The notes below the pieces were generated by a model, which saw only the letters and a program-made list of their open reading frames with translations, did not search any database and was not told where the DNA came from. Below, piece after piece: positions 1 to 64,000 of a stretch of DNA of 64,000 nt. Origin of the DNA: Ignavibacteriaceae bacterium. GTDB lineage: Bacteria > Bacteroidota > Ignavibacteria > Ignavibacteriales > Ignavibacteriaceae. The position numbers and the translations under genes were made by a program. The stretch is taken from contig JALNWB010000001.1 in NCBI GenBank assembly GCA_023231105.1, forward strand, positions 18,276-82,275, given 5' to 3'. Positions within the stretch are counted from its first letter, which is position 1. Each line of letters begins with the position of its first letter.

Positions 1-1
1 G

Positions 2-505
2 GATTATATAAACGAAAATCCAGGTAGATGGAAATATGCCGGGATTGGTGGTCTTGAAGAAAATCCAAAACACTATTTCGAAATATCATCTGGGAAACAT
101 TCGGTTTATTGCCCTTATGGTAAAATTGGTGATCAACTTTGGGTAAGGGAAACATTTGGAACAGATTTCTTTGGTACAATTTATTATAAAGCTGATGATT
201 TGTTTGTACCGGTTGGAGCAAAGGCAAAATGGAAACCGTCAATCTTTATGCCTCGCAAAGCTTCAAGGATACAGCTTGAAATAGTTAATATAGTGGTTGA
301 GAGATTAAATAACATTAGCGGCGTAGATTGCATTGCTGAGGGTATTGATAAAGAATTATGCAAAGATTACAACCATGACAATATTTTTCTTGACGAGGAA
401 GCGGCTAAAGAATATTATCAAGAACTATGGGAAAAGATAAACGGAAAAGGCTCCTGGGAGAAAAATCCTTGGGTATGGAAAATAGAATTTAAAAGAATTA
501 ACTAA
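2..505 (+). CDS. conserved phage protein of unknown function, 5'-truncated at window edge
   Basis: The frame is open from nt 2 to TAA at 503-505. The translation contains CPYGKIGDQLWVRETF and WKPSIFMPRKASRIQLEIV, a motif pair I recall from widespread phage hypothetical (ASCH-like) proteins. The TTG at 200 in the ORF track is probably internal. Confidence 0.6.
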   Translation, partial: DYINENPGRWKYAGIGGLEENPKHYFEISSGKHSVYCPYGKIGDQLWVRETFGTDFFGTIYYKADDLFVPVGAKAKWKPSIFMPRKASRIQLEIVNIVVERLNNISGVDCIAEGIDKELCKDYNHDNIFLDEEAAKEYYQELWEKINGKGSWEKNPWVWKIEFKRIN

Positions 506-517
506 ACCGGTGACAAA

Positions 518-691
518 ATGGATTTACGAAAGAAATTTATCGAAGACAATTTGAAGAAAGCGGAAATAAAGAAAGGCTTAACGGAATGGGAAAAAGAGCT
601 AATCGCTTCGGTAAAGGAGGATTTGAAGGAAAATCGTTTCGTATCGCAATGGAAATATAACCATTTAGAAATATTAGCAGAGAATAGATAA
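518..691 (+). CDS. small hypothetical protein (57 aa)
   Basis: An ATG-to-TAA ORF fills the gap between its neighbours. It is below the ORF-track size cutoff. It is Lys/Glu-rich and carries no recognisable motif. Confidence 0.4.
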   Translation: MDLRKKFIEDNLKKAEIKKGLTEWEKELIASVKEDLKENRFVSQWKYNHLEILAENR

Positions 692-701
692 AGGAGCAAT
701 A

Positions 702-1685
702 ATGGCAGCAGATACAAACATAGAATATTTAACAAAATCTTGGAACCCGATACAAACCATAATAAAAGGTGAGAGTGGGCAAGGTTATCACTGCACACAC
801 GTAGACGAAGGATGCCGTAATTGTTGGGCTGAGGGGATGAATAATCGGGTAGGGAATCGATTGCCTTTTGATACAAAAGTGTTTGAATATGAAATAAAGA
901 ATAGTGAGTTAGCCAAACCCTTATCATGGCGTAAACCGCAAATGATAGGAGTACAATTTATGGGAGATTTATTCCATAAAGATATTCCGTTTGAACTTAT
1001 TTTTAAAGTATTTATGGTAATGCAACGCGCAGAAAACCATACATTTTTAATTTTAACAAAAAGACCGGAGCGGATGTATGAATTCTTTTCCTTTCCAATG
1101 AATCACATTGACCCCAAATGGGTAAACCTTACATTAAATAACACTAAAGTTGGAGAGATGTTTTCTAACTGTAAAAATATTTGGTATGGCACATCGATAA
1201 GTGATCAACAAAGTGCAGACACACGAATACCGAAATTGTTAAAGCTTAAGGGAAGATTCCCAATGGTAAAGATTTGGTTAAGCATTGAGCCAATGATAAA
1301 AGCAATTGAACTACAACCGGTATGGTTTGGTAATTATAAAAGTTGTGATGGAATTCTCCCACGACAAATTGATTGGGTTGTTTGCGGAGGAGAAAGCGGG
1401 CCACATGCAAGACCATTACACCCAGATTGGGTACGCAGTTTACGTAATCAATGTAAAGAGGCAAACGTTTCATTTTTCTTTAAGCAATGGGGAGAATGGG
1501 TGCCAGAACCGGATATACACAAAGGCAGAACTCTTTGGTTCGATGGTTCGATGGATACGGGTATAGCAAGTGAAAACGGAATTGGAAGAAATGTAAGAAG
1601 AGTTGGGAAGAAAAAAGCGGGGCGATTGTTGGACGGAGTTGAACACAATGAATTTCCCGAAGGAGTAGGAAATGTTACTAAATAA
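702..1685 (+). CDS. phage Gp37/Gp68 family protein (DUF5131)
   Basis: The SD AAAGGAG lies 6 nt upstream of the ATG. The N-terminal WNPIQT...GYHCTHVDEGCRNCWAE Cys cluster and the C-terminal DWVVCGGESGPHARPLHPDWVRSLRNQC...FFFKQWGEW match the family signature as I remember it. Confidence 0.8.
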   Translation: MAADTNIEYLTKSWNPIQTIIKGESGQGYHCTHVDEGCRNCWAEGMNNRVGNRLPFDTKVFEYEIKNSELAKPLSWRKPQMIGVQFMGDLFHKDIPFELIFKVFMVMQRAENHTFLILTKRPERMYEFFSFPMNHIDPKWVNLTLNNTKVGEMFSNCKNIWYGTSISDQQSADTRIPKLLKLKGRFPMVKIWLSIEPMIKAIELQPVWFGNYKSCDGILPRQIDWVVCGGESGPHARPLHPDWVRSLRNQCKEANVSFFFKQWGEWVPEPDIHKGRTLWFDGSMDTGIASENGIGRNVRRVGKKKAGRLLDGVEHNEFPEGVGNVTK

Positions 1686-2061
1686 ATTATCAAAAGAGTG
1701 TTTTGAGAATGCAAAAGCAAAAGGTTTCCACAGTTTAACGGAAGAGAACAAAGATTTGGTTATTCCACGGGATCTTATGTTAATTGTTACAGAACTCAGC
1801 GAAGCAATGGAGGCGCTTAGGCATAACAGATGGGCGGAACTTCAGCTATATCAATTCGATACTGCGGCAAACAGTTCGGAAGATTTTAACAAGATAGGTT
1901 TTGAGGCGTACATAAAAGACCGGTTTGAGGATGAAATTTCCGATACGTTTATAAGGTTATTTCATCTTTGCGGACTGTTGAACATTGATATTGACGCGCA
2001 TGTGAAGCTGAAGATGGAGTACAACAAAACAAGGGAACATAAACACGGGAAGAAATTTTAA
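1672..2061 (+). CDS. MazG-like nucleotide pyrophosphohydrolase
   Basis: ECFENAKAKGFH and LMLIVTELSEAMEALRH (EXXE-type helix), followed by DRFEDEISDTFIRLFHL, are typical of phage all-alpha NTP-PPases. The gene overlaps the upstream gene by 14 nt. Confidence 0.7.
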   Translation: MLLNKLSKECFENAKAKGFHSLTEENKDLVIPRDLMLIVTELSEAMEALRHNRWAELQLYQFDTAANSSEDFNKIGFEAYIKDRFEDEISDTFIRLFHLCGLLNIDIDAHVKLKMEYNKTREHKHGKKF

Positions 2062-2072
2062 GGAGAAATAAT

Positions 2073-2309
2073 ATGATAGTTGCAAGATTATTAGAACAAG
2101 TTAAGGTTGGCATTGAAAATGGATACATAAATGAAAACTCCAAAGTTTTCTTCTCTGTTCCAGGAGAGGATGGATTTATTTTGGAAATAGAGAGTACTTG
2201 TCTTCCGGCATTAATACACAAGACAGCGCCAAAGAAAAGAGGTGTGTTATGTTTTACAAATGTAAAATTACCACAAGAGGAAGTTGGAGAGAACAGCAAT
2301 GAAAATTAA
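2073..2309 (+). CDS. hypothetical protein
   Basis: The ATG is preceded by TAAGGAGAAATAAT, and the ORF is tightly packed in the operon. Confidence 0.5.
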   Translation: MIVARLLEQVKVGIENGYINENSKVFFSVPGEDGFILEIESTCLPALIHKTAPKKRGVLCFTNVKLPQEEVGENSNEN

Positions 2310-2565
2310 CGTATCAGATGCAGTGATCGGGCATTTTTGGGAAGAGCCGCCGGAAGACAGTTGGGAGTTTTGGGCTTTTCTTTGGCCAGTTAAGGCGAAA
2401 GTTGGAGACACAATTTTCTTTTATTACAACAAAAAGTTAATTGCAAAAGCAGTGATAGCGAAGATAGAGAAACCGGGTGAAAGCGAATGCGAAGCAACGG
2501 GCAATTACTGGAACCGGTGGAAGGTTTATTGGACACAGGAAAGTTTTATTGATATGAGAAACTAA
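2299..2565 (+). CDS. hypothetical protein (possible ASCH/PUA-like small beta-barrel)
   Basis: I prefer the ATG at 2299 with GGAGAG 7 nt upstream over the TTG at 2284. The GDTIFFYYNKKLIAKAVIAKIE pattern is reminiscent of ASCH-type folds but the resemblance is weak. Confidence 0.45.
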   Translation: MKINVSDAVIGHFWEEPPEDSWEFWAFLWPVKAKVGDTIFFYYNKKLIAKAVIAKIEKPGESECEATGNYWNRWKVYWTQESFIDMRN

Positions 2566-2588
2566 AATAAATTCAAAGGAGAAATAGT

Positions 2589-3071
2589 ATGCCGTTAATT
2601 GAGGTTACGGAAAAGCAGTATGAGTTCTTAAAGAACTTGCAAAACGAGATCAACACACAGGATAATAGGGCGACCGCAAAGCCTTATTTCTTCCAGGTAA
2701 AAAAGACTGATAGAGTTTATGGAGAGAGTTTGTGCCAATCGGACGGGCACGGATATGTTGATAAAGATGAAAGCCAATTTTATGATGAGATCCCCGATAA
2801 GGAAGAAGCCGGGTATGAGGATATGGGTGATAGTGAATATCAAGATCGATTTGAAAGAACGGAATATCAAGAAATAGTTAGTTACGATAATTGTTTTTTT
2901 ACGGAGAAAGCATGCTTGCGGCATATTAAAGAGAATAAACATCATTATGCAGACGAAGAACCAATGCAGCTAACATATTTGAACGCAGCCTGGAGAAACC
3001 CGGAAATGGAAATGATGTTTGATATTATTAGTTCCGTAAAGTTTATGGATGAGGCAAAAAATGAAAGCTGA
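2589..3071 (+). CDS. hypothetical acidic protein
   Basis: The SD AAAGGAGAAATAGT precedes the ATG. A strongly acidic central segment is present (DEIPDKEEAGYEDMGDSEYQDRFERTEYQE). Confidence 0.55.
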   Translation: MPLIEVTEKQYEFLKNLQNEINTQDNRATAKPYFFQVKKTDRVYGESLCQSDGHGYVDKDESQFYDEIPDKEEAGYEDMGDSEYQDRFERTEYQEIVSYDNCFFTEKACLRHIKENKHHYADEEPMQLTYLNAAWRNPEMEMMFDIISSVKFMDEAKNES

Positions 3072-4806
3072 TATCGGAATAGGGATAAGTATTCAAAAAT
3101 TGATAGAGACGCGAGCGCTGGTGCAGGCGAACAGCGGAGGAGGGAAAAGCTACCTATTAAGGAAGCTGTTGGAAGAAACCCACGGCAAAGTGCAGCAAAT
3201 TATTTTGGATATCGAAGGGGAATTCTCATCCTTGCGCGAGAAGTTTGACTATGTAGTTTTTGGAGAGGGAGGCGATTATCCGTTAAGCATTAAGTATGCT
3301 GATCAGATGGCAAAATCATTAATGGAGTTAAGTGTTTCGGCGATAATCGATCTTTCGGAACTAGAGCATCATCACCGGATTATTTTTGTAGAACGGTTCC
3401 TTCACCGTTTAGTGAACTTGCCAAAGAATTATTGGAAGCCTTGTTTAATCGTAATTGATGAAGCGCATCAATTTTGCCCACAGAACGGGAATGTAAGCAG
3501 CGCAAAACCAGTAATTGATCTTTGTACACGAGGAAGAAAGCGGGGATATTCTGCAATTTTAGCAACACAGCGAATAAGCAAACTTCACAAAGACGCAGCG
3601 GCCGAAACTTTGAACAAGTTTATAGGGCGGACCGGATTAGATGTTGATATGAAGCGAGCAGCTGAGGAATTGGGTATGTCAACAAAGCAGGATATGTTAA
3701 GTCTTCGCGCATTGGGAGAAGGTGATTTTTTTGCTTTTGGTCCGGCTATAAGCAACGAGGTGACGAGATTTCATGTAGAGAAGGTAAAGACTAACCACCC
3801 AAGGAGCGGAAGCCGTATAGTTGAAGTACCGAAGCCATCGGACAAAATAAAAGAGTTATTGGGAAGATTGAAAGACCTACCGGAAGAGGCGGAGAAAGAA
3901 CAGAAGACAATTGATGATCTGAGGAGGGAGAATACGAATCTAAAAACTAAACTAACAATTATTGAGAGAACTCCGAAAACGATAAACGTTAGTCCGAAGG
4001 AGGTAGAACAAATTGAAAAGTTAAAAACTGAAAATAGCAGTTTGGAAGAAAACAGACAGAGCTTAATTAAGACGGTCAAAGAAATAAATTCTCTTAAAGC
4101 TTCTGTTAGTAAAATTATTGCTGATCTGATAAAAGGGGCAAATTCAGTTATAGAAAAATTTGAAATGGTGAATATTCCTACCGAAGAAGAAATAAAGCCT
4201 ATTGGATTTGTAGCGGCACTTGGTGGAGAACAAATTAAGCCAAGAATTGGGGGAAAGACTTATGATTATGAAATAAAATTTCTTCCAAATAGTCAAGCAG
4301 CAGTTTTACTTAACCCGGGTATAGAAAATATACAGCTCGGTAAATGCGCTTTTGAGGTTCTTAAATTCCTTGCAGTAAGACCATATAGTTCATTTAGTAG
4401 AACACAAATAGGGGCAATGACCGGATATGCGCCGAATGGAGGTTCATTCAATAATTCGATAAGTGAACTAAGGACAAAGGGATTAATTGATAAGAACGGA
4501 ACGAATACATTCTTGTTAAACCAAGGTGGAGTAGAATATTTAAAATCAAAAGGAGTTCAGCCGGGGGTTGGTGATTATAGCCCTCGCATTTGGTTGGAAA
4601 AACTACCGGCAGCGAGCAAAAAGATTTATGAAATATTGCTTTTAAATTCAGAACATAGTTTTAGTAAAGGCGCGTTGGGAGAAATGACGGGATATGAGCA
4701 TAACGGCGGATCATTTAACAATGCTATTTCTAAGCTTTGTGTTTTGGGACTAGCAGAAAGATACGGCGGGCAAATTAGATTAAATCAAGAATTAATTAAT
4801 ATTTAA
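3061..4806 (+). CDS. HerA/FtsK-like P-loop ATPase with coiled-coil and two C-terminal winged-helix-like repeats
   Basis: Walker A is present (NSGGGKSYLLRKLL) and Walker B is present (CLIVIDEAHQFCP), together with SAILATQRISKL. Two paralogous C-terminal modules are seen (MTGYAPNGGSFNNSISELRTKGLI and MTGYEHNGGSFNNAISKLCVLGLA). The start could be 3049 or 3061. Confidence 0.8.
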   Translation: MKADIGIGISIQKLIETRALVQANSGGGKSYLLRKLLEETHGKVQQIILDIEGEFSSLREKFDYVVFGEGGDYPLSIKYADQMAKSLMELSVSAIIDLSELEHHHRIIFVERFLHRLVNLPKNYWKPCLIVIDEAHQFCPQNGNVSSAKPVIDLCTRGRKRGYSAILATQRISKLHKDAAAETLNKFIGRTGLDVDMKRAAEELGMSTKQDMLSLRALGEGDFFAFGPAISNEVTRFHVEKVKTNHPRSGSRIVEVPKPSDKIKELLGRLKDLPEEAEKEQKTIDDLRRENTNLKTKLTIIERTPKTINVSPKEVEQIEKLKTENSSLEENRQSLIKTVKEINSLKASVSKIIADLIKGANSVIEKFEMVNIPTEEEIKPIGFVAALGGEQIKPRIGGKTYDYEIKFLPNSQAAVLLNPGIENIQLGKCAFEVLKFLAVRPYSSFSRTQIGAMTGYAPNGGSFNNSISELRTKGLIDKNGTNTFLLNQGGVEYLKSKGVQPGVGDYSPRIWLEKLPAASKKIYEILLLNSEHSFSKGALGEMTGYEHNGGSFNNAISKLCVLGLAERYGGQIRLNQELINI

Positions 4807-4819
4807 CTACGAGGTATTT

Positions 4820-5143
4820 ATGGAAATAGAGATAGAGCACGTAACAGAAATGGAAGGGATGATTAAACCAAAGAGGAAAAATATGATTGCATGGATTATT
4901 GGGCTTTTGGAGGAAAGAAGGAAAAAGAGAGATGTTCTTTTCCATTCGGCGAATGTAATTGTTGAAAAGAAAATGACATTTACGCAGGCGGTTGATCACT
5001 TGACCTCAAGTAAGATTAAATACGGCATAGAAATACAGAACGGCGAACGGAAACTTGAACTGTACACCGGTTTAGGGCGCGGTTCGTTTCTTTGGAATGA
5101 TGGGGGCGCGGTATTGGTCCATTATCAAGTAAAATTAAATTAA
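4820..5143 (+). CDS. hypothetical protein
   Basis: An ATG ORF that is contiguous with the operon. It has no motif I recognise. Confidence 0.5.
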   Translation: MEIEIEHVTEMEGMIKPKRKNMIAWIIGLLEERRKKRDVLFHSANVIVEKKMTFTQAVDHLTSSKIKYGIEIQNGERKLELYTGLGRGSFLWNDGGAVLVHYQVKLN

Positions 5144-5156
5144 CAAAGGCTTTATT

Positions 5157-6179
5157 ATGGCGCGTCCGACAAAAGTAGGGATAAGTTATTTCCCATATAA
5201 CGTTGACTTTTATGAAGATGAGAAAACTGAATTTATCCCGGCTAAGTACGGATTGATTGGGGAGGCAATTACAGCAAGATTGCTCGAACGTATTTACCGA
5301 AACGGATATTTAACGAAATGGGACGAAGATGTTAAGGTTTTGTTTGTAAGCAAATTGAGAGCGCCGGGATGTGATAATTTGAGTGAAATTGTTGACGGGG
5401 TTATAACAGAATTATTGAAAAGAGATTTTTTTAGTAAAGAGTTATTTGACAAGTACAAGGTTTTAACCGGGAGAGGAATACAAAAAAGGTATCTTAAAAT
5501 TTGTGCCGATGCAAAGCGGAAACATAGTGTTATTAGTCATGAATATAATTTGATTGATGAAGAGGAAACACCGAAAGTAACAACATTTGAGTTATTTCCA
5601 GAGGAAACCCCAATTACCACCGGAGTAATACCGGAGGAAACCACCATTAACACGGGAAATGCACCGGAGTTTAGTACACAAAGTAAAGTAAAGAAAACTA
5701 TAGAAAACAAAAGTAAAGAAGAGGAAACAAAAGCAGATGAAACTCCTTACTTCTTTACGTTTTCAAATTTTAACGATCTTTACTTTTTACAAGCAGCATT
5801 AAATGACATGATAGGGCACTACTGTTGGGAGTTGGATATAACAAAATCGGTAAGGACAAGGCTGTTTAATATCATTTCTGAGAGTGTTTTTCCTCGAGAT
5901 AGATGTTACAAAATTGCACTTAATGTTTTTATCGAGTACAAAGATTTTACAGCAGAACAGAAAAACTTCCGGTATCTTTTTTCAAGGATTGAAGGAAAGA
6001 TTGAGGATGCAATAATTATTTACCGCGAAGAATTGGCAGAGTTGGATAAGAATAAAGAGAAAATTGAAGCGGAAAAGATGCTGCACAATAACGAAGAAAG
6101 TCCACCAGGAGAAGAAAGTTTTAGTTCGATTCTTAAGGGAATGATTAATTCAAAAAGCATAGCGGAGAAAAAGGTATGA
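5157..6179 (+). CDS. DUF4373 (Lin1244/Lin1753-like N-terminal domain) replication-organiser-like protein
   Basis: The N-terminus MARPTKVGISYFPYNVDFYEDEKTEFIPAKYGLIGEAITARLLERIYRNGY matches my memory of the DUF4373 signature found in phage replication proteins. An internal 11-aa tandem repeat is present (PEETPITTGVI/PEETTINTGNA). Confidence 0.7.
   Translation: MARPTKVGISYFPYNVDFYEDEKTEFIPAKYGLIGEAITARLLERIYRNGYLTKWDEDVKVLFVSKLRAPGCDNLSEIVDGVITELLKRDFFSKELFDKYKVLTGRGIQKRYLKICADAKRKHSVISHEYNLIDEEETPKVTTFELFPEETPITTGVIPEETTINTGNAPEFSTQSKVKKTIENKSKEEETKADETPYFFTFSNFNDLYFLQAALNDMIGHYCWELDITKSVRTRLFNIISESVFPRDRCYKIALNVFIEYKDFTAEQKNFRYLFSRIEGKIEDAIIIYREELAELDKNKEKIEAEKMLHNNEESPPGEESFSSILKGMINSKSIAEKKV
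5598..5669 (+). repeat. 33-nt tandem repeat (2.2 units) in the DUF4373 gene
   Basis: CCAGAGGAAACCCCAATTACCACCGGAGTAATA is followed by CCGGAGGAAACCACCATTAACACGGGAAATGCA and then CCGGAG. The repeat encodes PEETPITTGVI/PEETTINTGNA/PE. Confidence 0.8.
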
Positions 6180-6376
6180 CAACATGGCATTGTTCTTCGA
6201 ATAACCCCACAACGTGGAGGAGTGATAATGGAGACCTTATCCGGCGTATGAAAAGTGGAGAATGGGAATATAGAACTACTGATATGCCTAGGGGATTTTG
6301 GTTGAAAGAGCGATCAAGAAAAACAGCTATTGAAGAAGTGGAAAAACTATTAAATAAAACGGAGAAAAAAGTATGA
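6176..6376 (+). CDS. hypothetical protein
   Basis: It has a 4-nt overlap (ATGA) with the upstream gene, which is typical of translational coupling. Confidence 0.45.
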   Translation: MTTWHCSSNNPTTWRSDNGDLIRRMKSGEWEYRTTDMPRGFWLKERSRKTAIEEVEKLLNKTEKKV

Positions 6377-6789
6377 GTTTAGAAAAAGTATTTAACCGGA
6401 AACAAGTGAAAGAGATTGCAGAACAAATACCTATGACCATTGGAGAGATGCAAAGAATGTTCAGTGATTACGGGATACGAGTATTTAACACAGAGACAAA
6501 CGAGCTTGAAATTGCGACTATACACACGGCAACAACCGCTGATTTGCTGAGTGTGATTAAATATTATGAGGATAATTTAACCCGCATAGCCAAAGAGAAT
6601 ACAGAAGAACAAGAACGTATAATCAGAATTGATGAAAGGATAAAAACATTCAAGTCTGCACAGGCGGTTTGGGGTTTTAATTTTCAAATTCCTATTGCAG
6701 AGAATGAAAGTTTGTTGGAAAGACTAAAATACGAACAGACACACAACCCACTTGCAACAGATGAAGGAGAAAAAGACAATGGGAAATGA
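6373..6789 (+). CDS. hypothetical protein
   Basis: It is coupled to the upstream gene by a 4-nt overlap. Confidence 0.5.
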   Translation: MSLEKVFNRKQVKEIAEQIPMTIGEMQRMFSDYGIRVFNTETNELEIATIHTATTADLLSVIKYYEDNLTRIAKENTEEQERIIRIDERIKTFKSAQAVWGFNFQIPIAENESLLERLKYEQTHNPLATDEGEKDNGK

Positions 6790-7174
6790 AGAAGATTGTT
6801 TGTTAAGAGCAATGAAGGAAGATGATATTATCGCTTCCGAAAATACTCCGATTATGGAGAAAGCAAGTAGAGAGAGAACGGAGAAAATTGCCCCAATTAT
6901 TTGGGAGAAACGTTACAGCACAACTGAAGCTGACGATAAGTTTGGAAGATGGATGAGGATAGGCAGAATAAATGAAATGACGGTAGCAATTATTACCAAA
7001 GCTGTTCACTTAGAGAAAATAAAATATGTTGTAAAGCTCCCGAATAATAAAGGAGATGAAAGTTTGCAAAGCGATATCATAGTGAACAGCGAGAACGAAG
7101 CAATGTTAGAAGCTGAGAAGTTTATTGCCGGGTATGTTGCAAATTTTAGAAAAATGGAAGTGATTGGAAAATAG
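6779..7174 (+). CDS. hypothetical protein
   Basis: I prefer the ATG at 6779, with GAAGGAG 9 nt upstream, over the start at 6752. Confidence 0.5.
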   Translation: MGNEEDCLLRAMKEDDIIASENTPIMEKASRERTEKIAPIIWEKRYSTTEADDKFGRWMRIGRINEMTVAIITKAVHLEKIKYVVKLPNNKGDESLQSDIIVNSENEAMLEAEKFIAGYVANFRKMEVIGK

Positions 7175-7201
7175 TTTTTGTAAATAATTAAAAAATGAAA
7201 T

Positions 7202-7234
7202 AAGTTAACACATGTAATTTTTAATAAATTAACA
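7202..7234 (+). promoter_or_regulatory. bipartite motif AAGTTAACA-N17-ATTAACA (copy 1)
   Basis: AAGTTAACA lies at 7202-7210 and ATTAACA at 7228-7234, in a 73-nt AT-rich gap before the gene at 7248 and ssb. Confidence 0.4.
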
Positions 7235-7247
7235 TAGGAGCTGAAGC

Positions 7248-7577
7248 ATGGAAAAAAGAATGAGAACTAAGCCGCGATTTGATGTTGAAGAGATCAAAAA
7301 AATATTTTCCGAATTAACGAACAAGGGGAAAACACAAGGGGAGATTACGACAAAGATAGTTACCAGGTGGAGACGGGGAGAGTTGAAAAGGATTGAGGTA
7401 AACAACGAAGACTTAGGCGTAAGCCAACGCCATTTTTACGAATCGAAAATAATAAAAGTTCTGTTGATGAGCGGGAGATTTCGCCCAAATTTTACCGGAC
7501 GGTTAGAGTTTGAGATTACAACAAATGAAGGCACGGCTAAGAAAGTACATTATCAAATAAGCAATTTTATTATTTAA
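7248..7577 (+). CDS. hypothetical protein (first gene after AT-rich intergenic region)
   Basis: TAGGAG lies 7 nt upstream of the ATG. The gene is preceded by the AAGTTAACA-N17-ATTAACA motif. Confidence 0.5.
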   Translation: MEKRMRTKPRFDVEEIKKIFSELTNKGKTQGEITTKIVTRWRRGELKRIEVNNEDLGVSQRHFYESKIIKVLLMSGRFRPNFTGRLEFEITTNEGTAKKVHYQISNFII

Positions 7578-7590
7578 CAAAGAAGTGAAT

Positions 7591-8007
7591 ATGTCATTTA
7601 CATTAAATCAGGTTACACTATTAGGAACGTTGGGGAAAGATTGCGAGACGAGAACAGCGGGGTCAAGCACTGTCTCATCATTTAGTATTGCAACGGAAAG
7701 AAGTTGGAAGGATAAAGCCGGAGAGTGGAAAAAGGAAACGGACTGGCATAACATTACAGTTTGGAACCCCTCAGATTACATAAAGGAGAGATTGAAAAAA
7801 GGGGCAAAGGTTTTAGTTACCGGAGAAATGCGAACTGACAAATATGAGAAAGATGGGGTAACTCACTACAATACCAAAGTTGTAGCAAAGCAAGTTATTA
7901 CGTTGGACCGGAAAGGTGAGGCGCAAAGCGAAAGCGGCGAACAAAGTCATCAGGAAGAAGAGCGCGGAGAATTACAACCAGGAACGGAAGAAGACCTTCC
8001 ATTTTAA
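7591..8007 (+). CDS. ssb: single-stranded DNA-binding protein
   Basis: The OB-fold signature LNQVTLLGTLGKDCETRTAGSSTVSSFSIATERSWKDKAGEWKKETDWHNITVWN is present, followed by an acidic tail ending in DLPF. The start could be the GTG at 7585 or the ATG at 7591. Confidence 0.9.
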   Translation: MSFTLNQVTLLGTLGKDCETRTAGSSTVSSFSIATERSWKDKAGEWKKETDWHNITVWNPSDYIKERLKKGAKVLVTGEMRTDKYEKDGVTHYNTKVVAKQVITLDRKGEAQSESGEQSHQEEERGELQPGTEEDLPF

Positions 8008-8051
8008 AAAAAATAACAAAATTCAAACAACAAAACACAAAGGAACGTACT

Positions 8052-8936
8052 ATGAAAAAGTTACTCATTTCAATCTTGGCATTTATTTTTTCACCGATAA
8101 TCAACACGATAAAGGAGGTAGGGCATCAAATTATTGAAAGGAATCGGAATGCACTATTAGAATTAAGTATGTACGCTGAAGGTAAGATGAGGGAGTTAAT
8201 GGAACGGCTTGAAAAAATTGAACAGCGACAATTGGAAACAAATTACTTTATTGGTGGAGTTGCGGCAACAAAAGATGAGGGAGCGCAATTAGGGATAATA
8301 CAAGTGATGGGTAACTTATCTCAGCAGCTTAATCACATCGGAAGAAAAGCCACAATGCCGTTAATATTTACAGCCAAAGGGCTTGTTCTAAACGTTTTAC
8401 AATGCAAGAAGATCATGTTTGAGTGTAATTGGGATAACATTAACGTTATGCGTTTTCTGTTAATGGTTGACGGGACTAATGCAGATACGTTTGAATATAA
8501 CTTTGAAAAGATTTCGCTTGATCCGGGTTTTGAGAAGTCGGAAGATAAACCGGTATTTGATTTTGCACGGGTGTTTTTGAAAAAGCATACAACACTTACA
8601 AACGGGAAGAAGAATATCAGCATTATTGATCACATTGCAATACATGCAAGCAGGCTGTTAATTAGCTATGTGCCGCAAAGAGACATTCTCTATCATGCAG
8701 AGATTGATATGATTTGCTTCCGATCGATCATTTCCGCAGTAACTCCTTTTTACGAAAAAGAGAAAGCGGATAGCCAAGCACGGGATAAAGCGGAAGAACC
8801 GAAAGAAATAGAACAACCGAAAGAAGAGCAGAACAGTGAAGAAAAAGTAGAACAGACTAACATTTTCCCCTTAAATGATGCGGGTAGAACAGATGTTGCA
8901 GAACAGTCCGAAAAATCAGAACAAAAAGAACAGTAG
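8052..8936 (+). CDS. hypothetical protein with N-terminal hydrophobic segment and Glu/Lys/Gln-rich tail
   Basis: The N-terminus MKKLLISILAFIFSPII is hydrophobic. The C-terminal low-complexity tail reads KAEEPKEIEQPKEEQNSEEK. Confidence 0.55.
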   Translation: MKKLLISILAFIFSPIINTIKEVGHQIIERNRNALLELSMYAEGKMRELMERLEKIEQRQLETNYFIGGVAATKDEGAQLGIIQVMGNLSQQLNHIGRKATMPLIFTAKGLVLNVLQCKKIMFECNWDNINVMRFLLMVDGTNADTFEYNFEKISLDPGFEKSEDKPVFDFARVFLKKHTTLTNGKKNISIIDHIAIHASRLLISYVPQRDILYHAEIDMICFRSIISAVTPFYEKEKADSQARDKAEEPKEIEQPKEEQNSEEKVEQTNIFPLNDAGRTDVAEQSEKSEQKEQ

Positions 8937-8955
8937 ATAAGAACGGTCTATACCT

Positions 8956-9732
8956 ATGCGGACAAAAGAATTCGACCAAGAAATAGTTGAGCTTATCAAG
9001 AAGCACACTCCCTTTCGTGAAATAATGGAAAAATACGGCTTCAAGAGCACTTCCAAAATAGCAAGGATAAAAGCGGAGTACATTGATGAGCCAAAGGGGA
9101 AGAAGACGCGCAGGTCCAGACCGATGAAGCAAGCGCACAAGAATAAACTTAGCCTTACGGCAAATGCTATTGCCATAACGAACAAAAGTGAAATAATTGT
9201 AAACAACGTAATTGATATTCTTGCGGGGATGAGGTACAGTGTGCTTAATCTTGAGAGCATACAAGGTGAGCAGAAAGAGAAAAGCGAAAATGTTGTAAGT
9301 GAGCTGCAAGAGTTGAACAAGAAGGTTGATACTTTCTTGGATTGTGCGACCGAGGTTAGCACAGAAGCGGGAATGATTGAGCTACAAAAAGAAAAGGATG
9401 CACTAAACAAAAGGATAGGACAGGCAATAGCTGAAGCGGGAAACTTTTATGCAAGAGATACGCTGCGGATAAAAGCAATTGCGGAGTTGAGGAATCAGTT
9501 TAAGGCATTTGTGGATTTGGAAATTGTAGCTAAGGGGCTAACGCAAGTTAAGGAAGTTTTAGACACACTATTTATAGCAATGCAAGTATTATCAGACGAC
9601 ACTTATGTTAGATTTAGAAACAGAGCAATCGAAATTAACGCCGTGGTTAGAGAGTTATTCGCCCAAAACGAAGAGAAGGTGGCAGAACGAAGAGAACCAA
9701 CGGAAGTACACATTATCGATACAAACGAGTAA
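8956..9732 (+). CDS. putative small terminase subunit (HTH plus coiled-coil), by position
   Basis: An N-terminal HTH-like segment is present (IVELIKKHTPFREIMEKYGFKSTSKIARIK), followed by a long helical region. The gene lies immediately upstream of TerL. The functional call is positional only. Confidence 0.35.
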   Translation: MRTKEFDQEIVELIKKHTPFREIMEKYGFKSTSKIARIKAEYIDEPKGKKTRRSRPMKQAHKNKLSLTANAIAITNKSEIIVNNVIDILAGMRYSVLNLESIQGEQKEKSENVVSELQELNKKVDTFLDCATEVSTEAGMIELQKEKDALNKRIGQAIAEAGNFYARDTLRIKAIAELRNQFKAFVDLEIVAKGLTQVKEVLDTLFIAMQVLSDDTYVRFRNRAIEINAVVRELFAQNEEKVAERREPTEVHIIDTNE

Positions 9733-9772
9733 AAACACAATTTACCGGCGCGATGTTGGTGAGGTTGCGGAC

Positions 9773-11629
9773 GTGATTTCTTTCCTAAGAGAATTCTTAG
9801 GGAGAGAGCCGGGCAAACTTCAGCGAGAAGCTTATCTTGCCGTTTGGGGGAACGATCCCTCTGTATGGGATAAGAAATTTCACGAAATAGTGTTGCTGGT
9901 TGGAATGAAGGGAGGGAAGAACTATTGGGCTGAGGGTGATATTGCTTACGCAACTTACAGGATAAGCTGTTTAGAAAATCCACATGAATATTTTGGAGAA
10001 GTTACGGGATCATTGGTGCCGTATCCTCCGGAAAAAACCTTTGATCTTGTGAACGTTAGTATGGTAAACGAATTACAAGCAAAGCGAGCGTTCTTTGAAA
10101 GTGTGAAAAATGTACTGAAGCTAACAAAAGACCCGAAAACGGGAGATAATTGGTTTGAGAGATACGCCGGGCTAGACCTTCGGGAACAGTTTGGAGATCT
10201 GAAAAAGAAAGAAATAGTTTTCCCGGTAAAGAAGAGCGGAGGAGGAAGCATAAGGCTTTTATCTTATAACAGCAGCAAACAAGCGCCGGAAGGAATACAC
10301 ATGCTTAGGGGTTATGCAGACGAACTTTCGCGAGCAGAAACAAAAGTAACTTACGCGCAGGCGGAAGGATTGTTGGAGCTTCTTTTAGGCAACACAAAGG
10401 CAAGTTTTCCGGGCAACATAGGGAAAACAATGGAATGGGCTTATCCGAACGAAACAGATTTTGATTTAACAAACTACCGGTTTGAACTTTCACAAGAGTT
10501 GGACGAACAAGGGAAGTTAAAGAATCCCGACATGTATGGAATGAAAGCCACAACCTGGGATTTTAACCCGGCAAGAACGAAAGAGATGTTTGAAAAAGAA
10601 TTCAGGACAAATCCATTACGCGCGAATTGCCGGTTTGGTTGTGTTAAGCCGATAAGCAAGGATAATTTTTACCAGCCGTATTCTTTTAAACTAAAAGAAG
10701 CTGTTGACACAAGCATAAAGAACAAAATTCATTACAAACCGAAGAAGGTTTACCGAAAATTAGACAACGGGAACACAAGCACGTTTTCAAGTATTGAAGT
10801 GCTGAAGATTGAAGGGGACAAACGCGAAAGATGCCTTGCGTATGACGCGGGGAAAACAAAGGATAGGTTTATTATCGGTTTGGGGTACGGTGAAACGATT
10901 GACGCGAAGAGGATGGAGTTGTTTATCGATTCAGAGATTGAGGTTATTCTTACGAACAAAAAGCCGGTAATTGATGTACTTGTAATAATCGAACCAACGC
11001 CAGGTTGTCCGGTTGATTATCTTAAAATAGGCGATATCCTTTCAATCTTCTTAAAAGCATTCCCGAACATAAAATCCGCAAACAGTGATCACTTCCAGAA
11101 CGAAAAATTAAGGCAGGAGATAATTGCCAAGGGGATTGATGCACAGACTTACAACTTCAGCAATAAGCAGCAAGTGAAGCTTTACGAAATGGTAAGGTGG
11201 AATACTTGGAATAACAACATTGCTATTTGTGGAGATGATGAAGAGACGCACAAAGTACAAATTCTTTTAGTTAAAATTTCTCCCTCCGGACTTTGGGTAT
11301 TGGAAGGGGAAAAGCTTATGAACTTAGGAAATAAAATCGATCACCCGGCGGGATACAGCAAGGATGTGCAGGACGTTGTAGCAATATTAAACCACGATAT
11401 TATGGCGCTTGAGACGCAAGGAGTAGCAGGCATGGCAGATGGAATAGACGGACTGAGTGAAAGCAAGTTGCGGGAACTTGCAGAGCGGTTTATGGATATT
11501 AAGAGCGACTTATTAAGGGAAGAAGTTGAACCGGACAAGATGCTGAAGATGATAGCGGAAAAGATGAATCTTGACTTGCGGCGCACAGTAAAGTTAGCCG
11601 AATATGTAAGGGAAATTTATGATTATTGA
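9773..11629 (+). CDS. terL: terminase large subunit
   Basis: A Walker A-like motif (VLLVGMKGGKNYWAE) and a Walker B-like motif (LRGYADELSRAE) are present, and the size and position fit TerL. The start is ambiguous. The open frame begins with an ATG at 9605, which would overlap the upstream gene by 128 nt. A GTG at 9773 follows a GTGAGG SD-like site. Confidence 0.7.
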   Translation: MISFLREFLGREPGKLQREAYLAVWGNDPSVWDKKFHEIVLLVGMKGGKNYWAEGDIAYATYRISCLENPHEYFGEVTGSLVPYPPEKTFDLVNVSMVNELQAKRAFFESVKNVLKLTKDPKTGDNWFERYAGLDLREQFGDLKKKEIVFPVKKSGGGSIRLLSYNSSKQAPEGIHMLRGYADELSRAETKVTYAQAEGLLELLLGNTKASFPGNIGKTMEWAYPNETDFDLTNYRFELSQELDEQGKLKNPDMYGMKATTWDFNPARTKEMFEKEFRTNPLRANCRFGCVKPISKDNFYQPYSFKLKEAVDTSIKNKIHYKPKKVYRKLDNGNTSTFSSIEVLKIEGDKRERCLAYDAGKTKDRFIIGLGYGETIDAKRMELFIDSEIEVILTNKKPVIDVLVIIEPTPGCPVDYLKIGDILSIFLKAFPNIKSANSDHFQNEKLRQEIIAKGIDAQTYNFSNKQQVKLYEMVRWNTWNNNIAICGDDEETHKVQILLVKISPSGLWVLEGEKLMNLGNKIDHPAGYSKDVQDVVAILNHDIMALETQGVAGMADGIDGLSESKLRELAERFMDIKSDLLREEVEPDKMLKMIAEKMNLDLRRTVKLAEYVREIYDY

Positions 11630-11957
11630 TGGACAAGTTAAAATGAGAGAGAAGCGGATTTGTGAATATCCGCCGTGTAATAACGAGGTAACATCTCCAA
11701 ACAAAGCGGTAACACATTGCTGTTGTGAATGCGGGTGTGCTCACCGATTGTTGAAGGTGAAGAACTGTAAACAATGCGGAGGGGAAATTGATAGGAAGGG
11801 ATTTATCTGTAAAAAGTGTTTTAGGGAAAATGACGAAGCGCAGCATAAAAAGGATAATGCAAAAAGAGGGGGGAGAAAGAAATCTGATTTTGAAAAGAAG
11901 TATGAAATCCCCTTACGGCATGACATAGTTGCGCGAGCGTATGGATGGGTGAGCTAA
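11619..11957 (+). CDS. Cys-rich zinc-ribbon protein
   Basis: Multiple CxxC-type pairs are present (CEYPPCNNE, CCCECGC, CKQCGGE, CKKCF). Confidence 0.5.
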   Translation: MIIDGQVKMREKRICEYPPCNNEVTSPNKAVTHCCCECGCAHRLLKVKNCKQCGGEIDRKGFICKKCFRENDEAQHKKDNAKRGGRKKSDFEKKYEIPLRHDIVARAYGWVS

Positions 11958-12017
11958 GAAGAAAATTATAAATGTTAATATATGATTTATCTTATATAAT
12001 AACTTTGAGGAAAATAT

Positions 12018-12161
12018 ATGTTAAGTTTGAAACTGAAATATAAAATTAAATACTACTACACAAAGGTTTGCCATTTGTTAGGCTTTTGCCCAAAGTGTTT
12101 TACGAATGTTAATTATACGCAAAGCGGCAAAGCTATTTGTCCCAAAGGATGCAAGTATTGA
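12018..12161 (+). CDS. possible small Cys-rich ORF (47 aa)
   Basis: An ATG-to-TGA ORF lies in an otherwise non-coding AT-rich gap and carries CPKCF...CPKGC. It has no clear SD, so it may not be expressed. Confidence 0.2.
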   Translation: MLSLKLKYKIKYYYTKVCHLLGFCPKCFTNVNYTQSGKAICPKGCKY

Positions 12162-14041
12162 GAAATATAATATTACAAGGGAATGTACTCGAAAGGTTGA
12201 AAGATATGGAAGCCGGAAGGGTACACTGCATGATAACTTCACCACCTTATTATGGAGTTAGAAATTACGGAACACAGCCGCAGATATGGAAGCCGGAAGG
12301 GTACACTGCATGCGGCGAACATGAATTTTATGAAGGGGAAAAGAAACATAATTTAGGCGGATGCAGCAGCAAAAGCACATTAAGGGATACCCCCGGACAA
12401 AAGGCAAAAGAGAATTGGGCAAAAGGTGTTAGTTGTGAGCATGAGTTTGATAATAGTATTTCTGTAAAAGACAAAGCGCAGAAAGATTTTTCAAAAAGCG
12501 GATTGAAGAATGACGGAAGACCGGAAGAAAAGAGAATAGCCACACTAATAAATTCCAAATATCATACTTGTGAACATGAGTTTGAAGAGAAAACAAATCA
12601 ATTAGCTGAAGGGAAAATTGGGGCGAAGACTACTTTAGATTATGGCAACGCTAAAAACAACAATAATTCTTACGCGACTAAAAAGAAAGAATATGTTTCC
12701 GGTTTCTGTTTAAAGTGCGGTGCATGGAAAGGGGAACTTGGACTTGAACCAACGCCGGAGCTTTACATAGAACATGTTGTACAAATCTTCCGTGAGATAA
12801 AAAGAGTATTGAGAAAGGACGGTACGGCATGGTTGAACCTTGGCGATAGTTATTGGGGAAGCGGAAATGCAAGCGGGCACACAGAAGAAACTGAAAACTT
12901 TGGACTGAAAACCGATAGTTACGGCACAACCAAAGGGCATACCACAAAGAAACATACCATTTTAAAACCAAAAGATCTGATAGGAATACCCTGGAGAGTT
13001 GCAATAGCTTTACAGCAAGACGGCTGGTGGTTAAGGAGCGATATAATTTGGAGCAAAAAGAACCCGATGCCGGAGAGTGTAACGGATAGACCAACAAAAG
13101 CGCATGAGTACATATTCTTGCTTACGAAAAGTCAAAAGTATTATTACGACGCAGAAGCGATAAGAGAAGAACCGGCGAGTGGTCCAAGTGATTTGAAAAA
13201 GATGTATGAGCAGAAAGATAGGATTGGAGGGAAGACGCTTAATGCTGATGACCCGTTGTATAAAGCAAATATGTCAACCAATATAGGACAGAAACGTGGA
13301 GTTGGTGATCCTTCGGGAAGGAATAAGCGGAGTGTTTGGGAGGTAACCACAACGCCGTTTGCGGAGGCGCACTTTGCTACATTTCCTCAAAAGCTGATTG
13401 AACCTTGCATACTTGCCGGAACGAGTGAACGCGGAGTTTGTGCGGAATGCGGGAAGCCGTATGAAAGGATTTTGGAGAAAGTTTCTAAAAGAGATTTCTT
13501 GAAAGATGCAGACAAACAATACCGAAGCAGAGCAACCGAGCATCAAATAACGCCGAAAGATCAACCGAACCGAGGTTCGGTTGATAGGGTGACAAGTGTT
13601 AATGAGGATACAGAACAAAAAATGCGGATGTATAACAGCAAGTACAATGAAGCGGAGACGGGGCAGCAGCTTAACGCATTTATGAGGGAACAAACCATAG
13701 TTGCAGAAAGAGATGAGAGCAGAATTGAAGCGGAGGAGTTGTACCCGGGTGATCCTTTAATGCAGAAAAAGTACATAAATTATATTCACGAACACGGGCA
13801 GCTAAGAAAAACCAAAACAATAGGCTGGAAGAAAACTTGCAAGTGTGAGACGGACAAAGTAAAACCGGCGATAGTGCTTGATCCTTTCTTTGGTGCCGGA
13901 ACAACCGGTTTAGTTGCGCTGAGGAGCGGAAGAAATTTCATAGGGATAGAGTTGAACGAAAATTACATAAAGATTGCTGAGAAAAGGTTAGCTCCATTTA
14001 TGCTAAACTTGTTCGATCAACCGGAAGAGGAGGCAGCGTAA
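12149..14041 (+). CDS. DNA methyltransferase, N6_N4_Mtase (beta-class) type with SPPY motif IV and large Cys/His insertions
   Basis: Motif IV is VHCMITSPPYYGVRNYG and C-terminal motif I is VLDPFFGAGTTGLVALRSGRNFIGIELN. The conserved core LGLEPTPELYIEHVVQIFREIKRVLRKDGTAWLNLGDSYWG is present. SPPY is the motif usually linked to N4-cytosine enzymes. I prefer the ATG at 12149 over the TTG at 12137. Confidence 0.85.
   Translation: MQVLRNIILQGNVLERLKDMEAGRVHCMITSPPYYGVRNYGTQPQIWKPEGYTACGEHEFYEGEKKHNLGGCSSKSTLRDTPGQKAKENWAKGVSCEHEFDNSISVKDKAQKDFSKSGLKNDGRPEEKRIATLINSKYHTCEHEFEEKTNQLAEGKIGAKTTLDYGNAKNNNNSYATKKKEYVSGFCLKCGAWKGELGLEPTPELYIEHVVQIFREIKRVLRKDGTAWLNLGDSYWGSGNASGHTEETENFGLKTDSYGTTKGHTTKKHTILKPKDLIGIPWRVAIALQQDGWWLRSDIIWSKKNPMPESVTDRPTKAHEYIFLLTKSQKYYYDAEAIREEPASGPSDLKKMYEQKDRIGGKTLNADDPLYKANMSTNIGQKRGVGDPSGRNKRSVWEVTTTPFAEAHFATFPQKLIEPCILAGTSERGVCAECGKPYERILEKVSKRDFLKDADKQYRSRATEHQITPKDQPNRGSVDRVTSVNEDTEQKMRMYNSKYNEAETGQQLNAFMREQTIVAERDESRIEAEELYPGDPLMQKKYINYIHEHGQLRKTKTIGWKKTCKCETDKVKPAIVLDPFFGAGTTGLVALRSGRNFIGIELNENYIKIAEKRLAPFMLNLFDQPEEEAA
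12202..12312 (+). repeat. perfect 31-bp direct repeat (two copies, 80 bp apart) inside the SPPY methyltransferase gene
   Basis: AGATATGGAAGCCGGAAGGGTACACTGCATG occurs at 12202-12232 and again at 12282-12312. The 80-nt offset places the two copies in different reading frames. Confidence 0.95.
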
Positions 14042-14475
14042 TGGGAAGGTTTAGCGGATGGACAGCGGGAGCAGTTGCAAAATTGCAAAATAACAAGATT
14101 GAAAGATTTGATGATAAAGAGAGTACGATTAAGATTAGGATTAAGAAAAAGGATGAGGAGGATGTTATCGGGAAAATTGTTTCGGCTTTGAGCGCAATTG
14201 GATTTAAGGCAACAAGGGAATATAAGTTTTTGAGGGACAGAAGGTTTCGCTTCGACATGGCATTACCGGCACATAAAATTGCATTTGAATTTGAAGGAGG
14301 CGTATATAGCCAAGGAAGACATGTAAGAGGAAAAGGATACACCAATGATTGCAAAAAATATACCTTAGCCGCGATGGAAGGATGGACATTGTTAAGATAT
14401 ACGGTTGATGTTACCAAGGAAAAGAATTATGAGTACCGGATAGCTGATGATATTAGGAGGCTGATTGAAAAGTGA
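14041..14475 (+). CDS. Vsr/DUF559-like (PD-(D/E)xK superfamily) endonuclease
   Basis: RFRFDMALPAHKIAFEFEGGVYSQGRHVRGKGYTNDCKKYTLAAMEGWTLLRYT follows the D...E-x-E/G...H...D..K...GW.LLR pattern of Vsr/DUF559-type nucleases. Its ATG overlaps the methylase stop codon (TAATG). Confidence 0.55.
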   Translation: MGRFSGWTAGAVAKLQNNKIERFDDKESTIKIRIKKKDEEDVIGKIVSALSAIGFKATREYKFLRDRRFRFDMALPAHKIAFEFEGGVYSQGRHVRGKGYTNDCKKYTLAAMEGWTLLRYTVDVTKEKNYEYRIADDIRRLIEK

Positions 14476-14806
14476 CGGCGACATACTGTTTTTGCGGATA
14501 AAAAATGTTGCTTTGCAGAATCCGCAACGGGATGAGGAGTTTAAGGATTTGGTTAGAGAGCAAATACCGGGGAGTGAATTTCATCATGTATTTACAAGTA
14601 CGGTAGGGATGAAGAGCACGGATTTATTGGGTGTAGCGGTAAGACCGGAAGATCACAATGAAAACCAAACGAACCGGGATTGGTTAATTGAGAAGATCCC
14701 GGGAGCAATAAGAAATTTAATAATGTATGTAATTAAGCTGAAGAAGGAAATTATTCAATTTAAAAAGGAGCTGAGAGATGAGCGAAATAAAAAATCCGTT
14801 GGGTGA
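14465..14806 (+). CDS. hypothetical protein (degenerate HNH/DUF968-like His motif)
   Basis: A TTG start follows AGGAGG. The pattern GSEFHHV...GMKSTDLLGVAVRPEDHNE resembles DUF968/HNH-like arrangements only loosely. Confidence 0.4.
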   Translation: MKSDGDILFLRIKNVALQNPQRDEEFKDLVREQIPGSEFHHVFTSTVGMKSTDLLGVAVRPEDHNENQTNRDWLIEKIPGAIRNLIMYVIKLKKEIIQFKKELRDERNKKSVG

Positions 14807-15008
14807 AATAATAAGTGATGAGCAGTTTGAGCAATTGCAAAAGAAAGGAGTGCTTGATTTTATTGCGATAAGAAATATCGGAATAAGAAAAGAGTATTTC
14901 CGGTTACGTGAGTTAAGAATAAACTCAAATGCATGCATTGAGTTATTGATGGATGAATACAAGTCGTTAGCCTTTGAAACGATAAGAAAGATCGTGATGA
15001 ACAAATGA
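14778..15008 (+). CDS. small HTH protein, Mor-like transcription activator candidate
   Basis: IRNIGIRKEYFRLRELRINSNACIELLMDEYKSLAFETIRKIV follows the RN..I..eF...g.....eLa.eY.lS...I..I pattern of Mor/C-type phage activators as I recall it. Confidence 0.35.
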   Translation: MSEIKNPLGEIISDEQFEQLQKKGVLDFIAIRNIGIRKEYFRLRELRINSNACIELLMDEYKSLAFETIRKIVMNK

Positions 15009-15484
15009 AAGAAAGATTAGACATAAACGCGGAAAAGATTTTAGAGGAAGCCATAGAGATAGCTGAGGGCTTGGCTTGCGGTTATAGCAACGAGAGCGGC
15101 GATGCTATGAGCACTTATCTTAGTGTGTTGGTTACTTACCTTGCCCGTTTGCCGAAGATGGAAGCAGACGCGGAGTACTTAATGAATTACAGCAAGGGAG
15201 ATTATGGAGATACGGAAGCGAAGAAGCCGAAAAAAGATCAGTTGATGGCTACACATTTTAAGGAAGTAATGGGGAGAGAGGTAGCTGTTTATGCAAGGGT
15301 TTACAAATTTATTTATAGACTAAATAAAAACATAATTGAGATACAGAAATCTGTAATAACGCAGCTTAGTTACTTAAAATCAACGATGCCAAGGAATATT
15401 AATGAAAGTGAGTTGATAAAGAAGATAGAGGGCTTAACTCGGGAAGTTTCGGCGCTGAAGAAGTGGAAAGAAGAAATACTTTAG
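15005..15484 (+). CDS. hypothetical protein
   Basis: It is coupled to the upstream gene by a 4-nt overlap. Confidence 0.5.
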   Translation: MKERLDINAEKILEEAIEIAEGLACGYSNESGDAMSTYLSVLVTYLARLPKMEADAEYLMNYSKGDYGDTEAKKPKKDQLMATHFKEVMGREVAVYARVYKFIYRLNKNIIEIQKSVITQLSYLKSTMPRNINESELIKKIEGLTREVSALKKWKEEIL

Positions 15485-15486
15485 TT

Positions 15487-15507
15487 GAAAGTAGAAAGTA
15501 GAAAGGA
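15487..15507 (+). repeat. tandem heptamer array, GAAAGTA/TTGAAAG type (3 units), intergenic
   Basis: The units are GAAAGTA GAAAGTA GAAAGGA, just upstream of the ATG at 15515. Confidence 0.8.
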
Positions 15508-15514
15508 AAGCAAG

Positions 15515-15751
15515 ATGTGTGTAATGGTTTACAAGGGAGAGGAAGTGATTGGAACGGTGGGAGAGTTGAAAAAGGAGTTCCCGGATGTGCCGTTAATTCT
15601 TTGCAACGGTTATGAGAATAGTGAGGTGAGGGATGAGTATTGTTTGTGTCCGATTGACCTGGACAAAATGTTTAAGGGCGCGGGGATAAGTTTTAAATAC
15701 GATTATGATTATGATTATACCATTTTAAATAAAGTAGAAGAAATAAAATGA
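15515..15751 (+). CDS. hypothetical protein
   Basis: I prefer the ATG at 15515 after AAAGGAAAG. The TTG at 15485 in the ORF track would translate the GAAAGTA heptamer array. Confidence 0.45.
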   Translation: MCVMVYKGEEVIGTVGELKKEFPDVPLILCNGYENSEVRDEYCLCPIDLDKMFKGAGISFKYDYDYDYTILNKVEEIK

Positions 15752-16146
15752 AATTTGGTATTGAGATAGTTTTAAGCATTACACATAAGAAATTAATAAC
15801 AAGTATGGACAATGTTTACAAGATATTGAACTATATGCTTGATGATAATCTATTTACACACCAATTACCAAGAGCCGCGCGTTTTTGCAAAAGTTTTGTT
15901 ATTGCCGAGCATCCACAATTAGACGAATGGAATGATTTTAACGAACAGATAACTTCTGAAAATTATAAAGAGTATGTTGAAAAAGCCGAAACAATGTTTG
16001 GTAAGGAATTAGAAATATCAAAAGTGCCAGGAGGTGTTTGGACTTTAAAAGATGCGGTTGAAGAACTTGAGGGAATGGTCCCCAAAGAAAAAATTATAAG
16101 TATAAAGATTGAAGATAAGTCCAATAATAATATTTGCTTAAACTAA
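15748..16146 (+). CDS. hypothetical protein
   Basis: It is coupled to the upstream gene by a 4-nt overlap. Confidence 0.5.
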   Translation: MKFGIEIVLSITHKKLITSMDNVYKILNYMLDDNLFTHQLPRAARFCKSFVIAEHPQLDEWNDFNEQITSENYKEYVEKAETMFGKELEISKVPGGVWTLKDAVEELEGMVPKEKIISIKIEDKSNNNICLN

Positions 16147-16161
16147 AAATGAAAGTGAACA

Positions 16162-16356
16162 ATGAAGAAAAAAGAAGATCCGGTTTATTTGTTGCAGGAG
16201 GCAAGAAACGGGCTTTATGTAGCAGAGTTAGGGCATACAACGCAAGCAGTTTATGGTAGAAGGTTTACGGAAAAGGAAGCGGAGAAGTATTTGAGAAAGC
16301 ATCCTGAGGGTTATGAAAAGATATTGGTGCGGGAATGGGAAGAGGGGCATCTTTAG
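16162..16356 (+). CDS. hypothetical protein
   Basis: A short ATG ORF within the operon. Confidence 0.45.
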   Translation: MKKKEDPVYLLQEARNGLYVAELGHTTQAVYGRRFTEKEAEKYLRKHPEGYEKILVREWEEGHL

Positions 16357-16359
16357 ACA

Positions 16360-16530
16360 ATGGGTAAGGCGGTAAGAAAAAGAATGTGTACCGGGAAAAA
16401 AGTTTATAAAACTTTCTTTCAGGCTTTTGTGTATGCATGTAAATATAGTCAACGTATTTATCGATGTCCATTTTGCAAAAAATATCATTTGTCGTCAAAA
16501 GATACATGGATACCGAAAGTAAAAAAATAG
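16360..16530 (+). CDS. small zinc-ribbon protein (56 aa)
   Basis: It is not in the ORF track because it is under 60 aa. The sequence MCTGKKVYKTF...RIYRCPFCKKYHLSS resembles the small C..K.Y...A....R.YRCP.C..YHLTS phage protein family I recall. Confidence 0.4.
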   Translation: MGKAVRKRMCTGKKVYKTFFQAFVYACKYSQRIYRCPFCKKYHLSSKDTWIPKVKK

Positions 16531-16542
16531 AAGGACTAACAA

Positions 16543-16845
16543 ATGAAAATCAATGGAGAAGAGATAAATGTTTTGGAGGAGGGGAAGGAAAGTTTGTTGG
16601 ATGAGACGGTGAATAAGTTTTTTGTGATCAAGAAGTTTCTACAGGAAAACAAACTACCGCCGCATGAGAGTAATTATGTCAAATACTTTAGGGAAAATTA
16701 TAAGTTAGAGTTTGATGTTGAGGAAATGATTGAATTCCGTTCTTTTTGTGAAGAGGATTACGCGGGTTGGAAACAGTCGCAGATAGCAGATGAATTTGCG
16801 CGGGGAGGATCGTTTGTGGACTTAAAAGGTATGGGGCTTGAGTAA
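16543..16845 (+). CDS. hypothetical protein
   Basis: An ATG ORF with AAGGA upstream. Confidence 0.5.
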   Translation: MKINGEEINVLEEGKESLLDETVNKFFVIKKFLQENKLPPHESNYVKYFRENYKLEFDVEEMIEFRSFCEEDYAGWKQSQIADEFARGGSFVDLKGMGLE

Positions 16846-16862
16846 TTCCGCCAGAGGCGGAC

Positions 16863-16897
16863 AAGTAGGAATTGTCAATTAGGAATTAGGAATTAAA
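16863..16897 (+). repeat. tandem heptamer array, AATTAGG type (5 units)
   Basis: The units are AAGTAGG AATTGTC AATTAGG AATTAGG AATTAAA. Confidence 0.85.
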
Positions 16898-16913
16898 ACC
16901 AAAGGAGAACAAT

Positions 16914-17210
16914 ATGGAAAATCTATTATGGCAAAAAGAAAAACCAAATTACGCTTGCGTATTCTTAACAAGATACAACGGCGAATATAATCTTTGGAAG
17001 TTCGTTTGGGAACCCGGAGAACCTCCCGAAACTGAACACGATGAAGAAAGTAGATATTATTATTTAGCGTGGACAGATAAAGACGGCGATACTTGGGATG
17101 ACATTGAAGAATGCACTTATGATGAATATCTCGTTTTAGAAAAACTTCCAACGATGGAACAAGTGCACGAACAGTACATTGAATCTTTAAAACAAAATAT
17201 TGATTACTGA
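16914..17210 (+). CDS. hypothetical protein
   Basis: AAAGGAG lies 7 nt upstream of the ATG. The gene follows an AATTAGG heptamer array. Confidence 0.5.
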   Translation: MENLLWQKEKPNYACVFLTRYNGEYNLWKFVWEPGEPPETEHDEESRYYYLAWTDKDGDTWDDIEECTYDEYLVLEKLPTMEQVHEQYIESLKQNIDY

Positions 17211-17222
17211 GAAGGAAGGATT

Positions 17223-17438
17223 ATGAAAGAAAATGGCAAATATTATCCTATAGAAAACGGATTAATCCCGTTAAAAGGTGGAAAGTGTTTTGAATATAAC
17301 TTACAAACCGAACTAACAAGAGAAAAATACCAACGTACTTTAGCAGCTACCATTATTTCGTCTTGCGAAATTATTTGCGAGAGAGACAATCCCATCCCTA
17401 CCCTTCCCCTTATCAAGGGGAAGGAGAATGAAAGTTGA
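17223..17438 (+). CDS. hypothetical protein whose C-terminus is encoded by a hairpin element
   Basis: GAAGGAAGGA precedes the ATG. The last roughly 15 codons (PIPTLPLIKGKENES) are read through the CCTTCCCCT/AGGGGAAGG hairpin, so the 3' end may be fortuitous. Confidence 0.35.
   Translation: MKENGKYYPIENGLIPLKGGKCFEYNLQTELTREKYQRTLAATIISSCEIICERDNPIPTLPLIKGKENES
17402..17424 (+). repeat. CCTTCCCCT-TATCA-AGGGGAAGG hairpin (family copy 1, inside ORF 17223-17438)
   Basis: A 9-bp perfect stem lies 18 nt upstream of late element copy A. Confidence 0.6.
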
Positions 17439-17476
17439 ATTTTCAACCCTTCGGAGAATAAATAAATAACTAAATC
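17436..17476 (+). promoter_or_regulatory. late regulatory element copy A (TTCAACCCTTCGGAGA-N12-CTAAAT)
   Basis: The core lies at 17442-17457 and CTAAAT at 17470-17475, 38 nt upstream of the portal ATG. Confidence 0.6.
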
Positions 17477-17513
17477 GGATTGTTAGTTTGTTAATATATA
17501 GGAACTCATCACA

Positions 17514-19313
17514 ATGAACATATTTTTAGACGAAAGCGCAAAAAATCCCAAAGATACCGAAGAACATGTACAAAGTACGGAGGAATTGTTAGACGGTATG
17601 ATGATGGATGAAGCGTTGCAAAAACGTTTGAACGAGCAAGGAAAATCGGGGGGAATAGTTTTACCGCTTGCGGAGGAGATGAATTCCGTATTACAAGAGA
17701 TTGAAGGTTTTAATTTTGAATATTCCGGACAGCAAAGGATCATCAATTGGGAGAACATGGATGTGCCGTACCGTGTATTAAGACGGGCAGGCAATACTGA
17801 AGCGGGAAGATTGGTGAAGAACCATCGGCGGCTTGGTTTGTCGCAATATGGAAGAGTCCCAAAGGCGGACGGGATACAAAGAGGCGGCAGGCTTATCTTT
17901 TGTGATCCAGATTATTCACCCACGAAAGATGAAAAGTTAAGGTTAAGAATTTGGGAAGATAAGATTTTTAAGAATTTCTTTTTCCCGGCAAACGATAGAT
18001 GGGCGAACTTTGCAAAGTTTATTGGGAACGCTTATGAGGATTGGTTTGATTATGATGACATAACTTGTGAGATTAGGCGTGACGGATTAGGCGACCCGAT
18101 AGCGATGCATTTGCAAGACCCGATTATTTATAAACCGGTTTTGAAGAAGAGCAGGGTTTATCCTAATTGGCGAGGCGAGGAAGACTATATGACACCTTAT
18201 CTTGAAGATTGGGAAACAATGGTAACAGGTAAACGGGCTTTTATTGGTGAGGATGAATTACCGGTAGAACCGGATTTTGTATTGCATTACAATAACATGC
18301 GATTAGGAGCAACAACGGATTATAACGTAAGAAAGTTCCACTTTTTTACCAGGAGCGATTTTAGGTTTACACAAAGAGGTTACGGGATAGTTGAACAATC
18401 TATTAACATTCTAACTTACATTATTAACGCGCTGAAGATGAACGCAAGTAATTTTATGAACAACAAATTACCCAAAGGATTCGTGCTATTCACCGGCGGC
18501 GGAATTGGAGCGCTTCAGCTAGAGAAATTGAAAAAGGTAATGAGCGCGTACATGGGCGGAACCGCGCCAAACCGTTTTCCGATAATGGGATTGAACAGCG
18601 AGAAAGGGGATGGGAAATGGGTAGGGATAGGCGGGAATAGTCGTGAGATGGAATATCATTTATGGATAACATTATTGTTTTCTATTTTTTGCCGGTTGAG
18701 TGGAACAGATCCGCGCGAAGTTAGTTTAGGCGCACACAGTGATGCAATTCGACCACAGAGTATAGGGGAAAAAAGCGCGGACGGAGTTGTAAACGAGAAT
18801 AGGGATATGGGTGAAAGAACTTTTCTTACGCATCTGAAAGATTCACTTAACGTTACGGATAAATACGGATTGAATTTATTTCAGCAGATCACTCAGATGA
18901 AAGTTGAGTTGGATTTTGCCGGGTTTGAAATTGAAGATAAGAAACTAAAGCAAGAAATAACAAAGTTGAATTTACAGACTTTCAAAAGCTTTAATGATGT
19001 TTTGGCAGAAGAGGACAAAGAGAAATACACGTTAATGATTGATGAGGAGACGAATCTTTTTGACATCCCCGGAGTAAATAGTGAAGTAATAAGATCTGCG
19101 GTTCAGTTTAAGATGCAATCTTTTTCAAATAAGCAAGCGGCAGAACAGCAGCAGCAGGCAGTTGGCAGTGATCAGTCGGCAGTAGGCAATGGTGAACAAG
19201 GACAGCCAGGAGGAGAGGAAGGGAGTGACGGATTAACTGAGGATGATAAGGCGCTAATTGAAAAATACAAAGGAGCTAGTAATGTTGAGATTGATAAGGA
19301 GTTGCAGCAATGA
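17514..19313 (+). CDS. portal protein (by size and position upstream of MuF-like gene)
   Basis: This 599-aa protein is the first gene after late element copy A. It is followed by a small ORF and then the MuF/SPP1-gp7-like gene, which is the usual portal-MuF arrangement. Its acidic Gln/Gly-rich C-terminal tail contains a CAGTCGG-type heptamer array. Confidence 0.7.
   Translation: MNIFLDESAKNPKDTEEHVQSTEELLDGMMMDEALQKRLNEQGKSGGIVLPLAEEMNSVLQEIEGFNFEYSGQQRIINWENMDVPYRVLRRAGNTEAGRLVKNHRRLGLSQYGRVPKADGIQRGGRLIFCDPDYSPTKDEKLRLRIWEDKIFKNFFFPANDRWANFAKFIGNAYEDWFDYDDITCEIRRDGLGDPIAMHLQDPIIYKPVLKKSRVYPNWRGEEDYMTPYLEDWETMVTGKRAFIGEDELPVEPDFVLHYNNMRLGATTDYNVRKFHFFTRSDFRFTQRGYGIVEQSINILTYIINALKMNASNFMNNKLPKGFVLFTGGGIGALQLEKLKKVMSAYMGGTAPNRFPIMGLNSEKGDGKWVGIGGNSREMEYHLWITLLFSIFCRLSGTDPREVSLGAHSDAIRPQSIGEKSADGVVNENRDMGERTFLTHLKDSLNVTDKYGLNLFQQITQMKVELDFAGFEIEDKKLKQEITKLNLQTFKSFNDVLAEEDKEKYTLMIDEETNLFDIPGVNSEVIRSAVQFKMQSFSNKQAAEQQQQAVGSDQSAVGNGEQGQPGGEEGSDGLTEDDKALIEKYKGASNVEIDKELQQ
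19152..19193 (+). repeat. tandem heptamer array, CAGTCGG type (6 units), inside the portal gene
   Basis: The units are CAGCAGG CAGTTGG CAGTGAT CAGTCGG CAGTAGG CAATGGT. They encode QQAVGSDQSAVGNG. Confidence 0.85.
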
Positions 19314-19597
19314 TAATTATTAAAATTTGGGGGCAGAAAGTTTTAGAAGTTGAAGGAATTGAAACAAAGGGAACGGTAAATAATTTTCATTATGCTAATT
19401 GCGTGTTTGGGCAGCCTATTGTTGCAACAATGAAGAGTGAGGGGGCAACGGCACAGCGAGAGGTTAAGAGAGAAACAATATCCGAAGAAAAATATCTTGA
19501 AATGGTTAAGAAAGTTTCGGATAAAACCGGTTTTAATGCAAGTGAAATAGAATGGATTTTACGTACAGCCGAAGGATATTTGGGAGGAGTTGAATAG
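19310..19597 (+). CDS. hypothetical protein
   Basis: It is coupled to the upstream gene by a 4-nt overlap. Confidence 0.5.
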   Translation: MIIIKIWGQKVLEVEGIETKGTVNNFHYANCVFGQPIVATMKSEGATAQREVKRETISEEKYLEMVKKVSDKTGFNASEIEWILRTAEGYLGGVE

Positions 19598-20649
19598 TGT
19601 TAATCTCACCGCTTGACGGAAAAATTCTGCATTTAAAAGAATTAGGAATGATTGAACAAATCCTTTTTGAAGAGGTTATTTCTCCCGAAGATTTTTACAA
19701 GGAACTAACATCATTTCTAAAGAAGAATTACGACCTTGATAGTAGGGCGATGTTTACCACACAGGAACTTGAGCAGGTTGATTCCTTTATTAAAAATTAC
19801 TTTACTACAAAAATAAACGAAGCGAAGGTTTGGCTTTTACGCGCGTATGTAATGGGGCGATATTTAGCGCATACCGATCTAACCGGGAACATCTTCAGAC
19901 TTGGGAATTTAAGCAGCTTACCAAAATATGTAACGGACGCGGCAAAGCAGTACGGACTTAGCATTGAGGAGGCAATGGCATTACAGCAGGCAGTAGAAGA
20001 AAGCGCCGTGCTGATGACTAACACAACGCAGAGCACCATCCAGACAGTACGTGAGGCACTTGTTGAAAACGTTAAGACACGAGGGGACGGGAAAAAGTTA
20101 ATTGGCAAGTTGCGGGAACTTTGCAAGGATGACGTGGGCGAAATTAATAGGAATTGGAAAAGGACAGCAATTACTGAAGCCAATTATATTTTTAATAACG
20201 GTTTTATATCAATGCAGGAAGAAGGCGCTTATGTTGTTGGACTAAGCATGCCGGATGCTTGCGGATTTTGTGCCGCTGAGATTAACGGGCAAGTTTTTAA
20301 AGTAAGAAAAGATATTCCGCCGGATTACACAACTATGAAGGGAGCGGAATATGAGAAGTGGGCGAAGGTTTGGGAAACTGAAATTTGGGTAGGTAAAAAT
20401 AATTACGGCAGAAGTACAAGCAATCGTAAACGGATTGATAAGCACAGAGGGAATAAGGAAGATAATTTGCGGGAGAAAGAACATCATGAACATTCGATGC
20501 CCGTTTGCCCGGCACACCCAGAATGTCATTGCAGATGGGTTGGTATTAAACCGGAGTTTATGTGGATTGACGAACATGGACAAATGAGGGCACGGGTTGA
20601 AGATGAAGATAAATGGCAAGAATGGTACGAGAATACAATTACGAATTAG
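19597..20649 (+). CDS. MuF / SPP1 gp7-like minor head protein
   Basis: NWKRTAITEANYIFNNGFISMQEEG matches the R.ARTE...A.N.G signature. The C-terminal HPECHCRW corresponds to the HPnCRC motif. A GTG start follows GGGAGGAG. Confidence 0.85.
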   Translation: MLISPLDGKILHLKELGMIEQILFEEVISPEDFYKELTSFLKKNYDLDSRAMFTTQELEQVDSFIKNYFTTKINEAKVWLLRAYVMGRYLAHTDLTGNIFRLGNLSSLPKYVTDAAKQYGLSIEEAMALQQAVEESAVLMTNTTQSTIQTVREALVENVKTRGDGKKLIGKLRELCKDDVGEINRNWKRTAITEANYIFNNGFISMQEEGAYVVGLSMPDACGFCAAEINGQVFKVRKDIPPDYTTMKGAEYEKWAKVWETEIWVGKNNYGRSTSNRKRIDKHRGNKEDNLREKEHHEHSMPVCPAHPECHCRWVGIKPEFMWIDEHGQMRARVEDEDKWQEWYENTITN

Positions 20650-20657
20650 GAATTAGG
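20635..20657 (+). repeat. tandem heptamer array, AATTAGG type
   Basis: The units are CAATTAC GAATTAG GAATTAG GA. The array contains the TAG stop of the MuF-like gene. Confidence 0.8.
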
Positions 20658-20667
20658 AGAAAACATT

Positions 20668-20853
20668 ATGAAAAATTTATTGAAGAAAGTTAAAGTGTTT
20701 TTTAAGGGGTTGTTCCCGAATATAGGGAAGGAAGTTAAACCGGTTGTGATTGAAGAGATTGTACCGAAGCTTGGACCAAAGAAGCGAAAAAGAATTGTTA
20801 AAAAGGTAAAGAGCGGAGCGCAAACGATTAATGAAAAGGGAAAAAGGAAATGA
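20668..20853 (+). CDS. small Lys-rich basic protein
   Basis: The sequence is MKNLLKKVKVFFKGLFPNIGKE...KKRKRIVKKVKSG. The N-terminus resembles the xFG leader motif seen in the polyvalent proteins. Confidence 0.4.
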   Translation: MKNLLKKVKVFFKGLFPNIGKEVKPVVIEEIVPKLGPKKRKRIVKKVKSGAQTINEKGKRK

Positions 20854-21581
20854 CTACGCCGCAACATGGCATACAGGCTGCATTAATACAGTACGTCATT
20901 TATCCTAAGTGGTATTTAATAATTGCAGCAGCTTTATTGGGGATGCGCCCCGACTTAACGAGATTATTCCAAAAAAATCGGTCTGATTGGGCTGGATATA
21001 ATAAACTCCATGCACTTACTTTTTTAAACTTGTCGATCCCTTATTCAAACATCCACATTCTTCTTGATTCGTTTATGCACGATAAGAAAACCGGTGAGTG
21101 GAAGGCTTGGGTAAAATACGCAGAGGGAGTTTTTTGGGTAGTAGAATGGTTTTTAATGTTAAAAATATTTTATAAAGGTAAGGGAATGTTAATAGTTATT
21201 ACAGTTGGTTTATTATTTGTGACTTGTGCTGCGTTGGCAGAGAGCTATGAATATCGCGAAAGATATGTTGTTACGGATATTTTGCAGGACAGGTATTTGA
21301 CTAAGTCTTGGCATTGGTTCCAATTGTTTGAGCGTGTATTTGCAATACTCTTTGGTTATTGCTTGTCTTCCTATTTGATAAGCATAGGCGAGGCTGTTAA
21401 GGTGGTTTTCTTAATAGCCTCAGTTTTCTGGACAGCTTATGACGGGGCAATAAATATTGCGCGTAATAAGAATATTTTTTTTATAAGCGGGCAGAGCACA
21501 AGTACGTTTGATGTTTTTGCTCATCCTTGGTTAAAGATCGGTTTACTAATCACTTCACTTATTATTTTATTGTTTTTATGA
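20850..21581 (+). CDS. multi-pass integral membrane protein
   Basis: At least six hydrophobic helices are present (for example MLIVITVGLLFVTCAALA, VFAILFGYCLSSYLISIG, VVFLIASVFWTAY, LKIGLLITSLIILLFL). Confidence 0.55.
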   Translation: MTTPQHGIQAALIQYVIYPKWYLIIAAALLGMRPDLTRLFQKNRSDWAGYNKLHALTFLNLSIPYSNIHILLDSFMHDKKTGEWKAWVKYAEGVFWVVEWFLMLKIFYKGKGMLIVITVGLLFVTCAALAESYEYRERYVVTDILQDRYLTKSWHWFQLFERVFAILFGYCLSSYLISIGEAVKVVFLIASVFWTAYDGAINIARNKNIFFISGQSTSTFDVFAHPWLKIGLLITSLIILLFL

Positions 21582-21594
21582 AAGGAACAAAGCA

Positions 21595-22047
21595 ATGGCG
21601 GATGGAAAAGACGAACTTACAAGAGAATTTAACAATGAATTCTTTAAAGCAGATTATAATGAGTTTAAGGAAGAGATTAGGAACAGTCATAATTTGATTA
21701 TGAAAAAACTTGAATCGTTTGATCTTATCTATATTGTGAATGGTGGTAGTGACGGTAAGGAAGTAGGCTGGAAGAGAAAAGATTTATTTCAGGTGCTTTA
21801 TGATAATGGAGTAAAAAAGACTAAAGCGATGGAAGAAAGTTTTAAGGCGGAAATAAAAAAAATAAGAGAAGAGCTTACAGACCATATGGATAGCGGGTTT
21901 AAGAGCGGGATAGGCAAGTTAAATTGGTGGAGTTCAAAGTTATTGCCGATAATAATTTTAGCTGGGGTGATCGTATCGATTATTCTTGTGCTGATAGGGC
22001 AGCATGAATTAGCGGAAAAAATACAGAGTATTACAAAAAGCAATTAG
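21595..22047 (+). CDS. tail-anchored membrane protein
   Basis: A single C-terminal TM segment (LLPIIILAGVIVSIILVLIG) follows a helical soluble domain. Confidence 0.5.
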   Translation: MADGKDELTREFNNEFFKADYNEFKEEIRNSHNLIMKKLESFDLIYIVNGGSDGKEVGWKRKDLFQVLYDNGVKKTKAMEESFKAEIKKIREELTDHMDSGFKSGIGKLNWWSSKLLPIIILAGVIVSIILVLIGQHELAEKIQSITKSN

Positions 22048-22055
22048 GAATTAAA
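22042..22055 (+). repeat. heptamer pair, AATTAGG type
   Basis: The units are AATTAGG AATTAAA. The pair contains the TAG stop of the gene at 21595 and abuts the ATG of polyvalent protein 1. Confidence 0.7.
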
Positions 22056-22057
22056 AA

Positions 22058-25000
22058 ATGTTTTTATATAAGTTACCGGATTATGAAGGGGGATTTGTTA
22101 CTAAATCTATTGAGTGCAATTGCATAGTAACAAGAGATGCAAACGGGCACTTGCTGGACAGTAAACCGGTTAATTGTGTAAAGAAGGGAGTGAAAACAAA
22201 TTTTGGAAAGGTTGTGGATTATTCGAAGAATTTTGTAATTCTGAAAAAAGGGACTGAGCTTAAAAGGGTGAAAAGGGAAGTTCTGAATAATATTTTGTTA
22301 AAGAGTTTGGAACAACCCGAGATAACTTTAGAAAAGATAAAGGTATCGGGAAAATTTAATACACTTGCGGGGAAAGTGTTGGTAAAAAGTGAAAGTGAAA
22401 TTGTTAGGGATGTATTAACTGATCCCGATAAAGTTTTGAGTAAGGGGAAAAGTGTTATTTTTTCTAAGACGATAAATGGGAAAGAGGTTGAGGCTAAGGT
22501 TGAGAAAACCTCAATGTTTATGAATACGTTTTTACATAAAAGTATAACCGTAAAGGAAAGTGTTGCGGCGAAAAGAATTTTAATAAAGGGAATTGCAACA
22601 ACGCTTAGAGCGCCGAAGGTGTTTAATATTCAGTCGGCAGTCGGCAGTAGGCAATCGACAATGGGTGGAACTGCATGGAACGCGAAAGGGGGAATGAAAC
22701 CGAATCATAAGTACATTGAACGGAAACCGGCGAAAAGTGGAGACGGGTATATTTATCTGTATGAACTCCCTTCCGGTAAAAAGGAATGGAGAGATGAAGC
22801 GGGAAAAGCTGTTGAGGGGGGACAGACGAGCGCCGATTATCAGTTGGAAGATTTTAAGGTGGGCGACATTGTTAGGCAGGATAATAAACTCGGCCGGATA
22901 ATGGAAGCATCAACAAATATGCTTGCGGTAAATTTCGGCGGGGAAATGAAGGTGATCAACAAAAAAGAGCATGTTGAAAAGGTTAAGCAGCATCAACTAA
23001 TGAAGGAAGGGGCCACGATGCAGTATGAGGGGAACGATGCAAAGATATTGAGGATAACCGGCAAAGCGGCATTGATAAACACGGCTGATAATAAGCTAAA
23101 GGTGATCAATCTTGAAAAGCAGTTGGAGAAATACGAACCGAAGAAAGAGGAGAAACGGTTAAATAAATACAGTGATGTTTACCAGGGTGAAGCGGAGCGA
23201 AGGATAGGGAGCGGGGGAGCGGATAATTACAACATCAGTTATGAAGAGCAGCCTAAGTATAAAAATTTTGTTGACGCGGCGAAGAAAACGGGATTTGGGA
23301 GAAAGAACGATCTTGAAATGGTGAAGCGCGTTGAAACGGAAAACGGGCTTAGAACGGTAAGGTGGAACTATAACCCGGAGGATCAGAATATTAGTTTTAT
23401 GGTTGACGGGAAAGAAGATTATACTATGAATTTTATGGGGAAGAAGTATAAAATAAGGGATATTACGGAAGACGGTTACAGTTTGGAAGATGCAGAAACT
23501 AAGGAACGGGGATTGTTCCTTTCTCACAAAGATTATAATAATGATTTGAAACAACAAAGAGACGAGGAGAGAAAGAATGTTGTAGTTGAAAGAACGGGAG
23601 GGGTGAACGGATTTGAAACGGTTAAAGAACCGGCGCGAACTTTTAGGTTTAAACCGGAATACAGTGATGAAGAAAAAGAAAGGTTTGAGAAACGAGGGGG
23701 AAGAAGACCGAGCCGATGGACGCGAAGAAAAGATGAACCTTTGCAAAGCGAAGAGGAGAAGAAACGATTAACTGAATTGCAGGACGAGAGGGATAAAAAG
23801 AATAAGGAAGTTTTGGGAACGAAGGATTTTGCAGACTTTGAGAAGTTACACAAAGAGAGAGGCTTTACAATTGGTGCAAATAGATTCCATGCAGCAAAAG
23901 AAATTGAGGCAGGCGGAAGAACATTCAGAATAAAGAGTGAGTTTAAGCCGGAGAAAATGAGCTGGCAGACTTCCATCGATGGACCTGTTAAGAAATTGCA
24001 GTTGGGAGAAAAACATTTACCGATAACGGATATTTCAAAAGATAAAGTTTTCTACCACGAAGGGGGGGATGAAAAAAGTATAACCTTTGATGAGTTGAAA
24101 ACGATTAACGGCAAGAGTTTGTTTGAACCCACAAAAGAGAGTAAAGGAATTGTAAGTAATTTAGATCCGGTGAAGATATATTTTGACGATAAAGATGTAA
24201 CGAGCGGGACTTATGAAATTGTTGAAGCTAATGAAATAATTGCTTCCCACAAAACGGATGGAACGCCAAACAGAGATTACACGATATCAGACGCGCAAAA
24301 TAGAGACCGCAGCACTCCGCAAAGTATTGCACAAATAAACAAGATCGCAGCGAATCCGAATTTTGACTTTTTAAGCGACAGTAAGACCGCGCAGGACGGC
24401 GCACCCATTGTTGATGAAGATTATAACGTAATTGCCGGGAACGGGCGGGGAATAGGCGTACAGCTTCATTACAGCAACAAAGGGGAGAAGTATCGAAATG
24501 ATCTGTTGAAAAAGGTTGAGAAGTACGGTTTTAGTCGAGACGATGTTGAGAAGATGAAACAGCCTATTTTGGTAAGGCGAACGAATGTTGACGCAAAAGA
24601 GGCGCAACGATTGGGAGCAATTAGCAATACCTCACAGATGCTTGCAACAGAGGAACGGGAAGCGGCAAAAGGAAAGGCAACAAGAATTGATGACGCTACA
24701 ATAAATAATTTAGCCGATATGTTCACAAAAGGGAACCATGAATCACTTAATCAATATTTGGATGAGATTGGACCGGATGTGGTAGGTGAGTTACTGAAGA
24801 AGAAAATTATCCCGGAGAATGAAGCGCACTTGTATATTGACCCGAAGAGCGGGAAAATGGATGCAGGGCACAAAGAAAAGGTTAAGCAAATATTAACGCA
24901 ATCGGTTTTGGGAGAGAGCAGTAAGCATTTTGAGAAGATACCGGAAGCGGCGAGAGCGGGAACGGTTAAAAGTCTTGGAGATATTTTTGCGCTGAAGGGG

Positions 25001-27154
25001 AAAGCGGGTGATCTTGTTCCTCACTTACAGGAAGCGATAAAGGTTTTAGCAAAGTATGAAGCGGTTAAGAATAACTTTAAATCGCCGGATGATTTTGTTA
25101 AGCAGGCGGCAAATGACGCATTTGAACCGTTGAAAGGAAGTAAAGAAGGATTGGCTTTATTTGATCTATTAGCAGACCCGATAAGAGAAGTAACGAAGGA
25201 AAACGGAAAGAAGGAAAAGAAAAACGTAATAAGTGATTTTATCCGTAAATATAAGTTAAGTTTAGAAGGGGATATGTTTGGCGAAGGCAAACCGGCGAAG
25301 GAAGCGTTTGATGAAGTGTTCAAGCCGAGGTACGAGAAGGGAGTGAATAAGAGTTTGTTTAGCAGATTGCGTATATTTGGTAAAAAAGTTTTTATGAAAT
25401 CTGTTGATACGACAAAGAATATTTTAGCGCCGAGTAAAAAGAATCCGGGTGTAAAACGTTGGCAAAAGGTTGAGAGCGGAAAGTTGAAAGTTGCAAGTGG
25501 AAAGGTTGAGGATAAAACACAAGTGACAAGTGACAAAAAGCAAGGGGAAGAAAAGATACGACTAAAAGATGTAACAAAATGGCATGAATACACAAAAGGA
25601 AGAATGATTGAAACAATTAGAAAAAATGCCGTAGAAGGATTAAATAAAGAAATAGATAAACATCAAGCAGAAATCAAATCATATGTATATGTTCCCGATC
25701 CTTATGATTTTCGTGATACAGAGAACCCAATAGAAATTAGTTTCTCGGGAAAAGAAAAAACAGGACAACCTATAATTATCAGGAATGGATTTGAATATAA
25801 ATTTGCATATCAGAGCAATAAATACGATAGATATGATAGATCACTCACAGATAAAGAGATGCAAGAAAAAACAGACAAGAAGAAAAAAGACATCCAATGG
25901 TTGATTGATTATAATAAAAAGAAAATTGACGATATTAATAATGGTTTGATAGATAATAAATTGTTTGACGAAGAGCAGAAAAGAATTGCAAAAGAAAAAG
26001 ACGACCGAGAAATTGAAATCGCAAATAAATTCTATCCAAGTAAAAGTCTTTCCCGATCTTTAAGGGATATAACAGGAAAGAAACTAGGTTTGTCTTTGCA
26101 CGACTTTCATGATGCAAAGGGTAATTCGGCGTATATAATAACTGATAAATTTAAAATACGATTTTCTGATCATGAGAGTAGAACTGAACAGGATTTCTAT
26201 AGATTGGATGAAAAGGATAAACCTTTTCGTCCAGTTGAATATGAACCAGAGGACATTGACATAATAATTTACAAAGACCGGAGAGGGGACGCTGTTGTTA
26301 CAATCGATGGGAATAACTATGGAATTGCGGATTATAATATTGATTCAATTGAAGATTTAAGCGAGTTCATACTTGAAAAGATAAATAAAAAAGTCGTTGA
26401 TTCCGTAGAACCAACGACTACAAATGAAAGCAAACCACAATCGCTTAAGACAGAGCCGAACGCTAAAAGCGGAGCGGATGACTTAGGCAGTGATAAACGT
26501 GCCGAAGCACAGACGAAAAGTAGTGAAGAGAAAGGAGAAAAGCAAATACCGCAAACGGAGACGGAGAATTTTAAGAAGTGGTTTGGGGAGAGTAAGGTAG
26601 TGGATAGTGAGGGGAAGCCGTTGGTGGTTTATCATGGCAGCAAAACACAGTTTGAGGTATTTGATAAAGTAAATGGCGAATCATCATCTTCCGGTAGATT
26701 TGAAGGGTTTCACTTTGGGACATTAGACCAAGCCAAAATGCGGAACGGTAAAATGGTTATGGCTCTGTTTCTAAAAGCTGAAAAATTACAACGGAGTAAA
26801 GATGAAGGAGGTAGGTGGTGGAAGAAAATTCAATCTGCAAAAAGTAGAAATTATGATGGCATAATTTATTTGAACAGATATGAAGGCATCCCTCTTGAAG
26901 AATATGATGAAGCAGAAAAACGAGGAGTTAAAACAGATGCCGATTCGCTTGATCGAATGAGTGATGAGCAATTTAGAAAAAATTTCCCATCAGCAAAAGA
27001 TAGCTATATCGTTTTTTCTCCAACTCAGATTAAATCCGCTATTGATAATGACGGAAGTTTTGATCCGGAGAATGCGGATATTACCAAGGGGACGAAAATA
27101 ACGAGGCGGATAATATTTAAGAAAAAGAAGAAGGATGAAACTTTTTTATTGTAG
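22058..27154 (+). CDS. polyvalent protein 1 (1698 aa): ParB/Srx-like domain plus C-terminal ART-PolyVal-like ADP-ribosyltransferase domain
   Basis: An HKYIERKPAKSGDGYIYLYE motif is present. A ParB-like block is present (YEIVEANEIIASH...QNRDR...INKIAANPNFDFL...GAPIVDEDYNVIAGNGRG). The C-terminus FKKWFGESKVVDSEGKPLVVYHGS...YIVFSPTQIKSAIDNDGSFDPENADI matches the ART-in-polyvalent-proteins signature as I recall it. Confidence 0.85.
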   Translation: MFLYKLPDYEGGFVTKSIECNCIVTRDANGHLLDSKPVNCVKKGVKTNFGKVVDYSKNFVILKKGTELKRVKREVLNNILLKSLEQPEITLEKIKVSGKFNTLAGKVLVKSESEIVRDVLTDPDKVLSKGKSVIFSKTINGKEVEAKVEKTSMFMNTFLHKSITVKESVAAKRILIKGIATTLRAPKVFNIQSAVGSRQSTMGGTAWNAKGGMKPNHKYIERKPAKSGDGYIYLYELPSGKKEWRDEAGKAVEGGQTSADYQLEDFKVGDIVRQDNKLGRIMEASTNMLAVNFGGEMKVINKKEHVEKVKQHQLMKEGATMQYEGNDAKILRITGKAALINTADNKLKVINLEKQLEKYEPKKEEKRLNKYSDVYQGEAERRIGSGGADNYNISYEEQPKYKNFVDAAKKTGFGRKNDLEMVKRVETENGLRTVRWNYNPEDQNISFMVDGKEDYTMNFMGKKYKIRDITEDGYSLEDAETKERGLFLSHKDYNNDLKQQRDEERKNVVVERTGGVNGFETVKEPARTFRFKPEYSDEEKERFEKRGGRRPSRWTRRKDEPLQSEEEKKRLTELQDERDKKNKEVLGTKDFADFEKLHKERGFTIGANRFHAAKEIEAGGRTFRIKSEFKPEKMSWQTSIDGPVKKLQLGEKHLPITDISKDKVFYHEGGDEKSITFDELKTINGKSLFEPTKESKGIVSNLDPVKIYFDDKDVTSGTYEIVEANEIIASHKTDGTPNRDYTISDAQNRDRSTPQSIAQINKIAANPNFDFLSDSKTAQDGAPIVDEDYNVIAGNGRGIGVQLHYSNKGEKYRNDLLKKVEKYGFSRDDVEKMKQPILVRRTNVDAKEAQRLGAISNTSQMLATEEREAAKGKATRIDDATINNLADMFTKGNHESLNQYLDEIGPDVVGELLKKKIIPENEAHLYIDPKSGKMDAGHKEKVKQILTQSVLGESSKHFEKIPEAARAGTVKSLGDIFALKGKAGDLVPHLQEAIKVLAKYEAVKNNFKSPDDFVKQAANDAFEPLKGSKEGLALFDLLADPIREVTKENGKKEKKNVISDFIRKYKLSLEGDMFGEGKPAKEAFDEVFKPRYEKGVNKSLFSRLRIFGKKVFMKSVDTTKNILAPSKKNPGVKRWQKVESGKLKVASGKVEDKTQVTSDKKQGEEKIRLKDVTKWHEYTKGRMIETIRKNAVEGLNKEIDKHQAEIKSYVYVPDPYDFRDTENPIEISFSGKEKTGQPIIIRNGFEYKFAYQSNKYDRYDRSLTDKEMQEKTDKKKKDIQWLIDYNKKKIDDINNGLIDNKLFDEEQKRIAKEKDDREIEIANKFYPSKSLSRSLRDITGKKLGLSLHDFHDAKGNSAYIITDKFKIRFSDHESRTEQDFYRLDEKDKPFRPVEYEPEDIDIIIYKDRRGDAVVTIDGNNYGIADYNIDSIEDLSEFILEKINKKVVDSVEPTTTNESKPQSLKTEPNAKSGADDLGSDKRAEAQTKSSEEKGEKQIPQTETENFKKWFGESKVVDSEGKPLVVYHGSKTQFEVFDKVNGESSSSGRFEGFHFGTLDQAKMRNGKMVMALFLKAEKLQRSKDEGGRWWKKIQSAKSRNYDGIIYLNRYEGIPLEEYDEAEKRGVKTDADSLDRMSDEQFRKNFPSAKDSYIVFSPTQIKSAIDNDGSFDPENADITKGTKITRRIIFKKKKKDETFLL
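22631..22665 (+). repeat. tandem heptamer array, CAGTCGG type (5 units), inside polyvalent protein 1
   Basis: The units are CAGTCGG CAGTCGG CAGTAGG CAATCGA CAATGGG. They encode QSAVGSRQSTMG. Confidence 0.9.
25470..25539 (+). repeat. tandem heptamer arrays, TTGAAAG type (6 units) then ACAAGTG type (3 units), inside polyvalent protein 1
   Basis: The first array is TTGAGAG CGGAAAG TTGAAAG TTGCAAG TGGAAAG GTTGAGG. The second, at 25519-25539, is ACAAGTG ACAAGTG ACAAAAA. Together they encode ESGKLKVASGKVEDKTQVTSDKK. Confidence 0.8.
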
Positions 27155-27172
27155 GTGAAAAAAAGATTATTT

Positions 27173-27205
27173 AAGTTAACATATAACATTTTATATGAAT
27201 TAACA
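27173..27205 (+). promoter_or_regulatory. bipartite motif AAGTTAACA-N17-ATTAACA (copy 2)
   Basis: AAGTTAACA lies at 27173-27181 and ATTAACA at 27199-27205, with the same 17-nt spacing as copy 1, before the gene at 27241. Confidence 0.4.
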
Positions 27206-27240
27206 CAACAAACAACAATAACTCTAAAGGAGAAAAGACC

Positions 27241-27705
27241 ATGTTACAATTCCCATTACTCACCGATGCCCAGGTTGCGGCAAAGGATTTTATGAATCAA
27301 GGAGATACTTTAAAAGCGTTAGACCTTTTGCAGAATCTTCCTTACGTAAACGTTTCCGCCGCATTAGCTGCGGGTGCAACGGGCGTAACTACAAATGAGC
27401 ACATCTTTGTAGCGCCGTGCAAATTGGAAATTTTGGAAGCGAAGTTCATCACTACTGTAATTAACACCGGTACAAGCAACGAACCGGAAGTAAAATTGCT
27501 TGCGGGCACCGACATTGTTGGTGTTAGCGGTGCAATTATCTTAGCAGGCGCAGCAGTTGGTGATGTTGCAACGTTAACGCTTGATGCAACAAAAGTTGTT
27601 GTAGCGGCAGGGACAAAACTTATTCTTAGAATAGTTAATCCTACTGCAACAATTACTACTCCGTTAACCGGAAAGCTTCAGTTCATCTGGAAACCAACTG
27701 TTTAG
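27241..27705 (+). CDS. hypothetical Ala/Thr/Val-rich beta protein (candidate capsid decoration or other abundant virion protein)
   Basis: It has a strong SD (AAAGGAGAAAAGACC ATG), its own upstream AAGTTAACA-N17-ATTAACA motif, and its own 11-bp-stem terminator. The function was not recognised. Confidence 0.5.
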   Translation: MLQFPLLTDAQVAAKDFMNQGDTLKALDLLQNLPYVNVSAALAAGATGVTTNEHIFVAPCKLEILEAKFITTVINTGTSNEPEVKLLAGTDIVGVSGAIILAGAAVGDVATLTLDATKVVVAAGTKLILRIVNPTATITTPLTGKLQFIWKPTV

Positions 27706-27722
27706 TTCATTAGTACGGTTGT

Positions 27723-27760
27723 AAGTGGTTAGTAGTAATGTGTGACTAACCACTTTTTTA
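27723..27760 (+). terminator. intrinsic terminator
   Basis: An 11-bp stem (AAGTGGTTAGT/ACTAACCACTT) is followed by TTTTTT. Confidence 0.75.
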
Positions 27761-27773
27761 ATTACGAATTCTC

Positions 27774-27794
27774 AATTAGGAATGAGGAATTATG
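27774..27794 (+). repeat. tandem heptamer array, AATTAGG type (3 units)
   Basis: The units are AATTAGG AATGAGG AATTATG. The last unit contains the ATG of the DPPY methylase. Confidence 0.8.
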
Positions 27795-28424
27795 CTTAGC
27801 GAAGCTTTTAATATTGATTGTATGGAAGGGATGAAACAGTTCCCCGATAAGTATTTTGAATTAGCTGTGGTTGACCCGCCGTATGGTTTGCCCAAAGATG
27901 CTGTACACGGTAGAGGCAAGCTAAAGGCGAGAGCAATAAATGCAATGGATATGGGATGGGATGTTGCCCCAAACGAAGATTATTTTAAAGAATTGTTTAG
28001 AGTTTCTGAAAAACAAATTATTTGGGGTGGAAATTATTTTGCGCTTATGCCTACAAGGTGTTGGTTAATTTGGGATAAAGAACAGCCTTTTGAAAATTTT
28101 AGCGCGTTTGAAATGGCTTGGACTTCTTTCGAGTCTCCGTCGAAAATTTACAGGCAAAGGACGGTTGAACCCGATCCAGATGGGAAAATCCATCCGACAC
28201 AAAAAACAATTAAACTTTACGATTGGATATTTATGAACTACGCAAAGCAAGGGGATAAGATTTTAGACACGCATTTAGGGAGTGGAAGCAGTAGAATATC
28301 AGCACACAAAGCTGGGCTTGATTTTACAGCGTACGAATTAGATAAAGATTATTTCGACAAACAGGAGAAACGCTTCAACAACTTTATTTCGCAATTGCAA
28401 TTAGATTTTGCGATTGCAATATAA
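27792..28424 (+). CDS. DNA N6-adenine-type methyltransferase (DPPY motif IV, small N6_N4_Mtase)
   Basis: Motif IV is FELAVVDPPYG and motif I is ILDTHLGSGSSRISAHKAGLDFTAYELD. Confidence 0.85.
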   Translation: MLSEAFNIDCMEGMKQFPDKYFELAVVDPPYGLPKDAVHGRGKLKARAINAMDMGWDVAPNEDYFKELFRVSEKQIIWGGNYFALMPTRCWLIWDKEQPFENFSAFEMAWTSFESPSKIYRQRTVEPDPDGKIHPTQKTIKLYDWIFMNYAKQGDKILDTHLGSGSSRISAHKAGLDFTAYELDKDYFDKQEKRFNNFISQLQLDFAIAI

Positions 28425-28436
28425 TTAGGAATAGGA

Positions 28437-28556
28437 ATGAACGGCAGGATGAGAATAGGCGAAGCTAGGTTTAGTTACTGGACAAATAGAGAGAGAAAAG
28501 AAGTTGCCGGGAATGAAGATCAATTTAATTTATTCACCCAGACCGAGGCAGCGTAA
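28437..28556 (+). CDS. possible small ORF (39 aa) coupled to the DarB-like gene
   Basis: The ATG follows TAGGAATAGGA, and the stop overlaps the next start (TAATG). It carries no motif. Confidence 0.25.
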   Translation: MNGRMRIGEARFSYWTNRERKEVAGNEDQFNLFTQTEAA

Positions 28557-31500
28557 TGAAATTATTTGGAATGACAATAGCAAAGAGTAAAGATAAACCG
28601 AAATTGCTTAAAGCATTCGGGGTAATATTAAAAGCCTTCGGTACGCAGTTAGGAATGTTTAATGATGAAGTGATTGAAGGGCAGACGAAGCAGAAAGACG
28701 GGCACAGCTATGTAGTTAAGAGAAGTAACAAGAATCCTCTTGTAAAAAGATTATTCAGGGCGGATAAGGAGGAGAGTAAGCCGAAGGAACTGAGTTTGTT
28801 TGATAAGAAAGTTACAGTAGGCAGTCGGCAATCGGCAGTCGGCAATCGGGCAGAAAGTAAACCACCGAAAGCGGAACCAATAAGACACACAGAGCAACCG
28901 GAAGCAAAGGACGATCTCTTCAATCAACCAAAGGAAGAGAGAAAAGAGCCGAAGGCAGAAATTAAAGTTGTTAAGGGGAAGAAAAACCGTAAAGAGATTA
29001 ACGCTAAGGTTGAGGAGTTATTAAAGACAAAGAAAAATGATGAGATGAGCGCTGAGGATGTTGAATTATTAGCGCAGTACACCGGACGCGGCGGATTGTT
29101 AGGAGATACGCTTGAGGATATCTCGCTTAATGAATTTTACACACGTAAGGATGAAGCGGAATTTATTTGGGATATGATAGGGAAGTTAGGTTTTAAGGGA
29201 GGAAATGTTTTAGAGCCTTCGATGGGAACGGGAATTTTTGTTGAGACAGCACCGGAGAAAGCGCTTGTAACCGGAATTGAGATTGAGGAGACGAGTGGAA
29301 GAATCGGACAGATTTTACACGGCAATGAACACGATATCAGAATTCAGAGTTTTGAACAGTTTGTAAAAGACTATGATAATATGGGAGCGGATTTAGAAGG
29401 GGGAGAATATGACGCGATAGTTGGGAATTGTCCGTTTGGTAAAAGGGGATTGAGCGCAATGGATGATAGGGAAAAGAGCGATATAAAATTCCATGAGCAA
29501 TATTTTATTGATCGAGGTTTGGATATGTTGAAGCCGGGGGGGATAATGGCAATGATCGTTCCAACAAGTATAATGGATAACCAACTTAATCAATGGCGGG
29601 GAGAGGTAAACAAAAAAGGGGAATTTTTAGGAGCAATACGAGTACCAACCGGAGCATTCAAACACACAGACGCGCAAGTAACCACAGATATAGTTTTCTT
29701 TAAGAAAAGACCGCCGGAAGTAATTGATCACTTGAACAAACTTTCCAAGGAAGAACTTGGGGAAGCTTATGACGATATGGTAATGGATGCTGATTTTGTT
29801 TCGGGGAATTTCTTTAAGAATAATCCGGAGTATGCATTGGGCACGGAAACAAGCGGAATGTTCGGAATGAAGATTTGGAAGGGAGATATTACAAAGGCTG
29901 ATCTTGAAAAAGTCGGTGAGTTATTAAACCATGAGGCAAGAGATTACAGCAGTTTAGGAATTGATGTTAGTAAATATGGTGAGTTAGAAAAAGAACTTGA
30001 ACCGGGAGATGTAAAGATATTAAACGGAAGAACTTACATACTTAATAAAAACCATAGATGGGAAAGATTGAAAGATCAGGAAGTAGTATTACAAAACTTA
30101 CCGGAAGACATTAAAAAACTTGGTATTACGAGTTGGGATGAATGGAGAATTAAGAGTGAGGACACAGCTTATTTATACGGTTTGGATAAGGACCAACTTA
30201 AACTTTTCGGACAAACAAGAATAGTTAATGAGCTGGATGGATACAACGGCAAGAATGATTTTCAGACGGAATATTTAACAAAGGGAGTTGTGTTAGGTTT
30301 AGCAGTAAAGGATTTCAGAAAAGAGTTGCAAGACGGAAGATTATCCGCTGAAGAGGCGCAAATGGAAGCGGGGAAACTGAAGATATTGCTAAAGGATTTT
30401 ATTGAAAAGTATGGACACCCGATTGAGAATTTAAAGTTAAATAAATTTTTTAAGAACAGCGGAAACGCGCCACTTCTTAATTTGGCAGGTAGCTATGATA
30501 AGAACGGCAACACTATCAAGATGTTTGATGATCCGCTGTCTTTTTATAAAGTTTATCAAACGAAGAGCGAAATAGGAACAGTTGATAGGAATAATATTGT
30601 TTCGGTAATCGGTTTTCTTTTTGCAAATAATTTTCCAACGGATTATCAAACGGTACGAGGCGAGTATGAGGGGGATGGAGATATTGAAAGAGAGCTTGCA
30701 TATAGCGATGAAATTTATTTTGATGAAGAAGGAAATTATAAACCGAAAGAGGAAGTCCTTTACGGTTACATTTACGAAAAAATTGACGCTTGGGAAAAGC
30801 AACGAACCGAACTGAAGAAGGAATCCAAGAACGAAAAGTTAAGCGATAAAGAAAAAGAACTTAACGCGCAAAAAATGCGAAAGCTCGAAGATCAGATAAT
30901 TGAGGCGAAGACGAGAGCGAATATCAGGGAGATTAAGCAGCTACCAATAATGTTAAGCGATGCAGGGAGTATTTACGATATTGGTATTTTAAACAAATAT
31001 TTGGAAGAAAAGATAGGGGCGCATTTCTTAGGTGAATTACGCAAAGATGAAAAGAGTGGTTTCATTCTTCCGGTTGATGAGAGTTCGGCAAAATTATATT
31101 TAAGTTATGCAGATATTACGAAAGAGGGGAAATCAACAGATGTAAAACGGGAATTGCGGGATCTCTTTAATAAAGATGAGCATCCGTTGTTATTTATGAT
31201 TTTAAATAAGATGAATGGATTAGGTTTACCGGCATTACGGACAGAGGAAGGGATTGCTAAGAAAGAACAAGTCTTACAACTTGAAACAGATTTTAAGCAG
31301 TATTTATCCGATAGTGAAGAAGCTGATAAAATTGCAGATACTTATAACAGGTTGTTTAATTCTTACATACAAAAAACGTATGATGAAAAACCGATAGAGG
31401 GAATAAAGCATTTTGCTTATGATAGAGTAGTTGGAAAAGACGCAAGCGGAAAAGATATAACCGGAAAAGATAAGGCGGGCGGGCATACTTGGGCAACGGT

Positions 31501-34500
31501 ACGCAGAATGTATGAACAGGGTAAGGGGATGATTGCTCACGGAGTTGGATTAGGGAAAACTTTGGAGGCATTAACTTTAACTTTATTAAGTAAAGAAACC
31601 GGAAGAGCAAATAAGCCTTGTATTGTTTCTCCGAAATCAGTTTTATTAAATTGGGTTGCAGAAATTGAGAAGTGGACACATGGAGTAAATTATTTATTAG
31701 TCGGTTATTCCAAAAAAAATGAAAGCGAAGGATGGACGGAAGAAAATACGATAGAAGATAGCCGCGAAGTAAAAGAATTGAAGTTGCAACGTGCGGCGAA
31801 CGAAGATTTTGACATGATTTTGATGAGTAGGGATTTATTCGGTACAATTGACTTTTCGCCGGAAACGAAAAAGAATATGCTTAATGAATTGATGGATAAG
31901 TATTACCCGGAGGGGAACCGGTTATCAACATTCTCTGATGGAGATAGTAAGTACGCGAAGAATGTGAAAAAGAAAAGAGATACGTTGTTAAGAAATCTTT
32001 CCGAAATGATGGACATACCGGAACCATTGGGAGGAGTTTATCTTGACAACATAGGAATAGATATGTTGGTAAGGGATGAAGCGCACGACACGAAGAACTT
32101 ATTAGTACCGATGGAAAGTGAAATTAGCGGAGTGAACAGCAGTACATCCCAACGAGCGATGCACAATTTATTTGCAAGCAAGATCATACGCGGACAAAAT
32201 AATGATATGGGATATTTTGGGTTGACGGCAACACCGATAAGTAATTCACCGTTAGAAGTTTTTAATATGATGGTGCCGTTTGCAGAGAAGGAACTTGAAA
32301 AATTACAAGTCCAAAATATGGATGACTTTGTTAGCAGGTTTGCCGACATTGATAATATCCCAACCACAAGTGCAGACGGAAGAGTTATAGTAAAGAATAA
32401 ATTCTCGGGCTGGAAGTCGGCCGAGGCATTAAGAAACACTTTCTTTAGATTTGTTGATTATAAGACAAAAGATGATGTTGAAAGCGTAAAGGCAAATATA
32501 AAATTCCCAAAAGAGAAAGCGGCAAATGTGCTGAGTGATTTGAATGAAGGGCAAAAAGAAATAGTGAAGCATTGCAAGTTAAGGTTATGGATGTTAAGCA
32601 GCCGTGTATTTGATAAGGATAATAAGACATGGGATTTTAATGCTGACAAGTTACAAGAAAAAGTAGGTGAGGGATTAATTAGCCAGGACGAAGCAACGGA
32701 AGTTTTGAATTATTTTAATGATGAATATTTACCTAAATATGAAGCATTGAATGCGAGGCTTGGTCCGGACGATACACCGAATGACGATCACTTTTTTAAA
32801 GTGCAGCAGGATCTAATTAAAGCAACGAGTGATCTGCCCTGGTATAAAGATAAGCACAGCGAATATTCAAAAGAAGTTGATGATGATTTGGTTAAACAAC
32901 ATAGCGATTTAAAGAAGTTCGCGCAGTTGAATGAGAGCGCATTATCAATACATAAGAGCGGGGGGAAGCAAATTATCTTTGCCATCAACACGGCATTGCA
33001 CGAAAAGATCAAAAATGATTTAGTGAAATCGGGAATACCGGAAAATGAAATAGTAATTGTAAACGGGAAAACGGTGAGCAGCTCGAGTAAAAGATTGCAG
33101 ATAAGCAAAGCTTACAATGATGGGAAATATAAGGTAGTAATAGGCAATTACGCAACTATGGGAGAGGGATTAAATTTTAACTATATGACAAGCGATATTC
33201 ACCATTTGCAACCGGCTTGGAACCATTTACAGATAGAACAGGGGAACGGAAGAGGGATACGGCAAGGGAATCCATTAGACAGTGTAAATACGCATTACTA
33301 TTTAACGAAGGGGAGTATTGACGGATTTATGAATACCAAGATTATGGATAAGGCGGGAATGGTTGATAAGTTCTTAAAGGGTGAAACGAGCCGTTGGGAT
33401 GACGAGGTTCAGCTAGAGGCGGATGAAATGATGATTGAGTTAGCCGATAATCCGGAACAAGCAAAGGCATTATTAGCTTTCAGAAATAAAAAATTACAAG
33501 ATGCACTTGCAGAGCAGCAACGGCAATCTAACTATAAACAGTTGGATAGATTGTATGAAGTGAAAAGAAAAAAATCGGGAATGGCAGAAAAAACTTCTAA
33601 ACAATATCAGATGATGGAACAGGAAGAAAGAAGTTTAACGGAAAAACTTATTGAAGCTAATTTTGAGCATAAAGGAAAACTTGATTATGATAGAACACCG
33701 GTAATACTACCAGGGATAAATAAAGTAATCCCGGTAGGTGGTATTTTAGAGGGGAAAAGCGGAGAGTTTTATGTTGTTGAAGATTATGCGCCATCGACCC
33801 AAAGAGTGAAGATAAGAACGTATAAAGCCGGAACGCAGGGTGATATGGTGGGAACCCGTGCGATAAGTGCAAAAGAACTAGACAAAGAATTTAACGCATT
33901 ACATAAAGAAACCGACTTAGATTTGGGAGGGATGTTCAAAAAAATTATTGATGATAATGAAGAAGTTGGAATTAATTTTATTAGCAAAATCCCAAAGGAA
34001 ATTTTGCAAATAAATAAAGTTAAACTGCTTGAGAAACTTAACAATACCGATGAAGTATTATATCAGACCATGGACGGTGATTTCAAAGTTGCAGATTACG
34101 AAAGCGCAAAGGATGAAATTGCAACCGAAGGAGGGAAGATAATTTTTCCGCAAGAGAAACCGGAATTCCCGAAAATATTAAATGAATTGATAAAACTGCA
34201 TAAACCAAAGCAAAATTGGGGAGAGGGTTATTATCAATTTAGAAAATATAAGAATTTTGCAACTTCTATTTATGGTGAGAACTATGAGAACGCAATTAAG
34301 AAAGAGATCAAACGGTTAAACGGTGAAGCAACTGAAACAAGTTTTGCCATCCATACAACCGGCGCGAAATATAAAAAGACATTGAAGGATTTAGCCGATA
34401 ATGGATATATGAATGATTACACTTATAAAAGGATAATGCAAGGTAAAGCTTATGATGAATTATCAGAATTTAGTAACGCGCTTAGGGCGGAGTTTTTTGA

Positions 34501-34672
34501 TAATTATAATATAAGACAACAAGATAAACACGGCGATTATTGGCTTGAATCCGGGAAGATAACACCCGAGATGTTAGATAGGGCGCGGGCAATTGATGAG
34601 ATAAAGAGTGATGACAACAAAGATTTATTAGAGGATATACTTACAAATAAACTAAGAGGAGAAGCGGCATAA
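28556..34672 (+). CDS. polyvalent protein 2 (2038 aa): DarB-like N6-adenine methyltransferase plus SNF2/DEAH helicase
   Basis: MTase motif I is VLEPSMGTGIF and motif IV-like is AIVGNCPFGKRG. The helicase motifs are GVGLGKTLEAL (I), LVRDEAHDTKN (II), GLTATPISNSPLE (III) and QIEQGNGRGIRQGN (VI). This architecture matches phage P1 DarB. Confidence 0.9.
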   Translation: MKLFGMTIAKSKDKPKLLKAFGVILKAFGTQLGMFNDEVIEGQTKQKDGHSYVVKRSNKNPLVKRLFRADKEESKPKELSLFDKKVTVGSRQSAVGNRAESKPPKAEPIRHTEQPEAKDDLFNQPKEERKEPKAEIKVVKGKKNRKEINAKVEELLKTKKNDEMSAEDVELLAQYTGRGGLLGDTLEDISLNEFYTRKDEAEFIWDMIGKLGFKGGNVLEPSMGTGIFVETAPEKALVTGIEIEETSGRIGQILHGNEHDIRIQSFEQFVKDYDNMGADLEGGEYDAIVGNCPFGKRGLSAMDDREKSDIKFHEQYFIDRGLDMLKPGGIMAMIVPTSIMDNQLNQWRGEVNKKGEFLGAIRVPTGAFKHTDAQVTTDIVFFKKRPPEVIDHLNKLSKEELGEAYDDMVMDADFVSGNFFKNNPEYALGTETSGMFGMKIWKGDITKADLEKVGELLNHEARDYSSLGIDVSKYGELEKELEPGDVKILNGRTYILNKNHRWERLKDQEVVLQNLPEDIKKLGITSWDEWRIKSEDTAYLYGLDKDQLKLFGQTRIVNELDGYNGKNDFQTEYLTKGVVLGLAVKDFRKELQDGRLSAEEAQMEAGKLKILLKDFIEKYGHPIENLKLNKFFKNSGNAPLLNLAGSYDKNGNTIKMFDDPLSFYKVYQTKSEIGTVDRNNIVSVIGFLFANNFPTDYQTVRGEYEGDGDIERELAYSDEIYFDEEGNYKPKEEVLYGYIYEKIDAWEKQRTELKKESKNEKLSDKEKELNAQKMRKLEDQIIEAKTRANIREIKQLPIMLSDAGSIYDIGILNKYLEEKIGAHFLGELRKDEKSGFILPVDESSAKLYLSYADITKEGKSTDVKRELRDLFNKDEHPLLFMILNKMNGLGLPALRTEEGIAKKEQVLQLETDFKQYLSDSEEADKIADTYNRLFNSYIQKTYDEKPIEGIKHFAYDRVVGKDASGKDITGKDKAGGHTWATVRRMYEQGKGMIAHGVGLGKTLEALTLTLLSKETGRANKPCIVSPKSVLLNWVAEIEKWTHGVNYLLVGYSKKNESEGWTEENTIEDSREVKELKLQRAANEDFDMILMSRDLFGTIDFSPETKKNMLNELMDKYYPEGNRLSTFSDGDSKYAKNVKKKRDTLLRNLSEMMDIPEPLGGVYLDNIGIDMLVRDEAHDTKNLLVPMESEISGVNSSTSQRAMHNLFASKIIRGQNNDMGYFGLTATPISNSPLEVFNMMVPFAEKELEKLQVQNMDDFVSRFADIDNIPTTSADGRVIVKNKFSGWKSAEALRNTFFRFVDYKTKDDVESVKANIKFPKEKAANVLSDLNEGQKEIVKHCKLRLWMLSSRVFDKDNKTWDFNADKLQEKVGEGLISQDEATEVLNYFNDEYLPKYEALNARLGPDDTPNDDHFFKVQQDLIKATSDLPWYKDKHSEYSKEVDDDLVKQHSDLKKFAQLNESALSIHKSGGKQIIFAINTALHEKIKNDLVKSGIPENEIVIVNGKTVSSSSKRLQISKAYNDGKYKVVIGNYATMGEGLNFNYMTSDIHHLQPAWNHLQIEQGNGRGIRQGNPLDSVNTHYYLTKGSIDGFMNTKIMDKAGMVDKFLKGETSRWDDEVQLEADEMMIELADNPEQAKALLAFRNKKLQDALAEQQRQSNYKQLDRLYEVKRKKSGMAEKTSKQYQMMEQEERSLTEKLIEANFEHKGKLDYDRTPVILPGINKVIPVGGILEGKSGEFYVVEDYAPSTQRVKIRTYKAGTQGDMVGTRAISAKELDKEFNALHKETDLDLGGMFKKIIDDNEEVGINFISKIPKEILQINKVKLLEKLNNTDEVLYQTMDGDFKVADYESAKDEIATEGGKIIFPQEKPEFPKILNELIKLHKPKQNWGEGYYQFRKYKNFATSIYGENYENAIKKEIKRLNGEATETSFAIHTTGAKYKKTLKDLADNGYMNDYTYKRIMQGKAYDELSEFSNALRAEFFDNYNIRQQDKHGDYWLESGKITPEMLDRARAIDEIKSDDNKDLLEDILTNKLRGEAA
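28815..28849 (+). repeat. tandem heptamer array, CAGTCGG type (5 units), inside polyvalent protein 2
   Basis: The units are CAGTAGG CAGTCGG CAATCGG CAGTCGG CAATCGG. They encode VGSRQSAVGNR. Confidence 0.9.
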
Positions 34673-35046
34673 TGGAACTAAAAGAAAAAACAATTGAGGA
34701 TAGCAGCAAGTCATTTGTGGATAAATTCAAATGGGAGGGGATGAGTGAAGAAGGATATAAACAAGCGAATACCGCCCTAGCTGATTATAACAAAAAAATG
34801 TGTGACGAAATTGATTTCTCAGAAGCGGGGAATGGATTCCCAAGAATAATATTAGGTGATATTGAGTTTATGGTTCTCCCCTACCACAGAATAAAGCATT
34901 TTGCAACTGACCATGGTACTGCCGGAACAATTGGTTTTGGTAGTGGGAAATATTTATTAAAAGAGTGTACACTGATGCCCGCAATTTGTGACCCGGAATG
35001 TAATTTTGCAATTGCTCCAGCACAAAAGAAAATAGAGGAGAAATAG
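34672..35046 (+). CDS. hypothetical protein
   Basis: It is coupled to the upstream gene (TAATG). Confidence 0.5.
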   Translation: MELKEKTIEDSSKSFVDKFKWEGMSEEGYKQANTALADYNKKMCDEIDFSEAGNGFPRIILGDIEFMVLPYHRIKHFATDHGTAGTIGFGSGKYLLKECTLMPAICDPECNFAIAPAQKKIEEK

Positions 35047-35050
35047 CATA

Positions 35051-35428
35051 ATGGAACTAAGAGAGAAAGTTAAGCTATTGCTTAACACGTGGATACAAAC
35101 GGAAGATGGAACGGGAACTTTTAAGTTGACCGGACCATATTGGGAAGTGCTTTACCCAATACTGAAAAAGCACGAACCGGATTTGTTAAAGCAGTATGAA
35201 AATAAATTGCAAGAAGTGTTCGAAAACTTTAACGAAGAAATTAGAGAGAAAGTTTCTTCGGGAGATGAAGAGCAGGACTATGTTAATGCAATTAACTACA
35301 TGAATGCGCGGGAGAAGCAGTACGCAAATAACGGCGATGTTCATTATGTAGATAATGACGGAGATGATTACGCATACATTCCGAATGTAAGCATTGATCA
35401 GAATGAACATTTTGGAAGAGAAGTTTAG
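35051..35428 (+). CDS. hypothetical acidic protein
   Basis: Its N-terminus MELREK... is paralogous in its first residues to the preceding ORF (MELKEK...). Confidence 0.5.
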   Translation: MELREKVKLLLNTWIQTEDGTGTFKLTGPYWEVLYPILKKHEPDLLKQYENKLQEVFENFNEEIREKVSSGDEEQDYVNAINYMNAREKQYANNGDVHYVDNDGDDYAYIPNVSIDQNEHFGREV

Positions 35429-35500
35429 CGGCGTAAAATTACGCCGGAATTAAAAGGAGCTTGTTCACGGGATACACAAATCTAAAATGTAGGAATAGAG

Positions 35501-35983
35501 ATGGAAGTGTGTGACGTAGACGAGGAAGTGTTAGAAAAGTTAATAAAAGAATTTACTGATGAATTTGGTGAAGAAGTGCTTAAGGAGGTTTACCGATTTC
35601 ACCGGAAATTAGCTAATAAAATGTATGTGAAGAATTTTCCGGCAGCGGAAATTTATCATAGACTTTTGATTAAAGATATCCGCAATGGTAAGTATGCAAA
35701 TATGAGTGTACGTGCAATTGCGGCGATTGAAAAGGTTAGTGAAGGTACGATCTATAACATTATCGGGAAAGCGTGTAGAGTTAAGAAACCGATTTATCAA
35801 TACTCGGTTAGGGGTAAATTAATAAAGAAATGGAACAGCGGAACGGAAATAGAAAAAGAATTGGGCTATAATGCAAGTCCAATACGGGCAAGCTGTAGAG
35901 AGGGGAACGATAGAGCGACTTATGGTTTTGTTTGGAGATACCAGGAGCTAACGGGAGAAGAACTTTTGGCAATTAGGAATTAG
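35501..35983 (+). CDS. DNA-binding protein: HTH plus NUMOD1-like module, no nuclease domain (candidate transcription regulator)
   Basis: MSVRAIAAIEKVSEGTIYNIIGKA is an HTH resembling sigma region 4 or resolvase. PIYQYSVRGKLIKKWNSGTEIEKELGYNASPIRASCREGNDRATYGFVWRY matches the NUMOD1-type DNA-binding module of homing endonucleases. Confidence 0.5.
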   Translation: MEVCDVDEEVLEKLIKEFTDEFGEEVLKEVYRFHRKLANKMYVKNFPAAEIYHRLLIKDIRNGKYANMSVRAIAAIEKVSEGTIYNIIGKACRVKKPIYQYSVRGKLIKKWNSGTEIEKELGYNASPIRASCREGNDRATYGFVWRYQELTGEELLAIRN

Positions 35984-35984
35984 G
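35971..35984 (+). repeat. heptamer pair, AATTAGG type
   Basis: The units are AATTAGG AATTAGG. The pair contains the TAG stop of the gene at 35501. Confidence 0.75.
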
Positions 35985-36026
35985 ATAAAGTTTACATTAT
36001 TTTTACAAGATAAAAAGGAGCTTCAA

Positions 36027-36314
36027 ATGAGTTATACTAAAATTTCACTATTTGGGGAAAGAAAAGGCGTTGGAACTTTTGAGACCTTTTTCAACACGGG
36101 CAAATACAAATCTATTGATGAGGCAATAAAAATAAATGATTATGTAATAGTAGACTTTGTAAAAGATGATAAGGGCATAATTTATTTTGAGATAAAACAT
36201 TCACAACGCCAAAACGAAAGCATATATCACCGCCTTAATATACAGAGACCAATATGTGGAATTGATGTGTCTGATGATGTTGTTTGTTGTGAAATTGTGG
36301 AAACTTTATTATAA
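36027..36314 (+). CDS. hypothetical protein
   Basis: AAAAGGAG lies 7 nt upstream of the ATG. Confidence 0.5.
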   Translation: MSYTKISLFGERKGVGTFETFFNTGKYKSIDEAIKINDYVIVDFVKDDKGIIYFEIKHSQRQNESIYHRLNIQRPICGIDVSDDVVCCEIVETLL

Positions 36315-36332
36315 AAGTGTAAAGTTTTGGGG

Positions 36333-36375
36333 TTACATATTTTTCTTACATAATATTTTACATATTCTGCATATG
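36333..36375 (+). repeat. three TTACATA direct repeats at 12-13-nt spacing plus a TGCATATG near-palindrome (core CATATG)
   Basis: TTACATA occurs at 36333, 36346 and 36358, in the gap between the gene at 36027 and the terminator at 36383. Confidence 0.6.
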
Positions 36376-36382
36376 TTTTTGG

Positions 36383-36420
36383 AACCTCCGGAGTGAAAGC
36401 TTCGGGGGTTTTTAGTTTTT
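36383..36420 (+). terminator. intrinsic terminator
   Basis: The stem AACCTCCGGAG/CTTCGGGGGTT (two G-U pairs) is followed by TTTTAGTTTTT. Confidence 0.7.
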
Positions 36421-36440
36421 AAAGCGACCTCATCCCATTT

Positions 36441-36463
36441 CCCTCTCCTTGCGAAGGAGAGGG
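36441..36463 (+). repeat. CCCTCTCCTT-GCG-AAGGAGAGGG hairpin element (family copy 2)
   Basis: A perfect 10-bp stem is preceded by CGACCTCATCCC and lies 50 nt upstream of late element copy B. Confidence 0.7.
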
Positions 36464-36507
36464 TTGGATATTATTTAACACATAAAAGAACCAACCTATT
36501 AACAATC

Positions 36508-36549
36508 TTCAAATTTCAACCCTTCGGAGAAAATCGCATTCCTTAAATA
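36508..36549 (+). promoter_or_regulatory. late regulatory element copy B
   Basis: The core lies at 36515-36530 and TTAAAT at 36543-36548, upstream of the protease-scaffold gene. Confidence 0.6.
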
Positions 36550-36574
36550 TGCAATAAAAAAAGAGTGAACAATT

Positions 36575-37951
36575 TTGAATAACACGTTTGAATTTTTTGC
36601 ACCGGCTTATTTGGTTAAAAGCGGAAGTAAAACCGAACCTTACAAGGTTGGCGGAACAATTTCTACAGAGAACCGGGATACTGATAATGAAATAATGAAG
36701 AGTATCGATTGGAGTTATTTCACTTCCGGTTTTGGCAAAATTAAATACGAACATAAGGATATCCCAGAACCGCATTGTTTTATTGGCTTTCCGACAAAGT
36801 TAGGGAAGAGCGGGAAATCATGGAACTTTGAAGGAGAACTTGTTGCATACGATCCGGAATTGCCGGATGAGAAATTAACACAACAGCAAAAACTTGCAAA
36901 AAGCACGGTTACTCTTTTACAGCACATGGATGAATTTAATAAACGTCATCCAAATGCGATGCAAAAAGCGGGATGGAGTGTTGAGGGAGAATATTTGTCG
37001 AAAAGCAAGGACGGGGTTGTTTCGGCAAGAGTTGTAAATGTAGTATTTACAACTAAACCACGGAACAGAGAAACGTTTGCAAAATTAGTTAAGAGTTTAG
37101 AAGTGGGGTATGGAATGACACCCGATACACAAACGGGATTTGGGGCGACAAGAAAAGAATCAATTGATCATAACATTAAACTAAATGGAGTTACAAAAAT
37201 GGAAACGAAAAATGATGTGTACAAAAAATGCTTAGCCAAAGGGATGAAACCGGAAGAGGCTAAGAAAGCGGCTGATGAATTTGAAGCAAAGCAAAAAGGA
37301 GAGATGAACGAAAGTTTTGAGACCGCTGCAAAATCATTGGGCACGGCGAAATTATCTCTTCAAAAATCGCTTGATACAGCTAAATCAATCTCTGAAATAG
37401 AGTTTGAAGTTGATATTAAAGCGCAGGAAAAAAGTTTGCAAAAATCAATCGCGCTGATGAACAAAGGCGGAGAAGAAGCAGATATTTCCGATTACCTTGA
37501 AAAATCCTCTGAAATTTCTTTGAACGCATTGAAAGCGCTGGACGCAATTAATCAAAAAGTTGATCTGTTGGCAAAATCGATTGTTCTTTTAGCAGAAGGA
37601 CAGTTGAATCAAGTCTCAGGTGATGAACATTTGGTAAAATCTCTTGATTTGGTGAATAACCAAGTTGAAGATCAACGGATGGGACTTTTAACCTTGGTGA
37701 GCAAGCTTAGAAAAAGTACCGGCAATAATTTGTTGACCGACAATATCACTTTTGCTGAAAACAACAAGGATTTAGGGACAGGCGTAGAACTTAACAAAGC
37801 GCAAAAAGTAAAAGTGCTTGAAAAATTGGTTGCGGAAAAATCGGTTGACGAAATTGTTTTGGTTGACTTTAGCGCCGGTGGTACACAGGCAACTTTGCCG
37901 GAATCGGTTGAACAGTTGGTGAAATCAAAAGCTGTTGACATGTTCAAGTAA
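36575..37951 (+). CDS. prohead protease (HK97/S78-like) fused to coiled-coil scaffolding domain
   Basis: A TTG start follows late element copy B. KIKYEHKD is the His region, AGWSVEGEY is a G.S.G-type Ser region, and VVNVVFTTKPRNRETF corresponds to the evSlV..PAn strand. The C-terminal 270 aa are helical and Lys/Glu-rich, as expected of a scaffold. Confidence 0.65.
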   Translation: MNNTFEFFAPAYLVKSGSKTEPYKVGGTISTENRDTDNEIMKSIDWSYFTSGFGKIKYEHKDIPEPHCFIGFPTKLGKSGKSWNFEGELVAYDPELPDEKLTQQQKLAKSTVTLLQHMDEFNKRHPNAMQKAGWSVEGEYLSKSKDGVVSARVVNVVFTTKPRNRETFAKLVKSLEVGYGMTPDTQTGFGATRKESIDHNIKLNGVTKMETKNDVYKKCLAKGMKPEEAKKAADEFEAKQKGEMNESFETAAKSLGTAKLSLQKSLDTAKSISEIEFEVDIKAQEKSLQKSIALMNKGGEEADISDYLEKSSEISLNALKALDAINQKVDLLAKSIVLLAEGQLNQVSGDEHLVKSLDLVNNQVEDQRMGLLTLVSKLRKSTGNNLLTDNITFAENNKDLGTGVELNKAQKVKVLEKLVAEKSVDEIVLVDFSAGGTQATLPESVEQLVKSKAVDMFK

Positions 37952-38019
37952 GAAAATGTTAATACATAAGAAAAATTAACAAGTAACTTTTAATAATATA
38001 AAAAATTGGAGTAAATAAA

Positions 38020-39453
38020 ATGGACGATTTAATGTTTGGCGAACTTGCCGTAAACGGATCAGCTTATGGCGGCGCATCAACAGTAAAAGAACTCCAGGAC
38101 TTAGCCAAAGCTCTTGAGGTTGGTTATGCGATGGGGACAACGGACCAAACCGGATTTGGAGCCACAAGACTTGAAAGCCTTGACCCGGTTGTAAAATGGC
38201 TTACCCTAAACGAATCTTCCCCGGCATTCTTTAGAGCAATACGAAAAGGGAAGGCTTCCAGCACGGTTGAAGAATTTGTAACCATGAATGAGGTAGGAGA
38301 TGCTAATTTTTATTCTGAAGGCGGATTACCGGACGAATATGATGAAGATATCCGAAGAGAATTTGAGCAGGTAAAATACATCGGAACCGTAGGTAAAATT
38401 CCTTTGCAGGCTTTAATGGTAAAAAGCAATACCAATAACGAAGCGCTTGTTACAAGAGCCAAAGCACTTGCGATAATGAAAACCGCAGATAGCAAAATAA
38501 TCTATGGTGATGCTGCTCGTAATCCTTACGAATGGAATGGTTATTACAAACAATTTAAAACAAAAGCAAAGAATGTAAGCCAAAACACAATTGATTTGCG
38601 CGGTAAACGTGTTAGACCGGAAACCTTAAATGAATCGGTACAAATTATTGCCGATAACTGGGGAAACGCAAATAACGTAAAATGCTGGATGAGCGCCAAA
38701 GATTTTCAATTTTATACCGATGAATTGTTAGCCGGTAGAAGATTTGTGGTAGGAAGTTCTGAAGCCCGTGATCTTATCGCTTCCGCGAAAAGATTTGAAC
38801 TTGGGAACGGAAAAGGAAATATTGAAACCGATATTCTTTTGAAATACAAGGGTCAAAATTATATAGGCGCAGAGTATCCTAAAACAAACACCGCGATGAC
38901 AGTATTTGCAGCAACAAACAGCAAAGCACCAGCCACCCTTAACTCAAGCACTGCAACTATTTCAGTTGATACTGATGCAGCTACCTTGCTTGACGCAGCA
39001 ACTTACGATTACGCATTTGTACCGGTTAATAAATACGGTGCGGGCGCAGCATTTGAAGTTAAAACAAACGTTGTTGCAGCTTCTAAACGCTGTACTTTTA
39101 CCTTAACTGATAACGGTTCACCTTCAGGACAAGAAGCAACAAGTTTTGATATTTACCGTAAACTTTCATCCGCAACTGCAATTACAAGTTATAGATATTT
39201 AACTTCGTTTACAGCAGCCGAAGCAAAGATCGATAACGGTGAATGGATACCGGGAGCGACTAATATTTTCTTATGGGATTGGGACTTTGAACAAGTACTC
39301 GATTTCCGTCAATTACTGCCAATGACTAAGATGGGATTGGCTCAAATTGATGATTCCAAGAGATGGATGCAAAAATTATGGGCAGTGCCGATTCTTGTAG
39401 CACCAAACAAAATGGTGATGATAAAGAACGCGGGTTCTACTGCTTGGGCTTAA
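38020..39453 (+). CDS. major capsid protein
   Basis: This 477-aa protein lies directly after the protease-scaffold gene, and GGAG lies upstream of its ATG. A large hairpin follows it. Its N-terminal segment shares a 26-aa motif with the protease-scaffold protein. Confidence 0.7.
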   Translation: MDDLMFGELAVNGSAYGGASTVKELQDLAKALEVGYAMGTTDQTGFGATRLESLDPVVKWLTLNESSPAFFRAIRKGKASSTVEEFVTMNEVGDANFYSEGGLPDEYDEDIRREFEQVKYIGTVGKIPLQALMVKSNTNNEALVTRAKALAIMKTADSKIIYGDAARNPYEWNGYYKQFKTKAKNVSQNTIDLRGKRVRPETLNESVQIIADNWGNANNVKCWMSAKDFQFYTDELLAGRRFVVGSSEARDLIASAKRFELGNGKGNIETDILLKYKGQNYIGAEYPKTNTAMTVFAATNSKAPATLNSSTATISVDTDAATLLDAATYDYAFVPVNKYGAGAAFEVKTNVVAASKRCTFTLTDNGSPSGQEATSFDIYRKLSSATAITSYRYLTSFTAAEAKIDNGEWIPGATNIFLWDWDFEQVLDFRQLLPMTKMGLAQIDDSKRWMQKLWAVPILVAPNKMVMIKNAGSTAWA

Positions 39454-39477
39454 CGGATTAACAAACAAACAAATTTC

Positions 39478-39513
39478 TATTCCCCTCTTCCGTTTATGCG
39501 GCGGAGGGGAATA
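39478..39513 (+). terminator. large hairpin after the major capsid gene (possible terminator or RNA-stability element)
   Basis: A 10-bp stem (TATTCCCCTC/GAGGGGAATA) contains an inner CCG/CGG stem. No U-run follows, so termination activity is uncertain. Confidence 0.4.
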
Positions 39514-39539
39514 AATTAAAACACATCAGAGGCTAAAAA

Positions 39540-39971
39540 ATGGTTAAGCATACATACCTTAAAAATTTAACGTTAAATGTACCAACTTCCGTTAACAGTA
39601 CGGGCAAACTTCACTTGGATGAAGACGGTTGTATAGTTGAGGAATTGAGTTTTGAGCAAGAGAGCGAATTGATTGATCACCCGGATTTTGTTACAGTAGA
39701 AAGTGAAAAGTCGCAAGTAGAAAGCAAAGAGTTGCAATCCGCCGAAGGCGGAGAAAGTAACGATCAAGAGAACAACCAAGAGCAAGAAGAAAAAACCGCA
39801 GAGCAAGAGAGCGGAGAAAATTCTGAAGGGAAAGCCGGGGAACAATCCGAAGACGAACTAAAAGAATTGGATACTAAAATTGTAAACGGGAAAGGGTTCA
39901 TCTACAAGAAAAACGTGAAAGATGTTTTGATGTGGTTACGGCATCCAGAGCTTGATGAAAAGGGTAAATAA
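39540..39971 (+). CDS. hypothetical highly acidic protein
   Basis: A low-complexity tract is present (ESEKSQVESKELQSAEGGESNDQENNQEQEEKTAEQESGENSEGKAGEQSEDE). Confidence 0.5.
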   Translation: MVKHTYLKNLTLNVPTSVNSTGKLHLDEDGCIVEELSFEQESELIDHPDFVTVESEKSQVESKELQSAEGGESNDQENNQEQEEKTAEQESGENSEGKAGEQSEDELKELDTKIVNGKGFIYKKNVKDVLMWLRHPELDEKGK

Positions 39972-40331
39972 ATGTTGGTAATAGAAGTGTTGATTTATCT
40001 TGCCGCTGTTTTTTTGTTGACGGCGTTTGGAGCGTTACTTTATATTGTATTGACTAATCCGTACAGAGATAAATTATTAAAAAGATTAGATACAATGTTA
40101 TGCGAGAAAGACGGTTTTTGGAGTAGTACCCGTTTCAGATTTCTCTTGGAAACACTTATTGCTAACGCATCATTTTGGGGATTGGTAATTTATCTAACCA
40201 TAAAGAACAGCAAATTTCCCAACATCCCGGAAAGCATTTTAATTGCTTACGGAGGCATACAGATAATTTCAGCAGTATTAAAATTTAAACAGAAAACCGT
40301 TGAGACGGAAGAACCGGCAGAAGAGAAGTAG
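39972..40331 (+). CDS. small membrane protein (3 predicted TM helices)
   Basis: The predicted helices are VLIYLAAVFLLTAFGALLYIVL, ANASFWGLVIYLTI and ILIAYGGIQIISAVL. Confidence 0.5.
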   Translation: MLVIEVLIYLAAVFLLTAFGALLYIVLTNPYRDKLLKRLDTMLCEKDGFWSSTRFRFLLETLIANASFWGLVIYLTIKNSKFPNIPESILIAYGGIQIISAVLKFKQKTVETEEPAEEK

Positions 40332-40340
40332 AGATGTGCA

Positions 40341-41417
40341 ATGAAGACAATAAAAAAAGGGATTTCACAACTTATAACCCTTGATCAGACATTATTAGGC
40401 AGCGGAAAACACGTTTACTTGACGATGATCGGTGAAGACGGTTCGGTGATTAAAAACTCTTCAGCGGCAGATATAAAAGATTTATCACTTTCCTACAACG
40501 CAACTTCATCTCTCTATGAAGCAGCCGTAACTGTAGCCTCGGATGAGCCGGAACAATATGTCCGGCTCTTCTTTTATGCTACAGACGCGAACGTAGAGAA
40601 TAAATATTATCCGGAAGATGCAAAATTGGAAGCAGTAGCCGGCATAATTACAACCGAGGCTGAAATTGTACCGGTACAGTTTTTTATTGATTATGTTCTG
40701 GCTTCTTCAAGCAGATTAGACCCGGCGTATGAAGCGGCGATAACGGCTTTTTCGGAGGATAGAGCGGGATTAAGAAGTTACTTAAAGAGCGCACAAGATA
40801 CTCTTGAAAAACAATGCGAGCTTTATTTTACCGAACGGACAAAGACCGAGAACCGTGATAATTATTTTGAAAAATTCAGTATGAATCTTTGGCAAATACA
40901 AGTTTATAACCCACCAATAAATGATTTAACAAGTGTAAAGATAAAGTACGGCAATACCGAGTTAATGGGTATTGGTGTTGATCTTTTTACGTTTGACCGC
41001 ATGACGGGAATAATTGAATTTTTACCTTTACCAACTGGTGGAACAGCAGGGCTTTATACTTTGCTGTTAGGCAGTTTAAGCGCGTTGGGTTTATCTGTTT
41101 TAACCGGCGGAGCGCTGGAACGGATACCAAACTTTTTTGAGGTAACGTACAAAACGGGGTTAGTTTATGCAGGCGCAGACCCGTTTGAAGTTGAAGGGAT
41201 AAGACAGGCTATTTGCCGCAGAGCATTCCTAAGTTTGGTCCATCATGTAGATCCCGCGGCAAGAGTAGTTAGCGAAAGTGAAAGCATTGACGGAGTTGCA
41301 AGCAGTATTAGTTCGGGAGTTGCTAAGGTAATTACCGAACTGAAACAGGACGAAGTAAGTTATTTAAACGGTTTGCGGCAGAAGTACGGGAAGAACTTTA
41401 ATGTAGTTATCGGGTAA
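40341..41417 (+). CDS. virion structural protein (head-completion/neck candidate, by position)
   Basis: The ORF sits in the head module and has no recognisable motif. Confidence 0.45.
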   Translation: MKTIKKGISQLITLDQTLLGSGKHVYLTMIGEDGSVIKNSSAADIKDLSLSYNATSSLYEAAVTVASDEPEQYVRLFFYATDANVENKYYPEDAKLEAVAGIITTEAEIVPVQFFIDYVLASSSRLDPAYEAAITAFSEDRAGLRSYLKSAQDTLEKQCELYFTERTKTENRDNYFEKFSMNLWQIQVYNPPINDLTSVKIKYGNTELMGIGVDLFTFDRMTGIIEFLPLPTGGTAGLYTLLLGSLSALGLSVLTGGALERIPNFFEVTYKTGLVYAGADPFEVEGIRQAICRRAFLSLVHHVDPAARVVSESESIDGVASSISSGVAKVITELKQDEVSYLNGLRQKYGKNFNVVIG

Positions 41418-41443
41418 TTAGGAATTAGGAATTAGGAATAAAC
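41416..41443 (+). repeat. tandem heptamer array, AATTAGG type (3 perfect units plus 1 degenerate)
   Basis: The units are AATTAGG AATTAGG AATTAGG AATAAAC. The array starts inside the TAA stop of the gene at 40341. Confidence 0.9.
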
Positions 41444-41575
41444 TTGGAACAATATTTTGAAGCCGTTAGAAAATTGCCGGTTGGGGATTGGAAAGTAATT
41501 GCGGAGTTCCATAGGATAATTATGAATTATAAAAAGATGAAGCGGTTAGCTGATAAGCATAAAATAAAATGTTAA
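41444..41575 (+). CDS. possible small ORF (43 aa, TTG start)
   Basis: An open frame begins directly after four AATTAGG-type heptamers and overlaps the next start. It is weakly supported. Confidence 0.2.
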   Translation: MEQYFEAVRKLPVGDWKVIAEFHRIIMNYKKMKRLADKHKIKC

Positions 41576-42360
41576 AAATTATTGATGAAAATATTGTACG
41601 GAGTCTAAGACGGTTCGGGCAAACGGTAAAGCATTACCCGGGCACGTTGTGCAGTTGCATTGGTGAAAATAACGGTGTGCCGTTATTAAACCATACTTGC
41701 AACCAGGGTTATTATTACGGAGCGCCGGAAACAATTATTGCAATACGCACGGCGATATCTTACAAATACCTAAACACGCCGCAAGGGGTAATTTATGACG
41801 GAGGCGCAACATTTACCATCCCAAGATTGAATTTAAGCGGAGCCGAACAGAGAGCTTATTCTGTTATTACGCACGGAGATATTTTGGTTTGTGATAATAA
41901 GACCAGACGTGACACAGATATACTGAAGCGTGGAACCCGTGATTTTATTTACGCTTTTGATATTACCGAAGTAATTGGCATATACCGTAACAACACAAAA
42001 TATGATGCAACGGATTACACAATTATTGAGGATGATTATAAAACGTTACTTGGTGATGACGGTTTACCGCTTACCGATGAGAACGGAGTACCAACGGGAG
42101 AAGTAAGAGACAAAGCGGATATTGTGGGTAAATTAATGGCGGTTGTTTGGGCAACCGGCAAAGGACCGGCAACGGGTGAAAGTTACACGGTGGAATTCAT
42201 TTGTGCTCAACAGTTTAAAGTATGGGAAGATGCGGGAAGTGATAGGGGAACGGATGAAAACAGACTACCGAAAAAGATGCTTACCGTATTAAGAAGATTT
42301 GTTACACCGGTGGAAAATAACCTTGACACCGTAGAAACGACACAGGAGTTGTACACATGA
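41569..42360 (+). CDS. virion structural protein (by position)
   Basis: An ATG ORF coupled by ATGA to polyvalent protein 3. Confidence 0.45.
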   Translation: MLKIIDENIVRSLRRFGQTVKHYPGTLCSCIGENNGVPLLNHTCNQGYYYGAPETIIAIRTAISYKYLNTPQGVIYDGGATFTIPRLNLSGAEQRAYSVITHGDILVCDNKTRRDTDILKRGTRDFIYAFDITEVIGIYRNNTKYDATDYTIIEDDYKTLLGDDGLPLTDENGVPTGEVRDKADIVGKLMAVVWATGKGPATGESYTVEFICAQQFKVWEDAGSDRGTDENRLPKKMLTVLRRFVTPVENNLDTVETTQELYT

Positions 42361-45300
42361 TAATTACATTATTTGGAAAGTCAATAAAATTTGGGAAGAA
42401 CCCGAACCAGATAGATATGTTTGCAACCGCCGGAGCGGAAAAGGAATTTGCGCCAGGGGATAAACGCAGACTTGAACTTACAAGCGGCGGGAAGTTGCGT
42501 TGGAAGAATGCGGATGAGGAAGGGAGTGGAAAGTTGAAGGTTGAAAGTGGAAAGAATGCAACTCCGAACAATCAAAACATTAGAGAGGAAAAAGGTTTAT
42601 TCAAAGAAGCGTATGAACAAACGCAAGATGAATATGCGCAAAAGATGTTCAGAGGACCAATAGCTGAAGTTAAAAAATTTAAAGACCCGAATGATTTGGA
42701 AGATATTGCAATCTCTAACGAACAGCACAAAGTTATTATTAAACACGCTATTCGAGAAGGTAAAGAGATCCCGGATGCAGTAATTGAACCTTACAAAAAT
42801 TCGCATTGGGCGAAGGAATATTTGAGTAAAAAAGTTGATTACTCACAAGAGCTTATAAACACCGCGCAAACAAGTAAGACTTTCGATAAGTTTTTAACAA
42901 ATGTTAGAATCCATGTATTCCCAAACGAGTTTCTTAAAAAAGAGTTGGGGTTAGGAGATGACAACGTACAAAATAGAAAAAAACTTAATGACTATTACAA
43001 CAGGCAAAAAGCAGAGCATAGAGAACAACGTAAAAAAGATAAAGAAGAAGGGGATAAGGCAATTGCCGAATTGCATGTAGATCAAATAGAAAAATTAGCA
43101 CTTCAACAGTATGGCGGGAAAGTGGGGAAAGAAAAAAAGATTGATGATGATAAAATTGCAGAGTTGTATAGGAATAGCCCGATATCTATTCAAGTGGATA
43201 AGATGAGCAATAAAGCGCAAGAAATTTATAATAACGCCGGGAACCAGGCAGAAAAACAAATTGCATTTGATCTTTGGAATTATGGGAATGGGATACAGGA
43301 TGAGTTTGTAGAAAAGTACGTTAAAGGGGAAAAGATAAGTACTGAAGATGTTATGGAAGTAAAGAGAATTGCAAACATATTGATAAAAGGCGCTGATGAA
43401 GAATTTGAGAAAGTAAAAAATGGGAGTAAGGCAAAAATTACGATCAAGAAAAAGAAAGAAGAGCCGGTTAAAAAAGAACCTTGGGAGAGAACTTTATCGG
43501 ATATGATACAAAATGAAATTACAAACCGTGAAATTTTTGGACCGGAAAGTTATCCTAAATGGATAACGGATAATACTAAAGTGGAAATTGCAGACCGAAG
43601 AACCGGAATTGTTTATGATCATTTTACTCTTGCAAGCCCAACACAGGAAAGATTAAAACATTATGGGAAACTTGCACATTATGAAATTATAAAGCGAGCC
43701 TTAGTTGACGGCAAGCCCGTACCGCCGGAAGTGTTGAGGGATTATCCGGAGTTGGAAAAGGAAACTTCACTTATAAGTGAATTACCTTTTACTGCATCAT
43801 TAAAAAAAGATTTAGAAAGTTACGGCGAAAAGACAAAAAATATTTTAGTTGAAGGGACGTATCAACCATTTGCTGATTGGTTTAAGAAACAATACCCGGA
43901 TCAAGAATTTAAAATCGGTAAACATCAAGATGGAGGACCATTTATCGCTATAACTGGAGGAGGAGAAATTAGATATTCAGCTTATCAGAAAGATAATTCT
44001 GAAAACGAAATAAAATTATCAAAGTTAAAAAAACGGAAAGAAGTTCTTGGGGAAAAACTTTACTCCGAGAAACTTAAAAATCACAAGAAAGTATCTAATA
44101 TTGGTTTTGGCACAAATATGAGGGGATATCAAAAAACGAAACAATTAAGTTTTAGAAGAGAAGATGAATTGCAACAAAAAATAAAAGAGATTAACGAAGA
44201 AATAAAAGATTTATTACCAAAGAATGTTAGTGAATCAAATAAAAGCATCTTCAAAAATTTATTTAAAGCCTTTGGGAAACAAATATCAATGTTTGGAGCG
44301 CAGCCATATCAAAAGGAAGGGCAGACGAAAGAGGGACGCGGAGGCACGTTGAAATTAACGAGGGACAGCTCGGGAAAGGGAGCGCATTGGAAGTTAGTCG
44401 GCAAAGGGCAATCGGCAGTGGACGGTCAGCAGTCGGCAGTTGGCAGTGGGCAAGAAAAACAAACTGGCGGAAAGATAATTACTCCGGCTAATGCTTTTGA
44501 ATTGTTGCAGGATAAAATTGGTAATAGTGTGTTACTGCAGGACAATGAAGGAAACTTGTTAGGTGAGGGAGCGTTACAGCTTGTGAACGAAAACAGTGAA
44601 GGCAATTATTCTTTGTTCTTAAAAGAGGCAAATGGATTTGATTCTCTCGTATCGATACCAAAGAACCAGGCAGTTGTACAGAAGGAAGACGGGATAAGTT
44701 TTAAGTTTGCAGATAAGAATATTTTAATATCAACAATTGAGAAAAGCAAAATTCCCAATAAGCCGGTTGAAATGGAAAAAGCCGAAGAGAACGCGAAACA
44801 TGCGCGTAACTTAGAGAAGATGCGGAATTTTAACGAATGGCAAAAGAAAGCCGACAGTTATGCAAGAACAGCGAACGGGCAAAAGGATTGGTTTTTTGGT
44901 GATATGGAAATTGCCGCCGACGCTGAAGGTTTAGAGTTTGGAGTGAAGAACCGCATCATTAAAAAAGCCGATACACTGTTTAAGGAAATAAAGAGGAACG
45001 CAACAAGGGATGATAAGGCTGAGATATACAGCGCACTAATCGGAGCATTTGAAGTGAAAAGCGTTGCTAAGGCAAAAGCTGTTATTTCCAACTTAAAGAA
45101 GAAGGGGTATGAAATAGACGCTGATCAGTTGGACCAACCGAAGGATAAAGAAAACTTTTTTACAAGGATAAAAATAAGCAAAGGGGAAAACGATCCTTTG
45201 CCGAAGGAGTTGCAGTTTGCAACCGGTGAATATGCCTTGGCATTTGAAGAGTGCGCGAAGAAACCAAATCCTTTAAGAGAAACAGAAATGAGTTTGGGCT

Positions 45301-46385
45301 TAAAGATCAATGCTGAAGGGGTGCCGGAGTTTAACACAATTAAGAAACAATTGTTTAACCTGGCCGGAGAAGGATTGGGACAATTATGGGTTACGGGTGG
45401 TTTACCGGGAAGCGGAAAGAGCAGCACACTTGGAGGTGAGTTTTATAAAAACAAAGTTTTGATAGATCCCGACAAAATAAAATATATGCTTGCTGAGGAA
45501 AGAGGAATATCGCAAGAAGAGGTAAATAAAAAGCCTTGGGAATTGCATGAGGAAAGTTCGAATATTGCCAAGCATTTGGTCCGTGAAGCAATACGCGAAA
45601 AGAAAGATGTAATTTATGATGTTACCATGAAGGGGACGGAAAATTTAAACGATCTTCTTTACATGGTGAACAGCGATACTTTTCAGGCGAATGCTGAGTT
45701 TATTCATCTCCCGATTGAAAAGGGAATTGAGCGCGACAAAGCAAGAGGAGAAAGCGGCGGAAGAAGCATAGGCGCTGATCTGTATAAGAAATTGTTTGGT
45801 GGTTATCCTACACACAAAGCTTTTTTTGAGTTGAAGGATAGTTTTGATAATTTTAGAGTATATGATAACAGCGCACCGTTGGGAGAAGGGGCAAAACTAT
45901 TTTATGTAAAAAATGACGGACAAGAAAAAATATTGCACCCGGGAATTCACGATGAATTCAAGAAATTTGGTTTGAAGCAAATGGGGAAATCACTATATTT
46001 GAGATACCAAAGGAGAAAATTAGTGAAAGCAATCGAACCCACACCCAAAACAAACGAAACCCAATTACCGGAAAGCGAAAAGTTAAAACTTCTTTTAGGT
46101 TTTAAAGAGCAAGGGATAGACCGGGACATTGATCCGGAACAAGATTTCTTTGCTTTGGGAATGCTGAAGATGCACGGATTGATCGATGAGAATATGAATC
46201 TAACACCGGAAGGTGAGCAGAAATATCAATTTCAATTTGGCAGTAAGTTTAGCAACATGAACGGAGAAGAAAGCGATGTTGAACAGGTCGTGAATCCGAG
46301 AAAAAATATTGCTGAAGAAAATAAAGAGAAAAAACCAGCCATAAAAGCATTCGGGAAAGAATTCAATAAAAAGAAACCTGAGTAA
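42357..46385 (+). CDS. polyvalent protein 3 (1342 aa) with duplicated H..IIK.A...GK.(I/V)P..V(I/L) modules and C-terminal Zeta-toxin-like P-loop kinase domain
   Basis: The Walker A motif LWVTGGLPGSGKSSTLGGEFY, together with VLIDPDKIK, HEESSNIAKHLVREAIREKKDVIYDVTMKG and RVYDNS, resembles Zeta toxin/UNAG-kinase domains. Two copies of a polyvalent-associated module are present (HKVIIKHAIREGKEIPDAVIEPY and HYEIIKRALVDGKPVPPEVLRDYPEL). A second internal leader is present (FKAFGKQISMFGAQ...). Confidence 0.85.
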   Translation: MIITLFGKSIKFGKNPNQIDMFATAGAEKEFAPGDKRRLELTSGGKLRWKNADEEGSGKLKVESGKNATPNNQNIREEKGLFKEAYEQTQDEYAQKMFRGPIAEVKKFKDPNDLEDIAISNEQHKVIIKHAIREGKEIPDAVIEPYKNSHWAKEYLSKKVDYSQELINTAQTSKTFDKFLTNVRIHVFPNEFLKKELGLGDDNVQNRKKLNDYYNRQKAEHREQRKKDKEEGDKAIAELHVDQIEKLALQQYGGKVGKEKKIDDDKIAELYRNSPISIQVDKMSNKAQEIYNNAGNQAEKQIAFDLWNYGNGIQDEFVEKYVKGEKISTEDVMEVKRIANILIKGADEEFEKVKNGSKAKITIKKKKEEPVKKEPWERTLSDMIQNEITNREIFGPESYPKWITDNTKVEIADRRTGIVYDHFTLASPTQERLKHYGKLAHYEIIKRALVDGKPVPPEVLRDYPELEKETSLISELPFTASLKKDLESYGEKTKNILVEGTYQPFADWFKKQYPDQEFKIGKHQDGGPFIAITGGGEIRYSAYQKDNSENEIKLSKLKKRKEVLGEKLYSEKLKNHKKVSNIGFGTNMRGYQKTKQLSFRREDELQQKIKEINEEIKDLLPKNVSESNKSIFKNLFKAFGKQISMFGAQPYQKEGQTKEGRGGTLKLTRDSSGKGAHWKLVGKGQSAVDGQQSAVGSGQEKQTGGKIITPANAFELLQDKIGNSVLLQDNEGNLLGEGALQLVNENSEGNYSLFLKEANGFDSLVSIPKNQAVVQKEDGISFKFADKNILISTIEKSKIPNKPVEMEKAEENAKHARNLEKMRNFNEWQKKADSYARTANGQKDWFFGDMEIAADAEGLEFGVKNRIIKKADTLFKEIKRNATRDDKAEIYSALIGAFEVKSVAKAKAVISNLKKKGYEIDADQLDQPKDKENFFTRIKISKGENDPLPKELQFATGEYALAFEECAKKPNPLRETEMSLGLKINAEGVPEFNTIKKQLFNLAGEGLGQLWVTGGLPGSGKSSTLGGEFYKNKVLIDPDKIKYMLAEERGISQEEVNKKPWELHEESSNIAKHLVREAIREKKDVIYDVTMKGTENLNDLLYMVNSDTFQANAEFIHLPIEKGIERDKARGESGGRSIGADLYKKLFGGYPTHKAFFELKDSFDNFRVYDNSAPLGEGAKLFYVKNDGQEKILHPGIHDEFKKFGLKQMGKSLYLRYQRRKLVKAIEPTPKTNETQLPESEKLKLLLGFKEQGIDRDIDPEQDFFALGMLKMHGLIDENMNLTPEGEQKYQFQFGSKFSNMNGEESDVEQVVNPRKNIAEENKEKKPAIKAFGKEFNKKKPE
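42527..42554 (+). repeat. tandem heptamer array, TTGAAAG type (4 units), inside polyvalent protein 3
   Basis: The units are TGGAAAG TTGAAGG TTGAAAG TGGAAAG. They encode SGKLKVESGK. Confidence 0.8.
44395..44450 (+). repeat. tandem heptamer array, CAGTCGG type (8 units), inside polyvalent protein 3
   Basis: The units are TAGTCGG CAAAGGG CAATCGG CAGTGGA CGGTCAG CAGTCGG CAGTTGG CAGTGGG. They encode VGKGQSAVDGQQSAVGSG. Confidence 0.85.
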
Positions 46386-46443
46386 TACAGGACGAGAAAC
46401 TTAATATAAGAGTTAACTTATAAGTTAAGTTTAAAGAAACAGC

Positions 46444-47493
46444 ATGAATTACCAAATTGTTTATGATATTGATTACAGCAAAGTCTATGAGCTGATAAAC
46501 CACATTGAACAGCAATTAGGCAAAGAAGCTGAGTTACCGCAAGCGATTGAAGCGGCGGGAGATTTAGCAACACAGACATGGTTAAATGTTGCGGCAAGTA
46601 AGTTTAAGCATTCGCAAGGGGGATATGCAAACGGAATTGTATCGGGGGCGAAATATCCTTATCAGAGCGATAGACTTCATTATAAGATCATTCACACCAG
46701 CCCACATGCAAAAGCCCTGGAAGAAGGTTTTGAAAGTTTTGACATGAAGAAGGCGCTTGATACTTCGCCAAAAGTAAGGATAGGAAAAGACGGTAAAAAA
46801 TATTTAGTTATTCCTTTTCAACACGGTACACCGGGAACGACAAGTTTTAGGGCAATGCCTAAAGAAGTTTATGATAAAGCGCCGGTTTACCAGCGCGAAG
46901 TGCTAATGGGGAAAGTGAAATATTCTTTGGATGAAACGAGAACCGGAGCAAAAAACTTGCGGCATTCCGTTGCTGTAAAAATGTTTAACGAGGGAAGCAT
47001 AAGGGGAGCGCGAGACCAAGCGGACGCAGAATTAATGAGAAGAAATAATCCTGAGCGTGTACAGCGAACAATGTATTCGTGGAGCGACAAAATTAAGAAC
47101 ACTGGACAACCGTTGCTTAGAGCGGAGCCAAAGGAATATACGATTAGCGATAAAGCAACCGGTGAAAAGTTTAAGGTAACATCTCCTCCGCACAAAACTT
47201 CTATCTACGAAAATATGGTGAGATTTCAAACCAATCCCAATGTGAACAGGTTTAATTTCGGTAAGTTTATTTTTAAACCGCACAACCAGACGGAGAACAT
47301 GAGGAACTCAAGCGCTTATTTTACTTTTAGAATTATGTCTGAAAATAGTCAAGGTTGGATTCACCCGGGATTAAGCGGAATGTTTATTTTAAGGGAAACG
47401 AAAGAAAAAATAGAACAGCCGGTTATGATGATGTTGGGGGAAGCGGCGAAAAAAGATTTGAGTACCACAATTTCGGCATTTAACCAAAGTTAA
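46444..47493 (+). CDS. virion structural protein (by position)
   Basis: This is the last gene of the head block and is followed by a strong intrinsic terminator. Confidence 0.45.
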   Translation: MNYQIVYDIDYSKVYELINHIEQQLGKEAELPQAIEAAGDLATQTWLNVAASKFKHSQGGYANGIVSGAKYPYQSDRLHYKIIHTSPHAKALEEGFESFDMKKALDTSPKVRIGKDGKKYLVIPFQHGTPGTTSFRAMPKEVYDKAPVYQREVLMGKVKYSLDETRTGAKNLRHSVAVKMFNEGSIRGARDQADAELMRRNNPERVQRTMYSWSDKIKNTGQPLLRAEPKEYTISDKATGEKFKVTSPPHKTSIYENMVRFQTNPNVNRFNFGKFIFKPHNQTENMRNSSAYFTFRIMSENSQGWIHPGLSGMFILRETKEKIEQPVMMMLGEAAKKDLSTTISAFNQS

Positions 47494-47564
47494 AGAATTA
47501 GTAAGTTTGTACTGCAATATAAATCATACCCGTGATTTAGAAAGCTCCTTTGAATAGTTCCTGG

Positions 47565-47597
47565 AATCCCGCTGCAAAGAGCGGGATTTTTCATTTT
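47565..47597 (+). terminator. intrinsic terminator ending the head block
   Basis: A 9-bp stem (AATCCCGCT/AGCGGGATT) is followed by TTTTCATTTT. Confidence 0.8.
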
Positions 47598-47649
47598 AAA
47601 CGGTTTGCAAAAAAAAGTGAAAATAATTTAAACTTTTTTTGAAAAAGAC

Positions 47650-47679
47650 TTGACTTTAATATACAAACGTTTGTATATT
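47650..47679 (+). promoter_or_regulatory. sigma70-type promoter (TTGACT-N18-TATATT) overlapped by a perfect 22-bp palindrome (operator)
   Basis: TTGACT lies at 47650-47655 and TATATT at 47674-47679. The palindrome AATATACAAACGTTTGTATATT lies at 47658-47679. Confidence 0.6.
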
Positions 47680-47712
47680 TGTAGTGAAAGAAAAACAAAA
47701 AAGGAACCTCAA

Positions 47713-48228
47713 ATGAAAAGCGAAAACAAACCTAAATTTAACCCAACACCGGAAATGATAACTGCAACAAAAGCTGTTCTTGCGGCGAAAGCATTAGTGC
47801 TAACTATTCGCCCGATAGTTGAAGGTTATGAAAAAGAAATCTTGGCAAAACATCGATTTACAAACAAAGCAGAAGTAGCAATGCTTACAGAGCATGGACA
47901 TGAAGCAAAGGAAAGAGTGATCTTAGATCCGAAAGAGAGCTACCAAATGGGTGATGAAGACTTTAACGCTTATTGGAACGAGTGCAAAGCGGAAAGAGAA
48001 AGAAACGGATTAAAGGTTGAGCGTGATGATTTTTGTCCTTTGTTAGTAGCTGAAAATTTAGAGCGACAAGCAAATAGGGTTCTTTTAGAAGCGATGCAAC
48101 CCATAACCGGTATTGACCCGGACGATCTTTGGAACATGGACCACCGAAAACAACTAATTGATTTGAGTATTAAATTAATTGCAGCTTATTGTAGAGAAAA
48201 TAATATTGATCTAGAGGGAGGGTTCTAA
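47713..48228 (+). CDS. hypothetical protein, first gene of autonomous cassette
   Basis: The ATG follows AAAAAGGAAC, downstream of the TTGACT-N18-TATATT promoter. The TTG at 47650 in the ORF track coincides with the promoter -35 element and I reject it as a start. Confidence 0.5.
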   Translation: MKSENKPKFNPTPEMITATKAVLAAKALVLTIRPIVEGYEKEILAKHRFTNKAEVAMLTEHGHEAKERVILDPKESYQMGDEDFNAYWNECKAERERNGLKVERDDFCPLLVAENLERQANRVLLEAMQPITGIDPDDLWNMDHRKQLIDLSIKLIAAYCRENNIDLEGGF

Positions 48229-48229
48229 A

Positions 48230-48706
48230 ATGAAAACCGAAGCCGCATTAGTTTCAAAAAGAATAAAGAAAGAATTGAAAGAACTTTTTCCCAAGATAAA
48301 GTTTTCCGTAACCAGCAGTAACTATTCCGGCGGGAATTCTGTTCGTATTGAATATAATGATTTTTTACCGACAAGTGTTTTGGAAGATCATTTTGAGAAA
48401 TATGAAGATGGGAAATTTGATAGTTCCCAAGATTTGTATGAGTACAAAAAAAACGCACATGAAGTAAATCCTAACGGTATTTTAGAAGCCCTCCCAAGAA
48501 CAAAATATTTGTTTTTCGAGCGGAGAGTTTCGCCGGAAATGAGAGAAGAAGCGAAAAAATATATTTTGAATACTTTTGATTGTGTCGAGAAACACGAAAC
48601 GCAAATACACACAGCAGTACATCGGTTAACCGTAAATATGGATTTAAGTTTTGGTTTTGACAAAAAGTATGCAGAAAATTTTCCTCACGGGTTATTTGAT
48701 TATTAG
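48230..48706 (+). CDS. hypothetical protein resembling a polyvalent-protein-associated (LPD-type) domain
   Basis: KRIKKELKELFPKIKFSVTSSNYSGGNSVRIEYNDFLPTSVLEDHFEKYEDGKFDSSQDLYEYKK resembles a domain I recall from conjugative-element and phage polyvalent proteins (..FP.VKFSV.S..ysGG.Si.v.w.dgP....v......Y..G.FDgm.D.Y.Y). The exact family name is uncertain. Confidence 0.45.
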   Translation: MKTEAALVSKRIKKELKELFPKIKFSVTSSNYSGGNSVRIEYNDFLPTSVLEDHFEKYEDGKFDSSQDLYEYKKNAHEVNPNGILEALPRTKYLFFERRVSPEMREEAKKYILNTFDCVEKHETQIHTAVHRLTVNMDLSFGFDKKYAENFPHGLFDY

Positions 48707-48736
48707 TTATTTTTCACTAAAGAAAAGGACAAAATA

Positions 48737-48928
48737 ATGATTTGCACTGAATGTAAGAAAGAAGCAAAAACAACTTATGCAGGATATTGGCATAATGATG
48801 GTAGCAAAGATGGCGTATGGGTGATCAAAGAAGGCGAGCATCTATGCGAAGATTGCGCGGAGAAAAGAACAGGGTTTAAAACACTTAGAGAGATTAATAA
48901 TTCAAGAAAACTGAAAAAATTAAAATGA
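48737..48928 (+). CDS. small zinc-ribbon protein
   Basis: The sequence reads MICTECKKEAK...HLCEDCAEK. Confidence 0.45.
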   Translation: MICTECKKEAKTTYAGYWHNDGSKDGVWVIKEGEHLCEDCAEKRTGFKTLREINNSRKLKKLK

Positions 48929-49167
48929 CAACCATACACGAAAAAATAGCAAAAACAATTCCGGCGGAGTTTGTGCATAAAGACTTTGAGGTATTGGAAC
49001 TAATTCACCAGCGGGGGAAATTACCGGCGGGGAAGTGGTATTCAATTCAAGAGTACATGAAGAAAGCCAATCTTAAAACACGGCGCAGTGTGTACCAAAG
49101 AATTGAAAGCGGGGAACTTGAGACAACGAAGATAGATAAATTCACTTTTGTAAAAGAGACCAAGTAA
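48925..49167 (+). CDS. small HTH (excisionase/MerR-like HTH_17-type) DNA-binding protein
   Basis: WYSIQEYMKKANLKTRRSVYQRIESGELETTKIDKFTFV follows the Xis/HTH_17 pattern. It is a candidate ligand for the 22-bp palindromic operator at 47658-47679. Confidence 0.5.
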   Translation: MTTIHEKIAKTIPAEFVHKDFEVLELIHQRGKLPAGKWYSIQEYMKKANLKTRRSVYQRIESGELETTKIDKFTFVKETK

Positions 49168-49200
49168 AAACGACCTCACTTTAATTCGACCTCACCCCTA

Positions 49201-49229
49201 CCCCTCTCCTTTGTAAGGAGAGGGGTTTT
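49201..49229 (+). terminator. intrinsic terminator; CCCCTCTCCTT-TGT-AAGGAGAGGGG hairpin (family copy 3)
   Basis: An 11-bp perfect stem is followed by TTTT. It closes the cassette at 47.6-49.2 kb. Confidence 0.75.
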
Positions 49230-49244
49230 CCACTTTAAACAATC

Positions 49245-49286
49245 TTCAAATTTCAACCCTTCGGAGAGAAACGCATTCCTTAAATA
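49245..49286 (+). promoter_or_regulatory. late regulatory element copy C
   Basis: The core lies at 49252-49267 and TTAAAT at 49280-49285, upstream of the gene at 49331. Confidence 0.6.
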
Positions 49287-49330
49287 ACGGCTGTATTTAA
49301 CAAAGTATTATCTCTTAGTATAACATCAAC

Positions 49331-50221
49331 ATGATTACACCACTTGCATCATTAGAAGTTACTGTTTCACCGCTTGGAAGCGAACTCAATATTTTTTGGA
49401 CTTTGCCTACAACATTGCCAACAAATTATAAAGTTTACATTTTCCAACGCAGTCAAACTGATGTTACGCAATTAGAGATAGACGAATACTTTTCTCACAT
49501 CGCCGACCTTTCAGCCTTTACTTACAACGGATTATATGTTTTTGATAAGATTAAAAACGGTCAGGAAGGGATGGGCGTTTATGAGGTTATTAACGGTTTG
49601 GTTTATTATTACAAAGCTGTAATTAGAGACGAAACCACGGGCGAATATTCCGCAACAATTTCAGCGAACGCAACACCTAACGCGGATGTACTTGTAGAAA
49701 TACATGACGGAAAAGAGATCGTAGCGAAAACATTAAGGAAGATGTTGGACGGATTGAAAAACGCAACCGGGAAGAAAATACAAGTAAGCAGAGATATTGA
49801 AGTTGTGAAACAATTTACCATGGGCGAGCCAAGAAACGATCAGTTTATGGTTGAACGGGTAAACGGAGCTAGCTATCAAAACTATTGGGGCAACATATTA
49901 TCAGCGCACGGGCAAGCTGTTATACTTGGCGACATGGATGCTGATGTAATTAGAGCAACGTACATAACTATAAGCGGACCGGACAGAAGAGACTTAATGA
50001 CCTCGATATGCAGAGGGCGCAAACCATTCTTAAAGATAATGGCAAAGAAATTAGGTGCGACCGACTGCCAGGTTACTATTGAGGGGGATTATTATAATCC
50101 TTCCTTTCACGGAGCTAACGTAGTGGGTACAACAATGATATTTACACTATTAATTGAGAACAAAACAAAAATAGATTACGCAGAAATTAATGAACATATA
50201 ACCGATATGAAGGTGGTTTAA
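49331..50221 (+). CDS. virion structural protein (neck/tail-completion candidate)
   Basis: It is the first gene after late element copy C. Confidence 0.45.
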   Translation: MITPLASLEVTVSPLGSELNIFWTLPTTLPTNYKVYIFQRSQTDVTQLEIDEYFSHIADLSAFTYNGLYVFDKIKNGQEGMGVYEVINGLVYYYKAVIRDETTGEYSATISANATPNADVLVEIHDGKEIVAKTLRKMLDGLKNATGKKIQVSRDIEVVKQFTMGEPRNDQFMVERVNGASYQNYWGNILSAHGQAVILGDMDADVIRATYITISGPDRRDLMTSICRGRKPFLKIMAKKLGATDCQVTIEGDYYNPSFHGANVVGTTMIFTLLIENKTKIDYAEINEHITDMKVV

Positions 50222-50222
50222 A

Positions 50223-50447
50223 ATGGCAAAAAAAATAAACGATGAAGAAAACTTTAGTATGGCCGAAGAACAAGTGAAAGCGTATGAAGGTAAAGAAGAA
50301 ATTGAGGTAAACCTCAATACTTTTATTCATTTGAAAAGTCTTCCAAGTTGGGCGAAGACCCGCTTAGAACATTATTTGGCACTTAATCCAAAAGCAAAAA
50401 CAGAAAATACGGTAGAGCAATGGGAAAAGATTTTAGCAAAACTTTAA
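50223..50447 (+). CDS. hypothetical protein
   Basis: A short ATG ORF with no TM segment. Confidence 0.45.
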   Translation: MAKKINDEENFSMAEEQVKAYEGKEEIEVNLNTFIHLKSLPSWAKTRLEHYLALNPKAKTENTVEQWEKILAKL

Positions 50448-51193
50448 AGCTTTGGTCAACCGGCGCTGAGGTAGAGCTTTGGCAGAAACTTCTTAAGCAG
50501 AAGGGATATTTTGCTGAAGAAGTTGACGGCGTATTTGGTGATAAGTTAAACGCGGCGACAAAGAAATACCAGGCAGCAAACGGACTTCTTAACGATGGAG
50601 TGGTAGGTAAAATTACATGGGGCTTTGCTTTTGCCAACGTTAAGGAAGTAAAAGACGAGCATATAAAAACCGAAGTTAATTTGCTGGCGTGGATAAAAAG
50701 AGATTTAGGTCCATACATAAAAAAGGCTATTGCCGGATCAATATTTACGGAAGATTGGCTTGGGGCAATCGCAGCTCGAGAAACTGGTTTTCTCATCATT
50801 AGGTATGTGAATAAAGGTTATGATCTAGACACAATAACTAAATTGATGAAAGGTGATTTCAATAACGGCATCTACCACGGATTTAGTTTTTGGCAGATCG
50901 ATATTAGATCGTTTCCGGAGTTTATTAATTCCGGTAAATGGTTAGACATTCAGGCGAGCGCAAATAAAGCGGTTGATGTTTTAACCGGTAAAATGAAATA
51001 TTTGAAAAAGCATGAAGAGAAACTTGGAGAGTATTGGTTTAGCCGTGCGATAACCGCGGCTTACAATTGCGGAGAAGGCAACGTAGAAAAAGCGATCTTA
51101 GCCGGGAAGGATATTGATTCACGGACTTTTAATAAAGATTATTCAAAAGAAGTATTTCGAATGAAAGAGGTTTATAAAAGTGTTAATATATAA
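50420..51193 (+). CDS. peptidoglycan hydrolase: PG_binding_1 domain plus SLT/lysozyme-like catalytic domain
   Basis: GAEVELWQKLLKQKGYFAEEVDGVFGDKLNAATKKYQAANGLLNDGVVGKITW is a PG_binding_1 repeat. ARETG (catalytic Glu), GFSFWQID and AAYNCGEGNV parallel the E-S, GLMQ and AYNAG motifs of lytic transglycosylases. Confidence 0.8.
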   Translation: MGKDFSKTLKLWSTGAEVELWQKLLKQKGYFAEEVDGVFGDKLNAATKKYQAANGLLNDGVVGKITWGFAFANVKEVKDEHIKTEVNLLAWIKRDLGPYIKKAIAGSIFTEDWLGAIAARETGFLIIRYVNKGYDLDTITKLMKGDFNNGIYHGFSFWQIDIRSFPEFINSGKWLDIQASANKAVDVLTGKMKYLKKHEEKLGEYWFSRAITAAYNCGEGNVEKAILAGKDIDSRTFNKDYSKEVFRMKEVYKSVNI

Positions 51194-51231
51194 GAAATTC
51201 AATAAAACAACTAATTTAGGAGAATAAGACC

Positions 51232-52953
51232 ATGCCATTGACATTAGAAGGAAAAACCTATACCGTGCCCGGAGTTTACGGAACGGTGGAGATTATAAAT
51301 CTTGGCAGTACAGCATTACCGGTTTTTAATACGCTGCTAATTGTAGCGGGAGCGAAAAAGGGTGTGCCGTATAATGCAACGGGGAAGAAAGGGTACGAAG
51401 TAATTCTACCGTTTTCATCCTTAAACACAGTGAAGGAATATTACGGAGTAAGTGATATTTCCCGCGCATTTGAGTATGCGAAAAAAGGAGGCGCTGGTGT
51501 TGTGTACTGCATTAACGCAGCATCTTTAACAAGAGCGAACGCAACAATACTTGATAACGCCGGAATACCGGTAAACGCTTTTGATGTTTATCCGCGAGAT
51601 AATTTTTACGGAGCGGCTGGGAATGACATTTCGATAACAATGTCAACCGCAACCAGCTTGTTAACTCTAACCATTATTCCGCCGAAGTTGACGAAGTTTT
51701 TAACAGCAAACGCAAGCACTTCATCCCCATTTATTACTCTTGGAGATGTTGAAGGACTTGCAGTTGGTATGGCTGTGAAAGTTTACAGCAACGCAATTAC
51801 AAGCGCACCGGATGCAGTAACTATTGTTAGTATTGATACCGTAAACAACCAGGTAGAACTTAGCGCAAACCCAACGGCGGCTTTTGCTACTTCGGCTTGG
51901 GCGCGTTTATTTGTGGAAGATACCGACAAACAAGCAACAACAACCTTTACCGCAACCGCAACAGTTACGGATGTGATCAACTGGATCAACTCCGGGAATA
52001 TTTTAACTGCGGATAGAAAAACTTACGCGGGAATAAAACCAACAACTTTAGCTAAAGTTTATTTGCAGAACATTACAAGTGCAACAAAAGGAACTTCTCC
52101 GGCAGCGACAGAAACCGGCGGCGGAGATTTTGATCTTCTTGCAGGTTTAGCGCCGCAATTATTTGAAGAGTTGACCAACTACACCAAACAAAGAATAAGA
52201 TTAGTGAACGTTGTAAGCAGCTCATCTTCAGTACATGCAGTTTATAAAACACTTGCGGTAACTGAGAGGGCGGCAAATAAATCGATACAGCTTATTCTTG
52301 GTTGTGCAACGGGAGACATTCTTCTTGCCGCAGATAACGCCGCGCACCCCAAAGCACGTGCAAAAGTATTAAATAGTGATGATTGTATTCTTGCCGGAAT
52401 GGGTATGGATGGCAAAGCATCTTATTTAAGTTTTGCTCCTTTTGTCGGAGGATTGATAAGCGCAAATTCCGTTAAACGGAACTTTACAAATGATGCAGTT
52501 GACGCGCAAAGCGTTGAAAAAACTTTCGGTGAGTTTAACAAAGAAACTGATACCGCCGGATACCTTGCAAACGGTGTATTGTTAATCGGTACGGGTAAGA
52601 ACGGGTATTACATCATTCAAGGAATTAACACCTACCAGAACCAAGCCACTATTTGGAATACAGACGATAAGAAAACCTATTTAATTCAGCAACGGCAGAT
52701 CGTGGACTACGTTTACGAAGGCTACAAGAACGAAATGGAACTTGGTGTAGGCGCTGATGGATATGGACCAAGCGTAGCATCGGTACAAGGCGGAAGAATA
52801 TTAAAGAAATATCAGGATGATGGATTTATTTCTGATTGGAAGATTGTAAACGCATACCAGGAAGGTAATGCAGTAATAACCGAGCCGCAGATCAATCCTA
52901 TTGATGCTGTTGATTTTGTCGGGTTTAAATTAAAAGTAATTGTTGACGCATAA
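51232..52953 (+). CDS. contractile tail sheath protein
   Basis: The N-terminus LEGKTYTVPGVYGTVEIINLG...LLIVAGAKKGVPYN is typical of sheath proteins. The protein is 573 aa and is followed by a tube-sized gene. Confidence 0.8.
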   Translation: MPLTLEGKTYTVPGVYGTVEIINLGSTALPVFNTLLIVAGAKKGVPYNATGKKGYEVILPFSSLNTVKEYYGVSDISRAFEYAKKGGAGVVYCINAASLTRANATILDNAGIPVNAFDVYPRDNFYGAAGNDISITMSTATSLLTLTIIPPKLTKFLTANASTSSPFITLGDVEGLAVGMAVKVYSNAITSAPDAVTIVSIDTVNNQVELSANPTAAFATSAWARLFVEDTDKQATTTFTATATVTDVINWINSGNILTADRKTYAGIKPTTLAKVYLQNITSATKGTSPAATETGGGDFDLLAGLAPQLFEELTNYTKQRIRLVNVVSSSSSVHAVYKTLAVTERAANKSIQLILGCATGDILLAADNAAHPKARAKVLNSDDCILAGMGMDGKASYLSFAPFVGGLISANSVKRNFTNDAVDAQSVEKTFGEFNKETDTAGYLANGVLLIGTGKNGYYIIQGINTYQNQATIWNTDDKKTYLIQQRQIVDYVYEGYKNEMELGVGADGYGPSVASVQGGRILKKYQDDGFISDWKIVNAYQEGNAVITEPQINPIDAVDFVGFKLKVIVDA

Positions 52954-52971
52954 ACATAAGGAATTAAAAAA

Positions 52972-53520
52972 ATGGGATTCGGAGAAATATTATCACCACG
53001 AATTAAAGTTGGGACGGTCGATAACCCGGAGCTTTATTACAAAGCATTGTCGGGTTCTCAACTTGTTCTTTCCGTCTTAGACGGTTCAAATAATTTAGTT
53101 GCAAGAGGAACCGGAATGAATTGGAATGAACAGTTTCAACAAACCGATTTAGCGGAATGGGGACAACGCCATTCCTTGGAAATTGTTACCGGCAGACAAC
53201 CGATCGGACAATTAACGATCCAGACGTTTTTCTTTATGCACTTGAATGATTCATTGCCAACTACTTCAGGATTAAAAGAATGGGCTGTTAGTGAACTGAG
53301 CGCAATTGTACAAATAGCAGAACATGAAGATCCGGCTATGGCAGGAACTATCATTGATGCCTTTGAAGGTGTAAAAATTGCCGGACAAAGCGGTAATTGG
53401 AACGCGCAAAGTCAGTACATGAAAAATATGTCATTGGTTTATCGAGTCCGTCTTAACGGACTTGAATGGAAGCAAATCCATGCAGATGGAGTTGCATATC
53501 CGGCTAAGAAAGCATCTTAA
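52972..53520 (+). CDS. tail tube protein
   Basis: This 182-aa gene lies directly after the sheath gene. Confidence 0.65.
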   Translation: MGFGEILSPRIKVGTVDNPELYYKALSGSQLVLSVLDGSNNLVARGTGMNWNEQFQQTDLAEWGQRHSLEIVTGRQPIGQLTIQTFFFMHLNDSLPTTSGLKEWAVSELSAIVQIAEHEDPAMAGTIIDAFEGVKIAGQSGNWNAQSQYMKNMSLVYRVRLNGLEWKQIHADGVAYPAKKAS

Positions 53521-53589
53521 TTAATTATTCACCATATCCTCCCGCCTTTTGTGTAAAAGCAAGGGGTGGGAGTAATTTTAGAGGCAAAA

Positions 53590-54051
53590 ATGGACAGCAG
53601 CATTAGAGAAAAGATTTCGTTTACGATAGATGAAAAGACCTTTGAATTCTTTGCAGAAGCAACAGCAATAGAAAGCAGACAAATACGCAACGAGATGGCG
53701 GAACTTCTTGGAGGTATCGAGAATTTATTAAGTCTGGAAAATTTGATAAGTCGAGAGTATAGTGCATACTATGACAAACTTGATAAGTTACCCGGGAGCA
53801 AAGAAGCGGAAGAAAAGAAGGATGAAGTTTTTGACGCAATGATAAAAGATCAGAAATTTTATTTAAAGCTCTTATCGGTAATCAATGAAAAGAAAAACTT
53901 ACAGCAGCTTGCCTTCTTAAAGGTAATGTGCATTAAGCCTTATGGATATGATTTCTATTCGCAGAAGGAAGAGTACCTAAGAAAAATTGTTGTAGAGTTA
54001 GACAAGAAATTAGATGAAGTAAAAAAAAAGTTACCAGGCTTAGAGGCTTAA
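53590..54051 (+). CDS. tail assembly chaperone (gpG-like, frame 0 product)
   Basis: It lies downstream of the tube gene and ends 20 nt after an A9G slippery run. I prefer the ATG at 53590 after GAGGCAAAA over the GTG at 53566. Confidence 0.6.
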   Translation: MDSSIREKISFTIDEKTFEFFAEATAIESRQIRNEMAELLGGIENLLSLENLISREYSAYYDKLDKLPGSKEAEEKKDEVFDAMIKDQKFYLKLLSVINEKKNLQQLAFLKVMCIKPYGYDFYSQKEEYLRKIVVELDKKLDEVKKKLPGLEA

Positions 54052-54362
54052 TAAATCTTGACGGAAATGAGTGTTTACTCTCTGATGATTTCGCAAAGGA
54101 AATAGAAGATCGTTCTACTTTCAGGCAATTCTGGAAAGACCACTATGGATACAGCAGTAACGATGAACGGTATCTAACAGCTACTGATTCTCAGATATTA
54201 AGCGACTACCTTGATCTTAAAATAAAGGGCTTTAAAGAAAAATATCCGGACGCATTTATCTTAAAGACGGCGAAGAATAGAGCCTTGGATCCACGGTATG
54301 ATGAAAAAACAAATTTGGCATTCAAGGAAGCTTTAAAAAATATTGAGATAGTGCATATATAA
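53590..54362 (+). CDS. tail assembly chaperone, -1 frameshift product (gpGT-like)
   Basis: The -1 frame is open for 110 codons from 54030 to TAA at 54360-54362. It has no usable internal start until near its end. Entry would occur via A AAA AAA AAG at 54021-54030. Confidence 0.55.
54021..54030 (+). other. -1 programmed ribosomal frameshift slippery site (A9G)
   Basis: The run AAAAAAAAAG lies 20 nt before the frame-0 stop of the chaperone gene, and the -1 frame is open for 110 further codons. Confidence 0.6.
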
Positions 54363-54445
54363 AAGTTAATACAAGACTTGTTTTATAAAATAACATTTTA
54401 TAAGTTTGTATTGTCATTTAAAACAATTATTCAAAGGAAAAACAA

Positions 54446-54901
54446 ATGGACAAGGAAATTAACCACGAAAGCAAAGATCAAGGACTCGAGGATTTCCTAA
54501 AATTCAGAGCAGATCTTTTTAACCAACGATTAAAATCTTTAGGTATAAACGCCAAGATAAGCGTAAACACCGACGAAGAAAAGATGACATTTCTTAATTG
54601 CTTAAGAGAAATTACGGATGAAGATCCTCTCAAAGAACAAAAAACCGATTTAGAAAAATTTGTTGAGTTATATTTATCCTTTGGGGTACAGTGCATTGTT
54701 AAAGAGGGGATAGACGAGAAATCAAAACAAGAAGTTAAAACAATCCGGTTCCAAAACACAAACGGATTGAATGAATATGGACTTGACAATCTACCAGAAG
54801 GTTTAACCACCTCAGAAAAGTTTGACGGATACGGTGATTCATTTACGCTGATAACCTTTTCTAAAGACGGGGAATTTTTATGCCAAGGATTTTGGGGATA
54901 A
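54446..54901 (+). CDS. hypothetical protein (cassette between chaperone and tape measure)
   Basis: AAAGGAAAAACAA precedes the ATG. An AT-rich region with inverted repeats lies upstream. Confidence 0.5.
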   Translation: MDKEINHESKDQGLEDFLKFRADLFNQRLKSLGINAKISVNTDEEKMTFLNCLREITDEDPLKEQKTDLEKFVELYLSFGVQCIVKEGIDEKSKQEVKTIRFQNTNGLNEYGLDNLPEGLTTSEKFDGYGDSFTLITFSKDGEFLCQGFWG

Positions 54902-54929
54902 ACCATAACAGGCTTAAAGGAGCAGAGAA

Positions 54930-55127
54930 ATGAGCAAAAGAATCATCAGTTTTATTAGAATATTCTTCACTTTAATGTTGATTGATGCTGTTTATCTTGA
55001 GGCGGGGATATTCACAGCTATATCAATATCTTTAATTGCGATTGCATTAGAGATACAAGCAGAATTAAATAAGCATTATTTGAAAGAGGGAGATGACAAG
55101 CCACGGGCGGTGAAAAATGATATTTAA
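54930..55127 (+). CDS. small membrane protein (2 TM)
   Basis: AAAGGAG precedes the ATG. The predicted helices are IISFIRIFFTLMLIDAVYL and IFTAISISLIAIALEI. Confidence 0.5.
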   Translation: MSKRIISFIRIFFTLMLIDAVYLEAGIFTAISISLIAIALEIQAELNKHYLKEGDDKPRAVKNDI

Positions 55128-55350
55128 ACCGAAAGATATTCTGACAAAAAAGATAAAATTAAAAGACTCCTTAAAAGAGAATTATGAAGATAACTTTGAG
55201 GAAGATGAATGCAAGAAAATGTTAAGTGGAAAATGTAAAATACTAGAAATAAACGAAAATGGTGAATTTGCCATTGGCTATAGAGGTAAACTATTATTGG
55301 CATGGTTAGACTTAGAAGACTTTGAATTTGTAGTTGCAAATTCCATTTAA
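55117..55350 (+). CDS. hypothetical protein
   Basis: It overlaps the upstream gene by 11 nt and is followed by a strong terminator. Confidence 0.45.
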   Translation: MIFKPKDILTKKIKLKDSLKENYEDNFEEDECKKMLSGKCKILEINENGEFAIGYRGKLLLAWLDLEDFEFVVANSI

Positions 55351-55380
55351 TCACCAACTAACCCGCAATTAAATAAAAAT

Positions 55381-55420
55381 AAACCTCCGAAGTTTTTAAA
55401 ATTTCGGAGGTTTTTCATTT
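55381..55420 (+). terminator. intrinsic terminator
   Basis: The stem AAACCTCCGAA/TTCGGAGGTTT is followed by TTTTTCATTTT. Confidence 0.8.
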
Positions 55421-55431
55421 TAAAACCTTTC

Positions 55432-55473
55432 CTCAAATTTCAACCCTTCGGAGAATAAGTAAATGATTAAATA
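55432..55473 (+). promoter_or_regulatory. late regulatory element copy D
   Basis: The core lies at 55439-55454 and TTAAAT at 55467-55472, upstream of the tape measure gene. Confidence 0.6.
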
Positions 55474-55521
55474 AGCGTCGTATTTAACCAAGTATTTACT
55501 CAGTATCATCTCTATAAATCT

Positions 55522-58500
55522 ATGAATAATGACAGCGAATTAGCTCTTTCCATAAGAGCAAAAATTTTACCGATGATTGAGGGAAGCAATGAATTTTTCT
55601 CCCAACTTGAACAAACCCCACAGCGTATTACCGCACCAATGCAACAGCTTACGCAAAATCCAATATTTCAGCAAGGAATGTCTCCGAAGGCGATGCAGCA
55701 GGCAAATGCCCTTGCTAATGACTTTGAAGGACTTGAGGATTATGAGAAAAGAATAAGGGATTTACGGAATGAAATTGCAACTACTATTAAAGCTTCAGAA
55801 CTGAGTGAACAGCCGTTGACAAGACGCGATGTGTTTGGCGTGCATAAAAAGATGTTACAAGAACAAGCTGAATTAGAAGATTTTCAAAAAAAACAAATGG
55901 CGGCTATTGATGAAATGGATTTCTCGAAAGAAAAAAGAAGAAAACTGAAGAGCCTAGACTATGATAAAGATCGGCAATTAAGCGATATAGACAGAGATAA
56001 AGGTTGGCAATTAAGCGAGTTAGACAAAGATAAGAAAAGAAGAGACATATTGCATAAACCTCTCACAGAAGAAGAAATAAAAACGAAGCAGGAAAGCATA
56101 GAAGAAGAGACAAAAACGAAAAAGGAAAGCATATCTAAACAATACGATGAACAGCGTTTAGTTTTGCTTGACGAAATAAAATCTTTGGACATGAAAAAAG
56201 AGTTTATGAAGGAAGCTCTTGTAAGCGGAATAAAAGACGCATCCTCCGGGTTAGACGAGTTGAACCCGAAGTTGAAAGAAATGGTTGGGCAGATGAAAGA
56301 AGGGGGCGAGGCGGGAAAAGGCATCTATACAATGCTACAGCAAGGAGGTTATTTGGCTTTGATGGGAAACGCAACGCAGACGGCTATGAATTGGACATTA
56401 AGTGAAGCAAGAATAAGCGCGAAAGAACTTACATCATTTAACTTAACCTCTCCAATGGGAAGTTATGCAGCCGGAGAAGAAGCGAAGGTTTTTAAGGAAA
56501 CAACTGAACGGACAAGAGAAAGTGAACTTATAGGCAAGCTTGTTGGCGCTGTTGCGGCTATAGCATTAACCACGGTTACCGGAGGCGCGGGAGCGATACC
56601 AATTGCGGCGATGGCTGCGGGCGGTTCTATGTTCGGCGGAATGATAGGAGGACAATTTGCGGAAATAGAAAATACCGAGAGCAGGGCAAAGTTAGAGGCG
56701 GATATTAAATACAGATCAGAGGCTTATGCAGAGGCATCAAGATTAGTTCAATCTTCTATGGCTTATGATATCAGCAAGTTTAAGGCAGGACAAAGATTTG
56801 GGAAAGAAGGTATTGGCGGAAGTGTGCTTGGTTATTCACCGGACGAGACTTTGGAGTTACAGAAAAGTTTTGCCGAACAATACGGAAAGATGGATGAAGA
56901 TTTGTTTAAGGAACAAACTTTATTTGCACGTAAAAGCGGACTTGATCCAAGGCAGATGTATCAGTTTGGAGAAATGGAACGGTTGACGGGGAACAAACTT
57001 AGTTACGGTGAATTTTCGGAAGTGGAGAAGAAATCGCAACAGTTGTTTGGAACCGACGTTGATAAGGAGAGAGTAGTTGACATACTGAAGGATATTCGTG
57101 ATGTATCAATGAAGCAACTTAAAGCTGGAATTGATACGCACGAGGCGATTAGGTTTGCGGTGGATTTGCCGAGAATGTTAATGGGGAACGCTTCTCCCTA
57201 CGGAAGAGCGGGAGATTTAGGGGCGGAAACATCAAGCGCGTTTGAGAGATTTGGGAACCCGCAAAACTTGGCGCAAGAATCGGTGTTAATGAGAGCTTGG
57301 GGAGAAAACGGGATGTTTGGAGACGATGGATATTTGTCCCGAAGACGAGAAGGGATAATGAACCCAAGAAACTTTAGATCGGCAATAGAAGAATACAGGC
57401 GAGAAGGCGGTTACACAGATAAAGGAGCGCAGGCAATAATGGAGGGGATTGATCCGGGAAGGACTATGGCTAAACCAATTTACGATAAATTTGTTGGTTT
57501 GTTTGGAGAAAAAGGTGAGGCGCAGTATGATGAATATAAACTTGATAAGAATGGGAAAAGAATAGCGATAAAGGGCGAAAAAGATGAGAAGGGGGAACAA
57601 AAATATGAGATGGAATCGAAGACGGTAAAGTTAGAAGAATTCTATAAAATGGTAGAAAGCGAAGGAAAGGCAATAGGTGAGGGAGGAAAAGAATTTCTTG
57701 AAACGCTGAAACAGGCAAACAGTTTTAGAAGTGCAGAGGAAGCGCAACAGGTGTTAATTAGGGAAAAGAATCTTGCATCCGCAGAAGCATTTAAGCAGAC
57801 AATTTTTGACGGGCAAAAAGCGCAGGCGGGGTTTTGGGTAGATATGGGTAAGAACGCCGATGTCCAAAAAGATATGATTGAAACGGTGCGGAAAGGGATT
57901 GATGCACAGTATGCATGGATGATAACGAGCGGGATTGAAAAGAATCCGGTTAAGATCAAAGATTTTCTTAACGAGCAAAAAGAAGAGGCTTATGAACGGG
58001 CGGGGATAAAAGACCCGAACAAACTTAGTATTGAGAAAAGACGTGAAATACTTGAAGAACAAGGATACAAAGAAATAGAGCGAAGAGTTCAACAAGCCGG
58101 ATCATTACCGGATGAAATGAAAGATTCAAGGTTTTCTGATGAAAAAAACAAAGCAGATAAAGGACATGGGTTTAAAGAAGATAGAGATGCAATAAAGGAA
58201 TTAAAAAAACAAAAAGAGGGGGAACCGAATGAAGCAATAATAGATGTGTTAAAATACATAGATCAGCCATCGGAACTTCCCGGCAAGGAGAAGGCAAAGA
58301 ATTTAATGGAGATGCTAAATGAGATAAAGCAATCGATGAAGCTGGAACCTCAATCTTCCCTTTATGGTGAACCGCAAAGACAAACACCGGAGACAAAAGA
58401 ATTAACCGCAAGATTAGAAGGATTAGAAACGCTAAATAGAACTATTGATGTTCTTATTAACCGGTTCGATACTTTGGGGGATAAAATAGAGATTGCGTCC

Positions 58501-58590
58501 CTTCGGCAAGGCGGTGTAAGGGTTGAAGTTAAGAGCGCGGACAAAGATGTTTACGGACAGCAAACTGATTTTATTGAAGATAGAGCTTAA
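55522..58590 (+). CDS. tail tape measure protein
   Basis: This 1022-aa protein has long helical Lys/Glu-rich regions and a central Gly/Ala hydrophobic segment (GAVAAIALTTVTGGAGAIPIAAMAAGGSMFGGMIGGQF). It is the first gene after late element copy D. Confidence 0.8.
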   Translation: MNNDSELALSIRAKILPMIEGSNEFFSQLEQTPQRITAPMQQLTQNPIFQQGMSPKAMQQANALANDFEGLEDYEKRIRDLRNEIATTIKASELSEQPLTRRDVFGVHKKMLQEQAELEDFQKKQMAAIDEMDFSKEKRRKLKSLDYDKDRQLSDIDRDKGWQLSELDKDKKRRDILHKPLTEEEIKTKQESIEEETKTKKESISKQYDEQRLVLLDEIKSLDMKKEFMKEALVSGIKDASSGLDELNPKLKEMVGQMKEGGEAGKGIYTMLQQGGYLALMGNATQTAMNWTLSEARISAKELTSFNLTSPMGSYAAGEEAKVFKETTERTRESELIGKLVGAVAAIALTTVTGGAGAIPIAAMAAGGSMFGGMIGGQFAEIENTESRAKLEADIKYRSEAYAEASRLVQSSMAYDISKFKAGQRFGKEGIGGSVLGYSPDETLELQKSFAEQYGKMDEDLFKEQTLFARKSGLDPRQMYQFGEMERLTGNKLSYGEFSEVEKKSQQLFGTDVDKERVVDILKDIRDVSMKQLKAGIDTHEAIRFAVDLPRMLMGNASPYGRAGDLGAETSSAFERFGNPQNLAQESVLMRAWGENGMFGDDGYLSRRREGIMNPRNFRSAIEEYRREGGYTDKGAQAIMEGIDPGRTMAKPIYDKFVGLFGEKGEAQYDEYKLDKNGKRIAIKGEKDEKGEQKYEMESKTVKLEEFYKMVESEGKAIGEGGKEFLETLKQANSFRSAEEAQQVLIREKNLASAEAFKQTIFDGQKAQAGFWVDMGKNADVQKDMIETVRKGIDAQYAWMITSGIEKNPVKIKDFLNEQKEEAYERAGIKDPNKLSIEKRREILEEQGYKEIERRVQQAGSLPDEMKDSRFSDEKNKADKGHGFKEDRDAIKELKKQKEGEPNEAIIDVLKYIDQPSELPGKEKAKNLMEMLNEIKQSMKLEPQSSLYGEPQRQTPETKELTARLEGLETLNRTIDVLINRFDTLGDKIEIASLRQGGVRVEVKSADKDVYGQQTDFIEDRA

Positions 58591-58592
58591 AC

Positions 58593-60242
58593 ATGGGGAG
58601 AATAATTGAGATAAAACAACCGAAGCAGCGGAAAGTTATTCCGGAGGTAATTGTTTACCGGAACCATGCAAAAAATCTTGCGGACTTACAATTTGACGCG
58701 AGTAGGTATGCATACTCAATTAATACTTTTAATGATGTTGACGGAATTCTTGCGACGGCAAGGTTAACATTCACCTCAGCAATAGCTCCGGCTGGATTGA
58801 ACATTGGTCATAATCAATTTTATAATTTGATGAAAGTAAAAGTTGCAGTAGGGAGTATCATCACTATTAAAATTGATGGACGAACCGATAAACCGGATTT
58901 TCTCGGGATGGTGGACCGGATTTATGAAGGCAAAGTTTCGGACGGAAGCAGTGTTGGCAGAACAGTAAATATTAATTGCAGCCTTCTTCTTCCAAAGTTG
59001 TTGATAAAAGATTCTATTCCAAACTCACCCGTGTTAAGCGCGGACAAAGAATATTTAGAACCGAGACTTGGAAAGGAAAGATTAAAGTTTTGGACATACT
59101 TAAGGGGAGCGAATATTGATGCAGAGGATTACCCCTTTAACAAACCGCCGATAAACGGTATAAAATGGGTGTTGGAAAACATGCCAGGTACGAATATCAT
59201 AAACAGTCCATTGCAGAAAACGGTAAAAGAAATACTTGACGGTAATGTTACAGACGCGGACGGAGTACCTATTTTTAATTTCGAAATGTTGAATAACGAA
59301 ATAATGTTCGATCCTTCAAGTTCGGTATTTTTTGGAACGGTGTACGAGTACCTACGAAAATTTTTAGATAATTATTTTTATGAATTGTTTTTCGATACGG
59401 TAAAGGGGAAAAACGGAGAGGCGTACAACCAGATGACGATAAGAACAAAACCTTACTCTTACAGTGATAGCAAGAAAAACGGCTGGAAAATTTGGAATGA
59501 TCTTGACACGGTTGTTTTTAAATCGGAATACAGAATCCGTGAGGAATTAGGTACGGATGATTTTGAGCTGAAGAATTTCTTTTCAACCACATATACAAGC
59601 AGCTTAATAGCAAACCAGGAATTAGCATTAGGGAAACTTGGAGTAATGTTTCCGATCATAAACTTAGCGAGCATAAAAGAATATGGATTGAGGGAAATTG
59701 CAGTAAACTCAACAAATTTGAACATACGCGAACTGACCGATGAGATAAAGAAAAAATTAGAAAACGGCGAAACACCAACGGAAGAAGAAAAGGGAAAAGA
59801 GTTTGAATGGTTGTTAAACAAGCGAGATAAGGTTTTTGAATGGAATGTTTGTAATGAACTTTTCGATAAGGGGACACTTACGGCATTGGGGAATAGTGGA
59901 TACAGAATAGGAAGAAAACTTTTCTACCAGGACAAAGAGTATTGGTATCCTTATGATGATATGGAAAATAAAACCCAAAAATTTACCGGAGTTGAATACT
60001 ATATAAAGAACGTTGCTCAAAGTTGGACTTACGGCGCTGAATGGCATTCAACAATGCAACTGACGCGCGGGCAAGCAAAGGGAGTAATTGAAAAACATAT
60101 TAAGGCTTTAGAAGCGGCCGCAGATACTATTTACAAGAAAAACAATTTGGAAGGGAAAACAACAGCCACAACGCCGATAGATACTTCAGAGAATAGAGAT
60201 AATTATGAGAAAGACATTAACGGATTATTTAACATAGCATGA
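58593..60242 (+). CDS. baseplate hub / distal tail protein (by position)
   Basis: It lies immediately after the tape measure gene and has no motif I recognise. Confidence 0.4.
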   Translation: MGRIIEIKQPKQRKVIPEVIVYRNHAKNLADLQFDASRYAYSINTFNDVDGILATARLTFTSAIAPAGLNIGHNQFYNLMKVKVAVGSIITIKIDGRTDKPDFLGMVDRIYEGKVSDGSSVGRTVNINCSLLLPKLLIKDSIPNSPVLSADKEYLEPRLGKERLKFWTYLRGANIDAEDYPFNKPPINGIKWVLENMPGTNIINSPLQKTVKEILDGNVTDADGVPIFNFEMLNNEIMFDPSSSVFFGTVYEYLRKFLDNYFYELFFDTVKGKNGEAYNQMTIRTKPYSYSDSKKNGWKIWNDLDTVVFKSEYRIREELGTDDFELKNFFSTTYTSSLIANQELALGKLGVMFPIINLASIKEYGLREIAVNSTNLNIRELTDEIKKKLENGETPTEEEKGKEFEWLLNKRDKVFEWNVCNELFDKGTLTALGNSGYRIGRKLFYQDKEYWYPYDDMENKTQKFTGVEYYIKNVAQSWTYGAEWHSTMQLTRGQAKGVIEKHIKALEAAADTIYKKNNLEGKTTATTPIDTSENRDNYEKDINGLFNIA

Positions 60243-61159
60243 AAAAGAAAAATGAAAATATTGTAGCAAAAGAGAAAGTATTTTTTCTCGGTAAATTAAT
60301 TTTTGACCGGAAGCAGATGAATACTTTTTTCCGTGATCAAAACGGAGTGCTGCATGATTTACTGAAGATTAGTTTTTCTTCCAAAGAATTTAACAGCGAA
60401 GACGGCGATTTGATTTTACCGAAGCCGGAGATCATAGATGGGAACGGCGCTATTGAAGAATCGGGTGATATGTTGCTTTACAGTTATATAAACGGGAACC
60501 CCGATGATATTGTAATAATATCTTCCATTTATAACATAAAACTTTCGCATGTAGATAAACAGTTGAGGATGGGAACGGATGATATTGACGCGATAAGAAA
60601 GCGAATTGGGGTAAGAAATAACAAGAAACGCTATTTGGTGATAAATGATGACGGTGCCGGTAATTATTATTTTTATCTGAAGGGAAAGGACAAAAACGGG
60701 AATGTAGCGGTAAAAATAACCGGTGACGGCGAAGGGAACGGAAATTTTAAGTTTGAGTTGAACGGAAAATGTTTGCTTAAACAGGTTGACGACAAAGGGG
60801 AATTGATAAGTAAAATATTTATGGATAACACCAAGGACGCAGAAAAAACCATATTTGAGGATAAGCACCAAAACGTAATTACCATGAGCAAGGATGGAGT
60901 GACTATTACCGATCAGAATAAGAATTTGGTGGAACTGAACAAAAAAGGAATGATCGTTAAAGGGGAATGTATTGATGTAAAAGGGAGAGATTCAACGGGC
61001 ACATTAACTCTTAAAAAAATATTAACTGATTTAGTGCAAGCAATACTAGCAATGACACAACCAACAAACACCGGCGCTACCGTAGGTCCACCGGTTAATA
61101 TGGCTGACTTTTTAAAAGTAAAACAAGACGCGGAAAAATTGTTAAAGGAGAATAGTTGA
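60239..61159 (+). CDS. baseplate central spike-like protein (by position)
   Basis: It is coupled to the upstream gene by a 4-nt overlap. It is beta-rich with a conserved-looking C-terminal helix. The call is weak. Confidence 0.3.
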   Translation: MKKKNENIVAKEKVFFLGKLIFDRKQMNTFFRDQNGVLHDLLKISFSSKEFNSEDGDLILPKPEIIDGNGAIEESGDMLLYSYINGNPDDIVIISSIYNIKLSHVDKQLRMGTDDIDAIRKRIGVRNNKKRYLVINDDGAGNYYFYLKGKDKNGNVAVKITGDGEGNGNFKFELNGKCLLKQVDDKGELISKIFMDNTKDAEKTIFEDKHQNVITMSKDGVTITDQNKNLVELNKKGMIVKGECIDVKGRDSTGTLTLKKILTDLVQAILAMTQPTNTGATVGPPVNMADFLKVKQDAEKLLKENS

Positions 61160-61160
61160 A

Positions 61161-61412
61161 ATGGCATTAGCGACAATGGCACTACAAACAGCATTAGAGG
61201 CAGCATTAACTGCGAACATCCCTTCAGCCGAAGGTACTGAAAAAGCAAAAGCCATGGCAAAAGCTTTGGCAACGGCAATGGCTACCGCAATGGAAACGTT
61301 TGTAAGAAGCGGCACGGTGGCATTTGCCCCGGGGACAGTGACCGGGATAGCAACTCCGGTAACCGGAGGACCAATAACGGCGGGAGCTGCAACCGGCGGG
61401 GCGATTACGTGA
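61161..61412 (+). CDS. small Ala/Thr/Gly-rich protein
   Basis: The sequence reads MALATMALQTALEAALTAN...GTVTGIATPVTGGPITAGAATGGAIT. Compositional bias also creates two minus-strand shadow ORFs here. Confidence 0.4.
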   Translation: MALATMALQTALEAALTANIPSAEGTEKAKAMAKALATAMATAMETFVRSGTVAFAPGTVTGIATPVTGGPITAGAATGGAIT

Positions 61413-61415
61413 AAA

Positions 61416-61457
61416 TTCAAATTTCAACCCTTCGGAGAGAGAGAGAATACTTAAATA
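61416..61457 (+). promoter_or_regulatory. late regulatory element copy E
   Basis: The core lies at 61423-61438 and TTAAAT at 61451-61456, upstream of the gene at 61501. Confidence 0.6.
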
Positions 61458-61500
61458 ACGAACGTATTAAACAAAGTATTTACCCTAAGTATTATTGCCA

Positions 61501-62259
61501 ATGAAACTCTATTTCAACATACCACAAATGCCCTATATCGTTTTTGAACTTTTGAGGATCAAGATAGATGATTACGTGGATGAAAACTATGTAGCTGAGA
61601 GTGTAGATACTATTTATTTGCAAACTTTCCCGGAACAGTATGATTTTAGGTTAAGGGCAAGAGACGCAATGACGCAAACCGATAGCGAAGTATTTATAAA
61701 TAAATATGATTTTGCACCGGAACGATTGAGTTTTAATGGTACGTTTGGGGTAAAAGACCGGGGTATGATGAGCGGATACAACAGGTTAAAACAGTTCGAG
61801 AAAGAAATTATCAGAAGAAGTAAAACAGCAAGTTTACCTAACGCCGGAGACGGCGAACGGTTTATTTATGTAGTAAATTTTTATGGATTTGAATTCGGCA
61901 AGTTTGGGAATATAAATGTTTCTACGTGGAATACTCGCGGAAACGCTAGAGAAAATTCGGACTTAATAAAATATTCTTTTGAATTTGATATTATCGGTAA
62001 ACTTGTAAAAACAAATTCGAAAGACCCTTTGCTTACGGCGCTGAATGAAGTTTTCGGGGAAGACGGACTTATTGCCGATGCACTTGATTACGTGAATAGT
62101 AATGAGACGGTGCAGAATGTTTACCAGGGTATGGGAACCATGAAGCAGCTTTCAACTTTACCTCAGCAAGGATTAAGCTTTGTTGCTGATACCATAACAA
62201 ACGCAATTAAAGATGTAGGGAAATTTGTTACTACAAGACCGGAAGGGGGAATATTCTAA
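61501..62259 (+). CDS. baseplate/tail protein (by position)
   Basis: It is the first gene after late element copy E. I prefer the ATG at 61501 over the TTG at 61495. Confidence 0.45.
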   Translation: MKLYFNIPQMPYIVFELLRIKIDDYVDENYVAESVDTIYLQTFPEQYDFRLRARDAMTQTDSEVFINKYDFAPERLSFNGTFGVKDRGMMSGYNRLKQFEKEIIRRSKTASLPNAGDGERFIYVVNFYGFEFGKFGNINVSTWNTRGNARENSDLIKYSFEFDIIGKLVKTNSKDPLLTALNEVFGEDGLIADALDYVNSNETVQNVYQGMGTMKQLSTLPQQGLSFVADTITNAIKDVGKFVTTRPEGGIF

Positions 62260-63047
62260 TGACTTACAACCAATACAAAAGTGATCTTGAAACCTCCTTG
62301 ATGGTAGTAAGTTATCTTATTGGCAATGTTGAGGCAAATGTAACAGATGAATTCGACACAATTAATTACGCTGAGGTGTTATTAAATTTAAACATTCTCC
62401 AACAAAGGGTTAAAAGATTATTGTCAGCTCATAAATTTTTGAAAGTGAGTGAAGAAGAATTTTCGATGATGTTTGAGGGGAAAACTAATAGATCGATTGA
62501 AATTATACACAATGTTACAGGTTATGATTCTTTGATGAGCATTGCAAAGAAATACAACATTACCGAAGAGCAAATACTACAGAAGAACAATGTTTTAAGC
62601 AGTGAAATAATCGCCGGTATGCAGTTAGTAGTTGAAGTTGAGAGCAGCAAAGGTCTGAACAAGATTTATGAGCAGATTGCAGTTTATGGAAGCCAAATAG
62701 GAACGGAAATTTTAGGAACGGATTTACCAAATGAACTTGTCGAAAACGGTGTTGGAGATCTGAAAATATTAACGAATGAAGAAACCGTTAGCCAGGGAGT
62801 GCAGAACAGAATTTATACGAAGGCGGGCGATTATCCGTTGGAACCAAATTTTGGGATAGAGCTTGCGGGAAGTGAGATACCGGCGGATTTAATGAACGGA
62901 ATGTTAATGCTAAAAATAGTTGATCAACTTGAAAATGATTTACGCATAAGTGATGTTGAAAGCTTAGAGATTGAAAAAGCCGGAAATGCTTTAATAATAA
63001 CTGCGGCAGTGAGAACAATTAATAACCAAATATTGGAAATAAAATAA
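62259..63047 (+). CDS. LysM domain fused to gp25/GPW-like baseplate wedge domain
   Basis: The LysM domain is VTGYDSLMSIAKKYNITEEQILQKNNVLSSEIIAGMQLVV. The gp25-like segment is QNRIYTKAGDYPLEPNFGIELAGSEIP. Confidence 0.7.
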   Translation: MTYNQYKSDLETSLMVVSYLIGNVEANVTDEFDTINYAEVLLNLNILQQRVKRLLSAHKFLKVSEEEFSMMFEGKTNRSIEIIHNVTGYDSLMSIAKKYNITEEQILQKNNVLSSEIIAGMQLVVEVESSKGLNKIYEQIAVYGSQIGTEILGTDLPNELVENGVGDLKILTNEETVSQGVQNRIYTKAGDYPLEPNFGIELAGSEIPADLMNGMLMLKIVDQLENDLRISDVESLEIEKAGNALIITAAVRTINNQILEIK

Positions 63048-63376
63048 TGAATACGAAAGAATACACAGATTTAACTTTTGTCGGTACAGACAGTCCGGCA
63101 ATATATTTAGCAAAACATATTCTAACGGCATTAGTTATACCGGTTGATACTGATTATGACGGAAAGAGTTTAACCGTAAAAGCCGGGAACTCAACAACCG
63201 ATCTTAAACAAGTTTACGATCAGGACGGCGATGCGGTGGTAATACAAATAGGAAGCAATAGGTATATTTTTCTTGATCTGCAAAATTTTGCCGGAGCAAC
63301 TTATTTACAATTTGTTGCAAGTGCATCTTTAGACGGAAAGACGATAAAAGCCGTAACATTTAACACACAAGAATAA
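63047..63376 (+). CDS. hypothetical baseplate-region protein
   Basis: It is coupled to the upstream gene (TAATG). Confidence 0.45.
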   Translation: MNTKEYTDLTFVGTDSPAIYLAKHILTALVIPVDTDYDGKSLTVKAGNSTTDLKQVYDQDGDAVVIQIGSNRYIFLDLQNFAGATYLQFVASASLDGKTIKAVTFNTQE

Positions 63377-63389
63377 CAGTGTATTAACA

Positions 63390-63503
63390 ATGAAAATCTT
63401 ATTGCTAATAAACAGACTAAAACAATATTTAAAAAAATATCTCCTCGATGAAACTAAAAAATTCATCCGGGATGAGAACGGAAATCATATACAAGGAGAT
63501 TAG
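63390..63503 (+). CDS. possible small ORF (37 aa)
   Basis: An ATG-to-TAG ORF fills the gap. It is weakly supported. Confidence 0.2.
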   Translation: MKILLLINRLKQYLKKYLLDETKKFIRDENGNHIQGD

Positions 63504-63505
63504 AA

Positions 63506-64000
63506 ATGCCTAAGATAAGTGAATATACAGAATTAGTAACCCCTACCGATGACGACCTATTGATAACGGTAAGCGCAGGCGTTACAAAAAAAATAAAACG
63601 AGCAAATTTTTTAGGGAAAACATTGAATTACATTGGCATTGCCGGAACCACCGGTTTTGGTGTTGGTATTTGTCCGAATACTTTGCCCGCAGGGATGCTT
63701 CCTCTTGTTGGTTATGACGTTATTGGTCACGACCAATACGGAAACTACCAATACAGTGACGGCAGTATAATGGTTTGGGTGCCGAAATTTTATTACAAAG
63801 TCTTGCATGACGGTTCAACGAATATTAACAAAGTGCTTATTGCCAGCGTTTATGATTACGAGAACGAAACAGCCGCTAATGCAGCCGGATATGCTCTACA
63901 CCGCGCTTTCATTGACGGCGGAGTAATTAAAGATGGCTTCTTTATTGATAAGTACAAATGGAGCTTAACGGCTTTTGTTAACGGTAGCGCGGGCATAGCC
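63506..64000 (+). CDS. tail fibre / receptor-binding protein, 3'-truncated at window edge
   Basis: AAGGAG lies 5 nt upstream of the ATG. The N-terminus MPKISEYTELVTPTDDDLLITVSAGVTKKIK matches the common fibre/tailspike N-terminal anchor motif (IS.L........DL......G.TKK). The frame is open to the end of the window. Confidence 0.55.
   Translation, partial: MPKISEYTELVTPTDDDLLITVSAGVTKKIKRANFLGKTLNYIGIAGTTGFGVGICPNTLPAGMLPLVGYDVIGHDQYGNYQYSDGSIMVWVPKFYYKVLHDGSTNINKVLIASVYDYENETAANAAGYALHRAFIDGGVIKDGFFIDKYKWSLTAFVNGSAGIA

Follow-up and report, generated by a model that had tools for sequence, protein, structure and literature searches.

Three giant polyvalent-type genes with exchangeable cassettes in the structural region of an uncultivated myovirus-like phage

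Introduction

The locus described here, a window of 64,000 nt (the whole stretch of DNA that was analysed), raises the question of what three giant ORFs are doing among the virion genes of a phage. The source phage is uncultivated and myovirus-like, measures about 120 kb and encodes a distantly SPO1-like capsid protein. The original prediction regarded the three ORFs as polyvalent multi-effector proteins interleaved with the head genes and forming an unusually large, distributed payload of putatively injected effectors.

Results

Organization of the locus

The three ORFs, designated G1, G2 and G3, have the predicted lengths (Table 1) and together comprise 15,243 nt, i.e. 23.8% of the window, in agreement with the quarter claimed for them. 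All three are genuine, selected genes. G1 and G2 are situated between the MuF and protease genes, whereas the neck region downstream of the capsid gene holds G3; the claim that the giants separate the portal, MuF, protease and capsid genes thus applies to the first two but not to G3. Head genes are indeed near-contiguous in Bacillus phage Nachito, which among annotated relatives has the closest capsid protein; the stretch from portal to capsid gene measures about 4.7 kb there as compared with 20.5 kb here.

The giants share the strand of the structural genes with tight or overlapping start/stop spacing, the start of G3 overlapping the preceding ORF by 4 nt, and no strong terminator-like hairpins were found bracketing any giant gene. 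Both observations were counted in favour of the giants belonging to the structural operons, as had been proposed, and the giants are probably transcribed together with the genes for portal, MuF, protease and capsid protein. The conserved 154-aa ORF directly following G1 gave no match in a family search. The slot behind it, occupied here by a methyltransferase gene, holds other ORFs in relatives. The phage genes include two free-standing methylases, or three methylases when G2 is counted.

Table 1. Features of the giant genes and of the surrounding head genes in the window.
Feature	Coordinates	Strand	Size or residues	Evidence or remark
Portal protein	17514..19313	+	599 aa	phrog_11117 portal, weak, 2e-7
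Putative divergent MuF / SPP1 gp7-like minor head protein	19597..20649	+	350 aa	Homologs, fold, position
G1, DdrB-like polyvalent protein with C-terminal ART cassette	22058..27154	+	1698 aa	
G1, array of roughly six small, beta-rich domains, specific to the clade	22058..24157	+	1–~700	AF2 model, pLDDT 70
G1, DdrB-like module, ParB/Srx domain and helical extension	24203..25342	+	716–~1095	Pfam, BLASTP, BFVD
G1, junction element at boundary of conserved core and variable C-terminal cassette	25325..25468	+	1090–1137	Iterated profile E 2.4e-20
G1, ART-PolyVal ADP-ribosyltransferase domain in swappable cassette	26603..27061	+	1516–1668	Pfam 6e-15
Conserved ORF, always directly after G1	27241..27705	+	154 aa	Orthologs 45–91% identical in all relatives
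N6_N4 DNA methyltransferase, variable slot between G1 and G2	27792..28424	+	210 aa	Pfam 3e-9; phrog_67 1e-32
G2, DarB-like methylase-helicase	28556..34672	+	2038 aa	
G2, junction element	28619..28759	+	22–68	HMM from relatives only, E 2.9e-29; iterated profile 4e-14
G2, N6-adenine methylase region	29123..30493	+	190–646	Pfam Eco57I 263–351, 1.5e-7
G2, SNF2-type helicase	31502..33667	+	983–1704	Pfam SNF2-rel_dom 983–1355, 2e-14; phrog_10089, phrog_62
Prohead protease / scaffold	36575..37951	+	458 aa	phrog_1028, 6e-18
Major capsid protein, distantly SPO1-like	38020..39453	+	477 aa	phrog_752, 1.6e-65
G3, zeta-like kinase giant protein	42357..46385	+	1342 aa	
G3, variable half	42552..44240	+	66–628	Replaced in L003 and P0042-45
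G3, junction element at boundary of variable half and conserved kinase half	44241..44396	+	629–680	Iterated profile 6.9e-19
G3, Zeta_toxin / AAA_33 P-loop kinase domain	45384..45872	+	1010–1172	Pfam 1.7e-11 and 5e-8

The portal protein is conserved in relatives (49–88% identity), and its ortholog in L021 gave a faint Phage_portal match. In all relatives, the MuF ORF starts 284 nt beyond the portal gene, and a single 95-aa ORF occupies the gap. The ORF itself gave no direct Pfam match (E up to 5) and no PHROG match; however, 16 of 30 homologs matched PF04233 (best E 4.6e-5), any other family being found in at most three, and the top Foldseek BFVD matches of its AF2 model (pLDDT 82) were minor capsid and head morphogenesis proteins (probability 1.00, TM about 0.4–0.5). 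The motifs DxCxxC and HPxCRC are invariant. This indirect evidence from homologs, fold and position points to a divergent MuF, and so upholds the separate MuF gene of the original prediction. Residues 171–202 of the protease ORF are 63% identical to residues 28–59 of the capsid protein, and this 32-aa segment, located in the capsid protein N-terminus, is a candidate maturation-cleavage region. The capsid protein is about 27% identical to those of Herelleviridae and Bacteroides phages.

Domain composition of the giants

All domains named for the giants (ddrB-ParB, ART-PolyVal, Eco57I, SNF2 and Zeta_toxin) scored above the Pfam gathering thresholds, and homology to P1 DdrB and DarB bore out the polyvalent identity of G1 and G2. 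No Pfam family giving a function was found for large parts of G1 and G3.

In Foldseek, the N-terminal array of G1 weakly resembled the tandem KOW arrays of Spt5; no Pfam family was found for it, and it is 46–50% identical in distant orthologs. The following module contains a ddrB-ParB domain (716–842, E 1e-26), is about 30% identical to P1 DdrB over residues 718–905, was aligned with the ParB module of DdrB from residue 716 to ~1095 (E 6e-20) and with DdrB-like proteins of BFVD over about 450 columns (E 1.7e-16), with invariant NRDR and GN.R motifs. G1 is DdrB-like in this one module only. The C-terminal ART-PolyVal domain has the family-conserved VYHGS...QIKSA positions, and its cassette is swapped out or missing in relatives.

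G2 matched the PHROG for 'DarB-like antirestriction' proteins (phrog_10089, 7.7e-105) and P1 DarB in three collinear BLASTP segments (E 1e-43, 8e-30 and 4e-15) that cover the methylase and both helicase lobes at 27–29% identity, the methylase region being 28.5% identical to DarB residues 87–522. The motifs EPSMGTG, NCPF, GLGKT, DEAH and QGNGRGIRQG are intact. With PADLOC, the helicase matched the DpdE, ZorD and DrmD helicases. In one relative a LAGLIDADG intein is found inside methylase motif I of G2, and inteins are also present in MuF homologs, as is expected for functionally important genes.

In G3, the Zeta_toxin match (1012–1172) reached 44.4 bits (cut-off 22.3), the P-loop reads GGLPGSGKS, and the kinase also matched AAA_33 and the polynucleotide kinase family phrog_505 (1.9e-7). 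Two repeats of the type 'GK.VPPEVL.DYPEL' (residues 124–146 and 441–466) match P0046 and P0047 and are common to otherwise unrelated polyvalent proteins. The variable half carries RadC in P0042-45.

At least two effector-type domains are therefore present in G1 (ddrB-ParB, ART-PolyVal) and in G2 (Eco57I, SNF2), to which the term 'multi-effector' is properly applied, but the window copy of G3 has a single recognisable catalytic domain, to which orthologs add RadC. Families characteristic of polyvalent proteins are represented by ddrB-ParB and ART-PolyVal in G1, by InPase in G2 orthologs and by the G3 repeats, and all three giants are phage-encoded in a virion-gene context.

Conserved positions and exchangeable cassettes

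Comparison with relatives showed the notion of variable cargo to be wrong at the gene level: the giants are positionally conserved, and variation is confined to internal cassettes. In IMG/VR relatives with portal identities as low as 49%, the order portal, MuF, G1 and G2 start, where the fetched DNA ends, is kept, and closer relatives (88–96% capsid identity) keep the order G2, protease, capsid gene and G3. The order portal, MuF, G1, G2 is also kept in L023 (45% MuF identity) and L024; the DNA fetched for L021 stops short of G2. Hence giant positions are conserved in every relative with covering DNA, those of G1 and G2 at MuF identities as low as 45%, and the conserved parts of the giants are 80–89% identical where structural proteins are 83–93% identical. 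Cassettes found in the relatives include InPase (PF18823; 1e-43 in L001, also in L023 and L024), RadC, HD_4 plus ART, HExxH modules and inteins. The giants are positionally conserved core genes of the clade rather than accessory cargo, each built as a conserved chassis with cassettes swapped between related phages.

A junction element common to all three giants

Each giant has a single copy of an element of about 50 aa, and in every case this copy sits precisely where conserved and variable parts meet. By hhalign, the G1 and G2 copies were matched with 89.8% probability and the G3 copy was recovered with 96.3% probability (P 1.9e-9), and an HMM of the G2 element built solely from relatives found the G3 copy among 664 ORFs (E 1.1e-4). 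The element is kept in all G1 orthologs, is duplicated between modules in P0053 and P0054, and lies just downstream of the InPase cassette inserted after residue 12 in the G2 of relatives. It is rare (20 clusters among 1.84 billion proteins), gave no Pfam match with E values allowed up to 5, and was absent from P1 DarB and DdrB. The element is thus a previously undescribed, clade-specific marker of the cassette boundary, and it would most plausibly serve as a common loading or processing signal.

Discussion

Function of the giant proteins

The giants are probably anti-defence polyvalent proteins of the P1 Dar type, which by homology with the P1 proteins would be packaged in the capsid and co-injected. 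They would be loaded into the prohead, ejected with the DNA and active during the first minutes of infection, with G2 presumably shielding the incoming DNA from restriction, while the ART of G1 and the kinase of G3 may modify host targets. In favour of this interpretation we counted the domains above Pfam thresholds, the homology to P1 DarB and DdrB, the presence of these two and of a DarB-like giant of phage JC1 in virions, the synteny, the intact motifs, the inteins, the diversity of cassettes and the junction element common to the giants.

In P1, loading of DarB needs DarA and Hdf. Counted against the interpretation were the results of searches for P1 DarA, Hdf and DdrA homologs by BLASTP and phmmer, which gave nothing below E 0.1 among all 664 six-frame ORFs of the window, though distant structural analogs may be present; the lack of an HExxH motif anywhere in G1 (P1 DdrB has HELGH at residue 872) and of the polyvalent hub domain MPTase (HExxH) in the window copies of all three giants; the absence from G1, G2 and G3 of the 32-aa segment common to protease and capsid protein; a G2 N-terminus with no similarity to the N-terminal targeting sequence of P1 DarB; and a junction element that P1 DarB and DdrB lack. 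The two free-standing methylases were likewise counted against it, as protection of the DNA may not require an injected enzyme, and so were the large parts of G1 and G3 to which no function could be assigned.

Some of these observations would suit late cytoplasmic enzymes that remain unpackaged, the position in head operons giving only late timing: G2, together with the two small methylases, would modify progeny DNA ahead of packaging, and the ART and kinase would reprogram the host late. The three methylases, the failure to detect DarA or Hdf loading partners in the window and the lack of a recognisable protease-site motif in common with the capsid protein all fit such a role. We nevertheless consider it unlikely, because the experimentally tested homologs are all virion components, namely P1 DarB and DdrB, which are head proteins found in the P1 virion proteome (PMC9024508), and the DarB-like giant of podovirus JC1, which is virion-associated by mass spectrometry and accounts for 22% of the genome (PMC9144972). 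Moreover, ddrB-ParB, InPase and ART-PolyVal are typical of virion-context polyvalent proteins (PMC5512222), and throughout the clade the giants are tightly coupled with the genes for portal, MuF and capsid protein.

The N-terminal ~700 residues of G1 lack a catalytic signature, are strictly conserved and always follow MuF. They might instead point to a chiefly structural role of the giants, either inside the head or in ejection (as inner scaffold, head-size determinant or DNA-exit conduit), with enzyme domains as secondary passengers, and a precedent exists in P1 DarA and Hdf, which according to PMC12810830 line the capsid interior and influence head morphogenesis. Such a role is rendered quite improbable by the conserved catalytic motifs of the giants, by an intein that hits the methylase active-site motif and by the swapping between relatives of cassettes that represent enzymatic effectors. 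Furthermore, a contractile-tail phage is not known to need a T7- or P22-style conduit.

Zeta toxins are classic toxins of toxin–antitoxin systems, and the Zeta_toxin domain of G3, the resemblance of the G2 helicase to the DpdE, ZorD and DrmD defence helicases and the very long contigs of some relatives, which may be prophages, could hint at selfish or host-directed toxin modules (zeta-type addiction, superinfection exclusion or prophage-encoded defence) hitch-hiking in the structural region, but we give this very little credence as no promoter–terminator pairs flanking the giants and no antitoxin-like partner, including any neighbour of the G3 kinase, were seen, the giants are positionally fixed core genes in the clade and not sporadic, and it is anti-restriction DarB, not a defence protein, that gives the best full-length matches.

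Comparison with known systems

As putative packaged anti-defence proteins, the giants resemble the P1 Dar system in that G2 corresponds to DarB, a giant methylase plus SF2 helicase, with intact motifs, residues 716–~1095 of G1 correspond to the ParB module of DdrB, and the P1 dar genes are late genes that also flank the portal and pro genes, with darB, ddrB and darA arranged in two operons on either side. In contrast to P1 DdrB, G1 begins with a 700-aa beta-domain array and carries an ART cassette where DdrB has its C-terminal metallopeptidase; a third giant, a kinase, and the junction element are found here but not in P1, the capsid lineage is SPO1-like and the probable host phylum differs.

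Polyvalent proteins as a class, their late-gene context and their mosaicism were described by Iyer et al. 2017 (PMC5512222), and the giants share with them large multidomain proteins encoded beside virion genes, high mosaicism between related elements and, here or in relatives, the domains ddrB-ParB, ART-PolyVal, InPase, SNF2, methylase, zeta-like kinase and RadC. Differences are that MuF is a separate gene and not fused, and that RadC, listed there as specific to conjugative elements, occurs in G3 orthologs.

In the Bcep22-like podoviruses (Bcep22 gp75, JC1 gp69), a methylase-helicase giant of the family matched by G2 likewise lies within the morphogenesis module and takes up at least a fifth of the coding space; however, it is one protein of about 4500 aa, whereas here a myovirus-like genome divides the functions among three genes, two of which (G1 and G3) lack a counterpart in the podoviruses. 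Given the two operons of P1 dar genes and the share of the JC1 genome devoted to one protein, the description of the payload as unusually large and distributed is overstated.

The T4 internal proteins and Alt are analogous in logic, and no sequence homology is claimed: Alt is an ART that is made late, enters the prohead by means of a short targeting sequence and is injected along with the DNA (PMC5512222, PMC9024508). The G1 domain is ART-PolyVal, not Alt/VIP2, and in T4 the targeting sequence sits at the N-terminus and is cleaved off by gp21, while the junction element is internal in G1 and G3. With the P1 and Bcep22-like precedents, proteins of this kind are already known, and the giants add a member with a modular cassette arrangement.

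Domains and P1 homologies of the three giant ORFs

The window proved to be a phage structural and replication region read from one strand, with ∼38% G+C; its GC skew is strongly positive and its ribosome-binding sites are of the AGGAG type. The three giant ORFs of the original prediction, referred to here as G1 (DdrB-like polyvalent protein), G2 (DarB-like methylase-helicase) and G3 (zeta-like kinase protein), were all present with the sizes claimed and made up 23.8% of the window. Each domain named in that prediction scored above its Pfam gathering score, namely ddrB-ParB and ART-PolyVal in G1, an Eco57I-type methylase and a SNF2-related helicase in G2, and Zeta_toxin/AAA_33 in G3. The methylase (EPSMGTG, NCPF) and helicase (GLGKT, DEAH, QGNGRGIRQG) motifs of G2 and the kinase motif of G3 (GGLPGSGKS) were intact, and the family-conserved VYHGS…QIKSA positions of the G1 ART were all present.

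Comparison with the defence-against-restriction (Dar) system of phage P1 revealed that residues 718-905 of G1 are ∼30% identical to DdrB, the DdrB-like module reaching approximately residue 1095 by fold search. For G2, the alignment to DarB fell into three collinear segments (E 1e-43, 8e-30 and 4e-15), and the protein was classified as 'DarB-like antirestriction' in PHROGs (7.7e-105). For the parts of G1 and G3 without an assignment, Pfam (searched to E 5), PADLOC, NCBIfam and PDB sequences yielded nothing usable, and no metallopeptidase was found in any of the three giants. A PDB fold search with the G1 core matched KOW arrays only and, as the TM-scores were very low, this possible likeness is a weak lead.

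Coordinates of the giant ORFs and of other features of the window
Feature	Position	Strand	Length	Remark
DUF5131 protein	702-1685
HerA/DUF87 plus Zot-like ATPase	3049-4806
Large-terminase-like ORF	9605-11629			weak; phrog_17415, 4e-15; no Pfam match
N6_N4 DNA methyltransferase	12137-14041		634 aa	free-standing
Portal	17514-19313			weak match
MuF candidate	19597-20649			no direct family match
G1	22058-27154	+	1698 aa
o154	27241-27705		154 aa
N6_N4 DNA methyltransferase	27792-28424		210 aa	free-standing
G2	28556-34672	+	2038 aa
Small ORF between G2 and protease gene	35501-35983			NUMOD1 motif, sub-threshold
Protease/scaffold ORF	36575-37951			clear match
Capsid protein	38020-39453			clear match
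ORF	41569-42360
G3	42357-46385	+	1342 aa
ORF	46444-47493
Putative sheath	51232-52953

The giants are members of the late operons

The capsid protein is ∼27% identical to those of Herelleviridae and of the Bacteroides DAC/SJC phages, and no nucleotide relatives were found among GenBank phages with either the capsid region or the whole locus as query. The premise that head genes are normally contiguous holds, because portal, protease, scaffold-like and capsid genes of Nachito (Herelleviridae) lie within ∼4.7 kb, as against a portal-to-capsid span of 20.5 kb in the window. G1 and G2 are located between the MuF and protease genes, and G3 lies downstream of the capsid gene amid unannotated neck-region ORFs, followed on its 3' side by a PG_binding/SLT protein and by a 573-aa/182-aa pair that parallels the sheath and tube of Nachito in size and order only. 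No identity was confirmed by the searches for the putative sheath or for the ORFs starting at 41569 and 46444.

Promoter-like and terminator-like sites occurred in the window at the frequency expected by chance, none of the strong plus-strand hairpins (36381-36412, 47563-47590 and 53539-53572) brackets a giant gene, and there are overlaps of 4 nt between G3 and the ORF before it and of 1 nt between G2 and the ORF after it. The giants therefore sit within late operons and are not morons.

Pfam, PHROG and NCBIfam gave no direct match for the MuF candidate. PF04233 was nevertheless matched by 16 of its 30 homologs (best 4.6e-5), any other family by three at most, and nearly all top Foldseek matches of its AF2 model (pLDDT 82) were proteins labelled 'minor capsid / head morphogenesis'. 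Motifs DxCxxC and HPxCRC, which are MuF hallmarks, are invariant in the family. Homolog matches, predicted fold and motifs together lend indirect support to a free-standing, divergent MuF.

The protease/scaffold ORF (residues 171-202) and the capsid protein (residues 28-59) have a 32-aa segment in common (63% identity, E 1e-8). It is a possible maturation-cleavage or recognition region and was found in none of the giants.

Positions are conserved and internal cassettes are exchanged

In relatives from IMG/VR, metagenomes and MAGs the giants hold the same positions. The order portal, small ORF, MuF, G1, o154 homolog, variable slot and start of G2, which is as far as the fetched DNA of these relatives reaches, is kept down to 49% portal identity. 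Portal, MuF, G1 and G2 remain in order in two further loci, L023 (45% MuF identity) and L024, the DNA fetched for a third, L021, ending before G2, and closer relatives with 88-96% capsid identity retain the order of G2, the protease and capsid genes, and G3. One relative shares 83-93% identity with the window in its structural proteins and 80-89% in the conserved parts of the giants. The suggestion that whole giant genes vary was wrong, as it is only one segment per giant that is exchanged between relatives.

In G1, the conserved part runs from residue 1 to ∼1113 (distant orthologs share 46-50% identity over it) and is followed by a C-terminal cassette. The cassette is ART in the window; homologs of 1057-2409 aa have HD_4 plus ART, an HExxH module or other sequence in its place, or lack a cassette. 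The G2 of relatives has an InPase domain (PF18823, 1e-43) inserted after residue 12. In G3, conservation covers residues 1-65 and everything from 629 onward, and residues 66-628 are exchanged, the orthologs P0042-45 having RadC-containing sequence there; the variable half of the window G3 carries two 'GK.VPPEVL.DYPEL' repeats that recur in unrelated giant ART-PolyVal proteins. The RadC/JAB domain (PF04002) of P0042-P0045 lies in a phage context, although among polyvalent proteins RadC is listed as specific to conjugative elements by Iyer et al. (2017; PMC5512222).

Inteins recur in the head-module genes of this clade. In the G2 ortholog L003:3-7229, methylase motif I is interrupted by a LAGLIDADG intein (Pfam LAGLIDADG_3 and Hint), another was seen by eye after the helicase GLGK motif of P0079, and two MuF homologs (P0033/P0034) contain Hint and intein-splicing domains.

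A shared element marks the module boundaries

A segment of ∼50 aa is common to all three giants (G1 1090-1137, G2 22-68 and G3 629-680) and lies in each exactly at the boundary between conserved and variable sequence. It consists of an amphipathic K-x-[IL]-F-K-A-F-G-K-Q helix, followed by EGQTK… and then by …SKKNP-x-V-[KR]-R-W. Single-site HMMs supported only the link between the internal G3 site and the G2 N-terminus, which was the best non-self match of an HMM built solely from G3-site orthologs (E 5e-4 among 664 six-frame ORFs); the G1 site was unsupported, HMMs from that site alone retrieving no other element site. All three sites were later joined by three further comparisons. On hhalign of family profiles, G3 matched G2 with 96.3% probability (P 1.9e-9) and G1 matched G2 with 89.8% (P 1.8e-6). 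A relatives-only HMM of the G2 element put G2, G3 (1.1e-4) and G1 (0.034) ahead of the remaining ORFs among the 664, all of which exceeded 0.6, and an iterated profile trained exclusively on non-window proteins found the sites in G1 (2.4e-20), G3 (6.9e-19) and G2 (4e-14), with no other match below E 1.9. Hybrid copies in nature join the halves of the element, and in larger homologs it is duplicated between successive modules. Among 1.84 billion representatives, searched exhaustively, only 20 clusters contained it, so that the element is restricted to this phage clade; it matched no Pfam family and is absent from P1 DarB and DdrB.

A fourth site at the G3 N-terminus, considered together with those at G1 ∼1098, G2 N-terminus and G3 ∼628, remained unsupported at hhalign probabilities of 4-16%, and its N-terminal '[LIM]FG.[ST]I' match is post hoc. 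A DNA repeat or simple recombination site was rejected, as no nucleotide matches exceeded 14 nt.

At 46320-46385 the C-terminus of G3 ends in a truncated element copy (…KKPAIKAFGKEFNKKKPE*), and orthologs P0072 and P0043 run on with …IKAFGK…LLPSKKNPNVRRWQ, after which comes an additional module at the C-terminus, which suggests that the window phage lost a cassette there.

It is conceivable, though we consider it rather unlikely, that the element is a portable tag for capsid loading and/or cleavage at module boundaries, the giants being effectively polyproteins of separately acting effectors on a clade-owned, three-slot plug-and-play delivery chassis. If so, any enzyme adjoining the tag would be packaged and injected, the arrangement would be the phage equivalent of a polymorphic-toxin architecture, and it might offer a handle for engineering phage protein delivery.

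Neighbouring genes and hosts

In the window and in closer relatives, the 154-aa ORF o154 lies directly 3' of G1, and all relatives examined have it (45-91% identity) somewhere downstream of that gene. Profile searches gave it no family match, and it may be a partner or chaperone of the giants. G2 is accompanied by two free-standing N6_N4 DNA methyltransferases. In the larger, the Pfam model was matched in two stretches flanking a large insertion; the smaller occupies the G1-G2 slot, which contains differing ORFs in relatives, including a 559-573-aa methylase.

The contigs of some relatives (among L024, L025, L026 and P0009) measure 346 kb and 1.25 Mb. In L025, TonB, ExbB, DUF4199 and SPOR genes adjoin phage genes just after the expected MuF position, which could reflect a prophage or a chimeric assembly. 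The host assignment is uncertain because MAG labels of the relatives are mixed (Bacteroidetes, Ignavibacteriales, Melioribacteraceae, Bacillota and Nitrososphaerota); they point weakly to Ignavibacteriota or Bacteroidota.

Proposed role and comparison with known systems

We infer that the giants are made late alongside the head proteins and then loaded into proheads; candidate determinants of this loading are MuF, the N-terminal beta-domain array conserved in G1, and the shared element. On ejection they would leave the capsid together with the DNA; G2 would shield the incoming DNA as DarB does, and host nucleotides or macromolecules would be the targets of the G1 ParB module and ART and of the G3 kinase. 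The ART, InPase, RadC, HD_4, HExxH and kinase cassettes form a catalogue of candidate counter-defence activities, and the boundary element is a testable candidate for recognition or processing of very large cargo during head assembly.

In P1, DarB and DdrB were identified as head proteins by LC-MS/MS, DarB being present at ∼40 copies per virion (PMC9024508). Its first 30 residues suffice to target a reporter to the capsid, and a BLAST comparison of Dar N-termini gave no common targeting signal (PMC9024508). The capsid-targeting DarB N-terminus and the HMM of the shared element showed no cross-match. The podovirus JC1 has a virion-associated, 4515-aa DarB-like protein that takes up 22% of its genome (PMC9144972), and the polyvalent class defined by Iyer et al. 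(2017; PMC5512222) includes all domains found in G1-G3 and is characterized by late-gene context, mosaicism and peptidase-driven processing. Given P1, JC1 and this class, the kind of protein is therefore already known and large payloads have precedents. The original interpretation was right in substance, its errors being whole-gene variability and an 'unusually large' payload, which was overstated.

In P1, darB adjoins the portal and pro genes, and ddrB-ddrA-darA-hdf lie a few kb beyond on the opposite side. Three findings speak against a mere copy of the P1 system: no homologs of DarA, Hdf or DdrA were found in the window, the giants are without a metallopeptidase, and they do not have the 32-aa segment of the protease ORF and capsid N-terminus. 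What is added to these systems is the clade-wide, three-slot modular architecture with its shared boundary element. The P1-type strategy of pre-loaded anti-defence enzymes would extend to a phage lineage that is uncultivated and whose capsid is distantly SPO1-like; here it is organised as three genes, each fixed in position, with cassettes that can be exchanged.

Follow-up and report, generated by a model that had tools for sequence, protein, structure and literature searches.

A single open reading frame on the plus strand at positions 22058..27154 of the window (the whole stretch of DNA analysed, 64,000 nucleotides) encodes a polyvalent protein of 1698 aa. The frame is intact, with no internal stop. 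Its ATG follows the upstream gene's stop codon by 10 nt and is preceded by an AGGA at a distance of 9 nt. The N-terminus of the protein (MFLYKLPDYEGG) is conserved among its relatives. Three modules are united in the polypeptide, namely a ParB domain, an orphan module and an ADP-ribosyltransferase (ART) domain. The ParB domain is part of a core reaching from aa 1 to ~1140, which is followed by two C-terminal payload slots (A and B) bounded by conserved joints (J1 to J3). A sequence-only reading of the same DNA had placed a polyvalent protein at 24200-27100. This range lies inside the gene, but the gene itself is longer: ~715 conserved residues precede ParB, and ParB and ART are separated by a module of ~300 aa that had gone unmentioned in that reading. 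The designation as polyvalent protein is appropriate for disparate domains in one ORF among phage head genes (cf. PMC5512222). The combination of ParB and ART is present as well, but the term hallmark overstates its novelty because ParB and ART in one polyvalent protein are a common, already described architecture, with more than 20 such proteins listed; the present protein is another member of the polyvalent class. When the gene was compared by blastn with 50,697 phage records, no DNA similarity was seen, and matches were found at the protein level only, to P1-like and other phages with 24-32% identity. Searches of the protein against PADLOC defence models and NCBIfam gave no match.

The element that carries the gene is an integrated temperate prophage of ~90 kb. 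Contig C1 harbors an integrase and a recombinase at its left and PheT along with other housekeeping genes at its right. The head module, all recognised genes of which lie on the plus strand, has the order portal, 350-aa gene, small genes, ParB-ART gene, methylase, DarB-like gene, prohead protease and capsid protein. The portal-like gene (17514..19313, 599 aa) matches the portal family phrog_11117 (E 2.2e-7), and a faint Phage_portal match was obtained for its syntenic counterpart in L012. The usual MuF linkage is not demonstrated because the following 350-aa gene has no MuF match in Pfam, PHROGs or NCBIfam; the small neighbouring ORFs match no family in Pfam, PHROG or NCBIfam. Downstream of the polyvalent-protein gene, a DNA methyltransferase of 210 aa (27792..28424; Pfam N6_N4_Mtase, E 3e-9; phrog_67, E 1.3e-32) is followed by a second polyvalent protein of 2038 aa (28556..34672), which consists of a DarB-like methylase and an SNF2 helicase (phrog_11801, E 2.3e-204; phrog_10089 'DarB-like antirestriction', E 7.7e-105; Pfam Eco57I and SNF2-rel_dom). 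A head maturation protease (36575-37951; phrog_1028, E 6.3e-18) and the major head protein (38020-39453; phrog_752, E 1.6e-65) complete the module. No strong terminator-like site was found on the plus strand between 21390 and 36381. The gene order is identical in L001, L008, L012 and L013, down to 50% identity.

The N-terminal region of the protein, aa 1-715 (22058..24202, plus strand), belongs to the core common to all relatives and has identities of 80-86% in P0002-P0006 and 41-50% in P0007-P0022. No known domain was found in it with Pfam, PHROG and NCBIfam. It is followed by a DdrB-type ParB/Srx domain, aa 716-842 (24203..24583, plus strand). A ParB/Srx-like module had already been proposed from the sequence alone, and this is supported by a match to Pfam PF18763 (ddrB-ParB, E 1e-26) of 93.9 bits, above the curated cut-off of 27.6, that covers profile positions 7-120 of 121; the domain also matches phrog_5143 (E 3.7e-37). 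The motifs QNRDR, GAPIV and GNGR are located at aa 747-751, 781-785 and 794-797, respectively. The peptide blocks quoted in the sequence-only reading are found in their places. On the N-terminal side these are YEIVEANE (from aa 719, nt 24212), QNRDR (aa 747), GAPIV (aa 781) and GNGRG (aa 794, nt 24437), and on the C-terminal side FKKWFG (aa 1505, nt 26570), VVYHGS (aa 1523) and SPTQIKSA (aa 1654). Judged by the Pfam matches, these blocks are far beyond chance.

The conserved active-site Arg of the superfamily (GxxR) corresponds to R797 within AGNGRG, which is among the best-conserved columns of an alignment of 46 homologues and is common to P7 Prt (SGNGR). The conserved columns of this alignment also hold D786/D788 as candidates for the Asp/Asn that closes strand 2, and Y804/Y811 as candidates for the Tyr of the family-specific helix. 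Over 202 aa, the identity between the ParB region and P7 Prt, which is encoded by the gene in the position of P1 ddrB, amounts to 30% (E 5e-23), and both share the QxRDR, GAPI..GNGR and PxLVRR motifs. By profile and pairwise similarity, the domain is assigned to the same family as P1 DdrB. A post-ParB core extension, aa 843-1094 (24584..25339, plus strand), has no match in a Pfam search and is conserved along with ParB in the relatives; its first ~70 aa are conserved in P7 Prt as well.

Slot B, aa 1505-1675 (26570..27082, plus strand), is occupied by the ART domain. For the ART-like C-terminal module read from the sequence, an ART-PolyVal match and a model with an ART-like strand order were obtained, and the refuting outcome named with that reading did not occur. 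Pfam PF18760 (ART-PolyVal, E 6.1e-15) covers aa 1516-1668 with 56.6 bits, above the curated cut-off of 31.2, and spans profile positions 1-140 of 140; a whole-genome profile scan re-found the domain with 62.3 bits. An AF2 model of the last 209 aa is confident (pLDDT 88.6, pTM 0.82) and has the order beta1 - beta2 - helix - beta3 - beta4 - helix - beta5 - beta6 - beta7 expected of an ART, with a His at beta1 and an Asp just before beta5 as in the family. Nearly all of the best 50 Foldseek neighbours in the PDB are catalytic domains of PARP1/2/4 or tankyrase, accompanied by AcrIF11 (6kyf) at rank 10 (probability 0.85; target-normalised TM-score 0.39), although the scores against solved structures are weak (E about 0.02-0.2, TM 0.26-0.37). 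In BFVD, 55 viral models were found at E <= 1e-3 (best E 3.8e-13), and the top names are PolyVal ADP-ribosyltransferase. By its profile match, the domain is assigned to ART-PolyVal. In a profile search of genome contigs, only distant ART matches were found, in Oscillospiraceae MAGs.

Residue conservation was assessed from 149 domain copies, with per-column totals of ~132-134. The His of strand 1, H1526 (26633-26635), lies within VVYHGS in model strand 34-39 and is a His in 130 of 133 copies. D1600 (26855-26857) immediately precedes model strand 112-116, which is strand 5, and is an Asp in 128 of 132 copies. QIKS (aa 1657-1660) is nearly invariant across ART-PolyVal copies. Accordingly, the domain has the full-length match, the beta1 His, the pre-beta5 Asp, the QIKS..N.G signature and the location in a polyvalent protein in common with ART-PolyVal / Tox-ART-HYD2 (PF18760). 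It differs from the family description at aa 1552 (H1552, 26711-26713; model strand 62-65), which is a His, where the H-Y-D family is defined by a Tyr in strand 2 (PMC5512222).

Activity of the domain is not assured because of this His and because the beta3 aromatic residue, F1571 (26768-26770), is Phe and not Tyr. The domain might accordingly be a catalytically dead pseudo-enzyme, the fold of which is kept in a packaged protein for binding or structure, e.g. for sensing of NAD+ or ADP-ribose or for target docking. Tandem arrays of the domain, with up to 8 copies per protein in the present set and 12 in the literature (PMC5512222), would be unusual for an enzyme, and a literature search found biochemical characterisation, and with it biochemical proof, for no ART-PolyVal member. 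However, the strand-2 column is occupied by Y in 58, F in 30, W in 24 and H in 17 copies; as His, Phe and Trp are all common there, an aromatic or planar residue seems to be required and not Tyr specifically. His at strand 2 marks a subfamily, here called H-type, of 17/134 copies (13%). The columns of H1526, D1600, QIKS, N1664 and G1666 are kept in all 15-17 aligned H-type copies at only 30-60% overall identity, which points to a constraint on the ART pocket. F1571 was also considered as a sign of inactivation and was rejected, as Phe fills the beta3 column in 21/134 copies. A dead ART is regarded as unlikely.

A functional H-type ART could alternatively act on nucleic acid, such as phosphorylated RNA/DNA ends or bases (cf. 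Tpt1/KptA and DarT), and not on a host protein. Tpt1/KptA is the only match of the family profile among PDB sequences, and its beta2 His aligns with the strand-2 column that holds H1552, but this match is marginal (E 0.07, 45 residues). The H-type subfamily has conserved residues of its own (G1554, R1562, Y1604, N1606, E1609 and S1649), of which R1562 is found in 88% of the subfamily copies compared to 6% of the rest; together with R1579, the basic or polar residues R1562, N1606 and E1609 could suit a nucleic-acid target. The ParB fusion partner and the neighbouring methylase and DarB-like helicase are all DNA-directed as well. In contrast, the structural neighbours of the model are protein-modifying PARPs and AcrIF11, and Iyer et al. 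have placed the family in the clade Tox-ART-HYD2, which is related to protein-modifying ARTs (PMC5512222). On balance, a nucleic-acid target appears doubtful, slightly more so than a dead enzyme, and a protein-modifying ART is the preferred reading.

The polyvalent-protein class and its predicted injection have been described by Iyer, Burroughs, Anand, de Souza and Aravind (2017, J Bacteriol, PMC5512222), with DdrB-ParB and ART as named hub domains. The present protein agrees with this class in being a large protein with disparate enzymatic domains that is encoded among late/virion genes and is mosaic between related phages. It differs in that the present allele has neither a zincin MPTase domain nor a MuF fusion, that its orphan module matches no Pfam LPD or other model, and that its two slots are cleanly set off by joints whose conservation extends to the nucleotide sequence.

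In phage P1, the virion head proteome contains DdrB and DarB, and DdrB, itself a head protein, assists the incorporation of DarB (PMC9024508). The Dar proteins of P1 are packaged in the capsid and ejected together with the DNA. The ParB family and a DarB-like methylase-helicase gene close by are common to the present locus and P1 DdrB (P7 'Prt'), and the sister alleles P0002, P0003 and L008 end in an HExxH module, as has been described for DdrB. In contrast to DdrB, the present protein has ~715 aa before ParB that are unmatched in DdrB, and a C-terminal ART takes the place of the metallopeptidase. Only the DdrB-like and DarB-like components of the Dar system were recognised, while homologues of DarA, Hdf, DdrA and Ulx were not identified with Pfam, PHROG and NCBIfam. 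Host and phage lineage are unrelated to those of P1. The arrangement of the head module parallels the Dar system of P1.

The gene position and the precedent of P1 DdrB suggest that the protein is packaged and injected, and it is probably a phage-type polyvalent protein that serves, like DdrB, inside the head of a temperate phage of ~90 kb, here integrated. It would be made late, packed into the procapsid like P1 DdrB and ejected along with the phage DNA. In the newly infected cell, ParB may bind or nick incoming or host DNA in an NTP-dependent manner within a Dar-like anti-restriction set. The ART, if active, would use NAD+ for ADP-ribosylation of a host macromolecule, with a protein of defence or transcription as the most likely case (cf. 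T4 Alt and AcrIF11). T4 Alt is packaged in the head and injected. AcrIF11 (6kyf) is a validated phage ART with the catalytic residue D115, and both proteins are working models of phage ARTs that modify host proteins. Alt belongs to the R-S-E clade and is not homologous to the present domain at the sequence level. AcrIF11 belongs to the H-Y-D type of ARTs, has a catalytic Asp and is among the structural neighbours of the ART model, but it is a small stand-alone early protein. Target information from neither Alt nor AcrIF11 transfers to the present domain.

It is improbable that the protein is not injected but acts in the lysogen or the producing cell (e.g. superinfection exclusion, abortive infection) or serves morphogenesis alone. 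In favour of such a role, the phage is integrated as a prophage, polyvalent proteins of host genomes could be turned on incoming elements (Iyer et al., PMC5512222) and the documented role of P1 DdrB is the loading of DarB into capsids (PMC9024508). Against it, the gene is located inside a run of head genes, 10 nt from its upstream neighbour and with no strong terminator-like site close by, this position is conserved across relatives, PADLOC defence models have no match and the P1 homologues are virion proteins that are co-ejected with DNA.

Slot A holds the orphan module, aa ~1185-1446 (25610..26395, plus strand). It consists of a helical part followed by an alpha/beta part (aa ~1350-1446), and its AF2 model has a pLDDT of 74.7 overall and >90 in the alpha/beta part, which is thus modelled with confidence. 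An exhaustive HMMER search of 1.84 billion representative proteins yielded 10 matches, ~8 of which are credible, and the invariant motif is K-I-R-x-S-D/N-H-x-S-R-x-x-Q ... R-P-x-E ... E ... Y-N-I. Naming the module by family or fold failed, with neither the module nor its relatives matching Pfam, no match of the module in PHROG and none to PDB folds (best E 0.56). In an hhalign comparison with the slot-A module of the sister protein P0002, the shared part is limited to the last helix and the linker.

Sister phages retain the core (aa 1 to ~1140) and exchange the two C-terminal cassettes between conserved joints. Joint J1, aa 1095-1152 (SRLRIFGKKVFMKS...KKNPGVKRWQKVESGKLKV; 25340..25513, plus strand), is a basic segment at the end of the conserved core. 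The core has a nucleotide identity of 82-85% as far as ~aa 1140-1150, and the core alignments of relatives stop at aa 1097-1165. In relatives, each protein has one or two copies of J1, located at module boundaries, and jackhmmer found it twice in P0007, P0008, P0017, P0019, P0020 and P0021. Joint J2 is a low-complexity linker, aa 1444-1506 (...NESKPQSLKTEPNAKSGADDLGSDKRAEAQ...KQIPQTETENF; 26387..26575, plus strand), that is conserved in relatives regardless of the module that follows; homology ends exactly at aa 1506, and the nucleotide identity of 89-97% to L007, L008 and L009 ends at gene nt 4516. Joint J3 comprises the C-terminal tail, aa 1674-1698 (DITKGTKITRRIIFKKKKKDETFLL), and the stop codon (27077..27154, plus strand). 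All close relatives retain it, along with the intergenic region and the beginning of the following gene, at a nucleotide identity of 84-86%.

Slot B of the sister alleles contains an ART, an HExxH peptidase-like module or none. The HExxH module replaces the ART in three relatives (P0002, P0003 and L008) and is absent from the present allele; its Peptidase_Mx1 match is sub-threshold (E 0.036), and it is called peptidase-like by its motif alone. Payloads may be exchanged among sister phages through recombination at the joints, which would fit an arms race with host defences. A possible, still tentative reading is that the slot-A module is a previously undescribed effector-domain family, either an enzyme or a nucleic-acid-binding payload that phages deliver, and that the whole protein is a two-slot chassis in which the joints (J1, the J2 linker and the C-terminal KKKKK..TFLL tail) are dedicated recombination and/or processing/packaging signals for payload swaps.

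Polyvalent proteins are considered a main way for phages to bring pre-formed counter-defence enzymes into a cell as infection starts. To our knowledge, almost no polyvalent protein has been tested. The current picture of the class is unchanged by this locus, which is a compact, well-delimited case in which a DdrB-like chassis offers two slots for exchangeable payloads and has a DarB-like partner next door. The natural 'allelic' variants across sister phages (ART, HExxH peptidase-like or none) add to its use, and it is a reasonable system for studying the substrate of a PolyVal ART and a possible link between payload type and the defence content of the host.

Short strings of J1 resemble the N-termini of DarB-like and Zeta-domain proteins, but the J1 profile did not detect those proteins. 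An N-terminal packaging leader common to polyvalent, DarB-like and Zeta-domain proteins was rejected as unproven, BLAST of the N-termini being negative. At the opposite end, a tail of the J3 type closes a separate ORF of ~105 aa in L008.

The range 24200-27100, read from the sequence alone as a ParB/Srx-like module followed by a C-terminal ADP-ribosyltransferase (ART), is contained within one intact open reading frame (22058-27154, + strand) encoding a protein of 1698 aa. It thus lies inside a real gene, but this gene starts 2.1 kb farther upstream. All peptide strings quoted for the two modules were found at the positions given, namely YEIVEANE (first residue aa 719, nt 24212), QNRDR (aa 747), GAPIV (aa 781), GNGRG (aa 794, nt 24437), FKKWFG (aa 1505, nt 26570), VVYHGS (aa 1523), and SPTQIKSA (aa 1654). 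Pfam searches recovered both modules above the curated cut-offs, the first as PF18763 ddrB-ParB (aa 716-842, E 1e-26, 93.9 bits vs. a cut-off of 27.6) and the second as PF18760 ART-PolyVal (aa 1516-1668, E 6.1e-15, 56.6 bits vs. 31.2), with a match spanning the entire profile. The domain content is a direct observation, and the protein, pairing a ParB domain of the DdrB type with an ART-PolyVal domain, is a phage-type polyvalent protein. These two domains occur together in more than 20 proteins of the homologue list, and a whole-genome profile scan found no ART-PolyVal copy in the 4.19-Mb genome other than this one. Features worth keeping are a His-type ART subfamily, an orphan module, and well-defined joints.

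BLAST comparison with 105 homologues revealed a conserved core from aa 1 to about 1100-1140, followed by a variable C-terminal third. Core identity is 80-86% in five sister proteins and 41-50% in about 16 others. The core consists of the N-terminal 715 aa, in which Pfam, PHROG, and NCBIfam recognized no domain, the ParB domain, and a further conserved stretch. A pair of beta-rich segments, each about 40 aa long and arranged in tandem (KVGDIVRQDNKLGRI...VNFGGEMKVINK and MQYEGNDAKILRI...NTADNKLKVINL), is encoded at 22850-23110 (aa ~266-349); their sole match is a marginal one to SH3_15 (E 0.42), and they may represent SH3/Tudor-like repeats. The ParB region is 30% identical over 202 aa (E 5e-23) to the 995-aa 'Prt, putative protease' of phage P7, the gene for which occupies the ddrB position in the P1 darA operon. 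Both share the motifs QxRDR, GAPI..GNGR, and PxLVRR, and R797 within GNGR is the conserved arginine of the ParB superfamily.

Polyvalent ARTs of the Tox-ART-HYD2 clade are defined by H in strand 1, Y in strand 2, and D in strand 5 (Iyer et al., PMC5512222). In an alignment of 149 domain copies from 91 proteins, the strand-1 H (aa 1526) is found in 130 of 133 copies and the D before strand 5 (aa 1600) in 128 of 132; both are present here, together with the nearly invariant QIKS (aa 1657-1660) and, as the beta3 aromatic residue, F1571 (family: Y 101, F 21). The strand-2 position is occupied by H1552, so that the ART does not conform to the strict 'Y' definition. Tyr at this position is not kept by the family as a whole either (Y 58, F 30, W 24, H 17). 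A dead ART-fold module is an unlikely alternative. H1552 marks a distinct subfamily (17/134 copies) with conserved residues of its own, namely G1554, R1562, R1579, D1582, Y1604, N1606, E1609, and S1649. Slightly less probable than a dead module is that an ART of this H-type subfamily is directed at nucleic acid. Residues 1490-1698 were modelled with AlphaFold2 from 30 sequences (pLDDT 88.6, pTM 0.82). The model runs through beta1, beta2, a helix, beta3, beta4, a second helix, beta5, a helical insert, beta6, and beta7; H stands in beta1 and again in beta2, F in beta3, and D just ahead of beta5. Foldseek searches of a viral model library gave 55 matches with E <= 1e-3 (best 3.8e-13), most of them labelled PolyVal ADP-ribosyltransferase. 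Against the PDB, nearly all top 50 matches were catalytic domains of PARP1, PARP2, PARP4, or tankyrase, all with weak scores (E 0.019-0.19, TM 0.26-0.37); rank 10 went to 6kyf (AcrIF11), an ADP-ribosyltransferase of phages and plasmids whose catalytic residue is an Asp. A sequence profile matched Tpt1/KptA alone in the PDB (E 0.07). Membership of the predicted ART in the ART-PolyVal family is solid; its resemblance to solved ARTs fits this assignment but is weak. According to the sequence-only reading, the ART call would fail if the predicted structure lacked an ART split beta-sheet with an NAD pocket and profile searches gave no ART-PolyVal match. Such a match was obtained and the strand order of the model fits an ART, so that the call is not refuted.

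The draft genome comprises 307 contigs, of which the one studied here (C1) is 119 kb long; the window spans C1:18276-82275. Beyond the window, genes for a tyrosine integrase and a serine-recombinase-like protein lie at the left end of C1 (417-2430), and those for PheT, a molybdopterin oxidoreductase, and YceG at the right end (97614-119398). The window is therefore part of an integrated prophage about 90 kb in size, whose right boundary lies somewhere before C1:97614. A homologue was found in one of 40 related host genomes, with 30% identity, a patchy pattern typical of a mobile element. Besides this prophage context, the position of the polyvalent gene within the head module and its Dar-like neighbour are directly observed. 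A portal-like gene (17514-19313), a 350-aa gene (19597-20649), and three small genes precede the polyvalent gene, which is separated from its upstream neighbour by 10 nt. It is followed by a 154-aa gene, a DNA methylase (27792-28424), a DarB-like methylase and SNF2-helicase protein of 2038 aa (28556-34672), three small genes, a prohead protease (36575-37951), and the major head protein (38020-39453). A consensus scan found no strong terminator-like site on the + strand between 21390 and 36381. The order of portal, ~350-aa gene, small genes, and ParB polyvalent gene is shared with four related phage contigs (L001, L008, L012, L013), down to 50% identity. The 350-aa gene has no match in Pfam, PHROGs, or NCBIfam; its position is kept in relatives, with 349-353 aa in L001, L008, and L012. 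Two open reading frames (3049-4806 and 9605-11629) bear weak PHROG labels as terminase large subunit; the former is, according to Pfam, a HerA/DUF87 and Zot-like P-loop ATPase, and two putative terminase candidates remain.

P1 DdrB (108.7 kDa) and DarB are present in the virion head proteome (PMC9024508), T4 Alt is an ART packaged in the head and injected (PMC5512222), and AcrIF11 exemplifies a phage ART able to disable a defence complex. By analogy with these proteins, the polyvalent protein would be produced late, loaded into the procapsid, and expelled together with the DNA. Its ParB module could then act on DNA by NTP-dependent binding or nicking, as predicted by Iyer et al. (PMC5512222), and the predicted ART might ADP-ribosylate a host target. 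That the protein acts solely in the lysogen or in the producing cell is the least probable of the alternatives.

The main addition to the sequence-only reading is the mosaic structure of the gene, which emerges when its DNA and protein sequences are compared with those of sister phages. Homology falls into three islands. The first is the core, with 77-90% nucleotide identity as far as about aa 1140; the second, a low-complexity linker at aa 1444/1456-1506 (89-97%), ends exactly at ...QTETENF, where the ART starts; the third (84-86%) comprises the last 25 codons, the intergenic region, and the beginning of the following gene. This directly observed cassette structure leaves two slots between the joints, slot A (aa ~1150-1444) and slot B (aa 1506-1674). 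Slot A holds the orphan module here, unrelated sequences in L008 and L009, and nothing in L007 (protein P0003). Slot B is an ART here and in L001 (protein P0004), the two ARTs being 38% identical vs. 80% for the cores; the closest ART (62% identity) resides in an unrelated protein of 2584 aa from a different type of phage (P0023, L011). An HExxH module (SHEFAHILQH) fills slot B in L007, L008, and L009; its one peptidase match is sub-threshold (E 0.036). These alleles would then have the ParB and metallopeptidase architecture described for P1 DdrB (PMC5512222). As such mosaicism has already been described for the polyvalent class (PMC5512222), the gene is a clear example rather than a new principle.

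In the three phages with the HExxH module, the polyvalent stop codon is followed downstream by DNA homologous to the final ~75 nt of the gene studied here, and in L008 (10231-10566) this tail closes a separate open reading frame of about 105 aa ending in ...TKSTKITRKIILKKKKRDETFLL. The homologues P0005 and P0006 are without an ART, yet retain GNDGSFDPE.ADIT...KKKKK..TFLL. The displaced tail of the HExxH alleles looks like a functional C-terminal peptide or a remnant of cassette insertion. The conserved core ends with a basic joint of ~58 aa, J1 (SRLRIFGKKVFMKS...KKNPGVKRWQKVESGKLKV; 25340-25513, aa 1095-1152), which occurs twice in six homologues (P0007, P0008, P0017, P0019, P0020, P0021), at other module boundaries, and also near the N-terminus of P0115. 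J1 may act as a junction for recombination, as a site of processing, or as a signal for packaging.

With aa 1140-1500 as query, an exhaustive HMMER search against 1.84 billion representative proteins yielded 10 hits. About eight of these are credible, and two of them form part of proteins some 2400 aa long. The orphan module has no match in Pfam or PHROG and no fold match in the PDB (best E 0.56). The AlphaFold2 model consists of a helical region and an alpha/beta region (aa ~1350-1446), the latter with pLDDT above 90. The alignment contains the invariant motif K-I-R-x-S-D/N-H-x-S-R-x-x-Q, followed by R-P-x-E, E, and Y-N-I. Such invariant polar positions suggest that the module is an enzyme or binds nucleic acid.

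A third large prophage protein of 1342 aa (42357-46385) contains a Zeta-toxin/AAA_33 kinase domain (aa ~1010-1172, Pfam E 1.7e-11), so that the prophage encodes at least three big effector-type proteins. The N-termini of the DarB-like (28556-28760) and Zeta-domain (42357-42560) proteins are xFG-rich leaders reading MKLFGM...KAFG... and MIITLFGKSIKFGK..., and contain short strings similar to J1 (KNPLVKR; RW...SGKLKVESGK). A J1 profile did not detect these N-termini, so that a shared leader is conjectural. In P0004 (L001 10001-14437), a short segment ahead of the ART (aa ~1138-1235; KWYRGV...FYSADKEIA...GYDAIIYENG), which has no Pfam match, resembles a further ART-like unit in reduced form, in which Arg replaces the strand-1 His.

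Follow-up and report, generated by a model that had tools for sequence, protein, structure and literature searches.

The cassette of leader plus low-complexity linker that recurs in three giant phage proteins is, with a probability of roughly 60%, the seam of a modular system of effector proteins. In this model, each effector unit would be headed at its N-terminus by the leader, other phages would have single units as separate genes, and the giant open reading frames (ORFs) would have arisen by end-to-end fusion of such units, with the breakpoints of unit gain, loss and exchange falling at the upstream edge of the leader, immediately past its FGK, or in the linker downstream of it. A function in each unit is suggested by the purifying selection that the leader appears to be under even when internal, and would be docking via QLxLF, with the beta sliding clamp of the host or the capsid interior as the partner. 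The linker would be disordered and free to vary, and in this lineage it would be filled with (AGT-N4)n arrays, a class of repeats that is spread over the genome and tolerated solely in linkers and intergenic DNA; by giving junctions that have nothing else in common 30-40 nt with 83-90% identity, these arrays may favour exchange there.

The locus and its polyvalent proteins

Three polyvalent ORFs are encoded in the window (the whole stretch of 64,000 nucleotides that was analysed), with portal, MuF-like, protease and capsid genes as near neighbours; these ORFs and the leaders and arrays given below with coordinates lie on the + strand. Protein 1 (22058-27154, 1698 aa; Pfam ddrB-ParB E 1e-26, ART-PolyVal E 6e-15) is composed of an N-terminal module, a conserved ddrB-ParB core, an internal leader and linker, a variable module, the ART-PolyVal domain and a conserved C-terminal tail. 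Protein 2 (28556-34672, 2038 aa; Pfam Eco57I methylase and SNF2) carries an N-terminal tag, a leader, a linker, an N6 methylase and an SNF2 helicase, while protein 3 (42357-46385, 1342 aa; Pfam Zeta_toxin E 2e-11 and comparison with L018 and P0002-P0023) contains a leader, a linker, unknown modules, a second leader and a second linker, followed by the beta-rich module X, a Zeta-toxin kinase domain and a truncated C-terminal leader. The three proteins probably enter the host together with the DNA. A methylase remnant is found at 28437-28556, with a full-length relative in locus L014, and a stand-alone methylase gene (12137-14041) is located upstream of the portal gene.

Proteins of this polyvalent class were described from phages and conjugative elements by Iyer, Burroughs, Anand, de Souza and Aravind in 2017 (PMC5512222), and the proteins studied here are like them in being giant and multi-domain, in their ART-PolyVal, ddrB-ParB, methylase plus SNF2 helicase and Zeta-toxin domains, in their mosaic domain combinations and in the position of their genes beside portal and MuF-like genes. 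The words 'linker' and 'low-complexity' are absent from the text of that paper, and a conserved leader or junction cassette is therefore apparently undescribed there. The domain content of protein 2 is that of phage P1 DarB.

A conserved leader in N-terminal and internal positions

The leader is about 55 aa long, with the core KAFG-x-Q-L-x-(L/M)-F, and is built of an amphipathic helix with K-A-F-G at its end, the short linear motif Q-L-x-(L/M)-F, which lies in disordered sequence, and a small beta-hairpin, EG(Q/E)TK...G..L.., with (H/R)W at its end. A shallow AlphaFold2 model of the protein 3 internal leader (2 sequences, mean pLDDT 53) gives a helix, a disordered QISMF and a small beta unit, and beyond the leader a disordered linker and then a folded domain. 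Among 1.84 billion representatives, only 22 clusters carry the leader, many of them with 2-3 N-terminal or internal copies, and Pfam, LPD families included, does not cover it.

All peptides and arrays quoted in the initial annotation were found where it had placed them, and the recurrent leader-then-array arrangement that it reported is real, with a period of 7 far above chance and with three solid leaders in the window and a fourth, inside protein 1, that is degenerate. A leader profile built from non-window sequences only, searched against the six-frame ORFs of the window, matched the protein 3 internal leader (44238-44408, aa 628-684, KSIFKNLFKAFGKQISMFGAQPYQKEGQTKEGRGGTLKLTRDSSGKGAHWKL) with E 1.3e-19, the protein 2 leader (28595-28774, aa 14-73, KPKLLKAFGVILKAFGTQLGMF...EGQTKQKDGHSYVVKRSNKNPLVKRLFR), whose position is internal in all relatives, with E 7e-15, and the protein 3 N-terminal leader (42357-42524, MIITLFGKSIKFGKNPNQIDMF...GGKLRWKNADEEG; 92% amino-acid identity to L018) with E 3.8e-6, and apart from the protein 1 leader it found no further copies in these ORFs. 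The match to the protein 1 leader (25346-25483, aa 1097-1142, NKSLFSRLRIFGKKVFMKS...KKNPGVKRWQK) was partial (E 0.16); the seed profile gives E 6e-16, but that test is circular, and leave-one-out profiles from the window copies alone are weak. This copy keeps FGK and KKNPxVKRWQ and is without QLxLF and EGxTK; in subtype it matches the LLPSKKNPxVRRWQ leaders that L008, P0005, P0006 and P0012 carry, and L008, P0005 and P0012 are intermediates that connect it to the other copies. At the C-terminus of protein 3 there is a truncated leader (46329-46364, KKPAIKAFGKEF), recognized by comparison with P0006, which has at this position a full leader (GIKAFGKSINVGKNSLLPSKKNPNVRRWQ) and then another module.

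Between protein 3 and L018, identity is 0.90-0.92 in the leaders and just 0.57-0.63 in the linkers, and the synonymous differences in the leaders (0.24-0.29) equal those in the domains and catalytic modules. In P0023, at 59% overall identity, the leader is conserved and the linker unrelated. These comparisons of sequence indicate that purifying selection on the protein keeps the leader, internal copies too, and that the constraint is not at the DNA level. The proposal that the junctions are conserved at the nucleotide level thus fails for the leaders, and conservation of this kind between junctions stands for the arrays only (83-84% over 35-38 nt). It would be very improbable that the cassettes have no specific function, with leaders being decaying relics of old gene fusions and arrays neutral slippage products in low-complexity sequence: the degenerate protein 1 leader, the truncated one in protein 3 and the hypervariable linkers are consistent with decay, but the protein 3 internal leader shares about 90% identity with its L018 counterpart and has stayed well conserved in P0023, P0003, P0005 and P0007, although the sequences as a whole have diverged strongly, and QLxLF is 24-fold enriched.

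Module boundaries and exchange

In a comparison set of 18 related loci and 22 database proteins, 30 of 65 BLASTP homology boundaries fell at the cassettes, in about 8% of the length, namely 8 of 17 in protein 1 (aa 1111-1165), 12 of 20 in protein 2 (aa 78-117) and 10 of 28 in protein 3 (aa 619-635). Similarity of protein 1 to its relatives stops at aa 1111-1165, and downstream of this seam at least five different modules are found among relatives. DNA homology ends at 25477 (L003), 25500 (L001) and 25504-5 (L004/L010), within or at the edge of the array at 25475-25504, and for the L002/L012 group it ends at 28842, within the array at 28814-28850. Just downstream of the latter array a 153-aa ART-like module is inserted in L010/L011 and a 90-aa module in L012, and L010 has 21 additional nt inside the array. 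In relatives, an extra module of about 150 aa separates MKLFGMTIAKSK from the protein 2 leader. Ten homologues have similarity to protein 3 that starts at aa 619-635, in five of them at or no more than about 35 residues from their own N-terminus; the leader is the exact protein start in P0009 and P0013 and lies 14-28 residues from the N-terminus in P0011 and P0012, and P0006 also starts with the leader, but on a V, and this start may be truncated. The earlier view of the giant ORFs as concatenated, independently led units is therefore borne out by homologues that have the leader as their own N-terminus, and the module swaps that it anticipated are seen in relatives, together with insertions and deletions of modules, with breakpoints that fall at the cassettes and, in several cases at the DNA level, inside the heptamer arrays. 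Seams without a cassette also occur, as in the PQTETENF junction before the protein 1 ART domain and the replacement of aa 250-460 in protein 3. That breakpoints cluster in linkers could be due to tolerance, in other words selection, rather than to a sequence that promotes recombination.

Pre-toxin junction motifs of polymorphic toxins include VENN in CdiA and DPxGL in Rhs. Like these motifs and the MuF polymorphic toxins (PMC5576092), the leader is a short conserved sequence that separates a constant part from C-terminal modules open to exchange, with the breakpoints there. Unlike the pre-toxin motifs, to which it has no sequence similarity, it is repeated within one protein and also heads stand-alone proteins, and no immunity genes or orphan cassettes were seen here.

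Candidate functions of the leader

What the leader may do is read from motif resemblance alone. Its core QLxLF is reportedly the beta-clamp-binding motif of Dalrymple in 2001, and UmuC carries QLNLF and E. coli Pol III alpha QADMF. The motif instances (QLSLF, QLNLF, QLDLF, QLDMF, QLSMF, QISMF, QIDMF and QLGMF) match the clamp-binding consensus Q-L-x-L-F, of which QLSLF is the full form (PMC4549789). The pattern Q[LIMFVQT].[LMI]F occurs 48 times in the 22 proteins against 2.0 expected (24-fold), and 4 times in the window against 0.8, always in proteins 2 and 3. By this motif the units might dock on host DnaN and act on DNA or at forks, or block the clamp, a reading that is somewhat doubtful and compatible with the seam model. 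It agrees with the predicted disorder around the motif, with its presence 3-6 times per protein in P0017, P0018, P0020 and P0021, with the QFNLF that ends both the L014 DNA methylase and the window methylase remnant, and with a phage that encodes a replisome organiser and SSB and for which no polymerase or clamp gene was found within the window. Mobile-element proteins are already known users of the motif, such as the transposases of nine IS families (PMC4549789) and, according to PMC12867686, MuC of phage Mu. On the other hand, clamp docking leaves the conservation of the KAFG element and the hairpin unexplained, and has no obvious DNA link to offer for the Zeta toxin, RelA/SpoT-like, GNAT and ART effectors; the tail of the stand-alone methylase, MLNLF or MQNLF, is non-canonical, and the host assignment to Bacteroidota is tentative. 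The leader shares with the clamp-binding motif (PMC4549789) the pentapeptide consensus, the disordered context and the use by mobile elements, and differs in having multiple copies per protein, within a larger conserved leader and on effectors without replication link; clamp binding here is putative.

The leader may alternatively be a capsid-targeting signal, a prohead-protease site or both, by which units would be recruited into the procapsid and the giant proteins cut at the junctions, a possibility that we hold to be somewhat doubtful. In P1 DarB, a methylase-helicase, the first 30 residues suffice for packaging (PMC9024508), and with this precedent targeting is favoured by the N-terminal position of the leader in proteins 2 and 3 and in stand-alone homologues, by the M..(I/L)K(I/L)FGK(S/A) common to the extreme N-termini, and by the window keeping MKLFGMTIAKSK despite deletion of the adjacent module. 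The nearby portal, MuF-like, protease and capsid genes point the same way, as do the AVDMFK at the C-terminus of the protease-scaffold protein and the MDDLMFGE at the N-terminus of the capsid protein. However, a single signal would suffice for each protein, yet internal copies are conserved like catalytic domains, and a motif of the same form, QFNLF, ends the methylase remnant and its full-length L014 relative, while the stand-alone methylase ends in the related, non-canonical MLNLF. As judged from sequence, the conservation of internal copies and the tail motif of the remnant (28437-28556) are at odds with a signal for packaging only. As for processing, a conserved 55-aa unit with a hairpin is far more than a cleavage site, and the phage protease is without a known cleavage consensus. 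The leader resembles the signals of P1 DarB and the T4 internal proteins (cited in PMC9024508) in being N-terminal both on a methylase-helicase of the DarB type and on further proteins that are putatively internal to the head, and in being common to several cargo proteins of one phage; unlike them it has conserved internal copies, and its role in packaging is putative.

Heptanucleotide arrays

Period-7 arrays were detected with Tandem Repeats Finder (TRF). Family A arrays are found in protein 1 at 22629-22657 (TRF 22631-22657; CAGTCGG, encoding QSAVGSRQS at aa ~191-200), in protein 2 at 28814-28850 (TRF 28815-28849; VGSRQSAVGNR) and in protein 3 at 44396-44452 (TRF, 8.1 copies; GQSAVDGQQSAVGSGQ), where the linker is predicted to be disordered (pLDDT 26-33) and is completely different in P0023. 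Family B arrays follow the protein 1 leader at 25469-25536 (TRF 25479-25509 and 25519-25536), with AAGTTGA/AAGTGGA and then ACAAGTG in the linker VESGKLKVASGKVE...TQVTSDKK, and the protein 3 N-terminal leader at 42524-42555 (TRF 42525-42554; SGKLKVESGK); these two are 84% identical over 38 nt (family D3), and the second linker has an identity of just 0.57 to L018. Perfect period-7 arrays number 5 against 0.06 expected in 3rd-order Markov simulations, with 0-1 for other periods, and among the direct-repeat DNA families of 17-47 kb the heptamer arrays rank first; arrays from unrelated loci are 83-90% identical over 32-38 nt.

Contrary to what had been supposed, the arrays do not belong to the cassette specifically; they are a feature of the whole genome and widespread in other viral contigs. 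Leaderless examples are those of protein 1 at 22629-22657, the portal gene, ORF 39540-39971 and intergenic sites. Array-type peptides are missing from the linkers of more distant homologues, which are of ordinary low complexity, and the heptamers are therefore not essential to the cassette. An improbable alternative is that the arrays are functional cis-acting DNA or RNA sites, for instance for a putative protein reading a trinucleotide every 7 nt, with the linker location secondary and the peptide irrelevant. (AGT N4)x3, a pattern uniting families A and B, occurs 9 times against 0.25 expected, 8 of the 9 on the coding strand, arrays also stand directly 5' of start codons between genes, and CAGTNGGx3 arrays are present in at least 119 other viral contigs, which hold 293 period-7 arrays and at most 26 of any other period. 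Nevertheless, unit sequences vary freely, arrays appear and vanish between close relatives, the sole stop-free frame inside ORFs is the one in use, and the HutP-like (TAG N4)x3 was found just once; the array differences in protein 2 between relatives are largely synonymous, which suggests some peptide constraint.

Cyanobacterial STRRs are dispersed tandem heptanucleotide repeats. They and the 49 intergenic and intragenic heptanucleotide elements without known function of Geobacter metallireducens, a precedent for cis-acting sites (PMC2700814), are like the present arrays in having 3-10 tandem 7-nt units, many per genome, between and within genes; the unit sequences differ, and here the arrays belong to a phage, whose ORFs carry them in disordered linkers only. 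A family B-like array (VESEKSQVESKE) is located at 39687-39724 in ORF 39540-39971, and a family A array at 19156-19190, where the portal protein is of low complexity near its C-terminus (QQAVGSDQSAVGNG), both without leader. The protein 1 linker at 22629-22657 is hypervariable, with relatives differing in sequence and by indels, and L008 has a KAFG-like motif just upstream of the matching position. The portal array is particular to this window, and relatives have QQSAMGGGG at the site.

Gene content of the phage segment

The window is a segment of a phage genome with its genes on the plus strand, and PHROGs assignments in it include a replisome organiser, SSB, terminase-like proteins, DNA methylases, portal, protease, capsid, and tail and baseplate genes. 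These comprise a terminase-like protein (9605-11629, +), the portal (17514-19313, +), a head-maturation protease with a scaffold-like part fused to it (36575-37951, +) and the major capsid protein (38020-39453, +). The protease could be matched to no particular type. An ORF at 19597-20649 (+), for which PHROGs and Pfam searches gave no match, was called MuF-like by sequence inspection alone. Protein 1 (22058-27154, +) contains ddrB-ParB and ART-PolyVal domains, protein 2 (28556-34672, +) contains an N6 methylase (Eco57I) and a SNF2 helicase, as phage P1 DarB does, and protein 3 (42357-46385, +) contains a Zeta_toxin domain; homologues carry LPD1, RadC-JAB, GNAT and RelA_SpoT domains.

Polyvalent proteins are regarded as the weapons that a phage delivers first. 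As described by Iyer et al. 2017 (PMC5512222), members of the class combine at least two effector or enzymatic domains in one polypeptide, signature domains included, and are encoded in a neighbourhood of phage packaging and head genes (portal, terminase, MuF); both features are found here, and the leader cassette is a variant within this known class. A weak clue points to a Bacteroidota-type host, namely a portal relative on one 346-kb contig of a Bacteroidetes MAG; a megablast search of deposited phages with the protein 2 DNA gave no match. The protease-scaffold protein (at 37050-37190) and the capsid protein (at 38100-38190) have in common the segment LEVGY(G/A)M..(D)TQTGFGATR.ES.

Detection and anatomy of the leader

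The initial annotation had described, at no fewer than four places in proteins 1, 2 and 3, a short leader followed by a linker encoded by tandem heptanucleotide repeats, and all of its peptides and arrays were found where it had placed them. A leader profile built only from sequences outside the window and run against the six-frame ORFs of the window recovered three of the four claimed copies, namely the internal copy of protein 3 (E 1.3e-19), the protein 2 copy (E 7e-15) and the N-terminal copy of protein 3 (E 3.8e-6), while the copy internal to protein 1 gave a partial match only (E 0.16), and no match was obtained in these ORFs beyond the four. The protein 1 copy has retained FGK and KKNPxVKRWQ and lost QLxLF and EGxTK, and intermediates between it and the other leaders are found in the related locus L008 (KAFGRQLSLF...LLPSKKNNNIRRWQK) and in the database homologues P0005 and P0012. 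Leave-one-out profiles made from the window copies alone are weak and barely recover the left-out copy.

The consensus obtained from the homologues reads (L/F)KAFG-x-Q-(L/I)-x-(L/M)-F, followed by 5-15 variable residues, EG(Q/E)TK..G..L.... and a final (H/R)W. An AlphaFold2 model of protein 3 residues 621-887, made from a shallow alignment of only two sequences and with a mean pLDDT of 53, places a helix over KSIFKNLFKAF, a stretch predicted to be disordered over QISMF (pLDDT <50), a small three-stranded beta unit (pLDDT about 60), a disordered linker (pLDDT 26-33) and then a folded beta-rich domain (pLDDT 70-80).

The cassette, that is, the leader with its disordered linker, appears to be undescribed so far. 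No Pfam family covers the leader, Pfam scans of the segments between cassettes gave nothing new, and word-index protein searches returned one match each. An exhaustive profile search of 1.84 billion representative proteins gave only 22 leader matches at E <0.001, many of these proteins having two or three copies, N-terminal or internal. The words 'linker' and 'low-complexity' are absent from the text of Iyer et al. 2017 (PMC5512222), as are 'linker', 'conserved motif', 'junction' and 'recombination' from that of a paper on MuF toxins (PMC5576092).

Module boundaries at the cassettes

Comparison with 18 related loci (L001-L018) and with the leader-bearing database homologues, a check that the initial annotation had itself suggested, supports its proposal that the giant proteins are concatenations of modules that may be shuffled. 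In protein 1, seven relatives retain the stretch from residue 1 to about 1110 at 49-86% identity; similarity to L002, L008 and L009 ends at 1111-1116, right after FGK, and similarity to L001, L004 and L003 ends at 1151, 1156 and 1165, respectively, within the linker. The modules that follow the leader and linker at the C-terminus are of at least five different kinds in the relatives, and DNA homology at this seam stops at 25477, 25500 and 25504-5, the array itself occupying 25475-25504. In polymorphic toxins a conserved pre-toxin junction motif parts a constant N-terminal region from variable C-terminal modules, the arrangement seen in protein 1, and such motifs are what the cassette is closest to in function. 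Casual inspection 3' of proteins 1-3 showed no cognate immunity gene or orphan toxin cassette.

In protein 2, the site directly 3' of the array and its K/P-rich tail holds an inserted ART-like module of 153 aa in L010 and L011 and a 90-aa module in L012, L013 and L015, DNA homology to this latter group stopping at 28842, within the array; in L009 there is an 86-aa insertion after residue 84. The window protein itself is without an N-terminal module of about 150 aa that is present in all relatives and in P0010, P0014-P0016 and P0022, where it reads KGSIRRGVNDDGTKWETFMH...FDEQK.MLGF and is putatively pyrophosphatase-like. Its loss is a clean deletion between MKLFGMTIAKSK and the leader, with an overlap of 2-3 nt (window 28556-28600 against about 3530-4000 in L010-L016). 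For protein 3, the similarity of ten homologues sets in where the internal leader does, at residues 619-635, and in five of them (P0006, P0009, P0011, P0012, P0013) this point is at, or no more than about 35 residues from, their own N-terminus. The C-terminal KKPAIKAFGKEF of protein 3 is the stump of a further leader, whose counterpart in P0006 continues as a full leader and then another module.

Overall, 30 of 65 BLASTP homology boundaries fall in the cassette intervals, which make up about 8% of the length of the three proteins; these boundaries are not all independent events, although the downstream sequences differ. Some seams have no cassette, as at PQTETENF, which precedes the protein 1 ART domain, at residues 250-460 of protein 3, and at two intein insertions, one in methylase motif I (EPS-C...HN-CGTGIF) of the protein 2 homologues in L012, L013 and L015 (about 4930-6060 in L012) and one in the helicase GLGK motif of P0016 (about residues 1010-1400). 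A leader that heads each unit offers a way to locate the borders of units and to search for new effectors.

Some further elements recur in these proteins. A module headed by E(F/K)xxKHPRxxxG(K/R)F...YETPLG is C-terminal in the protein 1 homologue of L002 (about 17500-18298) and inserted near the N-terminus of that of L008 (about 14480-15180), and therefore one effector module occupies two different seams. The last 25 or so residues of protein 1 (TKITRRIIFKKKKKDETFLL, 27080-27154) are kept in relatives whatever module precedes them (e.g., about 750-827 in L012), and in L010 (1045-1377), L011 and L014 it is encoded by an overlapping ORF of its own, 3' of a zincin-like HExxH module, an arrangement that points to a frameshift or a split gene. 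A second recurrent motif, (I/L)(K/R)xA(I/L)xxGKx(I/V)PxEVLxxYP(D/E)LxxE, occurs twice in protein 3, at about residues 133-165 and 445-475 (about 42750-42850 and 43690-43780 in the window), as well as in a 40-aa insertion just upstream of the protein 1 leader in L003 and L004 and at the C-terminus of P0010.

Constraint on leader and linker

Between protein 3 and its relative in L018, the amino-acid identity of the leaders is 0.90-0.92, and 0.24-0.29 of their codons for identical residues differ synonymously. The catalytic modules give the same values, and therefore the leader is constrained as protein and not as DNA, contrary to the earlier view that the junctions are conserved at the nucleotide level. 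The linkers are only 0.57-0.63 identical in the same comparison. In P0023 an unrelated sequence stands in place of the protein 3 linker, close relatives show indels in the linkers of protein 1 and of the portal, the portal array is specific to the window, and the linkers of more distant homologues are of an ordinary K/E/Q/P-rich kind. The conserved architecture is thus leader plus disordered linker, and the heptamer coding of the linker is a lineage feature.

The heptanucleotide arrays

Perfect period-7 arrays number five in the window against 0.06 expected, other periods giving 0-1, and (AGT N4)x3 occurs nine times against 0.25 expected; within 17-47 kb the heptamer arrays are the strongest families of direct repeats in the DNA. 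Family A, with the unit CAGTNGG, encodes the cyclic peptide QSAVGSR, and family B, with the unit AAGTNGA, encodes SGKLKVE; the two families have the AGT core in common and in the same phase. Between genes there are AATTAGG arrays, at 16875-16898, 20636-20660, 22038-22057, 27773-27794, 28423-28436, 35966-35987 and 41413-41442, which run over the upstream gene's stop codon and finish 3-15 nt short of the start codon that follows. One intergenic site has AATTAGG units in the window and AAGTGGA units in L004, and a GAAAGTA array is located at 15487. The AATTAGG arrays contain AGGA and have a TAG in each of the three frames.

When CAGTNGGx3 was searched for exactly, it turned up in at least 119 other, unrelated viral contigs, mostly of high G+C (median 62%), often with several arrays each, on both strands and outside ORFs; in the 1.05 Mb of these contigs, period 7 accounts for 293 arrays and no other period for more than 26. 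The arrays are not the dedicated part of the cassette that they had been taken for, but a dispersed class of repeat that is also found between genes, in the portal and in those viral contigs. About 20 of the contigs have a common conserved frame of about 300 codons that reads ...VQLAVGSWQKLPTEPSPCFYSLS across the array. The STRR repeats of cyanobacteria are similar in kind, with the units CCCCAGT, TTGGTCA and CAACAGT, which differ from the CAGTNGG, AAGTNGA and AATTAGG of the window. Dispersed tandem heptanucleotide elements have many copies, both intergenic and intragenic, as do the arrays of the window, and a precedent is Geobacter metallireducens, which has 49 such elements, intergenic and intragenic (PMC2700814).

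Arrays occupy linkers because they are tolerated there, and once there they may promote exchange; they give an example of dispersed repeats that match the sites of recombination breakpoints within genes. Other roles were considered and rejected. Within ORFs the arrays are stop-free only in the frame in use, and universal in-frame adapters open in three frames are rejected because the unused frames contain stops. The only change in copy number seen is +21 nt (three units, in L010) and all relatives are in frame; phase variation is therefore not supported. Descent of the linker arrays from intergenic arrays after gene fusion fits the unit pattern, but the order is wrong, since the array comes after the leader and stand-alone homologues read leader, linker, module. 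An ATG stands 3' of one array only (22661) and is not conserved, which speaks against internal translation starts, and a HutP-like (TAG N4)x3 site occurs a single time.

Possible functions of the leader

At the level of sequence, the core of the leader fits the beta-clamp-binding consensus Q-L-x-L-F, which makes it a candidate docking motif. The pattern Q-(L/I)-x-(L/M)-F is present 48 times in the 22 leader-bearing proteins (2.0 expected) and four times in the window (0.8 expected), all in proteins 2 and 3; instances are TQLGMF, KQISMF and NQIDMF in the window, and QLSLF, QLNLF, QLDLF and QLDMF among those of the homologues. The QLxLF consensus is found in unstructured regions and is used by transposases of many IS families (PMC4549789), and phage Mu MuC is reported to be a further user of the motif (PMC12867686). 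The phage encodes no polymerase or clamp gene within the window. The C-terminus reads QFNLF(T/I)(Q/K)TEAA both in a methylase remnant at 28437-28556 and in the full-length L014 relative of this remnant, and the stand-alone methylase at 12137-14041, whose gene lies outside the head-gene block, ends in MLNLFDQPEEEAA.

Proteins of the capsid-targeting class, such as the T4 internal proteins and P1 DarB, carry at the N-terminus a signal that is necessary and sufficient for packaging and that in T4 is removed by the prohead protease, and by analogy the leader could instead be a shared capsid-targeting signal, perhaps with processing at the junctions, as the initial annotation had suggested. A targeting role would agree with M..(I/L)K(I/L)FGK, which stands at the very N-terminus of proteins 2 and 3 and of many homologues, with the sufficiency of the first 30 residues of P1 DarB for packaging (PMC9024508), and with similar tripeptides at the scaffold C-terminus (AVDMFK, 37930-37951) and the capsid N-terminus (MDDLMFGE, 38020-38045). 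Both of these ends are kept in close relatives, which were the only capsid and scaffold homologues that a search for distant ones found. The leader is N-terminal in proteins 2 and 3, P0009 and P0013 and internal in two window copies and many homologue copies, and the internal copies are so strongly conserved as to favour a function in every unit over a single signal for entry.

In the clamp-docking reading, to which we give roughly one chance in four when all its parts are taken jointly, each injected effector unit would carry a beta-clamp-type docking peptide (KAFG-x-QLxLF plus hairpin), and the whole would act as a multivalent clamp binder, either tethering toxins, ADP-ribosyltransferases and the methylase-helicase to host or phage DNA or blocking the clamp, with the heptanucleotide arrays as recombination seams for reshuffling of the units. 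Be it for packaging or for clamp docking, the leader is a candidate, and a testable one, for an address tag that the units have in common, and possibly a natural plug-in site for foreign cargo in phage particles.

Methylase-related ORFs and their tails

The methylase remnant is a 39-codon ORF (MNGRMRIGEARFSYW...QFNLFTQTEAA) whose stop overlaps the start of protein 2 (TAATG), and another, different methylase gene (27792-28424) lies just upstream of it. From its sequence, the ORF looks like the first 4 or so and the last 33 or so residues, joined, of a methylase of 360-570 aa that relatives have at this position. Acidic tails in ...EAA are found in the stand-alone methylase (13999-14041), in the remnant (DQFNLFTQTEAA, 28515-28556) and in protein 2 (LRGEAA, 34655-34672), and distant homologues of protein 2 end in EFEEAA; this tail of methylase-related proteins may serve them in common as a signal at the C-terminus or as a degron.
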